The translations under genes were made by a program, and so were the position numbers. A stretch of 64,000 nucleotides of DNA from Leidyana gryllorum EB-2025a (taxonomy: Eukaryota; Protista; Apicomplexa). The DNA is taken from contig JBLWGC010000033.1 in NCBI GenBank assembly GCA_048772705.1, forward strand, positions 62,001 to 126,000, read 5' to 3'. Every line of letters starts with the position of its first letter. The first letter of the stretch is position 1. The notes below the pieces were generated by a model, which did not search any database, was not told the DNA's origin, and worked only from the letters and a program-made list of their open reading frames with translations. Positions 1 through 64,000 of the stretch are shown here, one piece after another.

Positions 1-3000
1 TCCACTGTTTCCATTGTGCAGATATCGCTTCTCAACATGAACAGAATAGTGTCCGTTGTCCGCTGTCGAGCCTCTTTGAGCCAGCCGAGAAATACACGAT
101 CCTGGAGTTACAAAGTGGATCGATTGAGCGGTCAAGTCGAGACTCACCTTTTGAAAAATCACCTCCAGTTCGGCTAAAGTGTCAACAATTTCCCGCGGGT
201 TGCGCGAGCCTAACCGAGCCAGACTGTCGAGTATGGCCGTGTACCGTTTATCGCTCTTCAAGTGATGCACTTCGGGAGGCAGCTCTTCGTTGAACAGCAA
301 CGAGTCGAGGACGTCGCGCTGACGAGCTTCAGGAACATCGAGCACCCAACAAAATGACTCCAGGAGTGCCGGGAATGTTATGCTGTACCGCAGAGCCCCA
401 GCGGGAAGTCCTTGGAACGGGCTTAACAACCCTTTCAGGTTGATCAAACAGGTGCACCAACTGTGCATAACCGCCGGATAACGGGAACAACTCGCTGGAT
501 CTGAGTGAAACGCGAGCGCTCTCAGGGCCATTTGAGGATGGCTATATACTCCAGACGGCTGTCGAGGCCAAGATGAGCACAAGCTGCTTTGGCAAAAGTT
601 CACCCGCTCACCCTATTCACCGGCATCAACACCAAATAAGCTTTCTCCATCGGCAGCTTACGCGCTGCACTCTCGGGATCCGTGTTACTCAGAAACGATG
701 TCAGAGTGTGCTGCAAACTCTTCGGCAGGGACACCAACAGGTTGGGACGCGTCAAGAACATTGAAGGGGTGTCATCAGGAACATATCCCAGAAACTCAAG
801 AACTTGTACAGCCTGCGGAGTAGTATATTGTGAAGAGAGAGAGAGAGGGATAGACGGCCGGCTCAATTCGCTCAGGACGCGCTATGTCTCACCTGAAGTG
901 CTCGCTGATGAACTCGTTTGTCCGTGACACACAGCGCATTCAGCAGTGTTGGAGCCAATCGATTTCCAACCTGACCCCTACACTTGAACGACTCCAAAGG
1001 GACCAGCACGGGCAGATCCATTTGACAAAAACTGTACGCCCTGCAGTGGATGGATGTGTCGAAAGGGGGAGTGGGCAAGGAGACGGAGACACGCGTTCAG
1101 CAACGGAGACGGAGACACGCATTCAGCAACGGAGACGGAGACGCCGGGATTCTCCACGACATTAGTGCATGTGTCAGACAGAGAGAGGGGACTTACTCGA
1201 TAACCGAGCTGAGTATTTGAGCCGTATAGATATCTTTATAGACCACCATCGGGAGGTCGAATGACTCCGTATAAGAACTAAAGTGGCACGCTTGATCGGC
1301 TTCCAGGAAGTCATCCAATAGGTCGTCGACCGGTATTTCGGTTCGGTCTGCTTGCAGTGCCCGGACAGCATCCACACAAGAAGCGAGATGATGAGGCAGC
1401 TGATCATCCCATTGCCTCCAGAGACTGGATTCTTGGGCTTGGAAGAGAAAGGACAATGTGCTGGAGAGGTTGCGGTGCCGATTGAACAGGGCTTCTACTG
1501 TCATAACCGCATCATCAGATTCCGGGTGAGAAACTTGATACAAGAGATCCTTGAGCGCATCGGTCGCGATCCGTGGCTGTGTGATTACTTCTTCTTGTAA
1601 CATCTCCATCGCAGAGGGCATTGCCACAATGGGCAGCTTTACTTTGGCCTCTAAAATCGGGTTGAGACGATCAATCTCCGCAGCCAGTCTGAAGGCTCGT
1701 AGTGAAAGAAGCCAGCGTCAATGTCCGAACTTACGGTACGGAGGCTCGTTTGAGGATATCGAGTAGCTTTAGTATATAGAGTCTATGGGCGACGCGATGA
1801 ATATTGAATATATATAGCGCAGCCCCGCCCGGCCGGCACTTACCCGCACAAGTTATTGTCCACACGCAGGAGGACTGGACAAGCGGACCGTCCACCTCGA
1901 CAACGGCTGGTACACATTACAGAGTGTTGTCGAAGAAGTCGCTGAATTGGGGCAGAGAGCTGCAGTGCTCGGCCAAGGACCTCCATGTGGTCGACAACTG
2001 TCATAGACTCAACACGGAACAATCCCGCGGCAGCGCCACGAGCGGTCCCCAGAGGGTCCGTTTCGGCGCTTCTGAGTGAGAGCACCAAATATGCAGCTAA
2101 ATTGGGTACACCGAGTCGAATGTTGACACCGGATTCTTTCACTTCGACGCGAGCCCTCCGGAAGTCCTGCAGATAGGCAAACTGACGCCCATGAAGGTAA
2201 GCCAATGATTCGAAAATCTGTCTGGCTATCCTCGCAGGCATCAACTCGTCCTTCTGTAACAGCTTCGGCAGGTCCGCTGTCAGTAACAAAGGCAAATGTT
2301 CGGAATACTCCATCTGGATGCACACACATAGTTCCCCTTCGCCTCCTTCCTGAGCGTTCGGATCTGACGACTGAGTGGCAAAAAGTCCAGTCTCGGTCGA
2401 CGACAACGAAGCCAAAAACGGCCCTCGCACTGTCTCAACCCACACTGTATGCACCCGATCCACATATGGATGGTCGATCCGAGAGTAGCTTTGCATATCA
2501 ATCGCCAGCCGTGAGGCACACATCTCCACCTTCTGCTGGAAACCAACTGAAATGCCCTCAAGAATAGCCAATTCCCGCACAATACGTTTCACACGGACAA
2601 TGTGAATTGTGTACCGCGCACGATCCACTTTATTCAAGGCGCTCAATGTGACAATATCCGCCACAAATTCCCGATTACGCTCTTCCATCGCAAAGTCCTC
2701 AAAATCCGTCTCTAAACGTCCGGTATCCGACCTCTGCGCAACGAAAACACGACATGAGAAGTAGACGAAAGCTAAGATGACGCGGAAGGGTAGCAGATAG
2801 TACAGCACACACGGAGACAAAGAAGCGAAGAATAAGCACACACTTTGTGGTCGTGTATCACTCACGCGTGAGATGATTCTTGACGTCGGCAGCAAGATCT
2901 GATGGGGCATAGGCACCAGACTCTTTCTGTTATTGGTGCCTTTACGAGCCCTACGTCTGCGCGAAACCATTTTGCGCGCTCCCGTAGCCTCATTAGGTTC

Positions 3001-4266
3001 TTCCTCCATGTTCTGAGAACGCGAGAATGTGAGAGGAGCCAATTGCGACCAGCGATCACTTGATCGCAAACTGCCGATCTATCGTGATCGACCACTCAAT
3101 CTCAGAGATCACCAGGATCGAGACCATGGCCCCACTCACCCTGTCTTTCGCTAATATATATAAATCCAAGGGATTCCGTCGTGGAGACCGGATTCCCCCG
3201 TCCGAATGATAGCTGTATGCCTGTGTGCCGGTGTGCGAGCTGGCGTTGGAGGTGACCGAGGGCGACAGACTGAAACCAAGCGGGCGCATCGGGTCCCAAG
3301 AACTCTGTGGAATATAGCCGAACCTGGAGTTCACATTCAGAGATCCCTCGTCGCCCGCTGCCGGTACTGCCGGTACTCCATTCGGCAGGGCTCCGTCGGC
3401 AGTCGTGGTTTGCAGACGAGCATTTGTGTTGTGCATATCGGCCTCATTCGCGTCGGGAGACAGGTCTTGAAGATCTTGTTGGTGGAATTTAGCTCTCTGC
3501 AGCGCTACTGCAGTCTCCCACGAATCTGGACGGGAGCTCACCTCATCGATCCCTTTGGGCGGTGAGTGAGTTCCATGTTGTTGTTCCTCCACAATAGTGG
3601 ACATCCGTCCTTTAGCCAACAGAGCATCCGAAACCGAGCCTGTGGACCCAATCTTTCGCTCGCTGAACACTTCGCTCCAAAAATCTGAGCGAGAACGCTC
3701 GCGCAAGTCCCGAATTCGATCGACCACCAAGTCACACATCGGACACACTCTCTCCAGGAAGAGGGGATGACTGCAAAGGTTTGTGTGTGTGTGTGTGTTT
3801 ATGTGTGTAGCAAATATGACTTATGTGAGAGTGTTAGGGCATCGGTGGAGCAGTCATACCTGTCTTGAAGTGTCTCTATGCATTTCGTCTTGAGTGACTC
3901 TCGGTCACCATCTCGTAGACGGCAATTGCTGTAAATACGAACGATCGGTGGTTCTGGGGGATACTCGGGAGGGCAGATGACATCGACAAGAAAGCGGGGA
4001 AGTTCCTCATCGATTGAGGGATCTGTGAGCTCGACTTCTTCGTTCCACGGGAAGAGAAGTCGATACTGCAGCAGTTCCTCCAGATTGGATATATTGGGAC
4101 GAGGGGCCAACTCGATTATAGACTCTGAAGGCTTAGGGTCGTGTGGAATAGACCATAATTTACAGCCACAAGCCAAGACCGGTGGTGCCACAACAAGCCC
4201 ATTGTCCTGAATTACTTCGGGTGGCAGCCAGCCAGCGTTAAGAATCCTCAAAGACCCTGGGAACAT
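1..4266 (-). CDS. Multi-exon GCN2/eIF2-alpha-kinase-like protein (RWD domain, degenerate kinase domain, probable HisRS-like remnant); 3' end outside window
   Basis: ORF 3799-4275 has the RWD signature (FLVDVICPPEYPPEPPIVRI), followed by DFWSEVFSER in the next exon. ORF 1840-3069 has eIF2a-kinase-like motifs RLETDFEDF, ALNKVDRARYTIHIV, RIDHPYVDRVHTVWVE, LCVCIQMEYS and IARQIFESLAYLH. Downstream ORF pieces (1193-1627, 600-866) are linked by plausible GT-AG introns, e.g. gtaagt...ttcag near 1733-1688. Exon boundaries are approximate. Confidence 0.7.
1080..1144. repeat. 26-bp tandem repeat (about 2.5 copies), probably intronic
   Basis: gacggagacacgc(g/a)ttcagcaacgga occurs twice, followed by a partial copy. 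Confidence 0.8.
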
Positions 4267-4467
4267 GGCGTCCAAAGTGATGACTTCGCATGCTTGTGTT
4301 TCTGTTCGAAAATGGGGTCGACGGACTCCGACTCAGAAGAGGCCTCACCTTTATTAGTGTGACTGATTCGCTGTTGCCTTTTACCTCCATGTTTGCTCGT
4401 CTTGGTCATTGTTACCTTGTTTTTTGGTCATCACTCAATTACTCTACGATAGTAATTTTGATCAACA

Positions 4468-5444
4468 ATGAGCACTGTTAAGGCCTACTACCAAGTTCTG
4501 GGTCTTCAAGAAGACGCGAAACCAGCGGATATCACTCGCGCTTATCGCTTATTGGCCCTAAAGTATCATCCAGACAAGGTACGTTTATCAGTATAGGATC
4601 GATTGAGGAGGCCCATATCTTCATGGCTGCAGGCAACCAGTCCCGAGTCCAGCGAACGCTTTCTCAAAGTGAAAGAAGCCTATGAAGTGCTCTCCGACCC
4701 TGCCAAACGGAAACGATACGATCGCGGAGGTACGTTCCCATGTGTCTGTCAGCACACCCCCTTTCACACACCCCCACCCCCTTTCACACACCCCCACCCC
4801 CTTTCGCACACCCCTGTCAAACATGACCATTTGTGTCACTGGGTACTTTTGAGACCATCTTGTTGCGGCAGAGGATGACGTGAACGCCCCCGAGTGGGTG
4901 CGGCCAGAGTTTGATCTCGAAGAGCTGGAGACTTTAGCTAGAACATATCCTGGGAGTACTGATGAGTTGGATGATTTGCGAAAGTATTTGATCAGGTGGG
5001 CCACAATCGTGAGCAGAGTGGGCGTGAGAGACTGGATGCAGTGCGAAGGGCGACGTAAAAAACGTATTCGAGTGGATACCGTTCACTGAGCCGGGTGAAG
5101 CGGAGTTGACGAGGTTATGTGAACGAATGGACTCCCTGTTTGAGGGCGAAGGTGGAATGGCAGAGAATTCCGAGTTAGCAGGCTACAGGGCGACATATGA
5201 CGAGTCGAAGGCGAAATTGATCAAATCGTTGCCGCGGCTGAAGCGTATTATGGCTGCCGAACGGAGACGATTCGAGAAGGAACTTGATTCCAAGACAATC
5301 GTGGAGCTCGCCATGAAGATCCAGGAGAATCAGCGTGCTCGCGCCAAAAAGGCTCGCAAACACTTTGAGGCTCTGGCTGATAATAAGTCAACACACTCCT
5401 GGAAGGGGGAGAAAAAGGTCAAAAAAGCTTTGAAACCCCTCTGA
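4468..5444 (+). CDS. DnaJ/Hsp40 protein, DNAJC9-like (spliced)
   Basis: [37 protein letters not shown], then an intron (gtacg...tgcag), then [30 protein letters not shown]. The later [30 protein letters not shown] segment and the Lys-rich tail fit the DNAJC9 pattern. Confidence 0.85.
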
Positions 5445-5690
5445 AGAGAGTGTGTGAGGTCATTGTTTCCTTGTGAATGGGGTGGTGATCGGGTGATCAA
5501 TCGTCCGTCCGTCCGTCCGTCCGTTAGTCAGCAGAGCAGCAGCACAATAGACAGACAGATTGACTGAATGACAGGAGATATCTTTCTTTGCTCTCTCTGT
5601 TTCTATATATATATGAGGGGGTCTCCTCTCTATAATGAGGCGGCATGAACTACAGGCCGCCAGAGGCCGATAGAGTGGTGAATGCACTTA

Positions 5691-8600
5691 TTATATTATT
5701 CGAAGTTGGAGCGCGGCGTTGTCGTTGACATTTTTCTTCACTCTTCCTTTGATCTCGAAGCTTTCTGGTTTGCTCCTGTGAGAGAGAGAGAGAGAGAGTG
5801 AACATAAAAGGGAGTCAAGACTCTCTCACCAGAGGGATCATGAGACTCAGGTCTGGGGGCCCTTTGGCCCTGCCGACTCTGTAAAGACTGCAAGAATTGT
5901 CGTTATTCCTCATGAGTGTGCTTACCCAATCTGTGTTTGAATCCATCTCCATTCGGCGTCATCGAGTACATTGGACTTCCAGCCCGACGGATCTTTCACT
6001 TGGATACAGTCGTCCAGTGCACACCCAAAATCAAGCAACGGCCCCAAGAAACGCTCGGCTTGTGTACTCTCACGATGTTCCAGACAGTATCTCAAAGTCG
6101 AAGTAAATATACGTAGGAAGGGTGTGCGGGTGAGCAGAGCCTCCGCCGTCGTTCCTAGTAGGCTTCTGGCCAACAGCTGTGGGTGGAGACGCAGTTAGTT
6201 TGAGTGGGACGGGACTTACGGCAGTGAGAACTTTGCTGACGCGGAGTCGGGCAATGTCACTTAGTGAGCTGAGTAGAAATAGTTTGGCCAGAGACTGCCA
6301 ATATGACGTCTCTTGGGGTAAGATGGTGTCGGCTCGTGCAGCGACTGCCAGGAGAGCTTGCAGCGCGCAAGTCAGCGCCTCGACGACTGCGGCCGGAAGT
6401 ACTTTGGTGGTGGAAGATCCGTCTCGACTCTTCGGGAAGGCGCCAAGATGGTTCCATTTGATTCCCGCCGACCAGACAATACGATGGATGAATATAATAG
6501 CAGCCGGCGCTGTTATCTGCAACCGGCCCAATACCTGAAAGGAGAAACCCATAAAGGGCCCGAAGGGGGTCTTGGTGGCCGCGGCAGCTAAGTTGGCCAA
6601 TGTCAACAGAGCACAACGAGTCGTGGACAGAGATATCGGCACAGCAGCGAGACTCTTTGAGCATAAGCGACGTAGGCGGCGTCTCTGCTGCTTTGATTTG
6701 GATCGCGAGCGTCCCAATAATGCTGTCGCTGCCCTCTTCTGCGTCTGCAGAGTAGCGCCCGTCTCCTTTGAGCGGAGTTGTGCGTATGACTTGAGGGATT
6801 TATCGACGGGGAGGAACAATATTCGGCCCAAATCCTCACACACCCCGGCCGTTAGGAAGATACGTTGGACCAACAGCGCTTGCGGATGACGCTCGAGGGG
6901 CTGGTTGTGGGCGGGTAGTTCCATAGACATTGCAGTACCGATGAAAATCTGAGGCTGCGCGGCCAATACCAACAGGGAACCGTCCAACAGACGTCGCAGA
7001 AAGTCAGTAATCGCCAGCAACTCGCCTTCTTCTTTCTTATCTGCGCCCGCCAAGTGATGTCGCCGATACACTCTGTAACGACAGTTTATAGAGTCGCCCA
7101 CACGGAGGAGGAGTCGTCGACGCCGTTGGGACATGGCGGGTGGCGGTGGCAGACTGGTTGTTACGGGGCCGGAACTCGGCAGCTGAGCGCCCGTCTTCCC
7201 CCAAGACGGGGACGTACTTCGAGATGAAGAGAGTCTCGAGAGAGAGAAACACCGTCGATTCTGTTTCCATCGAGAGCTATTCCACTCATCACGCCAGGGC
7301 GGTTGCTCCGAATAAGCCCGACGCAGTCGATCACCGCCGCCGCCGCCGCGATTACTCGTGTTACGATAATAACTCTTTCCGACACTCGATGACGCCTTCC
7401 CGCCTTCGCCATCACTTCCTCCAACGTTATCGCCCTCAGAGTTGCATAAAACTGGTGGTTCCTCCGAAGCTATCCGACGCCGTTTGCTCCGTGAGTCTCC
7501 ACGAACCCACAATCCGGGACTCAACGGCTCGTCAATAGACACTGCTGAACTGCTCTCGTCGCCACTCCAACTTTGCCATTCCTGCCGCCGAGTCGACATG
7601 ACAGGCGGCACTCTCATCGCTGGCGGCTCCTCATCCAAACCGGGAACCCGCAACAGAGTATCGACCTGTTTCGCAGCTGTCGTTCCACAGTCCTCCTCCT
7701 CCTCCTCGGCGGCAAAGTCGCGCGGAGGGCTTCTCTCCCCCACCATCAGTCTCTCACCACCGCGACAGAGACTGGCAGCTTTGCTGTTGTTCACCCGCCG
7801 TGGTCGTCTTCTCCGCAAGAGGGCCGCTTGCGGCTTCAGTGGTTTCCGGCGCAACACTGCGTCCACAGCCTGTCGCAAGCTCAAGGCGACCGCTGCGTAA
7901 AAGTTGAGAAGCGTTTGGGGAGGGGCCGACTGAGCCGGCGGCAAGGAGCTTCGAGAAGGGACTTCAACACTGCTGAGCTCAGTCGACGGCAGTGACGCTG
8001 TCGAGTTCATCCTGCGCTGCTCAGGCGGGAAGTACTGACGTTCCAAAGCGTCCACCAACATGCTCGATATCCCGGGAGTCAAAGGGGGATCAGCTCCCAA
8101 CAGAGACAGCAGAACACTCGCGCTGCTCGGATCCGTCACTCTATATAACAATCGGAAGAACGTGCGGGAGGCCACCAGAAATGCCATCAGATTCTGGAAC
8201 AATCAAAGCACAACAACGGCGGAAGACTTACCATTGTGGATAGTTCGGGGCCAACCATTGCCAGCATTTCGATCATTTTGATCAAATGCGGCATGTGGGG
8301 CTGATACTCTCTCCGTTCGTGTAAGGCATTGAGCAGATGGCAGACTGCGCAGAGAATTTCGGGTTGAAACTCAATGTTGTGTGGGAGAACTCACTGAGAG
8401 AGGTTCGATGCGCGTCTATGAAGTTCGCAACACGATTTAAAGCTGCATCGCCGGTGATGAGGGGACCCGTGGGAGACAGTCGGGGTACAGTGGGCCACAA
8501 TTTGACGGGAAGATGGGTGATGAAGGTGGCAGCGCAGCTGACGGGTCGGCAATTTGCCAACCCAACGTGCTGACTCAGTAACGACATTGCCATTGTCTCA

Positions 8601-9479
8601 TAGACCAGATAGGATCTTCGAATTTGTACCTCTAAGGGCACGAGCTGCGAACGAAAGTAGGGGGAGACACACACCACACACACGCACCGTGTAATAGCTC
8701 CCTCGGCGTCTGGTTATCACGGCTGCAAGCTCATGTGCTACCGACATACCACTGACCATTCGGTCTCGGCCCAGGTGAGTATCCTCGCACTCAATTGAGG
8801 AAAGGAGATGGGCAAGGTGGAAGATGAAGGGGACCCCTGGAGGGTTGAGAGTAGAGGAGGCCGCGGCATTGGGGTCATCAAAGCTCGTCGGGAGGGCTCG
8901 GTCGAGCAGAGCTGTGATCTGTTCCGGGAGCCGTTTGGGCGGCTGGCGCTGATTGTTGACATTATTGGTATTCTCGAGTGAGAACGGCAGACTTGGGCGA
9001 GTGTTGTTGGTGTTGTTGTTGGCGGCATTGGCGGCGTCAATGCCTGGATTTGCGTTTGGGGACGCTGCTGTGGGGGCGGCGGGCGTATTTTCAACAGTTG
9101 CGTTGGCCGAGGCGGTACGCGGAGCCAAAGGGCTGCTGGCTGGGTGCCAGGAGGGGATCAATGAGGTTCGGGGGGGGAGAGAGGGCGGTTTCGCAACCCT
9201 CTTAGCTGCTGCAGTTGAATTCAGAGCTGTTGGGGGGCCATTGAAGGGGGGAGCGAATGGATATTGGGTGAGCAGTTGCTTGGTCCGTTTGAGGCGGAGG
9301 TCAGAGGGCGGAGGGGGTTGTTTGGGTGGTGGCGCCAATGGATTCAAGCTGTAAGGATTGAGGGTAAACGGAACAACGCGATTACTGTTGCCGCCCTCCT
9401 CCGGCGACGTAGAGTGAACAGTGAAACCCGAACTGCTGTGGGGAGGAGATGGACGACTCTCACTCCAAATGCCTGTCAT
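5691..9479 (-). CDS. Multi-exon hypothetical protein, Pro/Ser/Arg-rich low complexity
   Basis: Consecutive minus-strand ORFs 8598-9527, 8282-8683, 6070-8202 and 5922-6173 are separated by GT-AG intron-like gaps. First in-frame ATG is at 9479. No recognised domain; 3' end approximate. Confidence 0.55.
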
Positions 9480-9534
9480 CACCGACCAACGCCTCTCATT
9501 CCTGCGCCACCGTGGGCCAAAAAACACTCACTCC

Positions 9535-12212
9535 ATGTTTTCTCAACTGCTGGGGCGGATAGGATGGTCAGACCTCCCTAGTTCATTCGGGTATAATGTC
9601 AAGGACTCACTCGACCCCTTACCCCTGAGTCTTTTCAAACTCCACCACGGCGAGTCCAAAGCAGATAAACGGCCCGTCACCATCTTTATCCATGACAAGA
9701 GAAACACCACCCCGTGAGACAGACACCCCGTCGCTCACCAACAACAGCGCTCCCCATCTCAGAGCGGCCACCTCCCTCGCAGAAGAAGCCATGCGGAGAG
9801 CTAAACGGATAAGGCATCCCTCCTTTGTTAATGTTCACGAGGTACACTCGCCCTTCACCCACTCCCCCCAGACCGCATCAGTTATCTCCTTAGGCCGTCT
9901 CCACACCCTCCGGGGTCTATATAGTCACCAGCGAAGTAATGTCCCTCCACTCGCATCTCTCGGCTGACAAGTCCAACAGAGGTGAGACGAGGATCGTCTC
10001 TCTCCCCTCCCTAAACGCTACCAATCGTCCCAGAGCTGCACAAAGGTACCCTTCCGTGGAACCTCAAGTCGATTGCCGAAGGGTTGGGCTTCCTCCATCG
10101 CGATGTCAAAGCTATATTGGGATCGATTAATCCCTTCAACGTCTTTGTTGCCCCCTCGGGTCAATGGTATCTTGGCGGTTTCGAGCTTTGTGTTGAGGCC
10201 TCAGACGTTGGCGGCTCCTTCACAGTACGGGAGTGGTGTAGACAATATCTCCAATGGCAAAAGACTCTCGACCGCTCTTCTCTCCTCGCTGATTATGACA
10301 AATACTTTCCCGCTGCCACCATCTCCGACGACTCTGCCTCGGCCTTTGCGGTCGACAGGTGAGTGAGGGGGCGGGCCCCCCTTGAAAAACCGCTTTCGCC
10401 TCACTAAAACGTTATTAGGTGTGCCTTTGCCTATCTGTCCGCCTGGGCTGTCCAAATCTCCCGTACTCAAAAGATCGTCGACTCCTACGCGTTCGAGCCC
10501 AACAGCCGGTCCATGGACGCCGGACTCTTGCGTCTCTGCAAGGTGAGTGTGAGTGGGACTTGACAATGGTCGGGGCACCCTGACCGTTGTGCCCCAACTT
10601 GCGTCGCTCCACTCCTCTTTGTTCAGAAAATGGTGGACGAGAGCACGTTCCACACAGGAGTGTTTGACTGGAACAGTTTGACTACTCGACTGTCGTATTT
10701 CTCCGAGGCACCGGTGGTTCAGGTTATGGATTTCATGACGAGATTGGCGTTGAAGGGCAATTGGGACAAAGAGATCTTCTTTGAAAAGACCCTTCCGTCG
10801 TTACTCGAGAATCCTGTGATCACATCGAGTATCCAAACGCACTTAATTCTGCCGTATATTGTGTCAGAGATTGAGAATGCAGCGACCCCTCCGTCTCTGC
10901 AGCCTCTGCTGATACGTCTGTTTATCCAGATGCTTCCTTTGATATCGAGTCAAGAGCAGTTCAGTCGGGTTGCGGAACAGGCGTTCATCAATTTGATGAA
11001 GTCTAATGAGAGGGCAACGCGTTATCAATTGCTTCAGGGTCTGTCTGGATATCACCAATACATTACGGATCAAACCGGTCACGAGCTGTTTCTGCCCATA
11101 TTGGCTGGACTCTCAGATTCGTCTCCCGAACTGCGGGATGTTACACTGCGGGCAATGTTGGTGTTTATGCCAAAAATTGCTGGTCAACGATCGGCATTCG
11201 ATAAAGTTGTGCGGACAATGCAAGGATTACTGCGAAACGATCCCGCGCCCCAAATTCGGACTAATGCGGTTATATGTTTCGCCAAATTGGTACCGCTGAT
11301 CAGTACCAATCTGGTGTTGAGCTCCATCGCACCCAACTTTTTGGTCGGACTGCAAGACAACTTTGCACCATGCCGTCTCGCGGCACTGCAAGGAATCAGC
11401 ACTGTCACCAATTTCATGACACCCGATTTTATCGCCAGATCGGTACTTCCGGTACTCTGCCCAGTCCTCCTGGACACTGATAATGAGGTGAGTCTCGCAC
11501 TTTGTCTCTCCCAATCAAAGGTGAACAGTGTAAGACATTGGCCTTCTCGACTCTCGAGTTTCTGGTAATGTATCTCAAAACCCACGACCCGGAGAGCTCA
11601 AAGCCCCCCCAGTCAATGGCTGCCGGAACCGCGGCGGGCTCGATACCATCGGCGGCAATGTCACTGTTGAGGATGACCCCCTGGGGATCTAACAACGCAG
11701 CCTCTCAGCAGGAGGGCTCCTCTATTCCTCCCCCGCCCCCGGCTCTGGACGGCGGTTTGTCCGACGACGGCGCCTGCAGCGCACTGAGTCATCAGAGTTG
11801 GAGAAAAGAAGATCCGCTCGACGACAATCACTATTTGGAGGACGACGACGCTGCTGTCGTCGATAACGCCTGGGAAGAGGATGACGTCCTGGACACATTC
11901 GGTGTCCCCCTTAAGCAGGAGCCCCCACAACAACAACGCCCCCCCCAACAAAAGTTCGACTTTGCTGCTGCTGCTGCTCCCCCGCCTCCCAGTCAACGCC
12001 CAACACACGCCGCGGGAGTAATAATGCAGACGAGCGCTTCTCAGCCTGTGATGATGACTCCGCCAGTTGATGTGGGCGAGGGTACCCAGATGGATGATGA
12101 TGAGTTTTGGGCCAAGTTTAATAAATCTGACAAGACGGTCGACTCACACTCCGCCCCAAAGCCCAAAAAGTCTCTCGCTATGACACTCAAAAAGAAAAGC
12201 AAAGCAGTCTGA
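9535..12212 (+). CDS. SCY1-like pseudokinase with HEAT repeats (SCYL1/Cex1 family), spliced
   Basis: Motifs KRPVTIFIHDK, RAKRIRHPSFVNV and GLGFLHRDVKAILGSINPFNVFVAPSGQWYLGGFE. HEAT repeats LMKSNERATRYQLL, GLSDSSPELRDVTLRAM, NDPAPQIRTNAVICFAKL, GLQDNFAPCRLAAL. Acidic/Pro-rich tail. Confidence 0.88.
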
Positions 12213-12332
12213 GCTTAGAGAGAGAGAGAAAGAAGAATACTTCTTCATCTTAACTCGTAGTCCGAATATTTCCTCCAAATGGTATCGACTTTGAAAATTC
12301 GTCGCACCGAAATCTCATCACTCCTCCGCTAA

Positions 12333-15266
12333 ATGGCGCTGCGACATCATCCGCGACAAAGGTGTCAGGACACTTCTGCTGCCAAAGTTGGAACAGTCTT
12401 TGGCGTGCTGACATGCGGTCTGCCCACTCCCCTCGATGGAGCGCATCAAAATCAACCGCCCGTCGATATTTCTCCTTCACCACGCAAGAAGAAGAACTCT
12501 CTTCAGTCCTATCTTTCAAACAACCGTCCGTTCGAAAGAAGTGACTCGGTCGTTGATTCAGGTTCACACAACGTACACACACTCCCCCGTGGGGGAGTGT
12601 CTTCCAGCGAAAAATCGGGATGGACGCTGGCCCAAAAAGTCAGCGCGACGTTGGCCTGGGTACGCAGAGGGGATTCAAAGGGGTCCAGAGGACAACGCGC
12701 GGCCAGCCACCCCCACGTAGAGTCCTCACCTCGCCAGGATCCCGCCATTCGGTTACGAGGAGGCAAAAAAGGATCGAGACAACGGGCCATCAGCGTCACC
12801 GGTGTCATCTCACACGGGTCTGCGACGTCTCTCTCTGTCTGGAAGCAAGAGACACTACCCGCACCCCGTGCCAAACAACGCGCGCTTAGCGACAGCACTC
12901 CCCCTGACTTTCTCCCGCAACTGACTTTGGCGGCTCCACCGCCGAAAGTCCCACCCAGACGTCGGACGGGAACGGTTCACCGCCGCCATCCCTTTGAGAC
13001 ACAGACTGAGAAGAAAAGTGAGCTGTCGTGGCTCGCACGACAGCGACGCTATGTGTGGGCGGGACTGATCACCAGAGACCCTTCGGTGTGTAACCACCAC
13101 ACTGTTCACTCGAGCCTCATTCTGTTGGGTCGCGAGCTCCGCGCTTTGCTCAGCCTCACAGTCGAAGGCGACCGATTTGTCCCTCCAACGCCGGAAAGGT
13201 TAAACTTGGCCTTTGGCGCCTCTCTTCTCAATGCCGCAACGCTTCCTGCGGCCACCACCACCACCAGCAGCCCCGGCCAGGGAAACGAGCCCCCGCCGGA
13301 GACTCCAGATCCCGAGTCACACTACGCTCTGATCCACGATTTGATAAACGTTGTTTCTGTGGACAAAAAGTGCGAGTTTCGGTGTTTATGGTCACCAGCG
13401 GCGTACTATGGGAGAGCGAATGTTGAATTCATCGATCCTTCACGCCAGTTGAAGAGAAAGGCTGAGCCGCGGGACTTCCTGCTGAATGAGAAAGACTTTC
13501 GGCTGGAGTTCGGTGTCGCCCACTTTTATGCGCTCAGAGGGGCGCTGGCAACCCTCGCTCTCCACAACGTGTTGCAGAACTCCCCAGCTGCCCGAGATGC
13601 CGCTGGGAGAGAGGGGATTGAAAAGTTGGCCACCCTTCTTCGCACCTGGATGGAGTGGCCGGTCAAGAAGGTAAATTTGGGTCCGTCTCCTATCGAAGAA
13701 ACAGGCGACGAACCCGTCCCCGACATCAAGACAGCACTCAACGCTTGGACTACCAAAGTAGCAGAAGCCATACTGACGAGCTGCACCATCTGGAAGCAAC
13801 AAGCCACAAAGTACAAAGCAAATGCGGCGGCCCAATGGGCGGCGGTCGACAGTGCGGTGGTCGACAGTGCGGCAGGCGACAGTGCGGCGGTCGACAGTGC
13901 GGCAGTCGACAGTGCGGCAGGCGGCAGGGCGGTGGTCGACAGTGCGGTGGTCGACAGTGCGGTGGTCGACAGTGCGACAGGCGACAGTGCGGCAGGCGAC
14001 AGTGCGGTGGTCGACAGTGCGGCAGGCGACAGTGCGGCAGTCGACAGTGCGGTGGTCGACAGTGCGGTGGTCGACAGTGCGGCAGGCGACAGGGCGGCAG
14101 TCGACAGTGCGGCAGGCGACAGTGCGGCAGTCGACAGGGCGGCAGTCGACAGTGCGGCAGGCGACAGTGCGGCAGGCGACAGTGCGGCAGTCGACAGTGC
14201 GGCAGTCGACAGGGCGGCAGGCGACAGTGCGGCAGGCGACAGTGCGGTGGTCGACAGTGCGGCAGGCGACAGTGCGGCAGTCGACAGGGCGGCAGTCGAC
14301 AGTGCGGCAGGCGACAGTGCGGCAGTCGACAGTGCGGTGGTCGACAGTGCGGCAGGCGACAGTGCGGCAGTCGACAGGGCGGTGGTCGACAGTGCGGCAG
14401 GCGACAGTGCGGCAGGCGACAGTGCGGTGGTCGACAGTGCGGCAGGCGACAGGGCGGCAGTCGACAGTGCGGTGGTCGACAGTGCGGCAGGCGACAGGGC
14501 GGCAGGCGACAGTGCGGTGGTCGACAGTGCGGCAGGCGACAGTGCGGTTATGGACGACGTTCACACCGCCGTTGCTGCTCAGTCGATCGAGTTGGAGGAG
14601 ACGGCAGTCCCTGCAGAGGATACGACGCAGTGGATGTGTGTTACGGCATCGAACCCGGCTGAGTTGACGAGCGAGAAGGATATCTGGAAGAACATTTTGT
14701 ACTCGACTGAAAGAAAGTTGGATTCGGATCTGTATAAACAGGACGCTGAAGCTCTCTCTCGGGAATTAGAATGTTTGGCCGCCCACGGAGTACAGTGTGA
14801 GAGTAATGAGAATTGGGACAGAAGTTTCTTCCACGATGTACCGGATCTGGGGACAGGATCATTTTATCGATTTTGGCGCCCTTGGCCCCGTACTCAGTAT
14901 GAAGAGGGCGTTGTTGTCGATCCTTGGGAGCTGCAAGCCGCCGAGGAGGCGAAACTACAGTCTCCAGAACACGTATATGCGATGCGAGCAACAATTGCAG
15001 CCTGGGCGACACATCATCTGCTCCAGAAGGTGTCTACTGAAACACGAGATGCACAAAGCGGAGACAAATATGCACCTTTGCCAAAGATCCAATCGTCGAT
15101 TTTGAAAACACTCGCTCACTGGTGGAGCTCACCCAAAGTCAGTGAGGAGAATCGCACAGTCATCGAAGGCGGGATACTGAACTACGAATGGCTCAATAAG
15201 GTTCAACAAGAAATTCAACGAGTCGCTGATCTCTGGGAAAGCGAAGTAGAGCGACAGCAAATTTAG
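12333..15266 (+). CDS. Intronless hypothetical protein (array A, member 1, 977 aa) with pentapeptide repeat between two copies of a helical module
   Basis: Single long ORF. Duplicated module HFYALRGALATLALHNVLQ / HVYAMRATIAAWATHHLLQ is related to AEYALHGAIASNL in the 1677-aa ORF. Confidence 0.8.
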   Translation: MALRHHPRQRCQDTSAAKVGTVFGVLTCGLPTPLDGAHQNQPPVDISPSPRKKKNSLQSYLSNNRPFERSDSVVDSGSHNVHTLPRGGVSSSEKSGWTLAQKVSATLAWVRRGDSKGSRGQRAASHPHVESSPRQDPAIRLRGGKKGSRQRAISVTGVISHGSATSLSVWKQETLPAPRAKQRALSDSTPPDFLPQLTLAAPPPKVPPRRRTGTVHRRHPFETQTEKKSELSWLARQRRYVWAGLITRDPSVCNHHTVHSSLILLGRELRALLSLTVEGDRFVPPTPERLNLAFGASLLNAATLPAATTTTSSPGQGNEPPPETPDPESHYALIHDLINVVSVDKKCEFRCLWSPAAYYGRANVEFIDPSRQLKRKAEPRDFLLNEKDFRLEFGVAHFYALRGALATLALHNVLQNSPAARDAAGREGIEKLATLLRTWMEWPVKKVNLGPSPIEETGDEPVPDIKTALNAWTTKVAEAILTSCTIWKQQATKYKANAAAQWAAVDSAVVDSAAGDSAAVDSAAVDSAAGGRAVVDSAVVDSAVVDSATGDSAAGDSAVVDSAAGDSAAVDSAVVDSAVVDSAAGDRAAVDSAAGDSAAVDRAAVDSAAGDSAAGDSAAVDSAAVDRAAGDSAAGDSAVVDSAAGDSAAVDRAAVDSAAGDSAAVDSAVVDSAAGDSAAVDRAVVDSAAGDSAAGDSAVVDSAAGDRAAVDSAVVDSAAGDRAAGDSAVVDSAAGDSAVMDDVHTAVAAQSIELEETAVPAEDTTQWMCVTASNPAELTSEKDIWKNILYSTERKLDSDLYKQDAEALSRELECLAAHGVQCESNENWDRSFFHDVPDLGTGSFYRFWRPWPRTQYEEGVVVDPWELQAAEEAKLQSPEHVYAMRATIAAWATHHLLQKVSTETRDAQSGDKYAPLPKIQSSILKTLAHWWSSPKVSEENRTVIEGGILNYEWLNKVQQEIQRVADLWESEVERQQI
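13848..14552 (+). repeat. Coding minisatellite, 47 x 15 bp, encoding D-[SR]-A-[AV]-[GV]
   Basis: Units gacagtgcggcaggc, gacagtgcggcagtc, gacagtgcggtggtc and gacagggcg... counted from the translation. Confidence 0.95.
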
Positions 15267-15392
15267 TTCCAGTTGTGTAACCGGCACTGACGGCCATAAG
15301 TTTTTTTTTGTGACTGGTCTGGTTCAAGAACCAAAGGGAAATAACAAAGCGACTAACTGAAAGAAACTGACTGAGTGATCGATCAACAGCAT

Positions 15393-18300
15393 ATGCGGGT
15401 ACCCAGTCTCAATGCCATTGAAGGGAAGGACCACTCCCGAGCACTTTTGAGTGCCTTTGTCACTGCGGTCGCTTCAAACCCCCAGCCTGCGATCGGGCTG
15501 GGGGCTGACCAGACTGCACAAGAGGAGGAGTCCAACAGAACGACAGTTACCTCACAGCCCGGGAGGCCGAGTTATTCACCGTTTGATCTGTTCCGGCCGA
15601 GAATGGACGTCATCCGTGGATCAGATGACGAAGTATTGGTGCACGTTTCAGCCCCAACGGGTGAAAAATGGACGCTATCTCTCACTTTACCCAAACTGGG
15701 CGCCACTTGCCAGAAATTAGACGAAATCTCACCATCTTATCGGCAGATTTACGATACACTCGTCGAGTTGTACAAAACGGGGAGTATCACCCGCACACAG
15801 GAGGCACAGATCACCCGCAGCATCCCAATACTGCGCAAATGTGACGTTTTTGCTGACCTCTTTGTCACCTCCGACGCCAAGCCGATCCAGGATGGAGGAG
15901 ACGCCGCTCAGCAGACAGACCTGCCGGAAGAGACGGCTGCAGTGCCTCCAGCGGCAGCAGCAGCGGCAGAAGAGACAGCCGCCGCCGCAGCCGTCCCCAC
16001 AGCTGTCAAGGGCTCTCGGTCGGGGAAAGGGGGCTTTGGGGCTCGAAAAGTGCTGAAGGGGGCAGCAGCAGCAGCGGATGAGAATGTTTGCACCAAAAGA
16101 GGGGCGAAGAAGAAGGGAGGTAAGGCGACGGGTGATCTCCACATATCGCAAGTGTGGAAGGACATGGTGCTGAGGCACGCCAGGACTCGAGGGGATCGCA
16201 AGGAGAAAGGCGGGACGAAAGCGATTATGAATGCGCTCTGGGCCCTCACAGAAGAGACTTTGACAGGCGAGTGTAGTGGTGACCCCACAGCACCGATCGA
16301 GGAGGCGATTGAGGAGGATTTGTCTCGGGCTACAATCAGACGGTTCCAAACGGCTCAGGGCGAGCAAGGGTACATGGTGGCATTCCCAGAGGAGTCAGAA
16401 CAAGAGGCCCGGAGACAGCTCCTTTTCTCATACCTCGAAGGAGAGAAGGAGGATTCTGAGAGAGTGTGGGAGAGTTTATTCGTTCCCCCGGTGGTCAAAG
16501 ATTGTGAGGGGATGTGGAGACACGGCTTTGTGATCAATCAGCAGCTGCATAGCTTACAGTTTTTGCAGTCGCAACACTGTAAAGCGACGGCCTGTATCAG
16601 GAAATGTAACTCTGAGGTCCCGAGACTGAGCGTTGTGCCCGAAGAAGTGTTGAAGATGGTTCACGACAAGTTCAAGTTGGACTCGCGGACGAAAAGCCAA
16701 ATCAGGAAACTGTGCCAACCAATCGCTGAGGGATTCGATGTAAACTTTAACCGGTACATCGCCAGAAGGCTCTATGTGGCAGCGACGAGTTTGAAACGGT
16801 TCGTCGAGATGGTCGAGCAGACGCTCGGGGGTCGCGACTTGGCACTCACAAACCGCTCTCAGCGGCTCGCCGAGAGAGCGAGGGAGGTGGCTGAGGAGTG
16901 TGTGTCGTTCGTGTCCGCCCCGTACAGTGGGTCAGAGTGTACATGGGCTGCTGAGCATTTCCGCGTTCACGCCTCAATGCTTCGCCAGAGTTTCTACGCC
17001 TGGCTGGCAACCTTTGACGCACATTTGTGCCCGGCGAAGTCCCCGGACCACTTCCCCGCGGAGAGCTCTGCTCCGAGGCCGACAGTGACGGAAAAAGTTG
17101 TGCCACCGAAACCGTTGCCGATGACCCCGGAAGTGAATTCGTGGCGGCAGGACAAGGTTCCGACTCCAGAGTCATTTCAGGACCGATACGTCTCTATCGC
17201 CCACAAGGAGGCTGCCCATCTGGCGAGCTTTCGTCAAGCCGCAGCCTGGTTGGCGACGGCTGAAAAGACGCTGGAGGTCAACCATTGGAAAGCGTATCGT
17301 GACAGCTTTGGAAAGAATCGTCGCCACAGCGTTTGGTCGCCACAACAGCTCGCCGAGAGCGAGGATCTGCTGATGGGAAGGGAACTCACCAACATACCGA
17401 GCGTGCAGACGACGAAATGGGGCGAGCTGATTGTGAGATGCGAGCAGAGCCCCGTAGCGAGGGGTTGGGAATACAAGTTCAAGGACGAGCGGCAAAAGGC
17501 CGAAGTTCGTGATGTGGTCGACTTGGCGCTTTTCGTCCAGGATTACGGACTCAAAATCATTGAGTGCTCTCTTCTTATCGGAGCTTATGTTCCGACGCTG
17601 CTCAGCGATATGGGGAGAAAGATCACGAGCCCAAACGAAAGCCATTATGACGATAGGCGTACGCTTGGACTGGTCCTCTCCCATCTGCTCGGCAAAGTCC
17701 TCGCGGATATCACAGCGAAACAGGTCCCACACTCTATTCAGCAGCCGCTCGGCGAGTGCCTGAGGAGGTACACCGACTTGATGGATCATGGGAAGTATCG
17801 AGAGGCGTCAGACACACTGACCGCCTTTGTTCGCACTTACGGGGTGTCCCGTTTCGCTTACTGGCAACTTCGCGCCCAACGGACGTCTCAACAACTCCTG
17901 GCGGCGTTCAAAGCACTGCATGTCTACAAAGATCTCGGGACCTCTGACGATTTCGCGAACTATTTCGATCTTATCCACATCTCCACCTCAATGTCACAGA
18001 TGGACGGCATCTCCGACTATCGCTCCGTCTCAGTACATCCGGCTGCCCAAACTCTCGACATGCGCTCCACCCGGGAACATCTGAACAAATACCTAAAATG
18101 GCTCCGCGTCCCGACCCCGGAATCGAAAGAATTCCACCTCTCTTCGTTGATGGTCGGGGTGGACGACACTACCGGATGTGAGACTCTGGCAACGTCCACT
18201 GACATCAAAGAGAGTGCACCAGTGTCGTCGGCCGCCGAAGTACCTTCAGCCGTCAAGTCAGTGTCTGTTGGCACAGCAGCCACCACCACCAAACGCGGTC

Positions 18301-19241
18301 GGACAGAAGGGCCTCTCGCGAATCCCCAGTCAAAGTTAGAAAGTGAAGTCTCGACGATCTCACGGTCTCTGGACTATCTGCGGAAGCCTCAGACCATCCG
18401 AGAGCTGGCGTGCACTTTCCTTCTGAAACCAAAAGCCTGGCTGGAGACGAAGAGGAGACAGCGTTTGCGGGAACTGATCAAAAGAAGAGAAATCCAGCGG
18501 TTCAGAATTGAGAAACATAAGGTCGCGGACTTTAATACGGAGTTGTCCCAGGAGTTTGCCACATTGAGCCTGGACGGATCCACCCTCCCGACTCTGGTCA
18601 AAAGCGATGAAGGCTCTCCGCCCATCGACTTTGCCGCAATGAGGGAACTAATAATTCGAGGCGGTGCGGCCAATACTGCTGCTGCTGCGAAGGAGGAGAA
18701 AGTTCCAGCGTGCATCTTGGAGAGCTACGATGAGAGTCATTACACTGCCACCCGTTTGGCGGACGTGAATGATCTGTGGGTGCTGCAGCCTATTCCGGGT
18801 CTCACTACGGCCCAATTAGTGACAGCGATGGCCGTTATGGAGAGAGAATGGACCAGCAGAGTCTTTGTAGCGCTACACGCGCAGGCTGTGTGGAAGAAGT
18901 TTGTGGAGAAGAAGAACGAAGAGGCACTCCAACTCTTGACAGAGATGGTGATGCTGGACGGGATGGCCTGGAAACCGGACCTAAAGGAGTACACAGAGAC
19001 GCTGGAGGAGTTGGTGCGTGGGCACAACGAATCGATGCGATGTGAAGCTGAGGATGAGGACAAAAAGATGAGGGATCCGAAAAGGCCCTTTGAAGCAGTT
19101 AGAAGTTACTATGGCAAGAAAGAGGAGAAGAAGCTCGCCAGGCGAAAGGTGCTGGAGGTTGCCTTAAGGGCAGCTGAATCCATTTACAGAACGTTTCAGG
19201 ACCGACTTGATCTCAAAGCCAATTCTTTTGTACCGCTGTAG
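15393..19241 (+). CDS. Intronless hypothetical protein (array A, member 2, about 1282 aa) with MRVP leader
   Basis: First ATG at 15393 (MRVPSLNAIEGKDHSRALLSAFVTAV). Shares IARRLYV..VEMV and LQPIPGLTTAQ..REWTSRVF blocks with member 3. Confidence 0.85.
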   Translation: MRVPSLNAIEGKDHSRALLSAFVTAVASNPQPAIGLGADQTAQEEESNRTTVTSQPGRPSYSPFDLFRPRMDVIRGSDDEVLVHVSAPTGEKWTLSLTLPKLGATCQKLDEISPSYRQIYDTLVELYKTGSITRTQEAQITRSIPILRKCDVFADLFVTSDAKPIQDGGDAAQQTDLPEETAAVPPAAAAAAEETAAAAAVPTAVKGSRSGKGGFGARKVLKGAAAAADENVCTKRGAKKKGGKATGDLHISQVWKDMVLRHARTRGDRKEKGGTKAIMNALWALTEETLTGECSGDPTAPIEEAIEEDLSRATIRRFQTAQGEQGYMVAFPEESEQEARRQLLFSYLEGEKEDSERVWESLFVPPVVKDCEGMWRHGFVINQQLHSLQFLQSQHCKATACIRKCNSEVPRLSVVPEEVLKMVHDKFKLDSRTKSQIRKLCQPIAEGFDVNFNRYIARRLYVAATSLKRFVEMVEQTLGGRDLALTNRSQRLAERAREVAEECVSFVSAPYSGSECTWAAEHFRVHASMLRQSFYAWLATFDAHLCPAKSPDHFPAESSAPRPTVTEKVVPPKPLPMTPEVNSWRQDKVPTPESFQDRYVSIAHKEAAHLASFRQAAAWLATAEKTLEVNHWKAYRDSFGKNRRHSVWSPQQLAESEDLLMGRELTNIPSVQTTKWGELIVRCEQSPVARGWEYKFKDERQKAEVRDVVDLALFVQDYGLKIIECSLLIGAYVPTLLSDMGRKITSPNESHYDDRRTLGLVLSHLLGKVLADITAKQVPHSIQQPLGECLRRYTDLMDHGKYREASDTLTAFVRTYGVSRFAYWQLRAQRTSQQLLAAFKALHVYKDLGTSDDFANYFDLIHISTSMSQMDGISDYRSVSVHPAAQTLDMRSTREHLNKYLKWLRVPTPESKEFHLSSLMVGVDDTTGCETLATSTDIKESAPVSSAAEVPSAVKSVSVGTAATTTKRGRTEGPLANPQSKLESEVSTISRSLDYLRKPQTIRELACTFLLKPKAWLETKRRQRLRELIKRREIQRFRIEKHKVADFNTELSQEFATLSLDGSTLPTLVKSDEGSPPIDFAAMRELIIRGGAANTAAAAKEEKVPACILESYDESHYTATRLADVNDLWVLQPIPGLTTAQLVTAMAVMEREWTSRVFVALHAQAVWKKFVEKKNEEALQLLTEMVMLDGMAWKPDLKEYTETLEELVRGHNESMRCEAEDEDKKMRDPKRPFEAVRSYYGKKEEKKLARRKVLEVALRAAESIYRTFQDRLDLKANSFVPL

Positions 19242-19320
19242 TCATTTAATAATGCGTTTTCACAACTCTTTATACCCATAACCAGTCCCCTCAACGGCCC
19301 GAAATTTTCGCGTCGGAAAG

Positions 19321-22300
19321 ATGCGGATACCTCAATGCCGAGTCCAGAAGGTCACTTCCATCAGCAAATTACTCAGTGTCTTCTTGGGGGGGCTCACCAC
19401 GATACCGTACTCGAACGAACTTACCACCAAAGACATTGTCGCTCAAGTATGCCAAACGGGACAGGCGGTGGTTTGCAGGTCCAAGGAGGTCTCTTTGGAC
19501 CAACCACCCGATGGAGTGTTGTTCGTTGCCATTCCAACAGGCAGTCAGGTCCAACTTCTCGCCTGCGAGATGAAAGCACTGACTAATCAGCTGTTGTTCA
19601 CAAAGTGCGCTGATGACGAACTCGAGGCCCTACACGCCATCTGCCGCGTGTGGAAGGGCGAACCAGCCGATGGAGACATTCAAAGTCTTCAGCATCCGAA
19701 CCTCCGCAACGCGCACATACATCGGTGCGTCATCGATCCAGTGGCCGCCCCACCCGCCTGGTGCCTCGGATTCGGCAACAGAGTTGCTGAGGGCCGGATA
19801 CAGGAACTGCTTCGGAGTCCACCAACACCCTCCCCCCCTTCATCACTTCCCTCCAGTCACACAGAGACCCAATTCTGGGACAATCGATCGCCTTCACTGA
19901 GTTTGGGCACCAGTCCAAGCAGCTCCCCGCCCACCACTGCTCTCCGCGTTTCGCCCATCAGTCCTCTCCAACGCTCCCCCTCGCCCACGCCGGACCACTC
20001 TCAGAATATGAGTTTTGCAGAGCGAGTTTGGTGGGCCCAGGCTCGTCTTGCCCGTAAGGCGGCGAGCGAAATACCCCCAGTCTCACCCCAGTCACCATCG
20101 GACTCTTTCTCGCTCTTCTCCTCAGCAGGCCAAGTCCCCTCGGTCGGCCCGAGCCAGCCTCAACAGATGCCTCTCCAGCAGCCGCAGGCTACCCCCCGAC
20201 GACTGGTTCAAACACCGATCCGGCCGGTCGAGACGCTTCAGTTGACCGCTCCGCCGGCCGGGAGGGTTCCGGTGACCGCTCCGCCGGTCGAGACGCTTCA
20301 GGTGACCGCTCCGCCGGTCGAGACGCTTCAGGTGACCGCTCCGCCGGTCGAGACGCTTCAGGTGACCGCTCCGCCGGCCGGGAGGGTTCCGGTGACCGCT
20401 CCGCCGGCCGGGAGGGTTCAGGTGACCGCTCCGCCGGCCGGGAGGGTTCAGGTGACCGCTCCGCCGCGCCCCGCCTGGTCGAGGGTTTGGCCTCCCACCG
20501 AGCAGTTAAGCAGCAGTGCCACTCGGTCACATGCTGCAGTACTCGCCGCTGCGGTCTCGAGAAACAGCACACCCGCCACCAACACCGCCACCGTCACCAC
20601 CAAGTCTGAGACAGAGCAGTCAGGGGGCATCAGCACCAAAGCTTCTTCTGACGGTGCGAGATGTCTGGACAAAGCTCCAAAAGAGTTACCGTCAGCGTCG
20701 AGACAGCCGCGGAGGGGCGTGAGACATCGACGGAATTCGGCCCGCTCGCGCCCGGAGGTCTCAGGGAGCGAAGTTTTGGCACCAAAGGGAAGAACGGGTG
20801 GCAAAGAAGTGTTGGTGAGTGTTGATGGAGGCGTCAAGCTCAGTGGCGGCGAGAGGTCCGCTAAAACACGAGGTGCCCCAAAGGGCGTCAGACGGAAGGG
20901 GGGGAAACAGAAGCCGAAAGCTGTGACCGATGGTGACTGGGAAGATGCCCTATGGGCGCAAGAGCAGTTGTTACCTCAACAGAACACAACAGAGTCAGTC
21001 GTCGACCCGTTGCGACGGGTGATTGAGGAGGCGTCAGAGGAAACTGCTGCTGTGTCGGCAGTGGAAGGAGAGAAACCGCCACCTCAGCAGCAGCCGCAGC
21101 CGTCAAAGGAGGAGGTGGATGAGATCGAAGAGTTGGAGGAGAAACCCACCAGACGGCGCAAACGGAAAGCGCGGAAGAGCGCAAACAGACGGTCGATGGT
21201 TAACGATGACGAAGAAGAAGAAGAAGTGGAGAAGATTGTTGTTGCGGACGTTTTGGGGGCACCGCTTATTGAAAGTGAGGAAAGGGACGACCCATTGCCT
21301 GAGTGCCGGACAATGGTATTGCAACCCATCAAGAAGTGGTTGAAACAAGTGAGAAATGACGTGAGCGGGTGGGAGAACGGCAACTTTGGTCTCTCGCTCG
21401 CACTCGACGCAGAGTATGCGCTCCACGGAGCTATAGCCAGCAACTTGGACTCGCTGTACACTCGGCTAATGCAAACAGACAAGATAGAGGGTGCGGAGGC
21501 TTACCCGACCCGCTTCACAGCGTTGGTGGGAGAGAACCAAGTTGAGGCACTGCGTCTGGTGGTTTGGCTATACCAAGCGCCTCCGGACTTCCCAGAGCAT
21601 ATCAACCTCGTCGAGCGAGCGGAACGAGCGAAGCGTCTTGTGGAACCAAAACTCTATTGGCTATGGACATTGGGCCAAGCTTTTGGGTCAAATCCACATC
21701 ACAAACCTGCCACATGGGACAGCGCAATTTGCAAGGGGGGAGACAAACTATGCCTCGCTCTGCACCCGCATTTGGTATTGCACGAAGTGGGACAGATCGC
21801 AAAGGAGGTGGGCGATAAGTCTTTGATTCGGGACATTGACATTCTGAACCTGATCAAGGAGGAGGATGAACCCGAACCAAGTTACTGGCGCACTATGGCT
21901 CGACGGGCGTACATTTACGCCAGGGGGGTCTGGAGAGTGATGGAGCTGGTGCGAGCCAGCAACCCAGACAATGCAACAGCTACGCAGACGTTCACTCAAA
22001 CCGGTCTCAAGTACTGCTCAGAGATCATGGCACTCTCCCGAAAGTTGGCCCAGACAAACCCAGACGGAAATGTTCGTCGTCCAGCCGAGGTGTTGCGACG
22101 AATTCGAGCTTCTGTGGTCTGTGTCCAGACATTCATCAAGACTCTGGTTGTCCACCTGGATGACTTTCTCTTGCGAGAAGGCGCCCCCAAATCCGCCGCC
22201 GCTGCCGGTAAAGTCGCAGGAAAGGAGCCCAAGAAGCAAAACGTCGGTGCCTTGCCGGCAACGTACGCTCCCGAAGTCGCCAAGGCTTGGTACGCGACCA

Positions 22301-24354
22301 CCCCAGCTGTCATGGATGAAGCATACGACAAGCTCCAGGCAGTCAGGAAGAACAGGCGAGAGGGTGAGGGATTCGGGGTGATGGAAACCGCCGAGGTCAA
22401 AAGACTATTCAATATTGCCCTAAGGATGTTGCACGTGGCCGCCAATGACATCACATTGGAAGATTGGCAACGCGAACGACCAGAGATCCAATACCAGCAA
22501 CATGAGTTGAGAGTCGAACAATTGCCCCGAGGAAGCATTCGTTTCGCCAATTACTCCAGAGAAGAGACAACCCCCCCGACTGACGCTGACTGGGACGTAA
22601 TCATCCCGTCGAGATGTCCGGGTCTCCAACAAGTCGCCAGAAAGATCGAATTTGTTCACGATTACGCGGAGAAAATCCGAGCTGCGGTCGCTTTGGGATC
22701 GCTGCTCGCAGAAATGAACGAGCTGGGCAACGAAAATCCCCAAGTCGGCAAGGCCCCACTCTCGGACATACTCGAACACACCAGATCCTCAAGGCTCGCC
22801 TATGAAATCGCCTCTGTCGACAATGAGGCGGCCTACCGAAGCGGATTGGGGGTCGCGTGCCCCTTCCCGGGCGAAAAGATTGCACACCGCCTCAGAGTAG
22901 CTGTGCACGAATCACAGCGATTGAATGCAGTCTCCGATCTCTCTCAAGAATACGTCACGCAACGATTCGATCGGGCCCAGTCATGGGCCAAAATAGCTGT
23001 GGACAAGCTGATCTCTGTCACCAGATGTGCAGCATTGGCGAGTTTCCCACCAAATCGCGACCGCCATAACTTGAAGATATTAGACGACCCCTACCTCGTC
23101 TTCTTCAAAAGCTTCTTCCACCGCCCACCTCAAGTGGGTGAGGAAAATGGCCATCTGCAGAATAGTGCTCATCTCGCCATCACTTATTGGGACGAACTGG
23201 CGAAACTGGAGAAGCTGCCGGACCGTGCGCACTACGCTACTCTTGATGAACTGCTGAACGACAAAATGGAGAAGGACGGACTGCCCCCCAAACTGGAGGA
23301 AGCAATTGACAAAATCATCTCTCTTCCGGGGGTAACAGACACCCTCATGAAGTTCGGCTACTCACCGGAGGAGTGGAGGGATCAATACACCCACCACAAT
23401 GCCGGAAAGATACAAGTCACCCAAGGATATGCCCCCGCCGATTGGATGAACGCCGCAATACCCACGGAGGCGACCGACTCCCCCACAACAGCCCCGGAGT
23501 CTGCAGGAGCCGCCCCGGAGTCCGTAGACGCTGCCCAGGAGGCCACCGACTCCCTCACAACAGCCCCGGAAACCTCCACAGCCCCAGAGCTGGCAGACCT
23601 ATCTGCTGTCCCACCACACGTGCCGTACAACGAGGAGACGGATTCGTATCATCCGATCAAATCCCCAATGTTCTCCCACCTTCCCAATCGTTTCCAGCAG
23701 ATTTTCGAGAGATATGGTCAAAAACAGGCTCAACGCGAAGCGTTGCCACCCGCACAAGTGATCCGTGATCAGTTGACTTACGAGTTGCCCAGCCTCCTCG
23801 AATTGTCGTTGCTCGAGAATATTCCGGGGCTCACGAACGCTCAGACGATACTGGGCGATATGGCCTTCCGGAGAGAACTGGATCACCGGATCTTTACTAT
23901 TTTCCACGCCCGGCTGATGAAGACAAAGTATTCAGGAGACCCAAATTGTGAAGTAGCTCGAGCACAGTTCAACATTGAGCGCAAAGCGATGGAAAAGTTC
24001 ATCCGACTGCTCCAAGAAGGACAGAAGATTGATGCAAAAGTACAAAAGTTCAGCGAAGAGACTATTGCTTACTGCAATAGGGCCACTTATCTGGACCACA
24101 AGTCAGAAAAGACTCCAGAGGAAGAAGCAGAGCTAAAGAAGATTGTGAAAGCCTTCCAGCTTTTACAGAAAAGAACATTTCCCATGCTTCTGAACAGCCA
24201 TTACACTCATCTGGGCAGCTTATGCGCTGTAGTTATGGGGTTCCAACTACTCCATGTGCCCGACGAACAACTGACAACGGCCACAGTGGAAGTAAAACGC
24301 CTTCCTGCGCACAAGAAGAGAACTGCAAGTCATGTGTTGGTAGACGGATTTTGA
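19321..24354 (+). CDS. Intronless hypothetical protein (array A, member 3, 1677 aa) with MRIP leader
   Basis: Starts MRIPQCRVQKVTSISKLLSVFLGGLTT. Has a Ser/Pro-rich region, a 10-aa repeat and the basic cluster RRRKRKARK. C-terminal helical region is homologous to member 2 (MARRAYIY..MELV; LENIPGLTNAQ..RELDHRIF). Confidence 0.85.
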   Translation: MRIPQCRVQKVTSISKLLSVFLGGLTTIPYSNELTTKDIVAQVCQTGQAVVCRSKEVSLDQPPDGVLFVAIPTGSQVQLLACEMKALTNQLLFTKCADDELEALHAICRVWKGEPADGDIQSLQHPNLRNAHIHRCVIDPVAAPPAWCLGFGNRVAEGRIQELLRSPPTPSPPSSLPSSHTETQFWDNRSPSLSLGTSPSSSPPTTALRVSPISPLQRSPSPTPDHSQNMSFAERVWWAQARLARKAASEIPPVSPQSPSDSFSLFSSAGQVPSVGPSQPQQMPLQQPQATPRRLVQTPIRPVETLQLTAPPAGRVPVTAPPVETLQVTAPPVETLQVTAPPVETLQVTAPPAGRVPVTAPPAGRVQVTAPPAGRVQVTAPPRPAWSRVWPPTEQLSSSATRSHAAVLAAAVSRNSTPATNTATVTTKSETEQSGGISTKASSDGARCLDKAPKELPSASRQPRRGVRHRRNSARSRPEVSGSEVLAPKGRTGGKEVLVSVDGGVKLSGGERSAKTRGAPKGVRRKGGKQKPKAVTDGDWEDALWAQEQLLPQQNTTESVVDPLRRVIEEASEETAAVSAVEGEKPPPQQQPQPSKEEVDEIEELEEKPTRRRKRKARKSANRRSMVNDDEEEEEVEKIVVADVLGAPLIESEERDDPLPECRTMVLQPIKKWLKQVRNDVSGWENGNFGLSLALDAEYALHGAIASNLDSLYTRLMQTDKIEGAEAYPTRFTALVGENQVEALRLVVWLYQAPPDFPEHINLVERAERAKRLVEPKLYWLWTLGQAFGSNPHHKPATWDSAICKGGDKLCLALHPHLVLHEVGQIAKEVGDKSLIRDIDILNLIKEEDEPEPSYWRTMARRAYIYARGVWRVMELVRASNPDNATATQTFTQTGLKYCSEIMALSRKLAQTNPDGNVRRPAEVLRRIRASVVCVQTFIKTLVVHLDDFLLREGAPKSAAAAGKVAGKEPKKQNVGALPATYAPEVAKAWYATTPAVMDEAYDKLQAVRKNRREGEGFGVMETAEVKRLFNIALRMLHVAANDITLEDWQRERPEIQYQQHELRVEQLPRGSIRFANYSREETTPPTDADWDVIIPSRCPGLQQVARKIEFVHDYAEKIRAAVALGSLLAEMNELGNENPQVGKAPLSDILEHTRSSRLAYEIASVDNEAAYRSGLGVACPFPGEKIAHRLRVAVHESQRLNAVSDLSQEYVTQRFDRAQSWAKIAVDKLISVTRCAALASFPPNRDRHNLKILDDPYLVFFKSFFHRPPQVGEENGHLQNSAHLAITYWDELAKLEKLPDRAHYATLDELLNDKMEKDGLPPKLEEAIDKIISLPGVTDTLMKFGYSPEEWRDQYTHHNAGKIQVTQGYAPADWMNAAIPTEATDSPTTAPESAGAAPESVDAAQEATDSLTTAPETSTAPELADLSAVPPHVPYNEETDSYHPIKSPMFSHLPNRFQQIFERYGQKQAQREALPPAQVIRDQLTYELPSLLELSLLENIPGLTNAQTILGDMAFRRELDHRIFTIFHARLMKTKYSGDPNCEVARAQFNIERKAMEKFIRLLQEGQKIDAKVQKFSEETIAYCNRATYLDHKSEKTPEEEAELKKIVKAFQLLQKRTFPMLLNSHYTHLGSLCAVVMGFQLLHVPDEQLTTATVEVKRLPAHKKRTASHVLVDGF
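20221..20466 (+). repeat. Coding 30-bp tandem repeat, about 8 copies (PPVETLQVTA / PPAGRV[PQ]VTA)
   Basis: Two unit variants, ccgccggtcgagacgcttcaggtgaccgct and ccgccggccgggagggttc[ca]ggtgaccgct. Confidence 0.95.
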
Positions 24355-24476
24355 TTGCAACGTTAAGCTCAGTGTCCAATTCAGTCAGACTTTTTCCGCT
24401 GCCTCGCTAGGCACAGAAACTCACTCATTGCACTCAAAAAGAGTATCATTCAGCCTGCGTTGAACAAGTGATGGAT

Positions 24477-24624
24477 CAGAAGGAATCATGACTGACACAA
24501 GCGCCATGGCTTAGTCCGCTTTGTGAATAAGTTGTATCATCATAGGAAAGCAGAAGGAATCATGACTAACACAAGCGCCATGGCTTAGTCCGCTTTGTGA
24601 ATAAGTTGTATCATCATAGGAAAG
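24477..24624. repeat. 74-bp intergenic direct tandem duplication (1 mismatch)
   Basis: cagaaggaatcatgact(g/a)acacaagcgccatggcttagtccgctttgtgaataagttgtatcatcataggaaag occurs twice. Confidence 0.92.
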
Positions 24625-25178
24625 CAGCACCAGCAGAGCGAGGGAAACACATTCTTATTTCGTATGCCAAACATCCACCATATGAAAGAAATCAAATCTG
24701 ATTTTTTAGGCGGTTCCTGCCCAAAAACGATTAAAAAAGAGACGTTGTGTCTATTCCTGATCGACACATTCGGCACTCAACACGTTAGCGTCTCAACGAT
24801 ACGAAGCGCGTGCAGTGGTAGGATGGTCGCACCCGACTCCGCAAGCACGACGAACAGCTTCAATCGTGATCTCCTCTATTCTGATTGACAACCCCAAACG
24901 CAGTGACGATACTCAAGTCGCCCGCAGATATGCGTAGGGAGGCTGGGCAACCCTAAGTACTTTACAAAACATTATTAGCATTGCCTGCCGATGACCGGCG
25001 AACGACGCGCACAACAAACACACGTTTTCAAGAAGAAAGTCAACTACGCATGAGCCAAAAACCGGGCAAATGACCAGTGGAGAAGTTCCGCACCAACAAC
25101 AGTTGTCAAACCTCTCGCCATTCTGCACCCGTCTCCATATGCACACACGCACACGTAGCTCTCTGTACGTCAACGCCC

Positions 25179-28100
25179 CTATACCAGCAAACTTTGGATA
25201 CTTTGAGAGTCAAAAGCGTGATGAAGCATCACTTTCCATTGACTCAATGTTGCGCTAATTGTGGCCCATCCATGTAGCCACGGGTTGTCCTCCTCACATA
25301 CTTCCGTGTCCGAAGTTTCATCGCCACTCATAAGACTCCACAGTTCTGAGCCCAGCATTGCCTGCACCAGAACGTGGGCTATGCGTTGACTAAGACTCAT
25401 GATGTGGCCGTCTGATACACTCGTCACGCGATCAATGGTATCCTCCAGTGCCTTCTCTAGCTCTACTATACGCTTCAGCAGCTCCTCATGCTCCATCAAG
25501 GTCGAGCGTAACTGATCTTCAAACACTTGAAGGGAAGGCGGAGGCGCTCGGGTGGGTGGGGGACCCAACTCTCCTACCAAACTGGCCAAACGCCTACGAA
25601 CCTTATTCTCTGACTTGAGACGCTTCGAATTCTCCAACGTCGTACTCCGCTTCCGACGGAACCATCCGCTGCCGCTCGCCGATGGGGCACGCAGAGGATT
25701 CTCCTGACGCAATATCGTCCGAGCCAAGGATTGCAGCAGATCATAGTCCTCTTGAGATATGCTCGAAGGCTGGCTGGAACCCAATAGCGGCACTGGCACA
25801 TCAGACACTCGCTCTCGCTTTTTCTTCGTCAAGTGACGAGTTTCCATCACCCACGCATCAAACATTGGCCTCAGCAGAAGGTGATGAACAAAGTAGTTCC
25901 ATTGCTGATGGGAACGTCTGTTCGATCCCCCCAACACTTCTGTAGCTCCCGACATCGGACTCGGCTGCGTCTCTTCCACATCTTGCGGCTTGGGTTTGGG
26001 CACCACCCCATCGCCGTCGGCTCGAGGACTCTCGCTCGTCGCCCCAGCTGTCGGAAACCCGCCCCCGGGCCACTCACTTCCCTCCTCAGATCGGAAGGCT
26101 GACAGTGGCATGTGGGGACTGAGCAGTCCGCCACGCTCCCCTGCTGCGGACCGTGCTTGAGATGCGATCTGAGAAGAAGATAATCCTCGGGAGCTGGAGG
26201 CGCACCGCGACGACGTCAGGAATGTGTTCACGTCAGGGGTCCGGAATGGTGAGCTGGAAGTGGTGCTCGAGCTCCAGGTACGTAAACGATGCGTTATACT
26301 GAACGGATTGGCCGTCAGCAAGGGAGAAGGTACTGCAGAATCGCTTCTGACCTCTTCGTCCAACTGCACCCCTCGACGAAGTACCGTCAAACTGCTGGTC
26401 TGACTTTGTATCGGAGTATGCGCCCCAAGATCATTCCGAAACGCACTCGGCTCACTGCCACGACGGCGTTTAGCAGGGTACGGGAAAACTCGACTGCGTA
26501 CATCGTCACGACAGCTCAACACCAGTTTGCTCATTTTCCCTTCATCCAACTTCCACAAATGGAACAGACGACATATCAGACGTATGGGCCATGTCACCCG
26601 GGTCTGCCATATCAGCATCATTGCTACAGCACTCAATGAATCCAGACTTCGTAAATGATTCTTCTCCGTTTCCAGATAATTCTCGTGCTCGAATTTACGA
26701 GCTTCAATCTTCTCAAGTAACTCACGGGTTTCCACCGCCATTATAGGGATCTGATTGCTCAACTTGGCTCTACAGATTGGATCTAGAAGTGTGAGAGTTT
26801 TGCGGATACCGATCAATGTCTCGCGAAGGTCGGAAAAGCCGACATCCCGAGCACTGCGCAACGTTTGACACTTCGATGTCACCAATGAAAGGAAGATTGG
26901 CAATGGAATCCCTCTGAAAGTGAAAGAAATTGACACCCACGTGTGTGCTATGCTCAACACTTACTGGGCGTCCTCGAAAGCTACGAGCTCACTCGCGCAC
27001 TCAACGAGGTTCGCAGCCCAGTTCGGCGGCCGAACGATAGTTAGTCTTCTCACACTGGTGCTTGAGGAATGCCAGTAGTAAGGCAAATGATATCGCAGAT
27101 GTGTTGTCAAGACAAAGTTGAAGTCTTCAGCATACATGGCTCTAGAACATGTATTCATACGACGGATGTCAAATACAGAAGTCCAGGGCGAGTAGTGCTC
27201 CGTGATGGTTGTATTGATACGTTGGAAATGCCATACTTTCCCGACATTGTTCCCATGTGATGGGCTGCAACCTCCGTGTCCAGATCCGCCGGTCCCGTTG
27301 TCGGTGGTTGCGGAGGTAAAGCGACTGAAAATAGGTGGACTATAAGGCTCAAACAATTTGAATATGCGATGAGGTACGTATTGTGCTGGTTGGGGGCACG
27401 CTTCAGTTGAGAATATCAGTGATCCTCCATCCCACTCGGTGACGTCGAAGTGCCACGCAGGGACAATAGGCTCGATCAAGGGGTCGACATCATTGGCTGA
27501 GAAGGTGTTACCGCGCATTCCACCTGTGGAGGAGAGGCCCAGTCCTCGGCTGACATTGCTGTTGCAGCTTCGGTGCAGTATCGGAGCGGTTTCGACTGAT
27601 CCAAGATCTACGCCGTCTTCCAAGTTGGGGCTGTCCAGGAGATCGGCCATTCGCAGCAAATCCGGACTCATGCAGTGCGAAGGGCTGTTGCACAGATCAC
27701 CAGAATCGCACACTTCAAGATGTGTGGGGCTTTTGCGCTTGCGGCCCTCCAAATCAGTATTGGTCAACACGGATACGCAAAGTAGACTCAACTGGTGATA
27801 GTATCCCCATCGTCTATCGCTCTCGGGATTCAGCTGAGGTAATCCAAGATTACTCGACTGCTGGACATAGATATGATTCGTGGCTGTCACACCACTTCCA
27901 GCGTGTGTCAGACTCCCATGACCGCTGGCAGACGGCGTGGTGGCGCCGGCTAGTACAGCTTCTTGTTGGTTGGCGGGTACCTTTCTGAGGGCGACAATGA
28001 AGGGAACCGGAGAGTCGAGTATAGCGGAGCCCAGCGACGAAGGGAGAATTGGAATGAAAGCATGTGGCCAGCGACAAGGAGCCGTCGCTGTGTGCAACAG

Positions 28101-29751
28101 GAAGGCTGCTGCACACCGGACGAACATCGAGGGTGACGACACCACAATCTTTGTCTCCAATACCAACTGAGGAGTGACAGAACTGTGTTGAGACACATCT
28201 CTTTCATCACTCACCAACAGAAAGGTCCACAGTATCACCGGTAAAGGCAGATTCTCAACTGCGTGAGGCAAAAGGAGATCGCAAACTCCGAGCAATTGGG
28301 GATCGTTCTCCAATGCTCGATGACTGCAACTCTTCTGCAACTGAAACAAATTCCATATTCTGTCGCTTTCATCCCCCATCAGCCGTCGGTATGCCGTCAC
28401 AGCAAACGGCTGCCAGTCATTGTCCTCAGCATCCAACAACAACGATAACAAAGATTGGATTTTAGATCGCAGTTTGTCCGCACACTCGAACGAATCATCC
28501 GACAGGTACTTCAGTATAGCCGCGGCATTCCCCTCGTTCGCATAATGCAACAACATTATCAACGCCCGCGCATTCAACGATATTGGATAAGGTAGTACAG
28601 GAGGTACCCAGTTAGCCAACATTGTTACGTGAGCCTCCAACGAGGCCCAAGATCGACGCAACTCCTTACTTGCGTGCGAACTCTGCGCGAAACCAGACAT
28701 GTTCGAGTCAGCCATAAACTGCTGCAACCCCGCCAGGTTCAACTGAGACACTGTACGACGAGCCCAGGCTTGAACCGATACGTCAATAGACTCCAGTAAG
28801 GCATTGAACACCCGAACCCCCTCGCTGGGGTTCCCATCACCATCCTGCCCGTTCGAACTACACAATTCTACAATCAGAACATCACACCACTTCCACAACC
28901 GCTCACCCCGGAACACTTCAAGTGTCGCCATCAGCCATCGAAAGATAGGCCGCCGAGATACCAATACGTAACAGTATTGAACTCGCCATTGTAAAATCTC
29001 ATCTTTCTGACACCCCAAATCTCAACACCAGTCTTCCCCTCACCTTCTGAGGATCGTTCGCTATCTTCGCCAACGCATTCAAACGATTCAAGATCTATTA
29101 CCGCATCCCGCAGTTCACCAACGTGTACCAATCACACTCCTCACCTCAGATGTATTTTGATGCTCCCCAGACCGTGCCCCTTTACTCTCCTTGCATAACA
29201 CACTCAGATCGTAGATCTCGGGAACCAATCGCTTCACTTGAATTGTCTCGACAGTACGCAAACCCGCACAGTACAACGGCACCGGGTCGCGCAGAGAAGC
29301 AGCCGGTAACGCGCTAGAGTTCAACGTAAAGAAGATTTGCTCCCGATCATTCAAATCACAACGTTGTCCTCCGGCCGTAGTGGACCCACCAGTCTCTTCA
29401 ACCGTCGATACATACCCTACCAGTCAGTCAAACACTCTTTCGCCACCCCAAGTACCCACCAGACGGGAAGCAGAAGTCGCACATACTCGCCTCCAGTGTT
29501 GTGCCATAACGAAACGCTGGCTGATTGTCCTCCCCCTGACTCGTGCCCGGGAAGGAGACTAGTGTCTCGGGTCGCTGCCTATTCCGCCGCTTCGATGGCC
29601 CACCACTCCCTTGATCATTTCCTTGACCCGTGAAGATCGCTGGAAAACGCCCCAGTCGCTCATTAGGCTCAAGACGACTTCGGTAGCGCGCCTGCCGCAG
29701 AATGCGACTTGGAGGTACGCCCACAACGAAAAAGGCGTCAAACAGTCCCAT
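25179..29751 (-). CDS. DENN-domain protein (putative Rab GEF), multi-exon, with C-terminal coiled coil
   Basis: uDENN motifs LFDAFFVVG and DFCFPSG. cDENN motifs YCYVLVSRRP, LVLETKIVVSS and PCRWPHAFIPILPSSLGSAILDSPVPFIV. An intron (gtaagt...ttcag near 26964-26914) joins ORFs 26961-29018 and 25179-26960. 3' end approximate. Confidence 0.85.
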
Positions 29752-29842
29752 AAACTATATCATGGAGCTCCAAACATCGACCTCTTAAGGTTCAAGCCAT
29801 AAATCCAACATCACCGATCAAAATCATCACATATCATGCACT

Positions 29843-31015
29843 TCACTTAAGCTTCTTGTGGTTGTGCTTATGTTCGCCGCATTCACTGCCCAAGCATACC
29901 ACCTGTGTGGAGAAGGTGATGATGGGTTCAGCATACTCGAATCTGATGCACTCTGAGCGATGTTTGTGCTTGCCGAAGCTGGGAGCGGAGCAGACCATCT
30001 CAGACGGGCGCACAGCTTGGCAGGCATCTCCGATCAAACTGAAGCCTTCAGGACACCCGAACGTGAAAGGTGCTTCCTCCACAGAGCAGCACTCATGGGA
30101 CTTCTTCTTGTTGCCATGCTTGTATCCGCCACAAGGAGCGAAGTTCGGGGGACAGCTGGCGGTGGGCGGAGCGGTCTCGACATTCACGTTGGGCGGTCCC
30201 TGAATAGGTCCGACCGCCTGTGATATCACGCACTCCCTGCCGATGAGAACGCCGCCATTCGGACATGACAGAACAGGGGGTGCCAGAGTGCGTCTTTGGC
30301 ACTGTTGACTAATCACATTGATCTCACTGTGAGTGTCTGGCACGTAGTTCAGTTTTTTCACACCTTTGTGGCCCAGCTGACGGGGATCGGCCACCTCCGC
30401 GAAATCGGCGTTGATGTCATCAACGGCTCCCAACAAACGCTTAGCCTTCTTCACGTGCTTGCCTCCCAATGCAGGGGCACACTCGAAGGTTTCAGCGATA
30501 GCACAGACACTGCCTTGCAGGACGGCGCCATCCGGGCAAGCAATGGCGGGGGGAAGGACGGTTTCCACAATACATTCAGGACCAGCTTGAACACTCATCG
30601 GCGGACACACGAAAGTTGGGGGTCCTTCGACCACTCTGCTGCATACGCTAGCTGATTTCTTGTATCCGACTTCGAAGACGTAGTCGGGCGGGCACGACAA
30701 GGCGGCCGGCGCGGTAGCCGACCTTGAGCATACGGGTCCATTCAAGATGAATTCTGGTGGACACATCCGGACAGGCGGAACGAGCACCAAGCAAGTCTTG
30801 TCCGGTTGCATGACGCCTTCTGGACACACTGGGGTCAGAGGTTCAACGATAGTGCGTGCGCATTTGTCGCCCTCAATCTCGTAGCCCGGTGGGCACTCGA
30901 CCAATGGAGGAGTAGCTGCAATCGGGTTCAGAAGGGGTCCAGCATAGTTTTTGTGGCCTGCGTGCACAACCGGATGCAATAAAATTGCTGGCAGTAGGGC
31001 GTGGAGGAGCACCAT
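29843..31015 (-). CDS. Secreted Cys-rich oocyst wall protein-like (COWP/OWP family)
   Basis: Hydrophobic signal-peptide-like start MVLLHALLPAILLHPVVHA from ATG 31015. Repeated CP-x-G-[YF]-x4-5-C units (CPPGYEIEGDKC, CPPEFILNGPVC, CPDGAVLQGSVC, CPEGFSLIGDAC) with His/Lys-rich inserts. Confidence 0.8.
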   Translation of the reverse strand: MVLLHALLPAILLHPVVHAGHKNYAGPLLNPIAATPPLVECPPGYEIEGDKCARTIVEPLTPVCPEGVMQPDKTCLVLVPPVRMCPPEFILNGPVCSRSATAPAALSCPPDYVFEVGYKKSASVCSRVVEGPPTFVCPPMSVQAGPECIVETVLPPAIACPDGAVLQGSVCAIAETFECAPALGGKHVKKAKRLLGAVDDINADFAEVADPRQLGHKGVKKLNYVPDTHSEINVISQQCQRRTLAPPVLSCPNGGVLIGRECVISQAVGPIQGPPNVNVETAPPTASCPPNFAPCGGYKHGNKKKSHECCSVEEAPFTFGCPEGFSLIGDACQAVRPSEMVCSAPSFGKHKHRSECIRFEYAEPIITFSTQVVCLGSECGEHKHNHKKLK

Positions 31016-31093
31016 AGTTAGCTTCACTTAACAGATTCGTGTGTTCGGCGTGCGTGTGATTGGAAGACTTCCGGCACGGAGACACAGACACGT

Positions 31094-31924
31094 ATGTATC
31101 ACCCGGAGGATGCTTATCATCAGCAAGGGCAGGAGGTACAGCAACTGAACCCTCGTGTAGGTATTGTAAGTGCCGAAAATGTAAAGTTGGTGGACAGGAT
31201 TATCGCAACCGAATATTGGAAGATCAATGTCGAACTAGCTTGGCTGCGAGTATAAGGACTACTGCTGAGACGAATGAGTTGGCCCGAAATACCGCACAAG
31301 AGCTGAAGATCCAAGGGGGTACGCTCCATGCGATTGCTCTTGGAATAACCACACAGAGCAGATACAGCGTATACAGCGTGATACGGAAGAAACCACCTTC
31401 ACGCTCAATCGCACGGAATACGTGATCAAGGGCATGAAAACATGGTTCGGTGCGTTGACGAATCTATTTACGTCCCCTCCGACGAGGCCCGAGGTTCGGT
31501 CTGATTCAGACGCCCGACGGTAAGCCCAAGGTCTAATTTCCAAAGCACGTGCTGCTAGTAATTCCCCTCCGCGAGTCAATGAAGCTCCGGCGCGAGCTTC
31601 TGAAGCGGAAGCTCCAACCGCGACACTGCCTGGAGAGCGTCAGGGTTTTGATCGTGAATTGGCTTTGGGTTGCAACGAACTGTCATCCATGGTGGGTGAA
31701 ACAGCTTCTTATCTGTTGAGGCGTACTTGTGAGCAGTTGGGTGAGTTGCGGCTACAAGCAATTGAGACAGGCAAGGAGCTTAGGAGTCAGAATGATCAGG
31801 TGAGTATGGGTATGCGCGTCTGAAAATGGTCTTTCAGCTGGAAACTGTGTCAAAGCAAGTGGCTTCGAACGATGCCAGGCTCCTAGCACAAAGAAAAGAC
31901 TTAGAAAAATTGAGTCGGAGGTAG
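31094..31924 (+). CDS. SNAP-25-like Qbc-SNARE (two SNARE motifs), multi-exon
   Basis: Manual splicing gives SLAASIRTTAETNELARNTAQELKIQG|EQIQRIQRDTEETTFTLNRTEYVIKGMKTWFGALTNLF and GFDRELALGCNELSSM|LGELRLQAIETGKELRSQNDQ|LETVSKQVASNDARL...SRR*. Introns are short GT-AG (the first is 32 nt). Confidence 0.8.
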
Positions 31925-31933
31925 TCGCCAAGA

Positions 31934-32200
31934 ATGTCCGGAGGAAAGCCACTTACAAGCTATGGGAAGGCGGGTCCAGGAGCGGACCTGAGGATGTTCA
32001 TGGAAAAGAGGCTGGTGGTGACCCTGAACATGAAGCGGAAAGTCATAGGGCAACTCCGAGGATACGATATGTTCATGAATATAGTGCTAGACAACGCTGT
32101 GGAGGTACTGGGCCCAGACAACCACAGGAGGATAGGCACAGTAGCCATAAGAGGCAACTCAGTTCTCACCTGGGAGTGTATTGACAAAGTCAATGTTTGA
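31934..32200 (+). CDS. SNRPG: Small nuclear ribonucleoprotein G (SmG)
   Basis: DLRMFMEKRLVVTLNMKRKVIGQLRGYDMFMNIVLDNAVE...IGTVAIRGNSV carries Sm1/Sm2 motifs typical of SmG. Confidence 0.92.
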   Translation: MSGGKPLTSYGKAGPGADLRMFMEKRLVVTLNMKRKVIGQLRGYDMFMNIVLDNAVEVLGPDNHRRIGTVAIRGNSVLTWECIDKVNV

Positions 32201-32415
32201 GTCTATATAATGGCAATCCTGGCGCGAAAATGGGAGGTTCCCAGATTTGTGCGGAAGAAGCCGTACGGAGGGAGAGTTATAGTTCATATTGAGTTGCGCT
32301 GTGTCTGTTGTTCCTCTTTCATGATGAACGGTTCCTATAGACTAAAGGGAAAATTCTCTAACTAATGACAGTGACAGTGATTGATTGGTGAAGGAGGCGG
32401 TCTAAGTCCTTTATC

Positions 32416-34350
32416 TCACATCATCATATCTTTGGACCGGCTTCGGGTGAGAGCTCGTAAGAAATTCTTTGATCGTCGTTGATGTGAGCCTCGCCGGTCT
32501 CTGTTTTCGCCGTCCGAGGCGTTGTCTGGCACCACGACCTCCGTAGCGAGGAGTTTGTCTCCATAGAAGACACCTTCGAAGCTGCCGTTCATCACAGAGA
32601 CTCTACTGGCCACTGAGACGCGTTTGGAGTCTTTCTTGGATTGTACCCCGGCTGCTCCAGCGTAGTCTGTAGGGAGGACGGATCTATAGGTGGTCAGATG
32701 GGGCGTCTTGGTGCCAGCAGGAGTGGTGAGTTGGGACGCACGTCTGCTCGCCTCGACCTCGCTGCTGCTACTGTCTTCTTCTTCGCCCTCAACGAACTCC
32801 GTGCGGGGGGATAAGGGTACGATGGGGGCTTCTTTGATGACCACAGAGGAAGAGAGCTCTCTGTGGTTGTTCGACATGAAGTCCCCGGGTGCGAGGCTCA
32901 TGCTTCGAGACGGCATGGCAGCGGTCATACTCATGGAGGGATGCAATGTCTTGTCATTGGGTATGTGAAGTACCAGAGAGGCACAACTTATACTTGGACT
33001 GGGGGGTACCATAGTTATCCGCAAGGGTTCCGACTTGTTCCGCCCAATCGCGCCTTGGACCCCTATGGGTCTGAGTGCTTGCATATTGGGGGTTTGTTGG
33101 ACCAGAAGACGAGCGTCATCGAGGCGATGTTCGTCAAAATACCTGTTGAGCTCATCGGCGACTTCCTCATTGATGAAACTAAGTATCCGTCGTGTGAAAT
33201 CGCGGTGTACTTGAACGAGGGGCAAATCAGTTGATTTGTCTCCGAATGGCTGCTGCATGGCAATATCAGCCATATACGACCCGTGATAGATGAGAACCAC
33301 CACAAATGTCAGAGCCATTGACAGATACAAATCAGCTGTATAAGCAGCAATACAAAACGGTGTGAAGCAGACGACCACCAGATCTGCCCAAGCCAGATTC
33401 TGCTGGAAAGAAAGTGGCAAAGGCACTTTACTCAATTTGGCAGCATTATTATATGCGCCGATCGCGTTTGCTAATTGATTCCACATTTGACTCATCACGT
33501 GACTGGGAGGACTGGGTTTGATCAAAGCCCGCTTCACCAGACTATTGTGTAGCCAATGGAAGACCAGCGCTGGCTGATCTTTGACACCCTCCAGCTCACT
33601 CACTTCCCAATCAGTCATCCCACCTGAATGAGTGAAGCAATTTACATTTTCGATCTGTCATGAAAGGACTCACCGAGTATATCCAAAGGGGCTTTGATGT
33701 TCTCAGTGAACAAACTTTGAATGCAGACAGCGTGTGCGACAGAGAAATCGTGTAAGATCTCCGCCCGCCATCTCAATTCTCCTCCTCCATCTCGTTGAGG
33801 CAAAGATCCCAGCGCCATTGCCGTGGACGCAGCTAATCCCATGGCCCCAGACATTTGGTACAAACTCCCCAGTGCTTCCCAGAATCGATTGTAACAGATG
33901 CCAGTGGCAAAGGATAGAATGAATGCAGCCGTCTGTACACAAATTTGGTTCCAACAACGCTCACGATCGACCCTCTCACCTGCATGAAGAAGGTAAACCC
34001 AACCGGGTTGGTCATGAACTCTTGGTCTCCATACCGATAGGGTATGAGAACCTCATGATAAAAAGCGTTCAGACTCGTGGCCACCAACATGGAGATGAAT
34101 GCACGGGGCAAACGGGATCCTTTCCATCTACCCAACACCAGCCAGTGGTCATACCACTGCCGCATCCGATAGAAGACCACCATAGTGGCCACCGAGCACA
34201 CTAAAAAAACTTCGGCTACTTGATATTTCGTCGTCACCAAAGCCCAATCCCCCTTAGATTGCTCAATAAATCATAAGCCATCCCCCATCAAGGCTCAGAT
34301 TCAGGCACCCGGATCATCATCAACACACTTACACACACGATCCTCGCCAT
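32416..34350 (-). CDS. Bestrophin-like (RFP-TM) anion channel, multi-exon
   Basis: Transmembrane segments plus KVPLPLSFQQNL, FTPFCI and MQQPFGDKSTDLPL (bestrophin PFGxDxxDLP motif). Start inferred as MARIVC|GDWALVTTKYQ across a gtaagt...ctaag intron. Confidence 0.75.
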
Positions 34351-34815
34351 CCGCAAGGCTGCTACTTTGGGTCACCGAGAGGAGGGAGGGGATTTGCAGA
34401 CGCTATGTGGTCTCAATTTTTATGCTCTGACAGCGTACTGACTGATCTGCGTAGATAGAGAGGTACAGGCGCTTCCCACAGACTCTTCACTCCGTCCTAC
34501 CCCCTGCGACGTGCATTTCGGCTCCAGACGGCGCGAGATCACAGAGGTGAGTTGGCCTCGATGGTAAGTTATGTGGAAAGTTTGGTGGTGGAATGAATAT
34601 GTGGGTGTTGTTCATGACTGGTTCTACCACACTTTTTATGACGAGTACGTCTTGCGTCGCGACCATAACAAAACGTCAAATGTTTCTGACATGAGAGTGA
34701 TGATCTAACCTTAAGGCAAATATGCTATCGGAAAATTGTTTGTGGTGATTGATTGCCCATTGATGATATTATACATTAGCTGTCCATGTGTTGTCCCAAT
34801 GTTGGGACTTCGCCT

Positions 34816-37800
34816 TCAGCAAACATTGTTGTTGCCCACCCCACTTGAGCTATGTCTCTGTCGGGCTCTCGCTGCTGCGGCCTCGGCAATCGCTCTGAAG
34901 TCTGGGCCACCAGCACTTGAAGATATCTGGGGCTGATTGTCGGACCTGCGGGTGGGGATGTCCCTCTCCGCTTCCAATCTGGCCATCATCTCTTGTGCGT
35001 CGGCCTCGGTCCAATGCTCGACCTCCACAAAGTCAATCGGCTGACTGATTTCTAATTTATCCACCTTTTTCTTCTTCAAAGTCGAGCCTTCAAATGGGAG
35101 AGTCGCCATCACCTGTTGTGCCTCTTCGGGAGTCATGTGATGTACCCGCTCGAACTCAATGGGCACAGTGATGCTCAATTTGTCCACCTTCTTTCTCTTT
35201 AGGGTGGGCTGAGTAGTGGCTATCTCCTGACTCGGCCCTGTGTTGCCCGTACTCGCTGCATTCCCACTCGACTCGTCTACCGCGTGGGAGAAACTCGTAA
35301 CTCCTTCGTCAGAATCGATCGTGTTCCCCTCAGAGGGCGGTGTGTCTCCGTGCTCCCCCTTCTGGTCCGGAGGGAATTTGTCGTTCTCGTGAATATCCAG
35401 AACTGCATCCAACTTGTCCAGTTCTTCCTGGACGGCCATTATCATTTTTGCCTCCTCGGCAGTGGCTCTCTTGTCCTTCTTGTCCGGAGGGAACGAGTCA
35501 TTCTCGTGGATATCCAGAACTGCATCCAACTTGTCCAGTTCTTCCTGGGCGGCCATTATCATTTTTGCCTCATCGGCACTCATATGTCGTACCAGCTCGA
35601 ATTTCGTGGGCAAGCCAATATCCTGCGGCGTTATCGAGACTTTGCGCTTTCTCGAAAACTTATTACGGATGCCAGCTGCCAGTCTTTCGAGGGAGCTGCG
35701 ACGAGGCCGCGCCTCCTTGGATGACAAAGGCGGCAATTGCTTGGCTACCTTGAGGACCTCAAGTTCAAACTGAGGCTCTCTCGAAACCTCTTCATATACG
35801 TGAGTCACTGTCGTGATCTGCGACCCGGTATTGGATCCACCAGAAGAGAGCGAAAGGTGGGAAACGGTATCCGATAGGCCACTGTACTGCTCAGCCTCCT
35901 GGAAATCATCCATTCTCTTCTTGGCGGCCCCCGCAGCATCCCCGTCAGGACGATTGGCTCTATCGGGGTGAAGATCAGCTTCTTCATCCTTATTAAAGAC
36001 ATTGCGGGGATGTTTGGCATCAACTCTTCGGCCTCTGGTACGAGAGTAAACGGGTTTCATTACTTTTGGGGTCTGAGCTCCAGCCACCCGACCGCTGCTT
36101 TCATCGAGGAGGATGAACCCGGTCATATCCTTCCAGCAAAGGTGGAATCCTCGTTCTTGGACAGCAGCGGCGAAGTGCTGAGTCATCTTCCTGACTGACT
36201 GAGGCATCGGCTCACCCTCGCGATGCTCCTCGGCCCTGTTCCGACTGTAATTCAAAGGATACATCTTGACACCCGAAGAAGTCAAAGCCAAATTGAACAA
36301 AGGGACTCCGTGCTTGGAGACATACTGACAGAATACTCTCACGACCCCTTCAAACTTTGCTGCGCCCACGAGAACTTCTCCGCCCGCAGGAGGAAGGATC
36401 CCACTATGATATAGGACGCGTCTAAAGTTCTTCGCCAACGTCAGGTTGTCACTACTTCCTTCCCCGTCGAAGGTCCTAAGACCGAATCTCAGAGTTCTGC
36501 CATCAGAGGTTACGATTTTCATCCGTCCTCCTTCCATCTTCTTTGAGGAATACACTTTGAGAGAATACGTCGGCGGCCGAACAGTTTGATCAATGAGCGG
36601 CTGAGAATAGTATTCGTCCCGAAATCTCTCTGTTTTGGTCCGCTCCATCACATTGTCTCTCAGATGCCTGTTGTAATCCGGCTGGTCATCCATCTTGATG
36701 TGAATGAAGAACTGATCCATCACAATTGTGTCAATAAGATGTCTATCGGCCTCGGCGACTTTCCTCTCGAGCATCTCGGAAACTTCCTTCAATACTTCAG
36801 ACGCGGGGCTCTTCTCGTCAGTGGAGATCTCGATCACTTTCCCTTGGAGACCCTTTTGGGAACTCCCAGGCGCGACCATCGCCCCGACTACCACAGCCCA
36901 GGTACCGATGCGGCTGTCCGATCTCGGAACTGCGTAGATTGGAATCAGGTTGCCGTAGATTCTGTCCGGGCGAACCACCAATAGTTCATGTTCACTGCTC
37001 CATCGAGCGTTGTATCTCCCCGATAGAGTACCGCCCAACTTGATCCCGATGGGAGGAGTCCGCGGCCACCACCGATTGTCTCCCACAGGTACAACTTCTG
37101 CGCCTCGTTGCGAGAGAAGGTTCAAAATCTCGTCCCTGGACGACGCGTAGGGCGCTGAAGGTTTGTAGGCGAAGATGCCTTCGTCAACTACGCCGAGGGG
37201 CAGATTAACAACGCCCGCGCGACCGGCGTCAGAGGACGTTTTTGCGGTCTCAAGTATCTTGAGTTCGTCCCACACCGACCAAACAACCTCATCCCCCTGA
37301 GCCTCAAGATTATGGAGTACATGACGCATTGGTTCCAGACGGTTGCCTATCTGGGCTGCGTCTCGCCGAGCGACTTCGTAGTGACGTCGCACGTTTTCCG
37401 GGCTGTGATCAGAACCTCCCATCCACGGGTAGCACACCACAAAGTCGTCTTCGAAACCAATCAGGTACAATGGGTGCCCTCTTGAAGAAACGAGACAGCA
37501 GTGTATGGCAGACATCTCATCGAAGCTCCCAAAGGTGTAACGAGAATCCGACTTGTGCGGCACACTTCGGCAAGACAATTGCCCCAGAAGTCGCTCAGTC
37601 AGATTCTCGCTCAGAGGAGACTCCACTGTGTATCGCATTTCCCCTCCCACTTTGTTGTTGTTGTCTGCCGATTTTGGGGTCGCGACCCACTGCTGGATCC
37701 CAGCAGTGCTGTCTTTCTTTGTCCAATTTGTGAGGGTGGAGAGAGCTTGGCCCCTCTCGGCGTCAAGATGCCGAGTGGGACCAATTGGTGCATCCATCTG

Positions 37801-38451
37801 TCGGGAAGCCTTGTCCATAGAGGCAGAGTATTCCGACGTAGCGCCATTACGGTGAACTGTCCACAGACAGTTCTCGCCGAGCACAATGGTCTCTACGTCC
37901 GGGTGATTGGTCACTTCGTTAAGGCGATGGCCGAAATGATTTAACATTTTGGATGCCGTCGTGCCACTGGGAAGCGAGCCGCTCCCTAAAACTTCAATTA
38001 CTTTGCGCCCGTCCTGTGAGAAGACCCCAACAAGTTTGCTCGTTCCGTGGAAATTGTCTTTTGAACGCGAGAAGACCGCAAACCCTTCCCGAATCCCAGC
38101 AACTGGCTGCAGAACGAGACAGGAATCATCCTGAAGGGACTCCCACTGTGAATCATAGGTACGCGACAGCCCCCCGGCCAAACGAATCCAGGAAGGAGGC
38201 TTTCGAAACTTTAGAGCATTATGTCCGATTGAGCGTAACTCGGATGACTTGAGCACGTCGTCTATCAGACATTGCAGGTCTTTGAAAACGCACTTGTGCT
38301 GATCAAAATCTGGAGAATCCGGAACTCCGATGGTTGCTATCGGACCCCTGTCTGTAGCAACAATCGGAACGCCTTGTCCCAATACCGTTGCGGTCAACAG
38401 AAGTAACTGTTGGCCTTCAGTGGATGCATACGAGAAGCACGGTGCTTTCAT
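34816..38451 (-). CDS. Array B member 1 (1211 aa): MKAP leader, duplicated core, tail with three CRIB-like motifs
   Basis: Intronless ORF. Core motifs KLVGVFSQDGRKVIEV, HCCLVSSRGHPLYLIGFE..YPWMG, WSVWDEL and GAEVVPVGDNRW are shared with neighbours. Confidence 0.88.
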   Translation of the reverse strand: MKAPCFSYASTEGQQLLLLTATVLGQGVPIVATDRGPIATIGVPDSPDFDQHKCVFKDLQCLIDDVLKSSELRSIGHNALKFRKPPSWIRLAGGLSRTYDSQWESLQDDSCLVLQPVAGIREGFAVFSRSKDNFHGTSKLVGVFSQDGRKVIEVLGSGSLPSGTTASKMLNHFGHRLNEVTNHPDVETIVLGENCLWTVHRNGATSEYSASMDKASRQMDAPIGPTRHLDAERGQALSTLTNWTKKDSTAGIQQWVATPKSADNNNKVGGEMRYTVESPLSENLTERLLGQLSCRSVPHKSDSRYTFGSFDEMSAIHCCLVSSRGHPLYLIGFEDDFVVCYPWMGGSDHSPENVRRHYEVARRDAAQIGNRLEPMRHVLHNLEAQGDEVVWSVWDELKILETAKTSSDAGRAGVVNLPLGVVDEGIFAYKPSAPYASSRDEILNLLSQRGAEVVPVGDNRWWPRTPPIGIKLGGTLSGRYNARWSSEHELLVVRPDRIYGNLIPIYAVPRSDSRIGTWAVVVGAMVAPGSSQKGLQGKVIEISTDEKSPASEVLKEVSEMLERKVAEADRHLIDTIVMDQFFIHIKMDDQPDYNRHLRDNVMERTKTERFRDEYYSQPLIDQTVRPPTYSLKVYSSKKMEGGRMKIVTSDGRTLRFGLRTFDGEGSSDNLTLAKNFRRVLYHSGILPPAGGEVLVGAAKFEGVVRVFCQYVSKHGVPLFNLALTSSGVKMYPLNYSRNRAEEHREGEPMPQSVRKMTQHFAAAVQERGFHLCWKDMTGFILLDESSGRVAGAQTPKVMKPVYSRTRGRRVDAKHPRNVFNKDEEADLHPDRANRPDGDAAGAAKKRMDDFQEAEQYSGLSDTVSHLSLSSGGSNTGSQITTVTHVYEEVSREPQFELEVLKVAKQLPPLSSKEARPRRSSLERLAAGIRNKFSRKRKVSITPQDIGLPTKFELVRHMSADEAKMIMAAQEELDKLDAVLDIHENDSFPPDKKDKRATAEEAKMIMAVQEELDKLDAVLDIHENDKFPPDQKGEHGDTPPSEGNTIDSDEGVTSFSHAVDESSGNAASTGNTGPSQEIATTQPTLKRKKVDKLSITVPIEFERVHHMTPEEAQQVMATLPFEGSTLKKKKVDKLEISQPIDFVEVEHWTEADAQEMMARLEAERDIPTRRSDNQPQISSSAGGPDFRAIAEAAAARARQRHSSSGVGNNNVC
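35365..35578 (-). repeat. 117-bp-period coding duplication (A[DE]EAKMIMA[AV]QEELDKLDAVLDIHEND[SK]FPPD)
   Basis: Two near-identical copies, visible in both DNA and protein. Confidence 0.9.
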
Positions 38452-39168
38452 GATAAATATGCGGTGAATAGATTTTTCGTTGAAATTTTTCTACTGCTTA
38501 CTGTCGGCCAGTCGTACTCAACAGTCAGCTACAAGTGTTACTATGCCGTCTGCAGGACATCGCCCCCATCTAAGAGAGTTTTGGTCAATTGGAGGGGATC
38601 TGCTGATTGCCGGTGCCCAAACATCGGGCGTATGCCGATCAAACTCAACTCCGTCTCGTCCTGCTAGGTTCAGGAGGTCGAAACTTCGGTGACTTCAATG
38701 GTTGATAGCCCACTTGACCGATAATACAGGCAGCAGCGATGGATACTCGATTTCTCGAGAGGCGGTCCAGCCTGCGGCCGACTTCAATTCCAAATCGCAC
38801 CTTGAGCACAGATGGAAGGCATCCTCACAGTACACAGTCATCTGTAAAGTCCTTCATAGCCGCATCCTTGTCTGCGGGCGAACTCATGTCGCCCTGATCT
38901 AATCACTCCTTATCTGTAGGCATCACTGCTTCCTTCTTAATTCCTTTTTGACCATCGTTGATAGTAGGTAGATTCACGTGCAAAGGTCGTACAGCACACA
39001 CGTGTCTGTCTGTGTCTCCCTTCCTGATCCTGAGGAGATATTCTGTAATTAAGCATGACAGGTATGCCGATATCAAGAGCGTACTCTTATAGATCACGGT
39101 GTCATATTAGCTTCCGTGCTCTTCTGATGAACGATTTTGGCCTCGAACTGGTGGTTCCTCCTGGTGTT

Positions 39169-42100
39169 TCAGAGTGCAGTCGGGCGGATCGAGGCGGCTC
39201 TGCGCGGTCGGTTAGCTGGGCGAGGTCGTTCACGTTTCGTGTTCACAACTTCCTTGGGCGCCTCCGAGCCATCACTTGGGGGCTGGACAGGTACCCGAAG
39301 TGCATTCTCTTGCGGAGATTGGGCGTCAAATAAGTGATCCCATTCAGGGAAGACATTCCCAACAGCGGTTGTCACGGCGAGGTCGGCCTCACTTGGAGAC
39401 AAGAGGCCCTCATTACCTCGCGGGAGATCGACTTTGGCGGCGGCACCCCCATTGGCAGGTTGAGCTTCGAATAACGGATCCCATTTGGGAAAGACATCCT
39501 CACCAACGGTTGCCACGACACGGTGGGCCTCCCTTGGCGGCACCAAGCCCTTTTTGCGTAGAGGGGGATCGATTCTCGCAGCAGCACCTTCATTGGCAGC
39601 TTGGCCGTCGAACAACGGATCCCAATCGGGAAAGGCATCCTCCTCCGCGATTGGTAGAACGGGGTTGCTTCCACTTGGAGGTAACGAGTCCTGGACGAAG
39701 TTGGACTCATCTGGTCGGACAGGCGGCTCGGTAAAATGCGATTCCCAGTTGGCGAAAACATCCTCAAACGCAGTGGGCTCAGATGGAGGAATGGCTGGAA
39801 TCGAGGCAGCGGGCTCGTCGAATCGCACCTGAGCAGCCTCGTCCTCTCCCATGGGAAGCCGGTCGGCGAAAGGATCCCACTCTGCAAAGCAATCATCTCC
39901 GAAATCGTTTGCATTCTGACTGGCTGCGACAGGGAAGCGGAGAGGGTCCCTAACTTCAACGGAGAACCTTTCCCAGTTGCGAGTGGCATTTGTCTCCATC
40001 GTGTTCTTGTCTCTGATTGTTGGTGTCATCCAGTCGTTGATAGCACTGTAAAGAGTGTCTATCGGACTACGTGAGGTCGGCGGTGTGCTCAGGTCGAGCA
40101 GTAAAGTTTCACCATCGGCACTCGGAATCTTATCAGCTGCGTTCTTCGTAAGTGTTCGTGAGGTCTGTCTCCCCATCGGGCGGGGCACAACGAATTCCCC
40201 CTGAGGGGCTCGGGGTGCCATCTGTCCCCCTATCGGCCGTGGTTGTACTGATTGTCCCTGAGGGGCTCGGGGTGCGGTCTGTGCCTCCATCGGGGGTGGT
40301 GAAACCGATTGTACCCATCCGGCTCCTATCGCGGTCTCTTCTCCTGTCGGATATGATAATACCGACTGTTCCTGTGGGGATCGTGTTTGAAGTACACCTG
40401 TTCGGGCGGCCGCCGACCGAACTGGAAGGTGAGGTGGTTCAACATAAGTGTATGGGTCGTAGGAATAATAAGGATGTGGCTGCTGATCTCCGAGTGGAAG
40501 TTGTGGGCGCTGGTTGGCCGGGGTGATGGGCACCGTCCAGTGGGACGCGGACGCTGTGGAGGCCCCTCGGGGTCTGTGAGAGACTTGTGACGGTGCGAGT
40601 GGTGCTGCGAGCGACCTCTTGGGGGCAGTAGTATCACTGATGATCGATTGATAACTTGTGGCTGCCTGACTGGTGGCTGCCTGACTGGTGGCGGCCTGAC
40701 TTGAGTCTTTACGTAGGCGCTCGGTGGCTTCGGGTGGACTCCAGAGATTGGTTGGAAGCTCGACACGTACCGTATTATCGTTCAGTTGGAATCGGAGGTC
40801 GAGAAGGTGTTTTTGAGTCCAGGAGACACGGATTTTATGGTCCTCCAGAGTCTGGATGAGGTAGAGCATACCCTCAACATCTGTTGCCAAACTCTCATAG
40901 GGGCATCTCCGAAGGCCCAATTCGGGCGAATACAGCATTCGATACAATGGTCCGGCTCGATCGCTGACGTCGAACCAAAAAACGGAGCGGTTTTGAGGGT
41001 GGCTGCCAAACTTGAGCTTTGTCTTGGAAGGCAGACAAATCATGTGTGTGCACAGAGTACTGATGAGCGAGTTGGCACGGAAGACGGAATCCGCGTCGAT
41101 ACGGTCCGCAAACTTGTGCATACGTATGTCGTTGACACCATTGACACTAATCGAAGACACCAACAATTCGTTCATCGTCTCCTTCACTGGCCCAAACTGC
41201 AACCACCCAGAAGGCCTTACGCGTGGCCATTGCTGCGCGGACGACGCGGTGGTGCACTTGAAGTTGATTTTCTCACTCGTTGTGTGTTGATCGGGTGAAG
41301 GGGAGACGAAGAATTTCCTGAATTCGCAAGCTTTGCGCTCCTGTGTCGTAATTTCAACAAAGACCTCGTCTTGATCGAGGAATATGCGAGACACTCTTTT
41401 CCCCCCGCTTTGATTCTTGTCCAACCTCAGGACTTGACGAAGGACGGGCTTGTATCTAGTGACATCCAGAAAGGATTTTTCATCGTCATTCTCCTTCAAG
41501 AGCTGCTTGATTTCAATGACGCGGGTCTTGTCCAGACTGATGATACCCGCGAGTTGCATATCAGGGCCAACTTCACCCGAGGACACTATTCGGAAAAGCA
41601 GCATAGCGCCATCAACGCTTTGACCGCCGTGGAATCCGAGTCTGGCCTCGCCTGTGCACCAATTGTTCGAGAACTCTGCTGCCAGATCGCCGCAAAGCTT
41701 CACTCCCGGGGGGGATTGGACAATGCACCACCGATTTGGCCCAACGAGCGATACTTGGGCTCCTCGCGCCACCCAAGCCCCAATTGTCTTCAAACTCAGT
41801 AATCGGGCTTCCAAACACGGGTTCTTCTGCAACCATCCTTGGAGTTTGGAGAAGGCGACAGGTCGCTCGAGAGGAGTCAAGGCGACGTTATTCATCCCGT
41901 ACATCAGACTGTTCCAGCTCTCCCAGCGTGCATCCGGCCTGCGGGTCAGGTATGTTTGTGCGAGTTGGACCTGCTTTTGGTCTTGCAGAGGCGCCTCATG
42001 TCTCAGCATGTTGTAGATCTGACCGATTTCGCCAATTGATGGTGGGTGACGAGCAGAGGAGAGACCATTGCTGTCTGTGGAAGAGTGGTAACCCAGTCCA

Positions 42101-43044
42101 TCTGTGGGATAGAATTTGAGGCAACCGCTTTCGAGAGCGACAATGTACTGTGGCATCTTCTCTCGGGATGCAACCAAACAGTGTAAGGGGGTTTCTTCTG
42201 TCTCTCGCTGCCCAAAGATGATCTCCGCGTTCCGCGGACACACCAAACCGCGTTTCAAGAACTGTGTGAGGGCAGCTTTGAGATCCACGTCAGTCGGGCC
42301 GCTAAGTTGGTAAGTGATCTTGAGGTCATCAGACCCATCCTTGCGGCGCAAGTGACACTCCCACTGGTTCGCCTTGACGCCTTTTGGGGAGATTTTCAGA
42401 ACTTCAGCGGTCTCATCAGGGCCACGCAGAAGCTGCTGGTACTCTGTCTGGTCAAGTTTCTTGGGATGTATCACGCTCTCTGTGGGGCGGTCGGATGCGC
42501 GATGGAGTTTCCACCATCTCCCATCAACTTGAAAGTACACTTTGTCCTCGTGCAGAACAATTCGCGTCAGACGGGGTGCCAATAAGCACTCGCTGAGCTC
42601 CTTTTCCCAAGAGGTCAAGAGTTTCTCAGCCTCCTCTTCCTTGACCCACTTTGACCGGCGCACTTCGACGACTCTGCGGCCAACTACGGATAACAAACCC
42701 TCAAACACGCCTCGTGAGTGGGGCGTCGATTTGGGCACCTTGTAGACCGCCATACCCAACGGCGAATCTCTCAAGACTATCTCGTACTCCTTCGAGGTCC
42801 ATGACGAGTCAAACGTTTGCTTCATTGACTCGCTCAGCTCGATGGAGGGAGAGCCCTTCGCAACTCTCAGACTGTTGAAATCTTTGTGGAAGACGCCCTC
42901 TTCGAAGACTTCAGGTGCATACTCGATCCCCGCCAAAACAGGCCTCGAGAGGCTGTTGAGGACACCTGAAGCCAAGAGCGGTGCCCATGTGACGATGCCA
43001 GAGTGAGTCGAGGCTGCTCGATGCCAGAGACGAGGGGTTTGCAT
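39169..43044 (-). CDS. Array B member 2 (about 1291 aa from MQTPRL): duplicated core, long tail with F-x-x-W-D-P-[FL] repeats
   Basis: First ATG at 43044. Core motifs FEGLLSVVGRRVVEV, LHCLVAS...FYPTDGL, WESWNSL, GAQVSLVGPNRW and MLYLIQTLEDHKIRVSW. Confidence 0.85.
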   Translation of the reverse strand: MQTPRLWHRAASTHSGIVTWAPLLASGVLNSLSRPVLAGIEYAPEVFEEGVFHKDFNSLRVAKGSPSIELSESMKQTFDSSWTSKEYEIVLRDSPLGMAVYKVPKSTPHSRGVFEGLLSVVGRRVVEVRRSKWVKEEEAEKLLTSWEKELSECLLAPRLTRIVLHEDKVYFQVDGRWWKLHRASDRPTESVIHPKKLDQTEYQQLLRGPDETAEVLKISPKGVKANQWECHLRRKDGSDDLKITYQLSGPTDVDLKAALTQFLKRGLVCPRNAEIIFGQRETEETPLHCLVASREKMPQYIVALESGCLKFYPTDGLGYHSSTDSNGLSSARHPPSIGEIGQIYNMLRHEAPLQDQKQVQLAQTYLTRRPDARWESWNSLMYGMNNVALTPLERPVAFSKLQGWLQKNPCLEARLLSLKTIGAWVARGAQVSLVGPNRWCIVQSPPGVKLCGDLAAEFSNNWCTGEARLGFHGGQSVDGAMLLFRIVSSGEVGPDMQLAGIISLDKTRVIEIKQLLKENDDEKSFLDVTRYKPVLRQVLRLDKNQSGGKRVSRIFLDQDEVFVEITTQERKACEFRKFFVSPSPDQHTTSEKINFKCTTASSAQQWPRVRPSGWLQFGPVKETMNELLVSSISVNGVNDIRMHKFADRIDADSVFRANSLISTLCTHMICLPSKTKLKFGSHPQNRSVFWFDVSDRAGPLYRMLYSPELGLRRCPYESLATDVEGMLYLIQTLEDHKIRVSWTQKHLLDLRFQLNDNTVRVELPTNLWSPPEATERLRKDSSQAATSQAATSQAATSYQSIISDTTAPKRSLAAPLAPSQVSHRPRGASTASASHWTVPITPANQRPQLPLGDQQPHPYYSYDPYTYVEPPHLPVRSAAARTGVLQTRSPQEQSVLSYPTGEETAIGAGWVQSVSPPPMEAQTAPRAPQGQSVQPRPIGGQMAPRAPQGEFVVPRPMGRQTSRTLTKNAADKIPSADGETLLLDLSTPPTSRSPIDTLYSAINDWMTPTIRDKNTMETNATRNWERFSVEVRDPLRFPVAASQNANDFGDDCFAEWDPFADRLPMGEDEAAQVRFDEPAASIPAIPPSEPTAFEDVFANWESHFTEPPVRPDESNFVQDSLPPSGSNPVLPIAEEDAFPDWDPLFDGQAANEGAAARIDPPLRKKGLVPPREAHRVVATVGEDVFPKWDPLFEAQPANGGAAAKVDLPRGNEGLLSPSEADLAVTTAVGNVFPEWDHLFDAQSPQENALRVPVQPPSDGSEAPKEVVNTKRERPRPANRPRRAASIRPTAL

Positions 43045-43205
43045 TCCAACACACGATAGTCCCAATTTTTTTGCCCATTTGTCGGCGGAGGCAAATGGAT
43101 TCGATGAACAAAAATCACGAGGGAATCCCTTCAATGGAGAGGAATACTCCTCATTAATGCCAATGATGAATGCTCATACAACACATCACACAACCTCCTA
43201 TCGCT

Positions 43206-45602
43206 TCAATCAGACTCGAAACCCAAATTGTCATACGCCGCAGAGGAGGTATTTCTCGGCCCCTTACTAGTGGGCTTTCTCCCCCTCTTCTGCCAAATCG
43301 ACTTCCCGTAAGCCTTAAAGTTCAACTTGAAGTCTTCCTTACTTGGACTGACGACATCCGTTTGTATCTCGCCAGGGTACGACACAGTAAAAGAGGAGTG
43401 TGGCGACGTCTGAACGGCTCGATTCATCACCTGACTCGGCACAGTGTCCTTTTCTTCCCCAGCGGTGGAGCTCGGGGCTGCTACAGAGGACGCGACCGAT
43501 GATGGTGTCTCGTTGGTGTTACTTTTTGTTGAGCGTTTCCGCTTCCCAACACTGATTGGGAGCCCACCGTCTTTCCATTCCACCCGGTAGCCTCCCTCTT
43601 CGGCGACAGTGAGTAAGCCGAGGCCCCCGAGCGCGAGACTTCCGGCTACGGGGTCCAGAGAATTCCACGCAATCCCCGTTCCCCTCTTTGTGATTTGATA
43701 CAGACACTTATTGTCGCTGTCGTGCACCTCGAGGGTCCATCCCGGCTTCTCGGCTCGATACACTAATATCCGACCTTCTTCTGGACAGAAACCGGCATCG
43801 AGGGCTTCCTCCAACGCAAGCTTGACTCTGGCCCAGTCGTCCGTTCCTCCGTCTCCGTGCACAAGGTTGACTGTAACGACCTTTCTGGTCCCGGTGATGG
43901 AATCAGTCCTCTGCAGTGTGGTCGTGCCGTCTTGGCGTATGTGGACGCTGTTCTCTGAGGGCACCAACGTCCCGGGAGGATACTTCATTGTGTATGGATG
44001 GAGAGTCCTCTTGTCTGTGCCAGACCAGACGACCATCACCCGTACCTTTCCGACCAGAATGGCTGTTATGTGGCCTCGAGGAGGAGGGGTATCGCTGAGG
44101 GAGTCGACATACTCCTTCTGAAGCAACTCGCGAATGACCGGTTCAGCTTCTTTGAAAAGCTCAAAGTCATTCAGTCCATCGGCACCCTTCAGGCGGCCCA
44201 GTTCTATCACCCGCGTGTTGTCGTACGACACGAGAGCACACAGGAAACTTAATCGTTGATCAGTGAGTGGAAAGCGCTGCTTCATGACAGGGATTGCGCC
44301 AGCGTAACGCTCAGTGGGATGGAAGGCCAAAATACTGCAAGGCGGGCGCGGGGCGGCCGACCCCCTGTCAATCTCGGTCCAGGTGGCCGCATCCCATATT
44401 TTTGCCAGATTTCGTTGGAGCTTCAAAGTCGGGGGCACTGAGAACATGGCCCACCTGTTGAAGCCAACAGGGACTACTTTGGCCCCCAGCCGCGAGAGGA
44501 TGTGTAAATTGGGATACTCATCGACGACGCTTTTAAGCAATGGAAACTCCGACTCCGAGTGCAGGAGCTCGTTGCTGGACGTCAGGAGGAGTTGTTTCCA
44601 GGACTCTAAGGTCTCCTCCTTCCGTGCTTTTCCGCGGAGAAAAAGGGTCGTGACCGCATCGGGATCGCCTTTACCGTTCCATGCGAGGACCCGATGGAAA
44701 TTGAAGGTTATTTGATCATTCTCCTGACGAGCGACCACGAGCTCGCGCGCTTGGTCCCCCTCCAACACGACAAAATGGATGGGCAAACTCTTTCCTTCGT
44801 GCTCAGCTCGTCCTAAAATCACAGAGACGTCCTTCAGATCTGTGAAGGGTTCCGCGGGCAAGGTATTGAGCAATTCCATCAACTCCGCACGGTCAAAGTC
44901 GAATCCGTTGGCGACAACTTTCACCGGCTGACTCACCGTCGGGATACGAGTGGTGAAACGCAACGACGTCTGGTCATCAGCTACGAAAATGTCGGCATTT
45001 GTCATCGGCACGGGACAGGTCAGCCACCTGGTCTCCTTGGGTCCCACCTTCTTCTGCACATAGTTCTCCGGACGCTCGGCATCCTGAACATATTTGTACC
45101 AAACGTCCTCGGATTGGACATAAAACACAAAATTGAGTTGGCCCTCATCATTCAAGACGTCGACGGCGATTTGGGATAGTCGCGGGAACGTCAGGAGTCT
45201 CCCGAGCATTGGGTGGCATCGCTTTAACGTTTCTCGCATCGTAAAACGGTATCCCGGTTTGCAAACGAGCGGAATGACCCCCCCTTGTGGCAGCACAAGA
45301 CAGGTGTTCACCATTTCGAAGCCCTCCAAGACACAGTGATCAATCGGGTCGGAAAAGGCGGTGACGAGTACATGGTCAGACATAAACCAACTCTCCCCAC
45401 CGGGGTACCGGGGCTCGGACAAACTTGGACCCGCAACCGCCTTGCCATCGGAACACCGTTCAAGCTGCTGCTCGTCTTCCGCCGTCGAAGATGATGAAAT
45501 CTCTACCGCCCCCGTCCCGAGACTGGCTGTTACCACACAGAGGCAAGTTGAAGCGGCACCAAACCGGTTTTGAAGATTTGGTTTCAAATGAGGTACTTTC
45601 AT
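43206..45602 (-). CDS. Array B member 3 (798 aa), MKVP leader
   Basis: Motifs LSRLGAKVVPVGFNRW, YAGAIPV, LVSYDNTRVIEL and EEGGYRVEW. First core copy is divergent. Confidence 0.85.
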   Translation of the reverse strand: MKVPHLKPNLQNRFGAASTCLCVVTASLGTGAVEISSSSTAEDEQQLERCSDGKAVAGPSLSEPRYPGGESWFMSDHVLVTAFSDPIDHCVLEGFEMVNTCLVLPQGGVIPLVCKPGYRFTMRETLKRCHPMLGRLLTFPRLSQIAVDVLNDEGQLNFVFYVQSEDVWYKYVQDAERPENYVQKKVGPKETRWLTCPVPMTNADIFVADDQTSLRFTTRIPTVSQPVKVVANGFDFDRAELMELLNTLPAEPFTDLKDVSVILGRAEHEGKSLPIHFVVLEGDQARELVVARQENDQITFNFHRVLAWNGKGDPDAVTTLFLRGKARKEETLESWKQLLLTSSNELLHSESEFPLLKSVVDEYPNLHILSRLGAKVVPVGFNRWAMFSVPPTLKLQRNLAKIWDAATWTEIDRGSAAPRPPCSILAFHPTERYAGAIPVMKQRFPLTDQRLSFLCALVSYDNTRVIELGRLKGADGLNDFELFKEAEPVIRELLQKEYVDSLSDTPPPRGHITAILVGKVRVMVVWSGTDKRTLHPYTMKYPPGTLVPSENSVHIRQDGTTTLQRTDSITGTRKVVTVNLVHGDGGTDDWARVKLALEEALDAGFCPEEGRILVYRAEKPGWTLEVHDSDNKCLYQITKRGTGIAWNSLDPVAGSLALGGLGLLTVAEEGGYRVEWKDGGLPISVGKRKRSTKSNTNETPSSVASSVAAPSSTAGEEKDTVPSQVMNRAVQTSPHSSFTVSYPGEIQTDVVSPSKEDFKLNFKAYGKSIWQKRGRKPTSKGPRNTSSAAYDNLGFESD

Positions 45603-45846
45603 TGCGGCAGAATTTTTCGGGCTGAAACTTAACTAACACCATTGAGATGTCAGGAGAAAGTAGCAACTCCTGGAGACACAACGTCCGTAGCACGAAATTA
45701 TTGTTTTGCAAAAGAGTTCACACTGGACCCAGATGCTCGACGTTAACAACCCAGTAACTTACAGCTTGAACACTCGCACTCCCAGAACCACTCAACCATC
45801 AACACGTAGATTTTCTCAACGTCGTGAACGAAAACTCAGCTTTCAC

Positions 45847-48129
45847 TCACAATCTCGTGGTGTGCGTCGCAGTGGAACTCAGCTCAGCGTTAGTTTCAGC
45901 CGTGAGAGCGTTGGAAGAAGATTCAGCTGCTGCTGGAGGGACCAGAAGATAGGCGGGAATCTTCACTGATTTTCTTTTTTTGCCGGTCGGCGATACCCGA
46001 CGAAGCTTGTTCTCCGCAGGCCAGGTAACGATGTCGCCCTGCCATTCCAAGACATTCATAAAGTGGATGATGTCCAGATTTGTGGTCTGAACCTTCCCGT
46101 CAGCCGATGATACCACAATGTCACCCGTGGTGCTTCTCTCGATGATCCGATACATACATACTCGCCTCCATGGACTTGCCTCCGTTGTAGCCTCCACAAC
46201 ATAATCTCCCGTGTTCGAATTGGTCCAACAGGAGAGCCCAGTCGTCTTTGGGAAGGTGATGCCGTAAGCAAGGAGCATTTGCAGAATGCTCTGGTCCTTC
46301 TGAATTTGGGGGCGGAGATCGAATCTTTGCACTGCGTGCTCCTGCCTTTCCCCCGTCTCCGTCTCGATGGTGAGATTGTCCCTCTCGAGGCGGAATCTGT
46401 GATGAGGGGCTTCCATCAGGACCACATCGCTGGCATTCACCAGGTTTGCGGCATCGTAGACTTCTCCTCTGAAATTTGGCTGCTGGCCGCGTTTCACCTC
46501 GAAAAACAGTACGCGTCCGCCCGTGTACTCCACAATCAAACCCTTTTGGGCCAGATAGAGAGTCTGAACCTCCGTCAACCGGGCGTTCTCAAGTGACATC
46601 ACATGTTCGATCATGTCCTTCCATCGTTGCAGATCAACTTTGAGCGGATACTGACAGCCCAACATGTTTCTCACGGGCACCAGACGCTTCCGATCATCCG
46701 ATATCAGCCCCAGGAGTCGCCAGCCATCGTGAGCCTGACGATGTACCGGCAGTCGTTGACTGTAAACAGGAATGAGTCGGTCCCCAATCCTCTCGTTCGA
46801 GTGAATCATCAGCACTTCCCCAGGAGGAGCCCAATCTTTTCCGATCTCCGCAAACAACCGTCCTTGAGGCACAATCTTGGGGGCTGGCCCAACAACCCAT
46901 CTGTCCAACCCGACATATCGTAATGGGACTTTTCTATTCCTCAACGTCTTAGCGTTGCGAATGACTCCAGAACGCAGCGCCTTTTTGCAATTCGGAGCAA
47001 TTTGGGACATGTCCACGCCATAGTTTAGGTGCAAAGGCATCACGAGATCCGTCCCGATCGTACTGTAAGAGCCCCAACGCGGCCATCCAAACGTCTCGGG
47101 CATCATACCAACGAGACTTTGCGCGGCAGTGACGTTCGGCTTCTGGAGCTGAGCTTCAGCACTTCGCGACACAACAGAGTAAACTTTGCTCACTTGGTCA
47201 GCAGTGGCGTCGCAAGTCAGACCCATTGTTGGATATGACTGAACGCTGCCATCAGACAACCCGACCAAATAGCACGCGTCAAACCCCACCGAAACTAAGC
47301 AATGAGGCCCTTGGGACAGATCAGAACCGAAGGTTAAGGTTGATCGGTCGGGAAACTTGTGGCCTGCCGCGAGGATTTTCTCGGCATCGACACGAGCAGC
47401 CTGGTCTCCGATCTTCAGCAGTCTCGCCCCGTCCGGAATGTCGGACCCATCCCTTCCGCCGTACTCGGAACCCTCGCCACCCTCCAAAAGGACCAGCTTC
47501 GGCCTTGCGGAGTCCCGGTCGCCAACTCGCAGTGGAAACGCGTTTGGGAAACGGATACCATCCACAGTTTGCTTTACTATTCCCCCTCGTTTCAAGTTGA
47601 ACTTTGTACACACATTGCTTTCGGTCAATGCGTACCATCCGTCATCTCCCAACCCAATGCTGATGACATTGGGCTGCTTGAGCAAATGGTCCACCATCCC
47701 CATATTCCTGCTCAGTAGCCATCCGGCATTGTAGACGGAGATTGATGGAGCCACTCGCACCTGGATAAATCGCCCGGAAGGTGTCAGGATGCCTTCAAAG
47801 CGCTTCGGCGTCGGCCCGGCGTTCCTCTCTCTCGACCACACCCCCAAGCCTCCTGTCACCTCTCCCATCAACTCCAGGATCACCTCAGTGCTCGTCGTTG
47901 TCCACGGGGGACGTTGCAGGCTTGCGTGACAGCCTGGGTGCACGTCATTGACCACCCATTCATTGGACCCCTGAGATCGGACGCTGAAATTTTCCAACGC
48001 GGTCAAGGACGTCAGCCCGCTACTTGTTGGCATGAGCAAGGTGGAGGCAAGCTCCGCTCCTTCTACAATTCGGAGCATCAAAGACTCTTTGGTCCAGTCA
48101 TGCGTGCAGTTCAGGCGAGGCACTTTCAT
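45847..48129 (-). CDS. Array B member 4 (about 760 aa), MKVP leader
   Basis: Motifs FEGILTPSGRFIQV, PHCLVS...SYPTMGL, YVGLDRW, LIPVYS, LLGLISDDRKRLVPV and IIHFMNVLEWQGDIVTW. Confidence 0.87.
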   Translation of the reverse strand: MKVPRLNCTHDWTKESLMLRIVEGAELASTLLMPTSSGLTSLTALENFSVRSQGSNEWVVNDVHPGCHASLQRPPWTTTSTEVILELMGEVTGGLGVWSRERNAGPTPKRFEGILTPSGRFIQVRVAPSISVYNAGWLLSRNMGMVDHLLKQPNVISIGLGDDGWYALTESNVCTKFNLKRGGIVKQTVDGIRFPNAFPLRVGDRDSARPKLVLLEGGEGSEYGGRDGSDIPDGARLLKIGDQAARVDAEKILAAGHKFPDRSTLTFGSDLSQGPHCLVSVGFDACYLVGLSDGSVQSYPTMGLTCDATADQVSKVYSVVSRSAEAQLQKPNVTAAQSLVGMMPETFGWPRWGSYSTIGTDLVMPLHLNYGVDMSQIAPNCKKALRSGVIRNAKTLRNRKVPLRYVGLDRWVVGPAPKIVPQGRLFAEIGKDWAPPGEVLMIHSNERIGDRLIPVYSQRLPVHRQAHDGWRLLGLISDDRKRLVPVRNMLGCQYPLKVDLQRWKDMIEHVMSLENARLTEVQTLYLAQKGLIVEYTGGRVLFFEVKRGQQPNFRGEVYDAANLVNASDVVLMEAPHHRFRLERDNLTIETETGERQEHAVQRFDLRPQIQKDQSILQMLLAYGITFPKTTGLSCWTNSNTGDYVVEATTEASPWRRVCMYRIIERSTTGDIVVSSADGKVQTTNLDIIHFMNVLEWQGDIVTWPAENKLRRVSPTGKKRKSVKIPAYLLVPPAAAESSSNALTAETNAELSSTATHTTRL

Positions 48130-48209
48130 TCGTGTCAAAAAAAATTTGTTTCACCTCGCATTCAGCTCAGCTGAAGCTGTACACTCTAAACTCAGTGAAC
48201 ACCCTAAAC

Positions 48210-50623
48210 TCACCGAAGCACACCATTTTCAACCCCACGTTCTGGTGAGGATTCAAGGGCAGTCGGCGGAGAAGCTGTGCAGTCACCGCTATCCTCTGAG
48301 CCACTGGGAAGCTCAACGACGTGCATACCAGTCGGAAGAGGCTGCTGCTGCTCTACTTCGTCTTCAAGTGATATTCTAAAATCTTTTTCTGTGGGCCAAT
48401 CAATGCTCGCTCCGCAGTCCTCCAGCAGGTGCACGAGATGGAGAATGGCGACATCTCTCCGACATTTTCCCTCGATAGACGATAAGTAAATACCTCCGGT
48501 GCGGTCTTCGATGATGGCGTAACGAGCTTTGCCCCGGAAATGACTGTAAGCGACTTGCGTCCTCCATCTGCCACACGGCACAGCAGCCTCGATTTATCGT
48601 AGAAGCAGAGGCCGCGGTTGAATAATCGTCGCAAGAATGGCTCGAAATCCGCTCCTTCCGCCTCCTGCAGCAAAGTGTACTGCCGCTTGGACAGCTCTTC
48701 TCCCTGCGCGTTGATGAAGGAAGCATTCACGACGCCGCCATTGATGGAGTGCTCGACTCGAGGATAAAGAGGAACTCGCAATCTGCTCAGGATGAGATCT
48801 GTGCGCTCTCTCGGCGGCTCACAAGGTTTGAGATTGTGGCGTTTCCCATAGTGCGCCTGATTCCAACCCTTGATCTCGTACAGCAGATACGCCGCGTTCG
48901 AACCGATACTAATCGATCTAAGGGTGTCTTCCCACGCAGCAACTGCGGGTTGATGAAACTAGATAGAACAGTCTCCAAGGGACGCTTGGCAACTATATCT
49001 TCAGCCGTCTCTTCGGATGAGCTCAGAACAAAGTCCACCGAGATCATCTTGTTTCCATCGGGTGAGACAACCCCGAGCAGAATAGCTTCCTGTGGAGTGC
49101 CTGGGGGGTATTCTAAGGCGTACAGAAGGATTAGTCCCCCAATCCGTTCGCTCGATCGAACCATCATGGCCTTACTCCCATTTCGCCATTCCTGCCCGAA
49201 AAGTTGGAATATTGGGCCCGGCAGCTTGAGGTGCGCTGGAGGTTTCTGGAAAATCCACGCATCCCTTCCAACGAGCATCAGTTCCGCTCCTTTCTCGACA
49301 AAAACGTTCAGATTTCTCCAGCCTTTCATGATGGACTCAACTTTGGAATTGCCACCCCAAGAATCCGATATTTGGCGGGCGACGCTGTCCGATCCCATTC
49401 CGATTCGCGACAGGAAGTTCTCGAGGAGCCCTGTGCCATTTTCATCAGCTGTTGGCGGCGCACGGTAGAGTACTCCTTCGTCTTCGATCTCTTCCTGACC
49501 GACTGAAGGGTCTTCGCCTCGGAGAGGCAGCTCAAGATCGTTCTGCACTTTCCGTTGATCCCACAAGATCCACTGTGGTTCGGCGTAGAGCGACACTTCG
49601 CCGCGAGTGCGTCTCAGCTTGGATTGGTCCAGCGTCTTCTCCTCCTCTGAAGCCCCCCTCATCACTTCAGCAATCTCAGATTCCGTCGAGTGGACGGTGA
49701 GACCGAAGGTCGGATAGCATCGAGCGGCTCCTTCGGAGATACTCCCATCAGAAAGAGTGGCTTATGGACATCCTTAGACAGAAATAATGCAGCCTGCACT
49801 CCCCCCGAAGCCTCAGCTTTTGAACACGTCTTGATGTGGTAAAAATCGGTCAGACGGGCTATCGCTGATACGAAGACAGTGGCACTTCTGTCCAAAGTTG
49901 AAGAATCCTCTTCCGGTTGTTGTGTACTCTCAGCGCAGCTCGAGAAGTAATCCCAGGGAGAATCATTGTTCGCTCTGATCCGTGTTGGGCACGCTGCTCT
50001 CATAGCCTTAGCCGTTGTGTAGCTCTTAAGAAGGCGCCTGTTTTCCGTCAGCCGAAGCTCTTGGACCGACCCGTCGTCGTAGGTCACAAAGAAGCTCTCG
50101 TGATGCATTCCCAGAGCAGCAATTCGAGGTCGATGCAATAACTAGTTGAAGACCCCAGCGTTACTCGAGATGAAAGCATCATTCATCGGCAGAATGTTCG
50201 GCCAAAAACTCATCTCGATGAATTTACACCCATTATTGTCAACAAATCCCTCAAGTTGTCTCAATGTCCCCGATTTCTCGGATTCAGGGCGCTGAGAAAG
50301 AAGAGCACAATAATCAGAGACTGAGGGCCAAGTTGAAGCAACAATCGACATTGTCCTGAAGCCCATTCCTTTTGCAACTTGGAAGGCAACGCGAGACCGG
50401 GAGGGGGTTTGAGCAAGAACGCTTTGTCATTCTGAAATGAGAAGTACTCTTCTCCCCACGCAGGATAAAGACGCGACTTCCGTTGTTGCTGATCCTAAGA
50501 CGGGCAGCTGGGCGGTGAAATGCTTACTGGACGCCCTTGGCCCAGGACAGCGATGCCGCAGGTGAGGAAGGTCTCTGTGTTGCCGAGGGTCCCACTACCA
50601 CATCCCACATAGGGCACCTTCAT
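48210..50623 (-). pseudogene. Array B member 5, disrupted paralogue
   Basis: Starts MKVPYVGCGSGTLGNTETFLTCGIAVLGQG at 50623, with TAG at 50495-50497 and another in-frame TAG at 50142-50144. Family motifs continue across frame changes near 49720 (YPTFGL), 48910 and 48535 (ILHLVHLLEDCGASIDW). Confidence 0.82.
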
Positions 50624-51073
50624 CAGATTTCGAGTTTTTCTCCAGTGGGAAAAGTCTAGGCAGAGGCCGCTCCTCGCAATGGGAAGAAATAGCCATTAGA
50701 TATGGAGATGCCTTGAACTGTCGTACAATAATGGTCAATAGTGTTCACCCAGTGAGAAAATAAATAGCGTGACAGATGCGTGCTGGTCCGTATCTCGAGA
50801 CTATGATGAGGGTTTATGTTCCGTTCATAGGCATTCCGCAGTCAGTTCCGTCAGTGCGAAGCACACGTGTGTGTGCTGTGCTGTACCCGGTGATTCTGAG
50901 CCAAACATGAACTACCCGATCGAGCATGAAGGTACAATAATGGGGTTCGTCTTCCTTATGTCATGCATGGTACACTACCCTGCTGTGTCACACTGTTCTC
51001 CCACTAACCAGGGCTCATCACGGAAAAAAATTGAAATCCCGAGGCACCACTTATCAGATCAGCGGCTGTCGAA

Positions 51074-53503
51074 TCACCTGGCGAGCAATTCAAGCAAGTC
51101 ATGGGCCCCATTACTTGCACCACTGCGACACGCTTTGACAATTCCGCGCATTGTCGGGGGAGGTGGTGCCTTGGGGATGACGGACCAAACAGTAGAAGCA
51201 TCGCTTTCAGCGCGACTAGTAGAGCCGCTTTCTTCAGCTTCGGTCTCAAGTGCAGTTGGGGCTCTCGAGTGCTCTTCTGCAAGTAGTAAATGAGTCGATT
51301 CCTTCTTCAATCTAATCTTCAAACGCAATTTATCATTCCACTTGGCCTCCAGCCCAGCTGCTTGAAACGCATTAATGATGTGCAGCATGTTGCCTTGAAC
51401 GCGGGTCTTTTTGTATGCAGGCAATAGCTTGAATCCTGTGTGCCCGTCCCATCTAATGCGATAGAGGTCCATAGTCGTGTGTTTCTCAGACGCTCTGCTC
51501 ACAACAAGCGTGTGGAAGCGGGGTCGAGGGTATTGTTTATCATAGTAGCTGGTGAACCTGAGATGTTGATGATCTGAGAAGTACACCCCGCGACTATGTA
51601 GTCGTCTCAACATTTCCAGAGCCCAGTCCCTCTGTTTCTTGCCGTCAGCCTCAAGGTGATAAACTCGAGTGCTGGGTTTCTTCGACTCGTCTTTGATGTT
51701 GACACGGACAGTAGTGTCTGACACTAATCGCAGTTCTACCTCGGGTTCGAACTTTGGAGGAAATGAAAATCGTTGTGGTAGAGCGCCATTCCGCACTGTG
51801 CGTACAGTCTTCCCGTTGCCTACTCGCACAACTCCACGGGCTGTCTTGGAGTAAGCGCACCCGAACCCAATCACGATCTCGTCGATGACATCGGGCTGAG
51901 TGTTTCGAGATGCGAGGCGCTCAGCAATCAACCCCTGAACGGCCTCGCGGACCGAAGCCGCTTGCGGGATGTGGTTGCGGATGTGTGTTGTGTAGGTGAG
52001 TTCGCAGATGCGATTGAGTGTTGGGCAGAAGAGTCCGACAAGACGTCCTCGTTCGTTACCGTCGTATGGTGGGCGCAGGGCGTACACAGGGATTCCGCCC
52101 GCGAATACTCCGTCCCCGCCGACAACTGCAATCTCCCCGAGTGAATTGTTTTCTTCTCTACGGAAGAGTTGGGAGAGATTGGGGGCGATGTGGACGCGAC
52201 ACTCTTGGGTTGGGAGGATACGCCAACGATTATTTCCGACCAGCGAGCAGTCAAAATTCTTCTCGGCCAAGGCTCGAATATTGGAGAGGCCGGCAACGAA
52301 TCTGGTGATTAGGGGGCTTGAGTTGGTGTCTGTCCACGACTTTACGAGATCGAAGGGAAAAGATGGAAGAGGGGTGGGGGTGTGCGTTATGAATGTGAGT
52401 TCATCCCAGAACGGCCAGACTGGGGTGCTGGCTGATGAGGTGATTGTGGGTCGCGCTGTATTTGCCACCTCTTCGTGACTTGGCAATTCCGACCGCGCCC
52501 GCTCGTATGCGGTGCGAATTGCGGCAGGAGTCGAGTTCTCAGTGAGCCCCATGGTGGGATATATTTGAGGCTCGTTGTCTTCGAAAGCCAACAGGATGAG
52601 GGGTAAATCATCCTTACCGAGAACCAAATAGTGATCGTAGATGCAACTTTGGCCTCGCTTGGCGTTGGCTCCCGGAATAATCTTCAAAGTGGGGGGCAGG
52701 AAGTTCAGGACGCCGGCGTCAAAGATCTTTTGAATGATGGCTTCTGAGCGCTGACGGGAATAGTGGGGCGTAACACGGAAATGGTACTGGACGAGGCCCC
52801 GAATCGGGTGGCAGAAACGCAGCTTATAGAGATCGTCTCTGACGGCCACAGGTGAATTGAGTGTAGTCGAGTGCACCAGTTTGGTCAATAAGACATCCGG
52901 ATCGCACACAGCCTGCATTTCCCAGTCGTGGTCGTGATACACATACTTTCGGGGACTGTCGGGTTCGCCCTCCAACCACAGATACACGCCATGGAACGAC
53001 AATCCGATTTTGGTCACGTCACTATGTGTTGTGAGGAAGTGCTTGATGGATCCAGCCCACTCCCTCAGTACTTGTGCCAGCGCTCGGTCACAGTAAGACT
53101 CATCAAAAAATACCTCCACCACTCGAGTCCCATCAGGAGTCAACAGCCCTTCGAGGGTTGTTGGTTTGCCTGGACCCCTTGGGACTGAATACAACGCCCA
53201 CAAGTCTGGGTGACCGTCGATTTGTTTTGCCGAGAGTGCGCACCCATAACTGCCCCACTTCTCTCCAAAAGTGGTCGCAAGCTGCCCACAAAGAGTGACA
53301 TCCGGAGGAGGCCTGATGACTTCGGCGAAGCCATCAACTGGACTAACGACTCTCGGATCCTCAAAAACTATCACGTCCCTCGGACGTGCTAGGCCAAAGG
53401 GAGAGGCACCCAGTGGGGAGGACCCCAAGGACACGGCTACGGCACAGAGATGGAAAATATCCTCCTCGTGCTCCAGGCATTTATCTACTCGTGGAACCCT
53501 CAT
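51074..53503 (-). CDS. Array B member 6 (809 aa), MRVP leader
   Basis: Motifs LEGLLTPDGTRVVEV, IYPTMGL, WPFWDEL, SLVGNNRW, GGIPVYA and MLHIINAFQAAGLEAKW. Confidence 0.88.
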   Translation of the reverse strand: MRVPRVDKCLEHEEDIFHLCAVAVSLGSSPLGASPFGLARPRDVIVFEDPRVVSPVDGFAEVIRPPPDVTLCGQLATTFGEKWGSYGCALSAKQIDGHPDLWALYSVPRGPGKPTTLEGLLTPDGTRVVEVFFDESYCDRALAQVLREWAGSIKHFLTTHSDVTKIGLSFHGVYLWLEGEPDSPRKYVYHDHDWEMQAVCDPDVLLTKLVHSTTLNSPVAVRDDLYKLRFCHPIRGLVQYHFRVTPHYSRQRSEAIIQKIFDAGVLNFLPPTLKIIPGANAKRGQSCIYDHYLVLGKDDLPLILLAFEDNEPQIYPTMGLTENSTPAAIRTAYERARSELPSHEEVANTARPTITSSASTPVWPFWDELTFITHTPTPLPSFPFDLVKSWTDTNSSPLITRFVAGLSNIRALAEKNFDCSLVGNNRWRILPTQECRVHIAPNLSQLFRREENNSLGEIAVVGGDGVFAGGIPVYALRPPYDGNERGRLVGLFCPTLNRICELTYTTHIRNHIPQAASVREAVQGLIAERLASRNTQPDVIDEIVIGFGCAYSKTARGVVRVGNGKTVRTVRNGALPQRFSFPPKFEPEVELRLVSDTTVRVNIKDESKKPSTRVYHLEADGKKQRDWALEMLRRLHSRGVYFSDHQHLRFTSYYDKQYPRPRFHTLVVSRASEKHTTMDLYRIRWDGHTGFKLLPAYKKTRVQGNMLHIINAFQAAGLEAKWNDKLRLKIRLKKESTHLLLAEEHSRAPTALETEAEESGSTSRAESDASTVWSVIPKAPPPPTMRGIVKACRSGASNGAHDLLELLAR

Positions 53504-53766
53504 GGTGGCAAGACAGAAATGTAAATTTTGGTACGTCTTTGTCGGATAGAGACCTCAGGTTCAGAGAGGATACAGCTCTCCCAATTGTGCAGCCACGGAG
53601 CAACAACATCAACTGTCCGATCCACAATGCCTCGAAACGAGGGAGCTGTCGTGCTGCCACTAATTGACGAGAAAGAGATTGCCCGTTCGCGTAGTAAAAA
53701 AAGTTGTGGCACTCGCTTTGAAGGTTAGATAGAACTCATTGTGTCCAAAACTCTGCTGCATCTCAT

Positions 53767-56655
53767 TCATACACTGGTTTCGGGTATCACCGAGACTAAG
53801 AGATCCGTCAATGCTTGATCCAGAATGTCAATGGGAGAAATCGGCTGGGCACTCCATTCCCCCCCGGTGGTCGGCTGCACACTCCGTTCCCCCCCGGTGG
53901 TCGGCTGCACACTCCGTTCCCCCCCGGTGGTCGGCTGCACACTCCGTTCCCCCCCGGTGGTCGGCTGCACACTCCGTTCCCCCCCGGTGGTCGGCTGCAC
54001 ACTCCGTTCCCCCCCGGTGGTCGGCTGCGCACTCCATTCCCCCCCGGTGGTCGGCTGCGCAGTCCGTTCCCCCCCGGTGGTCGGCTGCGCAGTCCATTCC
54101 CCCCCGGTGGTCGGCTGCGCAGTCCATTCCCCCCCGGTGGTCGGCTGCACACTCCATTCCCCCCCGGTGGTCGTGGGTTCGTCTTCTCGTTTGGGGGCGA
54201 CCCGCACCATCTTGGAGGGGTCAAAGGTGATATCCCTTTCAATGAGTGAATGCGTCTTCTTTTCTGGGAAAATGATCATCTTGTCTGGTTTTGGCCATCT
54301 CAGGACGAACCCTGAACGCTCCATGGCATTCACCAGATATAAGAATTCAGCCTCACAGGGGCTGTTGTCGTGAATGGGGTGTAGGTGAAGTGTGCCTTTG
54401 GGCGTCGAAATAAGTCGGTAGAGAGCACCAAACCTCCCATCGTGCACAGTGAAACAGTCCGAGTCGTCGACAGCAGAGTATTTGAGATGAGCGTCAGGTT
54501 TTAGAAGCAACCCTCGAGAATTGATTGCTTTCAACAGCTTCCCGACCCTCAACATATCAGCCGTCTGTTCAACATCTATTCGGTAGCGGCGTATGCTCGT
54601 GTTGCCTCCAGAGTCAACAATGTCTAGTTGGACCTTTTTGGTGCTTTCATCGACCAGGCCGTCCCAGAAAATGTTATTGAGATCAGGAATCACTGGGGCT
54701 GTCATCTGGCGAGGTCTGTACTCCACCTCCATAGGTTTCACAACGGCCGAGTTGCATTTCCAATACCGGCCCTCCGTGTTTCTGCCATACACGCTATCAT
54801 CCTCTACATAGATCTTGCACAAAGAGTTCCCCATCTTTTTACGACCGAATTTCAACATCTCCGTGACGCACTTCTCCATCTGACGCGTGTTACCCGGCTG
54901 AGTGTCCGGATATCCCACGGCAATGACGCGTTTGCACTTGAGGTCCAGAAGACCAACGAGCCGAATTATTTGAGACGTCTCCGCCGGCTCCGCGACAGTG
55001 TACAGCGGTATACAACCGGCATATCTGTAGTGTGGATGGACGATCAGACTGGTATTGAGGTTCCTCAGCGCTCCCTCATTCATCAAAGTTGGGAGAATCC
55101 CACTGATGTCTCCGTCCAGGCGCCATCTGTCTGTTCCCACCGCCGATGTCTGTATGCCCAACCGTGAGAGCGTGAGCAGATTAGCGTTCTTTATCTCGAA
55201 AAAATACTTCAAGTAGTGGGCCTTTCTACAGATCGACTCGAATAGGCTGCTACTCGGAGGTGTCGAGTGGCCGAACGTAACCGGTACACGACCTTCAATT
55301 GCCAAACTGTCCCAGGAAGGCCAGTGAGGGCGCTCCGAGGTGTATATGAAGGCCCGCTTCTTCCTGAGAACCTCCGGATCTTGTGACGAGACCTCTTTGA
55401 GGGCACGGGTGTAAGCAGCACCTACTTGAGCTGGACCGGCTTTGGAGTCCAGTCCCAAGGTGGGATAAAAATTGACGCCACTCTCCTCAAAGGCGATCAG
55501 AATCAGAGGGGATTTGGTCGCGGACTTCACCAAGCAGTAGTTGACTGAACTTTCATGTTGCTTGGGGCCGAACACGAAAGAGCAGTCGGGCTTGAAGAGC
55601 TCCAAAACTCTGTAGCGCAGCAGTAACTTGGCGAGCTCCTCCGCGTCCTGATCTCCACTCTCCAGATTGAATCCGAACGATTTATCCAACCAGCGGCCCC
55701 CGTTCAGTTGCACAATCCATTGACAAGCGTCGTCATGGTACTCGAGTGTTTCCGGGCGAGCTTCCGACATCCTCAACTGCTTGTGGCACTCAATATCAAA
55801 CACATCGTTGTCCACCATCTCAACATGCCAAGCCTTCGAGTTGCAAGGCGTGTAGCTCAGCGTATACGGCAGGATTTGCGCTAATTTCTCCAACCGGTCT
55901 CTTCTCGCTTCTTCCCAAGCCCACATCGCTTCCTTCACACTCAGAGCCTTTTTTCTCACCTTCTTCGTCTTTGATGTTTCTGGCGGCGCTTGTGTCTCGG
56001 CCGTCTCCACCAGCGCTGGGGTCTCCAGCGTCTCCACCGGCGCTTGTGTCTCGGCCCTCTCCACCGGCGCTGGTGTCTCCAGCGTCTCCACCGGCGCTTG
56101 TGCCTCCAGCGTCCCGTCCCTGGGGGCCTTCCTGACGAAGCATTTGGTGCTCGTAATACCAACAGCCAGTGTCCGTTTGTCGTTCAGAACGGAAGTGAGT
56201 TTCGGTCCATACAGCTCGATCCAAGACATGAGCACTTTATCTTTCTCCAACTCATCCGAAACAAAGACCGGAATGACTCGTCTACCATCAGGTGTAGTCA
56301 GGCCTTCCAGCAGTGTGTCGCCCGCACCGTTCTTAAGCTCTGAATAAACTGCGTAAACACCCTTCGTCCACGGATTGAGATGCACCTTCAGTCTTCGATG
56401 TTGATCTTCCCAATTCGGTCCAAAAGAGTGAAGTCTGCCGCATAACGCTACACCGGTTGGAGGCTCGCGAAAATAGCCTTGGCCGTCCGCAGTCAACAAC
56501 AATGATTTGCCAGGGAAGGTGGGCCCAAACAGCCCATCTGCGTAACTCTCACTGCCAGTTTGGGAAGCTGTGAGCGTAACTACCTGCGCAAGACAAAGGG
56601 CTAAGTCAGAGGTGTTTGAGTGTTCCACCAATTGCTGAACCCGCGGTGCTTTCAT
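53767..56655 (-). CDS. Array B member 7 (962 aa), MKAP leader, Thr-rich repeat tail ending ETSV
   Basis: Motifs LEGLTTPDGRRVIPV, FYPTLGL, WPSWDSL, AVGTDRW, YAGCIPLY and FLYLVNAMERSGFVLRW. Confidence 0.88.
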   Translation of the reverse strand: MKAPRVQQLVEHSNTSDLALCLAQVVTLTASQTGSESYADGLFGPTFPGKSLLLTADGQGYFREPPTGVALCGRLHSFGPNWEDQHRRLKVHLNPWTKGVYAVYSELKNGAGDTLLEGLTTPDGRRVIPVFVSDELEKDKVLMSWIELYGPKLTSVLNDKRTLAVGITSTKCFVRKAPRDGTLEAQAPVETLETPAPVERAETQAPVETLETPALVETAETQAPPETSKTKKVRKKALSVKEAMWAWEEARRDRLEKLAQILPYTLSYTPCNSKAWHVEMVDNDVFDIECHKQLRMSEARPETLEYHDDACQWIVQLNGGRWLDKSFGFNLESGDQDAEELAKLLLRYRVLELFKPDCSFVFGPKQHESSVNYCLVKSATKSPLILIAFEESGVNFYPTLGLDSKAGPAQVGAAYTRALKEVSSQDPEVLRKKRAFIYTSERPHWPSWDSLAIEGRVPVTFGHSTPPSSSLFESICRKAHYLKYFFEIKNANLLTLSRLGIQTSAVGTDRWRLDGDISGILPTLMNEGALRNLNTSLIVHPHYRYAGCIPLYTVAEPAETSQIIRLVGLLDLKCKRVIAVGYPDTQPGNTRQMEKCVTEMLKFGRKKMGNSLCKIYVEDDSVYGRNTEGRYWKCNSAVVKPMEVEYRPRQMTAPVIPDLNNIFWDGLVDESTKKVQLDIVDSGGNTSIRRYRIDVEQTADMLRVGKLLKAINSRGLLLKPDAHLKYSAVDDSDCFTVHDGRFGALYRLISTPKGTLHLHPIHDNSPCEAEFLYLVNAMERSGFVLRWPKPDKMIIFPEKKTHSLIERDITFDPSKMVRVAPKREDEPTTTGGEWSVQPTTGGEWTAQPTTGGEWTAQPTTGGERTAQPTTGGEWSAQPTTGGERSVQPTTGGERSVQPTTGGERSVQPTTGGERSVQPTTGGERSVQPTTGGEWSAQPISPIDILDQALTDLLVSVIPETSV
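53841..54170 (-). repeat. Coding 30-bp tandem repeat, 11 copies (QPTTGGE[RW][ST][VA])
   Basis: Plus-strand unit actccgttcccccccggtggtcggctgcac. Confidence 0.95.
55985..56110 (-). repeat. Coding 27-bp (9-aa) degenerate repeat, about 5 copies (APVETLETP / APVERAETQ)
   Basis: AQAPVETLETPAPVERAETQAPVETLETPALVETAETQAPPET is inserted in the first core copy of member 7. Confidence 0.8.
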
Positions 56656-56922
56656 GATTCAACGCTGAGAAATACCCAAAGTGAGCCCAAAAATATTCTT
56701 GAGAACTGGTCGCGTGGATGTCGGTTTGGCCCACCGCACAGTCTCAAATGTACCCAGTGCCACCAGAAACCCGCCATCGATCACGAGCGTTGATCACAGA
56801 GAGAGACTGTGTAAGCGCAGTCGAAATTTTACTTAACATTGTTCCCACTGCTCTAACCTGAGCATTGATTATTGAGTTCGCTATTGAGTTTGCGATATGG
56901 AAAAAGGCGACACACGCAGCAC

Positions 56923-57675
56923 TCAATTGATCCCCCTTTTGACTTTTATCTGCACCGGAATTATTCCACCTCCCCACACAAATTTGTCTGGCTGCGCAAC
57001 GGGGCGGTGAGCTGCGGAGTTTTGAATCGTTCCGAATTCAACAGCCTCCGAGCCGTCTGCGCCCGATGAAGAGTGTTGTTGAATTGTCTCGACTCTTGTC
57101 TCAAGTGAGTGGCCGCACTCCGACGAGTCCGCTTGGTCGGTAATGGGCACCCGGGAGGTCTCGACAAAGTCGTCCCAGGACGACCAGATGGCAGACCGCG
57201 CGTTCGGGATGGACGCCCGAATCTTCGAGATGTGTTCTGAATTCTGCTCATTCAGCTCTGAACGGGCGAGTTCGTACGCAGCCCACACTTCTTCATCGGT
57301 AGCAGCTTTGCTCAGTCCCATGGTGGGGTAAAACTGGGTTTTGCCGTCCTCCAAGGCGACTAGTAGACGAGGATATCCTTCGGGGGTTACCACCATATAC
57401 TGGAGAGACTCCACAGAGGCGTTATGAAGCCTTCTTCTGCCATCATGACAACCTCCGAACATTTCGAGAAGTCCTTGTCTGAGAGCCTGCATTTTCGTCA
57501 GAGGGTCGTTCTGTTCTGTTGCCCCTTGTGAGGATCCTGCATGCCACCACGTCTGGTCGGCACCCGTTTCTAGGCTCGTCGAGGATTGGGACAAGGGTGT
57601 GAGCCCATTTGACAAGCACACCCACACATAGTCTTCACAATTCTGCAGTGGTGCGTCAATTCGGGGAGCTCTCAT
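56923..57675 (-). CDS. Array B member 8 (about 250 aa), internally deleted paralogue; possible pseudogene
   Basis: MRAPRID leader is joined almost directly to the FYPTMGL...WSSWDDF block. Most of both core copies is missing. Confidence 0.65.
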   Translation of the reverse strand: MRAPRIDAPLQNCEDYVWVCLSNGLTPLSQSSTSLETGADQTWWHAGSSQGATEQNDPLTKMQALRQGLLEMFGGCHDGRRRLHNASVESLQYMVVTPEGYPRLLVALEDGKTQFYPTMGLSKAATDEEVWAAYELARSELNEQNSEHISKIRASIPNARSAIWSSWDDFVETSRVPITDQADSSECGHSLETRVETIQQHSSSGADGSEAVEFGTIQNSAAHRPVAQPDKFVWGGGIIPVQIKVKRGIN

Positions 57676-57901
57676 ATTTTTACTTGAGAATTTGATAGCT
57701 GTCAAAACTTCGCGATTGTTGTTTTGGGACCTGTAGTGATGGGGACGAAGCCAAACGACTGGGATGCGGTGTAAATAACGTATTTATACACCAATTGGTT
57801 CGTTGAAATGAACTAAAGCTCACTTGATGAGCTCATTTTATAGTGTAGCAATCGAAATTGATCATTCAACCACTCTACGTGGAACTCTCTCTCTTCCAAT
57901 C

Positions 57902-59707
57902 TCAATTCTTCTTGAGAGCCCTGCGAAGGACACGCAGACCTCTCCGGAAGGTATTCCCCGGACTGAACTTGTCCGTACTAACCTTCAGTAGAGCTAAAAT
58001 CCTGTTGAATGTTTGTGGCCTCAACCCTTCGGCGACAGGCTGGGAGTCTGAAACACCAGTCGGCCGATGGCTCATCACCTCAGACCCAACGACGCCTTCA
58101 TCGTTCTCTGCTGCAGTATCCAAAGTTGACTGTTGAACTGTTGTGACTTCGGTCTCCGAGACATGACTCTCAGAGACATGACTTTCTGAGGTAGCGACAT
58201 CATCAGCTGCAGCGACGTCATCAACAATCGGCAACGGATACTTCTCGAACTTGTGTCCCCGTCCAACTTCGAGTGAATTGGTGAATGCCCATCTGACTTG
58301 GTGGCCGGCTTCTTCGAGATCATTCACTAAATGGATTAGATCGCTGTTGACATGGCGCCCGCCTGCTCCCCTCAACGGTTTGAAATTCACCTGTTTGGTC
58401 GCTGCATTATATCGGATTTTGTAACACGGCTCCGAGAAAGAGTCAACAAGCGTCAGCGTTGGTGACGTCTCGCTCTGCCCACAATCCCAATACAATGTAC
58501 AGTTGTTCGGAAGGGCAAATCCTTGGGAATGCAGACAATTCAAAAGCTCCTTAATTCCGTCTCGTGCACCACCTTGGCCGACGAGATGATACTTTCGTAC
58601 TTCAATATCCTTTGTGGGACCCTTCTTGATGGTCACGTGGACTGTGTCACCGTCCTCGCTGTAAGAAGCGATCTCGTGAGTCCACTCGACACGAGAGTAA
58701 TGGCCATTACGAGGAGGTGGCCCCCTACGGCGTTCTCCATGAGTTATCCCGTCGCACCACACACTCCGTCCAGCATCGTCCTCAGTGAACACGACTTTAG
58801 ATCCAATGAGAATGTTAAGGATTTCTCTGTCTTTGAACTTTCTCGTTTGGTAAAGCTGGAGTAATTTTTTCACAGCCCCCTCCGCCTCGAACCATACAGG
58901 AGCTGCGTGGGCCTTCGAGTTGGTGGTCCCGATCCCAATCACTCGACGCTGATCCGGAAGAAGGAGTCCAACCAATCGATATTCTGTGGCGTCGTCTGTG
59001 GGGTTGAGAGACTCGGTCACAGTGAAAAGAGGGATCGTTCCGGCGTACTCCCAATTGAAGACATATAGATCACCCTGAATTTTGCACTTCTCCAAACTGT
59101 CTCTGATCTCCTGGGGCAATGTGGCGAGGTGCCAAAGATTTCTTCCTGCAACGACCACCTTGGCGCCCAACTTGCCCAAAGTGCTCAAAGCTGTGGAGGG
59201 ACCCTTTTTGAGACGATCGTTTTTCAATAAGCCGAGGTCGATTATCTGAGAATACAACTCGGCTTGTCCGATCCCTGTTGGGCGGTTTCTAAGGACAACT
59301 TGTTGTTTTTGTGCACCACCGATGGCGGTGAGTTTCTCATCTGGCGCACGGAAGGATCGATCTGCGATTTTTCGGCCCGTCAGTGCAACTTGGTCGCTCA
59401 CACCTTCCTTCTTTGTAACTGCGACAATGCGGGGCAAATCGCGTTTGGCGGTTGTTGACGCATCGGATCTCATCTCCTCAACGATACTCAAAAGTCTGAC
59501 ATTGTGGGAAGGTTTCCATTTCATCCACTCTTCAGTTTGCTGTGGAATCGTTCCGGAAAGCACCGAGTCTTTTACGAAATCGGAATCCTTGAGATTGACG
59601 TCTGATGATATTGCAGGCGGAAGGCTAATACCCAGGCCCATACTTATGCCCACCAGGAACGCGGGGCTGTGAGTGTCGTGCATGATCGCTGTGGGAGCAA
59701 GTTTCAT
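57902..59707 (-). CDS. Array B member 9 (601 aa), retains only the second core copy
   Basis: MKLAP leader with FLVGISMGLG. Motifs LGAKVVVAGRNLW, YAGTIPLF, LVGLLLPDQRRVIGI and LIHLVNDLEEAGHQVRW. Confidence 0.85.
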   Translation of the reverse strand: MKLAPTAIMHDTHSPAFLVGISMGLGISLPPAISSDVNLKDSDFVKDSVLSGTIPQQTEEWMKWKPSHNVRLLSIVEEMRSDASTTAKRDLPRIVAVTKKEGVSDQVALTGRKIADRSFRAPDEKLTAIGGAQKQQVVLRNRPTGIGQAELYSQIIDLGLLKNDRLKKGPSTALSTLGKLGAKVVVAGRNLWHLATLPQEIRDSLEKCKIQGDLYVFNWEYAGTIPLFTVTESLNPTDDATEYRLVGLLLPDQRRVIGIGTTNSKAHAAPVWFEAEGAVKKLLQLYQTRKFKDREILNILIGSKVVFTEDDAGRSVWCDGITHGERRRGPPPRNGHYSRVEWTHEIASYSEDGDTVHVTIKKGPTKDIEVRKYHLVGQGGARDGIKELLNCLHSQGFALPNNCTLYWDCGQSETSPTLTLVDSFSEPCYKIRYNAATKQVNFKPLRGAGGRHVNSDLIHLVNDLEEAGHQVRWAFTNSLEVGRGHKFEKYPLPIVDDVAAADDVATSESHVSESHVSETEVTTVQQSTLDTAAENDEGVVGSEVMSHRPTGVSDSQPVAEGLRPQTFNRILALLKVSTDKFSPGNTFRRGLRVLRRALKKN

Positions 59708-59759
59708 TGGTGAGTACTAATAAAAAGTTTTTGCACTCCAAGAATCATCAAACTCGACA

Positions 59760-62159
59760 TTAGTTGTGGGAGTGACGGAAAAATGATCTTCTCAAAGAGC
59801 TGAAGGAGTTTGTGAGAAACTCGGAACTCCGTCTCACCCCTCCGACGAGTGACTGAGCTGAACCTCCCCAGAAAGGGATGGAGGTGGAGGCTAATGACAT
59901 GGAAGAAACGCTCTCGATGGGACCCAAAGTGATGCCGGATTCAGGAGTCATGGTCACATAGTGCACTTCATTTCCCCGCGATATGTGCAGAGTAGAATCC
60001 TCAGGCCATTTCACGTCGAATCCCATTCGCTGGAGCTCGTTGATCACATAGATCATATCGAGATCTTCGGTTCTCTGTCCTGTCAGAGGGTACAAGTCGA
60101 AGCCAGAGACCGGGTCGAGGCAGACTTTGTACTTTCCCGTTCCCTCCCGGTCCGAAACTCTAATTCCCGGGACTCTGTCATCGTCTATGTATTCTAATTG
60201 GCAGCCATCCGGCAGTACCAATCCTCGACTGTGCAGTCTAACGATTAAGTCTTTGGTCTTGTTATATTCGTCGAGCGTCGACTGCCATCGGTACCGGACA
60301 GTCCGCGGTGTCCCCTTCTCCGTAATTTCGACGGTAATTGTCGGATATGTGACGACGTCAAAGATTATGTTGGGGAGATCATCGACAGCCATACAATGGC
60401 TCTTCAGTACCGCTGAGTGAATACCCATCTCTCGCTTCACCCACGCCAGTTGACTTCTCCCCTCGAATATTCTGAGAGTCCCATCACTCATATGCCCATG
60501 GGCGTACGTCTGGTACAAAACGATCCGATCCAGCTCTGCGCCTGCACCACTCTTTTGTTGTGCCTGTTCCTCGTGTTTGATCAACTTGGAGACAGCGGTC
60601 TCATTAGCTGCGAGGACCGCCGAGTCGGACCGCTCTGCACCTTCCTCAATTTGGATCGCGTACACCCGTTTCGATTTCGGCGCCAACAGACCTACAAGGC
60701 GACAGTCTCTCGAAGTCGCCAGAGGGAATCCCACAGACAAGATGGGAATGCACCCGGCGTAACTCCCCTCGGGGGCACAAACCAACGCGTGGGTAGAGTT
60801 ACTCCACGTATCCTGGTGATACCGCAGGGCCAAAGTCCTCGACAAGGCAACGTCTGCTGGTACTTGTGCGAACGACCAACGATTGTATCCCACAAGGGTC
60901 ATGTCAGCTTTCAGAGAGTGTAATATCCTCAGATTTGGTGCCGCTGCTGCAAACCGTGTGCCGAAAGACTTCCACCCCGCCAGCATATCATAGTTGGGAG
61001 AACTTTTACGCGCTGGTGTCATCAGCTCCTCCCATTGCCGACCGAATAACTGGTCGGCCCAGTCCAAAGTCGACCCATCAGCGGTAGACACTCGCCAACG
61101 AGCGGCTGCCACCTCTGAGGGGCTGTATACACTCAGCAGAGCTTTTGCTCGTGAATAAGCCTCCATCACCTGCTCGGCTGTCGGCCGCAGCGTGCTGTCG
61201 TACATGGGCGGGTAAGATTTTACCACATTGTCTTCAACAGCCAGCAACAACACGGGCTCTCCAGAAGACGACATCACCAGACAACACTTGGCCTCCCCTT
61301 GCACAAAGCTGTCATACACAAAGTCGGCCTCCGGGCCGAACAGATCTGACCATTCAGTCTCTATACGCGCTTTCGCAGTACCCGCTTCGGCCTCACTGGG
61401 CTCGGCTCCTGTATTATTCTCGGTCAGAGCTACGTCCCAAAACTGTTCGGCTGATGCCGTCTCACCTTCTGCCGTCTCGCCTTGTGCTGATGCACATTCA
61501 CGCCCATCGCCGTGAGCTGTGCGCCGTAAACGGTTTGCGCACGCCTCCCGCATCACTCCGATGTCCGCTGGTTCGGCCTTCCATTTCCGTGCCTCGGTGC
61601 AGTATCTCCAAAGAGAACAGCCTCCGCTATGAGACACCGTGTAGATGGCATCCGAACAGATACCCACTCGCAAAACCGAGTTTTCTTCCAATATAGCTTG
61701 GAGAGGGCCGTGACACGCAGCAAACACCGTCTCGGGCGACTCCCGAGCGAGTTCCTCAGACACCCACACGTCCACTGGCTCGCGTCGGCGGGGCGGTATT
61801 AATGTCTCCAACTCACCTCCGAACGCCCTCGTCTCCTCAGTCTCTCGGTACACACCACACGCTCCTCTAATTGTTGGAATTAAGCCCACTAAAACTCTCC
61901 CGTCTTTTGATTGTATGACGTCTCCCAAACCGTTGGGTAATACAACGTCCAATGGCGGCGCAATCAAATAGGCTGCCGTCTTAGTCGGATGGGCCAGAAT
62001 AGAAGGAGGAAATCGTTGTCCAAATACAGACTTTTCCTCCGGAGTGATAACTTCCGACAGTTCGTCAGCCGCCCCAACGCTCAGTGAAGCGGTCACACAC
62101 AGACACAAGTGATCTCGGGCAGACGACTGTCGGTAGGCTGTCACCTGTGGAACTTTCAT
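59760..62159 (-). CDS. Array B member 10 (about 799 aa), MKVP leader
   Basis: First ATG at 62159 (MKVPQVTAYRQSSARDHLCLCVTASLS). Motifs CCLVMSSSGEPVLLLAVE..SYP, TLVGYNRW, YAGCIPI and MIYVINELQRMGFDVKW. Confidence 0.87.
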   Translation of the reverse strand: MKVPQVTAYRQSSARDHLCLCVTASLSVGAADELSEVITPEEKSVFGQRFPPSILAHPTKTAAYLIAPPLDVVLPNGLGDVIQSKDGRVLVGLIPTIRGACGVYRETEETRAFGGELETLIPPRRREPVDVWVSEELARESPETVFAACHGPLQAILEENSVLRVGICSDAIYTVSHSGGCSLWRYCTEARKWKAEPADIGVMREACANRLRRTAHGDGRECASAQGETAEGETASAEQFWDVALTENNTGAEPSEAEAGTAKARIETEWSDLFGPEADFVYDSFVQGEAKCCLVMSSSGEPVLLLAVEDNVVKSYPPMYDSTLRPTAEQVMEAYSRAKALLSVYSPSEVAAARWRVSTADGSTLDWADQLFGRQWEELMTPARKSSPNYDMLAGWKSFGTRFAAAAPNLRILHSLKADMTLVGYNRWSFAQVPADVALSRTLALRYHQDTWSNSTHALVCAPEGSYAGCIPILSVGFPLATSRDCRLVGLLAPKSKRVYAIQIEEGAERSDSAVLAANETAVSKLIKHEEQAQQKSGAGAELDRIVLYQTYAHGHMSDGTLRIFEGRSQLAWVKREMGIHSAVLKSHCMAVDDLPNIIFDVVTYPTITVEITEKGTPRTVRYRWQSTLDEYNKTKDLIVRLHSRGLVLPDGCQLEYIDDDRVPGIRVSDREGTGKYKVCLDPVSGFDLYPLTGQRTEDLDMIYVINELQRMGFDVKWPEDSTLHISRGNEVHYVTMTPESGITLGPIESVSSMSLASTSIPFWGGSAQSLVGGVRRSSEFLTNSFSSLRRSFFRHSHN

Positions 62160-62479
62160 TTTCACACTTTGCGGTGACGGAAAATTTCTCGTAACACACT
62201 GGCAACCCACAAATTAAGTTGTTTCTTTGTTACACTACACCGCTTTCGCCAGTGAACGCAGCATCGCACTCACACAGGCCTATGGAATTTACTATCGCCC
62301 TCTGGTTGGGTGTGTGGGTGCTGCTACGTGTCTCTTGTCTCTTGTCGATTATCGGTTGTCAATCAAACAGACTGAACTCCGATCATTGTTGCGGTATCTG
62401 CTCGCACTGAATTACTAATTTCATCTTCGTTTGACGATAAATAGGTCGGCTGGTACTGATCGTCGGCTCCCTAATAGCC

Positions 62480-64000: not shown

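What the first reader, a model, noticed from the sequence alone, without database searches (positions are those of the whole stretch)
15393..62159. Shared N-terminal M-[KR]-[VAI]-P leader on two otherwise unrelated protein families: candidate export or targeting signal
First-ATG starts read MRVPSL (15393), MRIPQC (19321), MKAPCF (38451), MQTPRL (43044), MKVPHL (45602), MKVPRL (48129), MKVPYV (50623), MRVPRV (53503), MKAPRV (56655), MRAPRI (57675), MKLAPT (59707) and MKVPQV (62159). About 10-15 polar residues follow, then a short, often Cys-containing hydrophobic stretch ending in small residues (TCLCVVTASLG, FHLCAVAVSLG, FLTCGIAVLG, LLLTATVLG, LCLCVTASLS, LLSVFLGG). None of the housekeeping genes here starts this way. 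The leader is shared by arrays A and B, whose bodies show no visible homology, and it survives in the deletion derivatives. It is not a classical signal peptide. By analogy with the recessed signal plus PEXEL of Plasmodium or the RxLR/LFLAK leaders of oomycetes, it may be an undescribed secretion or host-delivery tag (inference).
Basis: partly seen in the sequence, partly recalled or inferred. Interest (0 to 1): 0.8.

Follow-up and report, generated by a model that had tools for sequence, protein, structure and literature searches.

The report
Shared N-terminal leader on orphan genes
A gregarine-like parasite genome puts the same short N-terminal leader (Met-Lys/Arg-Val/Ala-Pro, a polar spacer, then a short greasy stretch) on at least nine unrelated groups of fast-evolving orphan proteins, which most likely marks them for entry into the secretory pathway, though this has not been tested.

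Summary
All 12 starts are the first in-frame ATG and read as reported.

- **Window genes.** The genes from 34.8 to 62.2 kb form one very divergent family (B, 18-25% identity). g15393 and g19321 are singletons with no detectable similarity to B or to each other.
- **Elsewhere in the 15.5-Mb genome.** The same leader heads a second tandem family on contig C202 (family C, at least 6 members) and five more orphan genes on C33, C104, C202, C208 and C230.
- **What is shared.** Profile-profile comparison of B and C aligns only residues 1-37 of each.
- **Conservation.** The six-residue cap is 55-65% identical within families, against 20-38% for the bodies. All four proline codons are used.
- **Hydrophobic patch.** A patch at residues 15-25 is present in 68% of leaders and 2.5% of body windows.
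- **Structure.** AlphaFold2 leaves residues 1-61 unstructured in both families.

Best reading (confidence about 0.45): an extended, recessed ER signal peptide with a conserved cap in its n-region. The PEXEL/RxLR analogy does not fit in topology, because here the motif lies upstream of the hydrophobic core. Host delivery has no support. No Pfam family, solved fold or RNA run was found. The only outside relative, on one Logan contig, lacks Pro4.

The parts
15393..19241 (+). g15393, a 1282-aa orphan singleton. Leader = 15393-15500 (MRVPSL, spacer, core ALLSAFVTAV).
19321..24354 (+). g19321, a 1677-aa orphan singleton. Leader = 19321-19428 (MRIPQC, spacer, core LLSVFLGGLT).
34816..38451 (-). Family B member, 1211 aa. 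Leader = 38344-38451 (MKAPCF, core LLLLTATVLG).
39169..43044 (-). Family B member, 1291 aa. Leader = 42937-43044, with the degenerate cap MQTPRL.
43206..45602 (-). Family B member, 798 aa. Leader = 45495-45602 (MKVPHL, core CLCVVTASLG).
45847..48129 (-). Family B member, 760 aa. Leader = 48022-48129 (MKVPRL). Its hydrophobic core is weak (1.15).
48213..50623 (-). Frameshifted family B pseudogene. The leader is intact (MKVPYV, core FLTCGIAVLG), with a stop after codon 42. The body survives as fragments in other frames.
51074..53503 (-). Family B member, 809 aa. Leader = 53396-53503 (MRVPRV, core IFHLCAVAVS). This is the protein folded with AlphaFold2.
53767..56655 (-). Family B member, 962 aa. 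Leader = 56548-56655 (MKAPRV, core LALCLAQVVT).
56923..57675 (-). Truncated family B member, 250 aa. The leader is kept (MRAPRI).
57902..59707 (-). Family B member lacking the N-terminal unit, 601 aa. Degenerate cap MKLAPT; hydrophobic core is kept.
59760..62159 (-). Family B member, 799 aa. Leader = 62052-62159 (MKVPQV, core CLCVTASLSV).
62480..64000 (-). Further distant family B member running off the window. Its first ATG is at window coordinate 64021 and reads MRPPCQ, followed by a spacer and the core CALYIAGSVL.

Best explanation
The feature is a bipartite N-terminal leader of about 30-36 residues. It has three parts: (i) a cap, M-[KR]-[AVT]-P-[RHQYC]-[VFLI]; (ii) 8-18 polar, often acidic or His-containing residues; (iii) a 10-12-residue moderately hydrophobic core that ends in small residues and is followed by a Ser/Thr/Gly/Pro-rich disordered spacer reaching to about residue 60.

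It heads at least 24 intronless orphan genes in at least nine sequence-unrelated groups of this 15.5-Mb genome, many of them in tandem arrays.

Inferred mechanism: it acts as an extended (recessed) ER signal sequence. The weak h-region and the small c-region residues would engage the translocon and signal peptidase. The unprocessed, non-acetylatable Met-Lys/Arg start and the conserved cap in the long n-region would add a recognition or orientation element, and so define a dedicated class of secretory cargo.

Shown: the leader exists, it is under stronger selection than the protein bodies, it is shared across unrelated bodies, and it is predicted to be unstructured.

Inferred: ER entry, cleavage, and any role of the cap.
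For: - **Starts and layout:**
- **Same leader elsewhere.** First-ATG long ORFs on C33, C104, C202 (a tandem family of at least 6), C208 and C230 carry it.
- **Independent of the search pattern.** In those extra genes the recessed hydrophobic patch recurs and position 5 is biased to R, H, C, Q and Y.
- **Unrelated bodies.** There are no BLAST or HMM cross-hits. hhalign of B against C aligns only residues 1-37 with 1-37 (E = 0.045).
- **Stronger constraint than the body.** Cap identity is 0.55 in B and 0.65 in C, against 0.20 and 0.38 for the bodies. The cap ranks 4th of 715 windows.
- **Peptide-level selection.** All four Pro codons are used at codon 4.
- **Not part of the fold.** AlphaFold2 gives pLDDT around 30 and no secondary structure for residues 1-61 in both families.
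- **Comparable to a real signal peptide here.** The integrin-beta-VWA proteins in L090 have canonical signal peptides with core hydrophobicity 2.94 and 2.15. Leaders have a median of 2.0.
- **Literature on position 2.** Lys and Arg are the residues favoured at position 2 of ER signal sequences and keep the N-terminus unprocessed. This matters most for weakly hydrophobic, SRP-independent signals (PMC3104963).
- **Literature on recessed signals.** Recessed signal sequences with hydrophilic spacers of up to 50 residues are established in Plasmodium (PMC1431722).
Against: - No signal-peptide predictor could be run.
- Hydrophobic cores are weak (1.2-2.3). Family C has an invariant Glu inside its core (LWPLEV).
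- Net charge of the n-region ranges from -2 to +6.
- The bodies have only 1-2% Cys and no transmembrane segment, which looks more like cytosolic or host-cytosol proteins than typical apicomplexan surface proteins.
- Signal peptides are usually less conserved than the mature protein. Here the reverse holds, which suggests something beyond plain ER targeting.
- No RNA or proteome data were available.
- The only relative from another organism (P0002 on L098) keeps the layout but has Val in place of Pro4.
Confidence: 0.45

Rival explanations
1. Cytosolic membrane-association or docking module. The cap and the short Cys-containing hydrophobic stretch would bind or become lipid-anchored (for example by S-palmitoylation) to the parasite pellicle or cortex, or dock to a dedicated partner, without ER entry.
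For: - The core is too short and too weak for a transmembrane span, and about half of the leaders carry Cys in it.
- The bodies are Cys-poor, lack transmembrane segments and have long disordered tails.
- The leader is more conserved than the body, as expected for a specific binding motif.
Against: - There is no Gly2, so N-myristoylation cannot prime acylation.
- Cys is absent from about half of the leaders.
- The small residues after the core and the Met-Lys/Arg start fit a signal peptide better.
Confidence: 0.2
2. Relic of common descent. On this reading all leader-bearing groups are paralogues of one ancestral gene whose bodies have diverged beyond detection, and the leader is simply the slowest-evolving piece. 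No cross-family 'tag' was ever recruited.
For: - Both AlphaFold2 models share a gross plan: residues 1-61 disordered, then repeated helix plus beta-meander modules.
- All members are intronless orphans, often in tandem arrays.
- Family B alone already spans 18-25% identity.
Against: - hhalign finds no body similarity at all, and BLAST and HMM searches find none.
- Lengths range from 353 to 1677 aa.
- Even if this is true, it explains why the leader is shared but not why it is the most constrained part. It is compatible with the best explanation.
Confidence: 0.15
3. Host-delivery tag in the sense of PEXEL or RxLR. The leader would direct export beyond the parasite into the host cell.
For: - It marks fast-evolving, amplified orphan families with Cys-poor bodies and disordered tails, which is an effector-like profile.
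- Recessed signals accompany exported proteins in Plasmodium.
Against: - The motif lies upstream of the hydrophobic core, so it would be removed with a cleaved signal peptide.
- No PEXEL-, TEXEL- or RxLR-like motif is clearly enriched downstream.
- There are no localisation data. Most gregarines are extracellular gut parasites (own knowledge).
Confidence: 0.1
4. Chance resemblance or wrongly called start codons.
For: - The motif is short.
- The reversed-pattern control is a poor null. A codon-order-shuffled pattern (M-P-[VA]-[KR]-x-hydrophobic) also exceeds its reversed control, 42 against 23.
- No transcript data exist.
Against: - Every start is the first ATG after a stop, and homology within the families begins exactly at the Met.
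- The hydrophobic patch co-occurs (p = 7e-13).
- The cap ranks among the most conserved blocks.
Confidence: 0.02

Closest known systems
Recessed ER signal sequences of Plasmodium secreted and exported proteins (PMC1431722)
   Same: A hydrophilic spacer precedes the hydrophobic signal core. Both occur on lineage-specific, amplified gene families and are poorly recognised as classical signal peptides.
   Different: Plasmodium spacers have no conserved cap at residues 1-6, and the export information (PEXEL) lies downstream of the core. Here the conserved motif is the extreme N-terminus, and no clear downstream motif enrichment was found.
Bacterial extended signal peptide region (ESPR) of autotransporters and two-partner secretion proteins (PMC2805444)
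   Same: A conserved N-terminal extension sits in front of an otherwise ordinary n-h-c signal peptide. It is shared by passengers with unrelated sequences and is more conserved than a plain signal peptide.
   Different: ESPR is bacterial, works through Sec and YidC, and has a different sequence. There is no homology: Pfam gave no ESPR hit. This is an analogy of design only.
Twin-arginine (Tat) signal peptides
   Same: A conserved n-region motif precedes a weakly hydrophobic, Gly/Ala/Ser/Thr-rich h-region and a small-residue c-region. In Tat signals the n-region motif selects the export route.
   Different: There is no RR pair. Tat operates in bacteria, plastids and some mitochondria, not at the eukaryotic ER. 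This is an analogy only (own knowledge).
Classical eukaryotic signal peptide with a Met-Lys/Met-Arg start (PMC3104963)
   Same: It has Lys or Arg at position 2, a hydrophobic core within the first 30 residues, and small residues after the core.
   Different: The n-region is 14-24 residues long rather than 1-5, has mixed charge, and carries a conserved Pro4-containing cap. The leader is more conserved than the mature protein.

Membership tests
Classical ER signal peptide (n-h-c) | Hydrophobic h-region of 7-15 residues within the first ~30-40 residues | tested here: met
   The core starts at residues 15-25. The best 10-residue Kyte-Doolittle mean has a median of 2.0, against 2.15 and 2.94 for two canonical signal peptides of the same genome. 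It is weak in a few members (1.15-1.6).
Classical ER signal peptide (n-h-c) | Short (1-5 residue), positively charged n-region | tested here: not met
   The n-region is 14-24 residues long, with net charge from -2 to +6.
Classical ER signal peptide (n-h-c) | Small residues at -3 and -1 of a c-region, and cleavage by signal peptidase | tested here: inconclusive
   By eye, the cores end in SLG, VLG, AVAS, VLA or GS. Such patterns are common by chance, and neither a predictor nor cleavage data were available.
Plasmodium PEXEL/HT or Toxoplasma TEXEL export element | RxLx[EQD] or RRL motif about 15-30 residues downstream of the signal sequence | tested here: not met
   RxLx[EQD] gave 2 hits and RRL gave 3 hits in residues 26-130 of 21 proteins. 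The first is at body background (0.11 per 105 aa). The RRL count is nominally above its body rate (0.04) but too small to judge. The conserved motif is upstream of the core.
Oomycete RxLR / LFLAK host-translocation motifs | RxLR(-dEER) or LxLFLAK within about 60 residues after a canonical signal peptide | tested here: not met
   No match in residues 26-130.
N-myristoylation / dual acylation signal | Gly at position 2 | tested here: not met
   Position 2 is K or R in 23 of 24 leaders and Q in one.
Mitochondrial presequence | Arg-rich amphipathic N-terminus free of acidic residues | tested here: not met
   The spacers contain Asp and Glu (for example DKCLEHEED, QTEKSD). This was judged by inspection only.
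Bacterial ESPR (Pfam PF13018) | Sequence match to the ESPR profile | tested here: not met
   No Pfam hit at E <= 0.01 for any leader protein.

The most novel reading that the evidence does not exclude
The cap M-[KR]-[AVT]-P-x-hydrophobic is a dedicated sorting code read before or at translocation. It would route a whole class of orphan proteins to a gregarine-specific secretory compartment or to the host interface. That would make it a new apicomplexan export signal placed upstream of the hydrophobic core rather than downstream of it. It may be coupled to a shared promoter element, so that the genes would also be co-regulated.
Probability: 0.15. Interest if true: 0.85.

Novelty: new variant of a known kind. 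Interest (0 to 1): 0.62.

Why it matters
Gregarines are the least studied large branch of Apicomplexa, and nothing is known about how they sort secreted or host-interface proteins. A short, sequence-defined leader shared by unrelated orphan families would help in two ways. It would give a handle for listing a candidate secretome or effector set directly from the genome. It would also give a compact motif, with Pro4, Lys/Arg2 and the recessed core as obvious mutational targets, that can be tested in tractable relatives. If the cap turns out to select a route, it would be a eukaryotic counterpart of the n-region route selectors known from bacteria (Tat, ESPR). If it does not, it is still a useful annotation marker for true start codons and for orphan families in this lineage.

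Tried and rejected
- **Pfam** on 27 proteins gave nothing relevant.
- **Word-indexed search of 5.8 billion proteins** with g53503, P0002 and the family C alignment found no relatives.
- **Exhaustive HMM search of 1.84 billion representatives** with the family B profile gave one true relative (P0002) and one spurious TPR protein.
- **ESM Atlas feature search** gave no usable hit.
- **AlphaFold2** on both families gave mean pLDDT 60.5 and 56.5. Foldseek against PDB gave TM-scores of at most 0.1, and VIA-align gave best Z of 5.3 and 5.9, both below the noise level. I assign no fold.
- **A 36-position leader HMM on the own genome** recovered only its 11 training sequences. That is a limit of the prefilter, not evidence of absence, because DNA patterns then found more members.
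- **CGN-Arg variants of the cap** gave few candidates.
- **The reversed-pattern control** is not a valid null for enrichment. A codon-order-shuffled pattern shows a similar excess, so I dropped the 'excess over control' argument. The case rests on the ORF check and on features independent of the search pattern.
- **RNA runs:** none was listed.
- **Census of Thr/Ile/Met-at-position-3 variants.** There were 55 non-repeat hits against 29 control. I did not try to obtain the sequences another way.
- **Rejected readings:** PEXEL, TEXEL, RxLR and KDEL scans found no clear enrichment. An IAP-binding motif would need an exposed N-terminal Ala, and N-terminal methylation would need X-P-K; neither fits a Met-Lys/Arg start (own knowledge).


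Full report
**Setting.** The window is G000:C33:62001-126000 of a 15.5-Mb, 237-contig assembly. It is eukaryotic: it has a DENN-domain gene and intron-containing neighbours. Earlier agents of this scan call the organism a gregarine. I did not test that.

**Observation.** Translating from the 12 stated coordinates gives exactly the reported N-termini. In every case the ATG is the first in-frame ATG after an upstream stop. The other ORFs of at least 200 aa in the window start differently. The single further match to the DNA pattern in the window, at 7601-7617 on the minus strand, lies inside an ORF.

**Families.** BLASTP and a profile built from nine members give the following picture.
- All minus-strand genes from 34.8 to 62.2 kb belong to one very divergent family, B, at 18-25% identity.
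- The family includes g38451 and g43044, the short g57675, the N-terminally deleted g59707, and a frameshifted pseudogene at 48.2-50.6 kb that keeps an intact leader.
- One more distant member runs off the window. Its first ATG lies 21 nt beyond the end and reads MRPPCQ, followed by a spacer and a hydrophobic core.
- g15393 and g19321 are singletons. They are not detectably related to B, to each other or to g12333.

**The leader outside the window.**
- A 36-position HMM of the leader recovered only its own training set in the genome.
- The DNA pattern for M-[KR]-[VA]-P-x-hydrophobic gave 75 matches. I fetched all 67 matches outside the array and checked the ORFs.
- Nine of them are first-ATG starts of ORFs of at least 219 aa, and eight of these exceed 350 aa.
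- After fetching the loci, these are:
  - a tandem family on C202 (family C), with at least 6 verified members of about 725 aa and 22-92% identity, starting MRAPH[FV], MRTPQF or MKTPYF;
  - C33:204189, starting MRAPLV, with a paralogue next door;
  - C104:550811, starting MKAPRV;
  - C202:30279, starting MKVPCL;
  - C208:246409, starting MKVPCL;
  - C230:630615, starting MRAPYF.
- None has a Pfam family, and none cross-hits another group by BLAST or HMM.
- A second pattern, with Thr, Ile or Met at position 3, adds three regularly spaced starts to the C202 array. It also adds an in-frame MRIPAV start for the C33 paralogue.

**Evidence that is independent of the search pattern.**
1. The recessed hydrophobic patch begins at residues 15-25. 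The best 10-residue hydrophobicity is at least 1.9 in 68% of 22 leaders, against 2.5% of 471 body windows (p = 7e-13).
2. Position 5, which the pattern left free, is R, H, C, Q or Y in 21 of 24 leaders.
3. Profile-profile comparison of family B with family C returns a single alignment, residues 1-37 against 1-37 (E = 0.045).
4. The leader is more conserved than the body. Cap identity is 0.55 in B and 0.65 in C, against 0.20 and 0.38 for the bodies. The cap is the 4th best of 715 six-column windows in B.
5. Codon 4 uses all four Pro codons, so the constraint is on the peptide.

One caveat applies to the pattern counts. The tool's reversed-pattern control is not a good null. A codon-order-shuffled pattern also exceeds its reversed control, 42 against 23. 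I therefore do not use count excess as evidence.

**What the leader looks like.** The cap is M-[KR]-[AVT]-P-[RHQYC]-[VFLI]. It is followed by 8-18 polar residues, often with Glu, Asp or His. Next comes a 10-12-residue moderately hydrophobic core that ends in small residues (SLG, VLG, AVAS, VLA), and then a Ser/Thr/Gly/Pro-rich stretch. AlphaFold2 models of g53503 and of a family C member both leave residues 1-61 at pLDDT around 30 with no secondary structure. The folded modules begin at about residue 60. The leader is therefore not predicted to be part of the fold.

**Mechanism.** Canonical signal peptides exist in this genome. Two tandem integrin-beta-VWA proteins in L090 have them, with core hydrophobicity of 2.94 and 2.15. 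The leader cores (median 2.0) overlap the lower of these values.

Lys and Arg at position 2 are the residues most enriched in ER signal sequences. They keep the N-terminus unprocessed and unacetylated, which matters specifically for weakly hydrophobic, SRP-independent signals (PMC3104963). Recessed signal sequences with hydrophilic spacers are established in Plasmodium (PMC1431722).

I therefore read the leader as an extended, recessed ER signal sequence whose long n-region carries a conserved cap. ER entry, cleavage and any cap-specific role are inferences.

Several points argue against a plain signal peptide:
- the cores are weak;
- family C has an invariant Glu inside its core;
- the n-region charge is mixed;
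- the bodies are Cys-poor (1-2%) and have no transmembrane segment;
- the leader is more conserved than the mature protein.

These points keep a cytosolic docking or lipid-anchor reading alive.

**Comparison with known systems.** The PEXEL, TEXEL and RxLR/LFLAK analogy fails in topology. Those motifs lie after the signal-peptide cleavage site, whereas this cap lies before the hydrophobic core. Such motifs are also not clearly enriched downstream. The closer design analogues are bacterial: the ESPR extension of autotransporter signal peptides (PMC2805444) and the n-region motif of Tat signals. There is no homology to either.

**Relatives elsewhere.**
- An exhaustive profile search of 1.84 billion proteins found one true relative, P0002.
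- P0002 sits on a 3.3-kb Logan contig from run ERR10900112.
- The downstream ORF of that contig hits family B genes in C33 at 24-29% identity.
- Its leader keeps the layout: Met-Arg start, polar spacer and a Cys-containing core. It has Val where Pro4 should be.
- Family C has no outside relative.

**Fold and function of the bodies.** These remain unknown. Foldseek and VIA-align matches are at noise level.

**Verdict.**
- The secretion-tag idea is plausible but unproven.
- The host-delivery idea is unsupported.
- I rate the leader a new variant of a known kind, namely N-terminal signal sequences.
- No RNA run was listed.

Noticed in passing
window, 13-39 nt upstream of the ATGs at 19321, 38451, 43044, 45602, 48129, 53503, 57675, 59707 and 62159: An A-run/T-run element of the form (G)AAA(A)TTT lies within -60 to -8 of 9 of 12 leader genes, against 2 of 10 other long-ORF starts in the window. 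One of those two is g12333, in the same island. It may be a core-promoter or initiator element of this gene class. The control starts may not be true gene starts, because those genes may have introns.
   Followed up: partly
window 38502-38507, 43080-43085, 53540-53545, 56719-56724 (minus strand); also L093/L094 (C202 array) and L095 (C208 gene): CCGACA sits 37-65 nt upstream of the ATG of four family B genes, of the family C genes and of the C208 leader gene. That is 9 of 23 upstream regions against 0.45 expected. The hexamer is not enriched in the window as a whole (34 observed, 40 expected). It may be a shared cis-element that co-regulates leader genes.
   Followed up: partly
window 48213-50623 (minus strand): A family B pseudogene. 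The leader ORF stops after 42 codons, and the rest of the body survives as HMM-matching fragments in other frames.
   Followed up: yes
L098 (Logan contig ERR10900112_14974), 919-3349: The only family B relative found outside this genome. It is split over two reading frames (248 aa and at least 541 aa), so it is either a frameshifted gene or an assembly error. Its leader lacks Pro4.
   Followed up: partly
G000:C115:20037-20156 (-) and C115:25134-25253 (+): Two ORF starts 5 kb apart read MRVP followed immediately by a classical hydrophobic signal core (MRVPTLILILLIPIW..., MRVPILVSLFYVSTATG...). I translated these by eye from the 80 nt that the tool displayed. If they are real genes, the MRVP cap also occurs on non-recessed signal peptides.
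   Followed up: no
G000:C194:148353-150239 (-): Sixteen copies of ATGAGGACACCACTGTT at spacings of 87-186 nt. This is a tandem repeat, or a gene with an internal repeat, and is unrelated to the leader.
   Followed up: no
L090 141-3002 (G000:C33:196340-199201, minus strand): Two tandem paralogues (95% identical over 267 residues) with canonical signal peptides and an integrin-beta-type VWA domain (Pfam PF00362, E = 1.5e-9).
   Followed up: partly
window 12333-15266 (+): g12333 (977 aa, orphan) lacks the cap (it starts MALRHH) but has a basic N-terminus and a hydrophobic patch at residues 19-28. It has the same layout without the motif.
   Followed up: partly
AlphaFold2 models m64ecf130d135 (g53503) and m9ee747d33416 (family C): In both models the low-confidence N-terminal segment is residues 1-61, followed by repeated helix plus beta-meander modules. 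This could hint at very distant common ancestry of families B and C.
   Followed up: no
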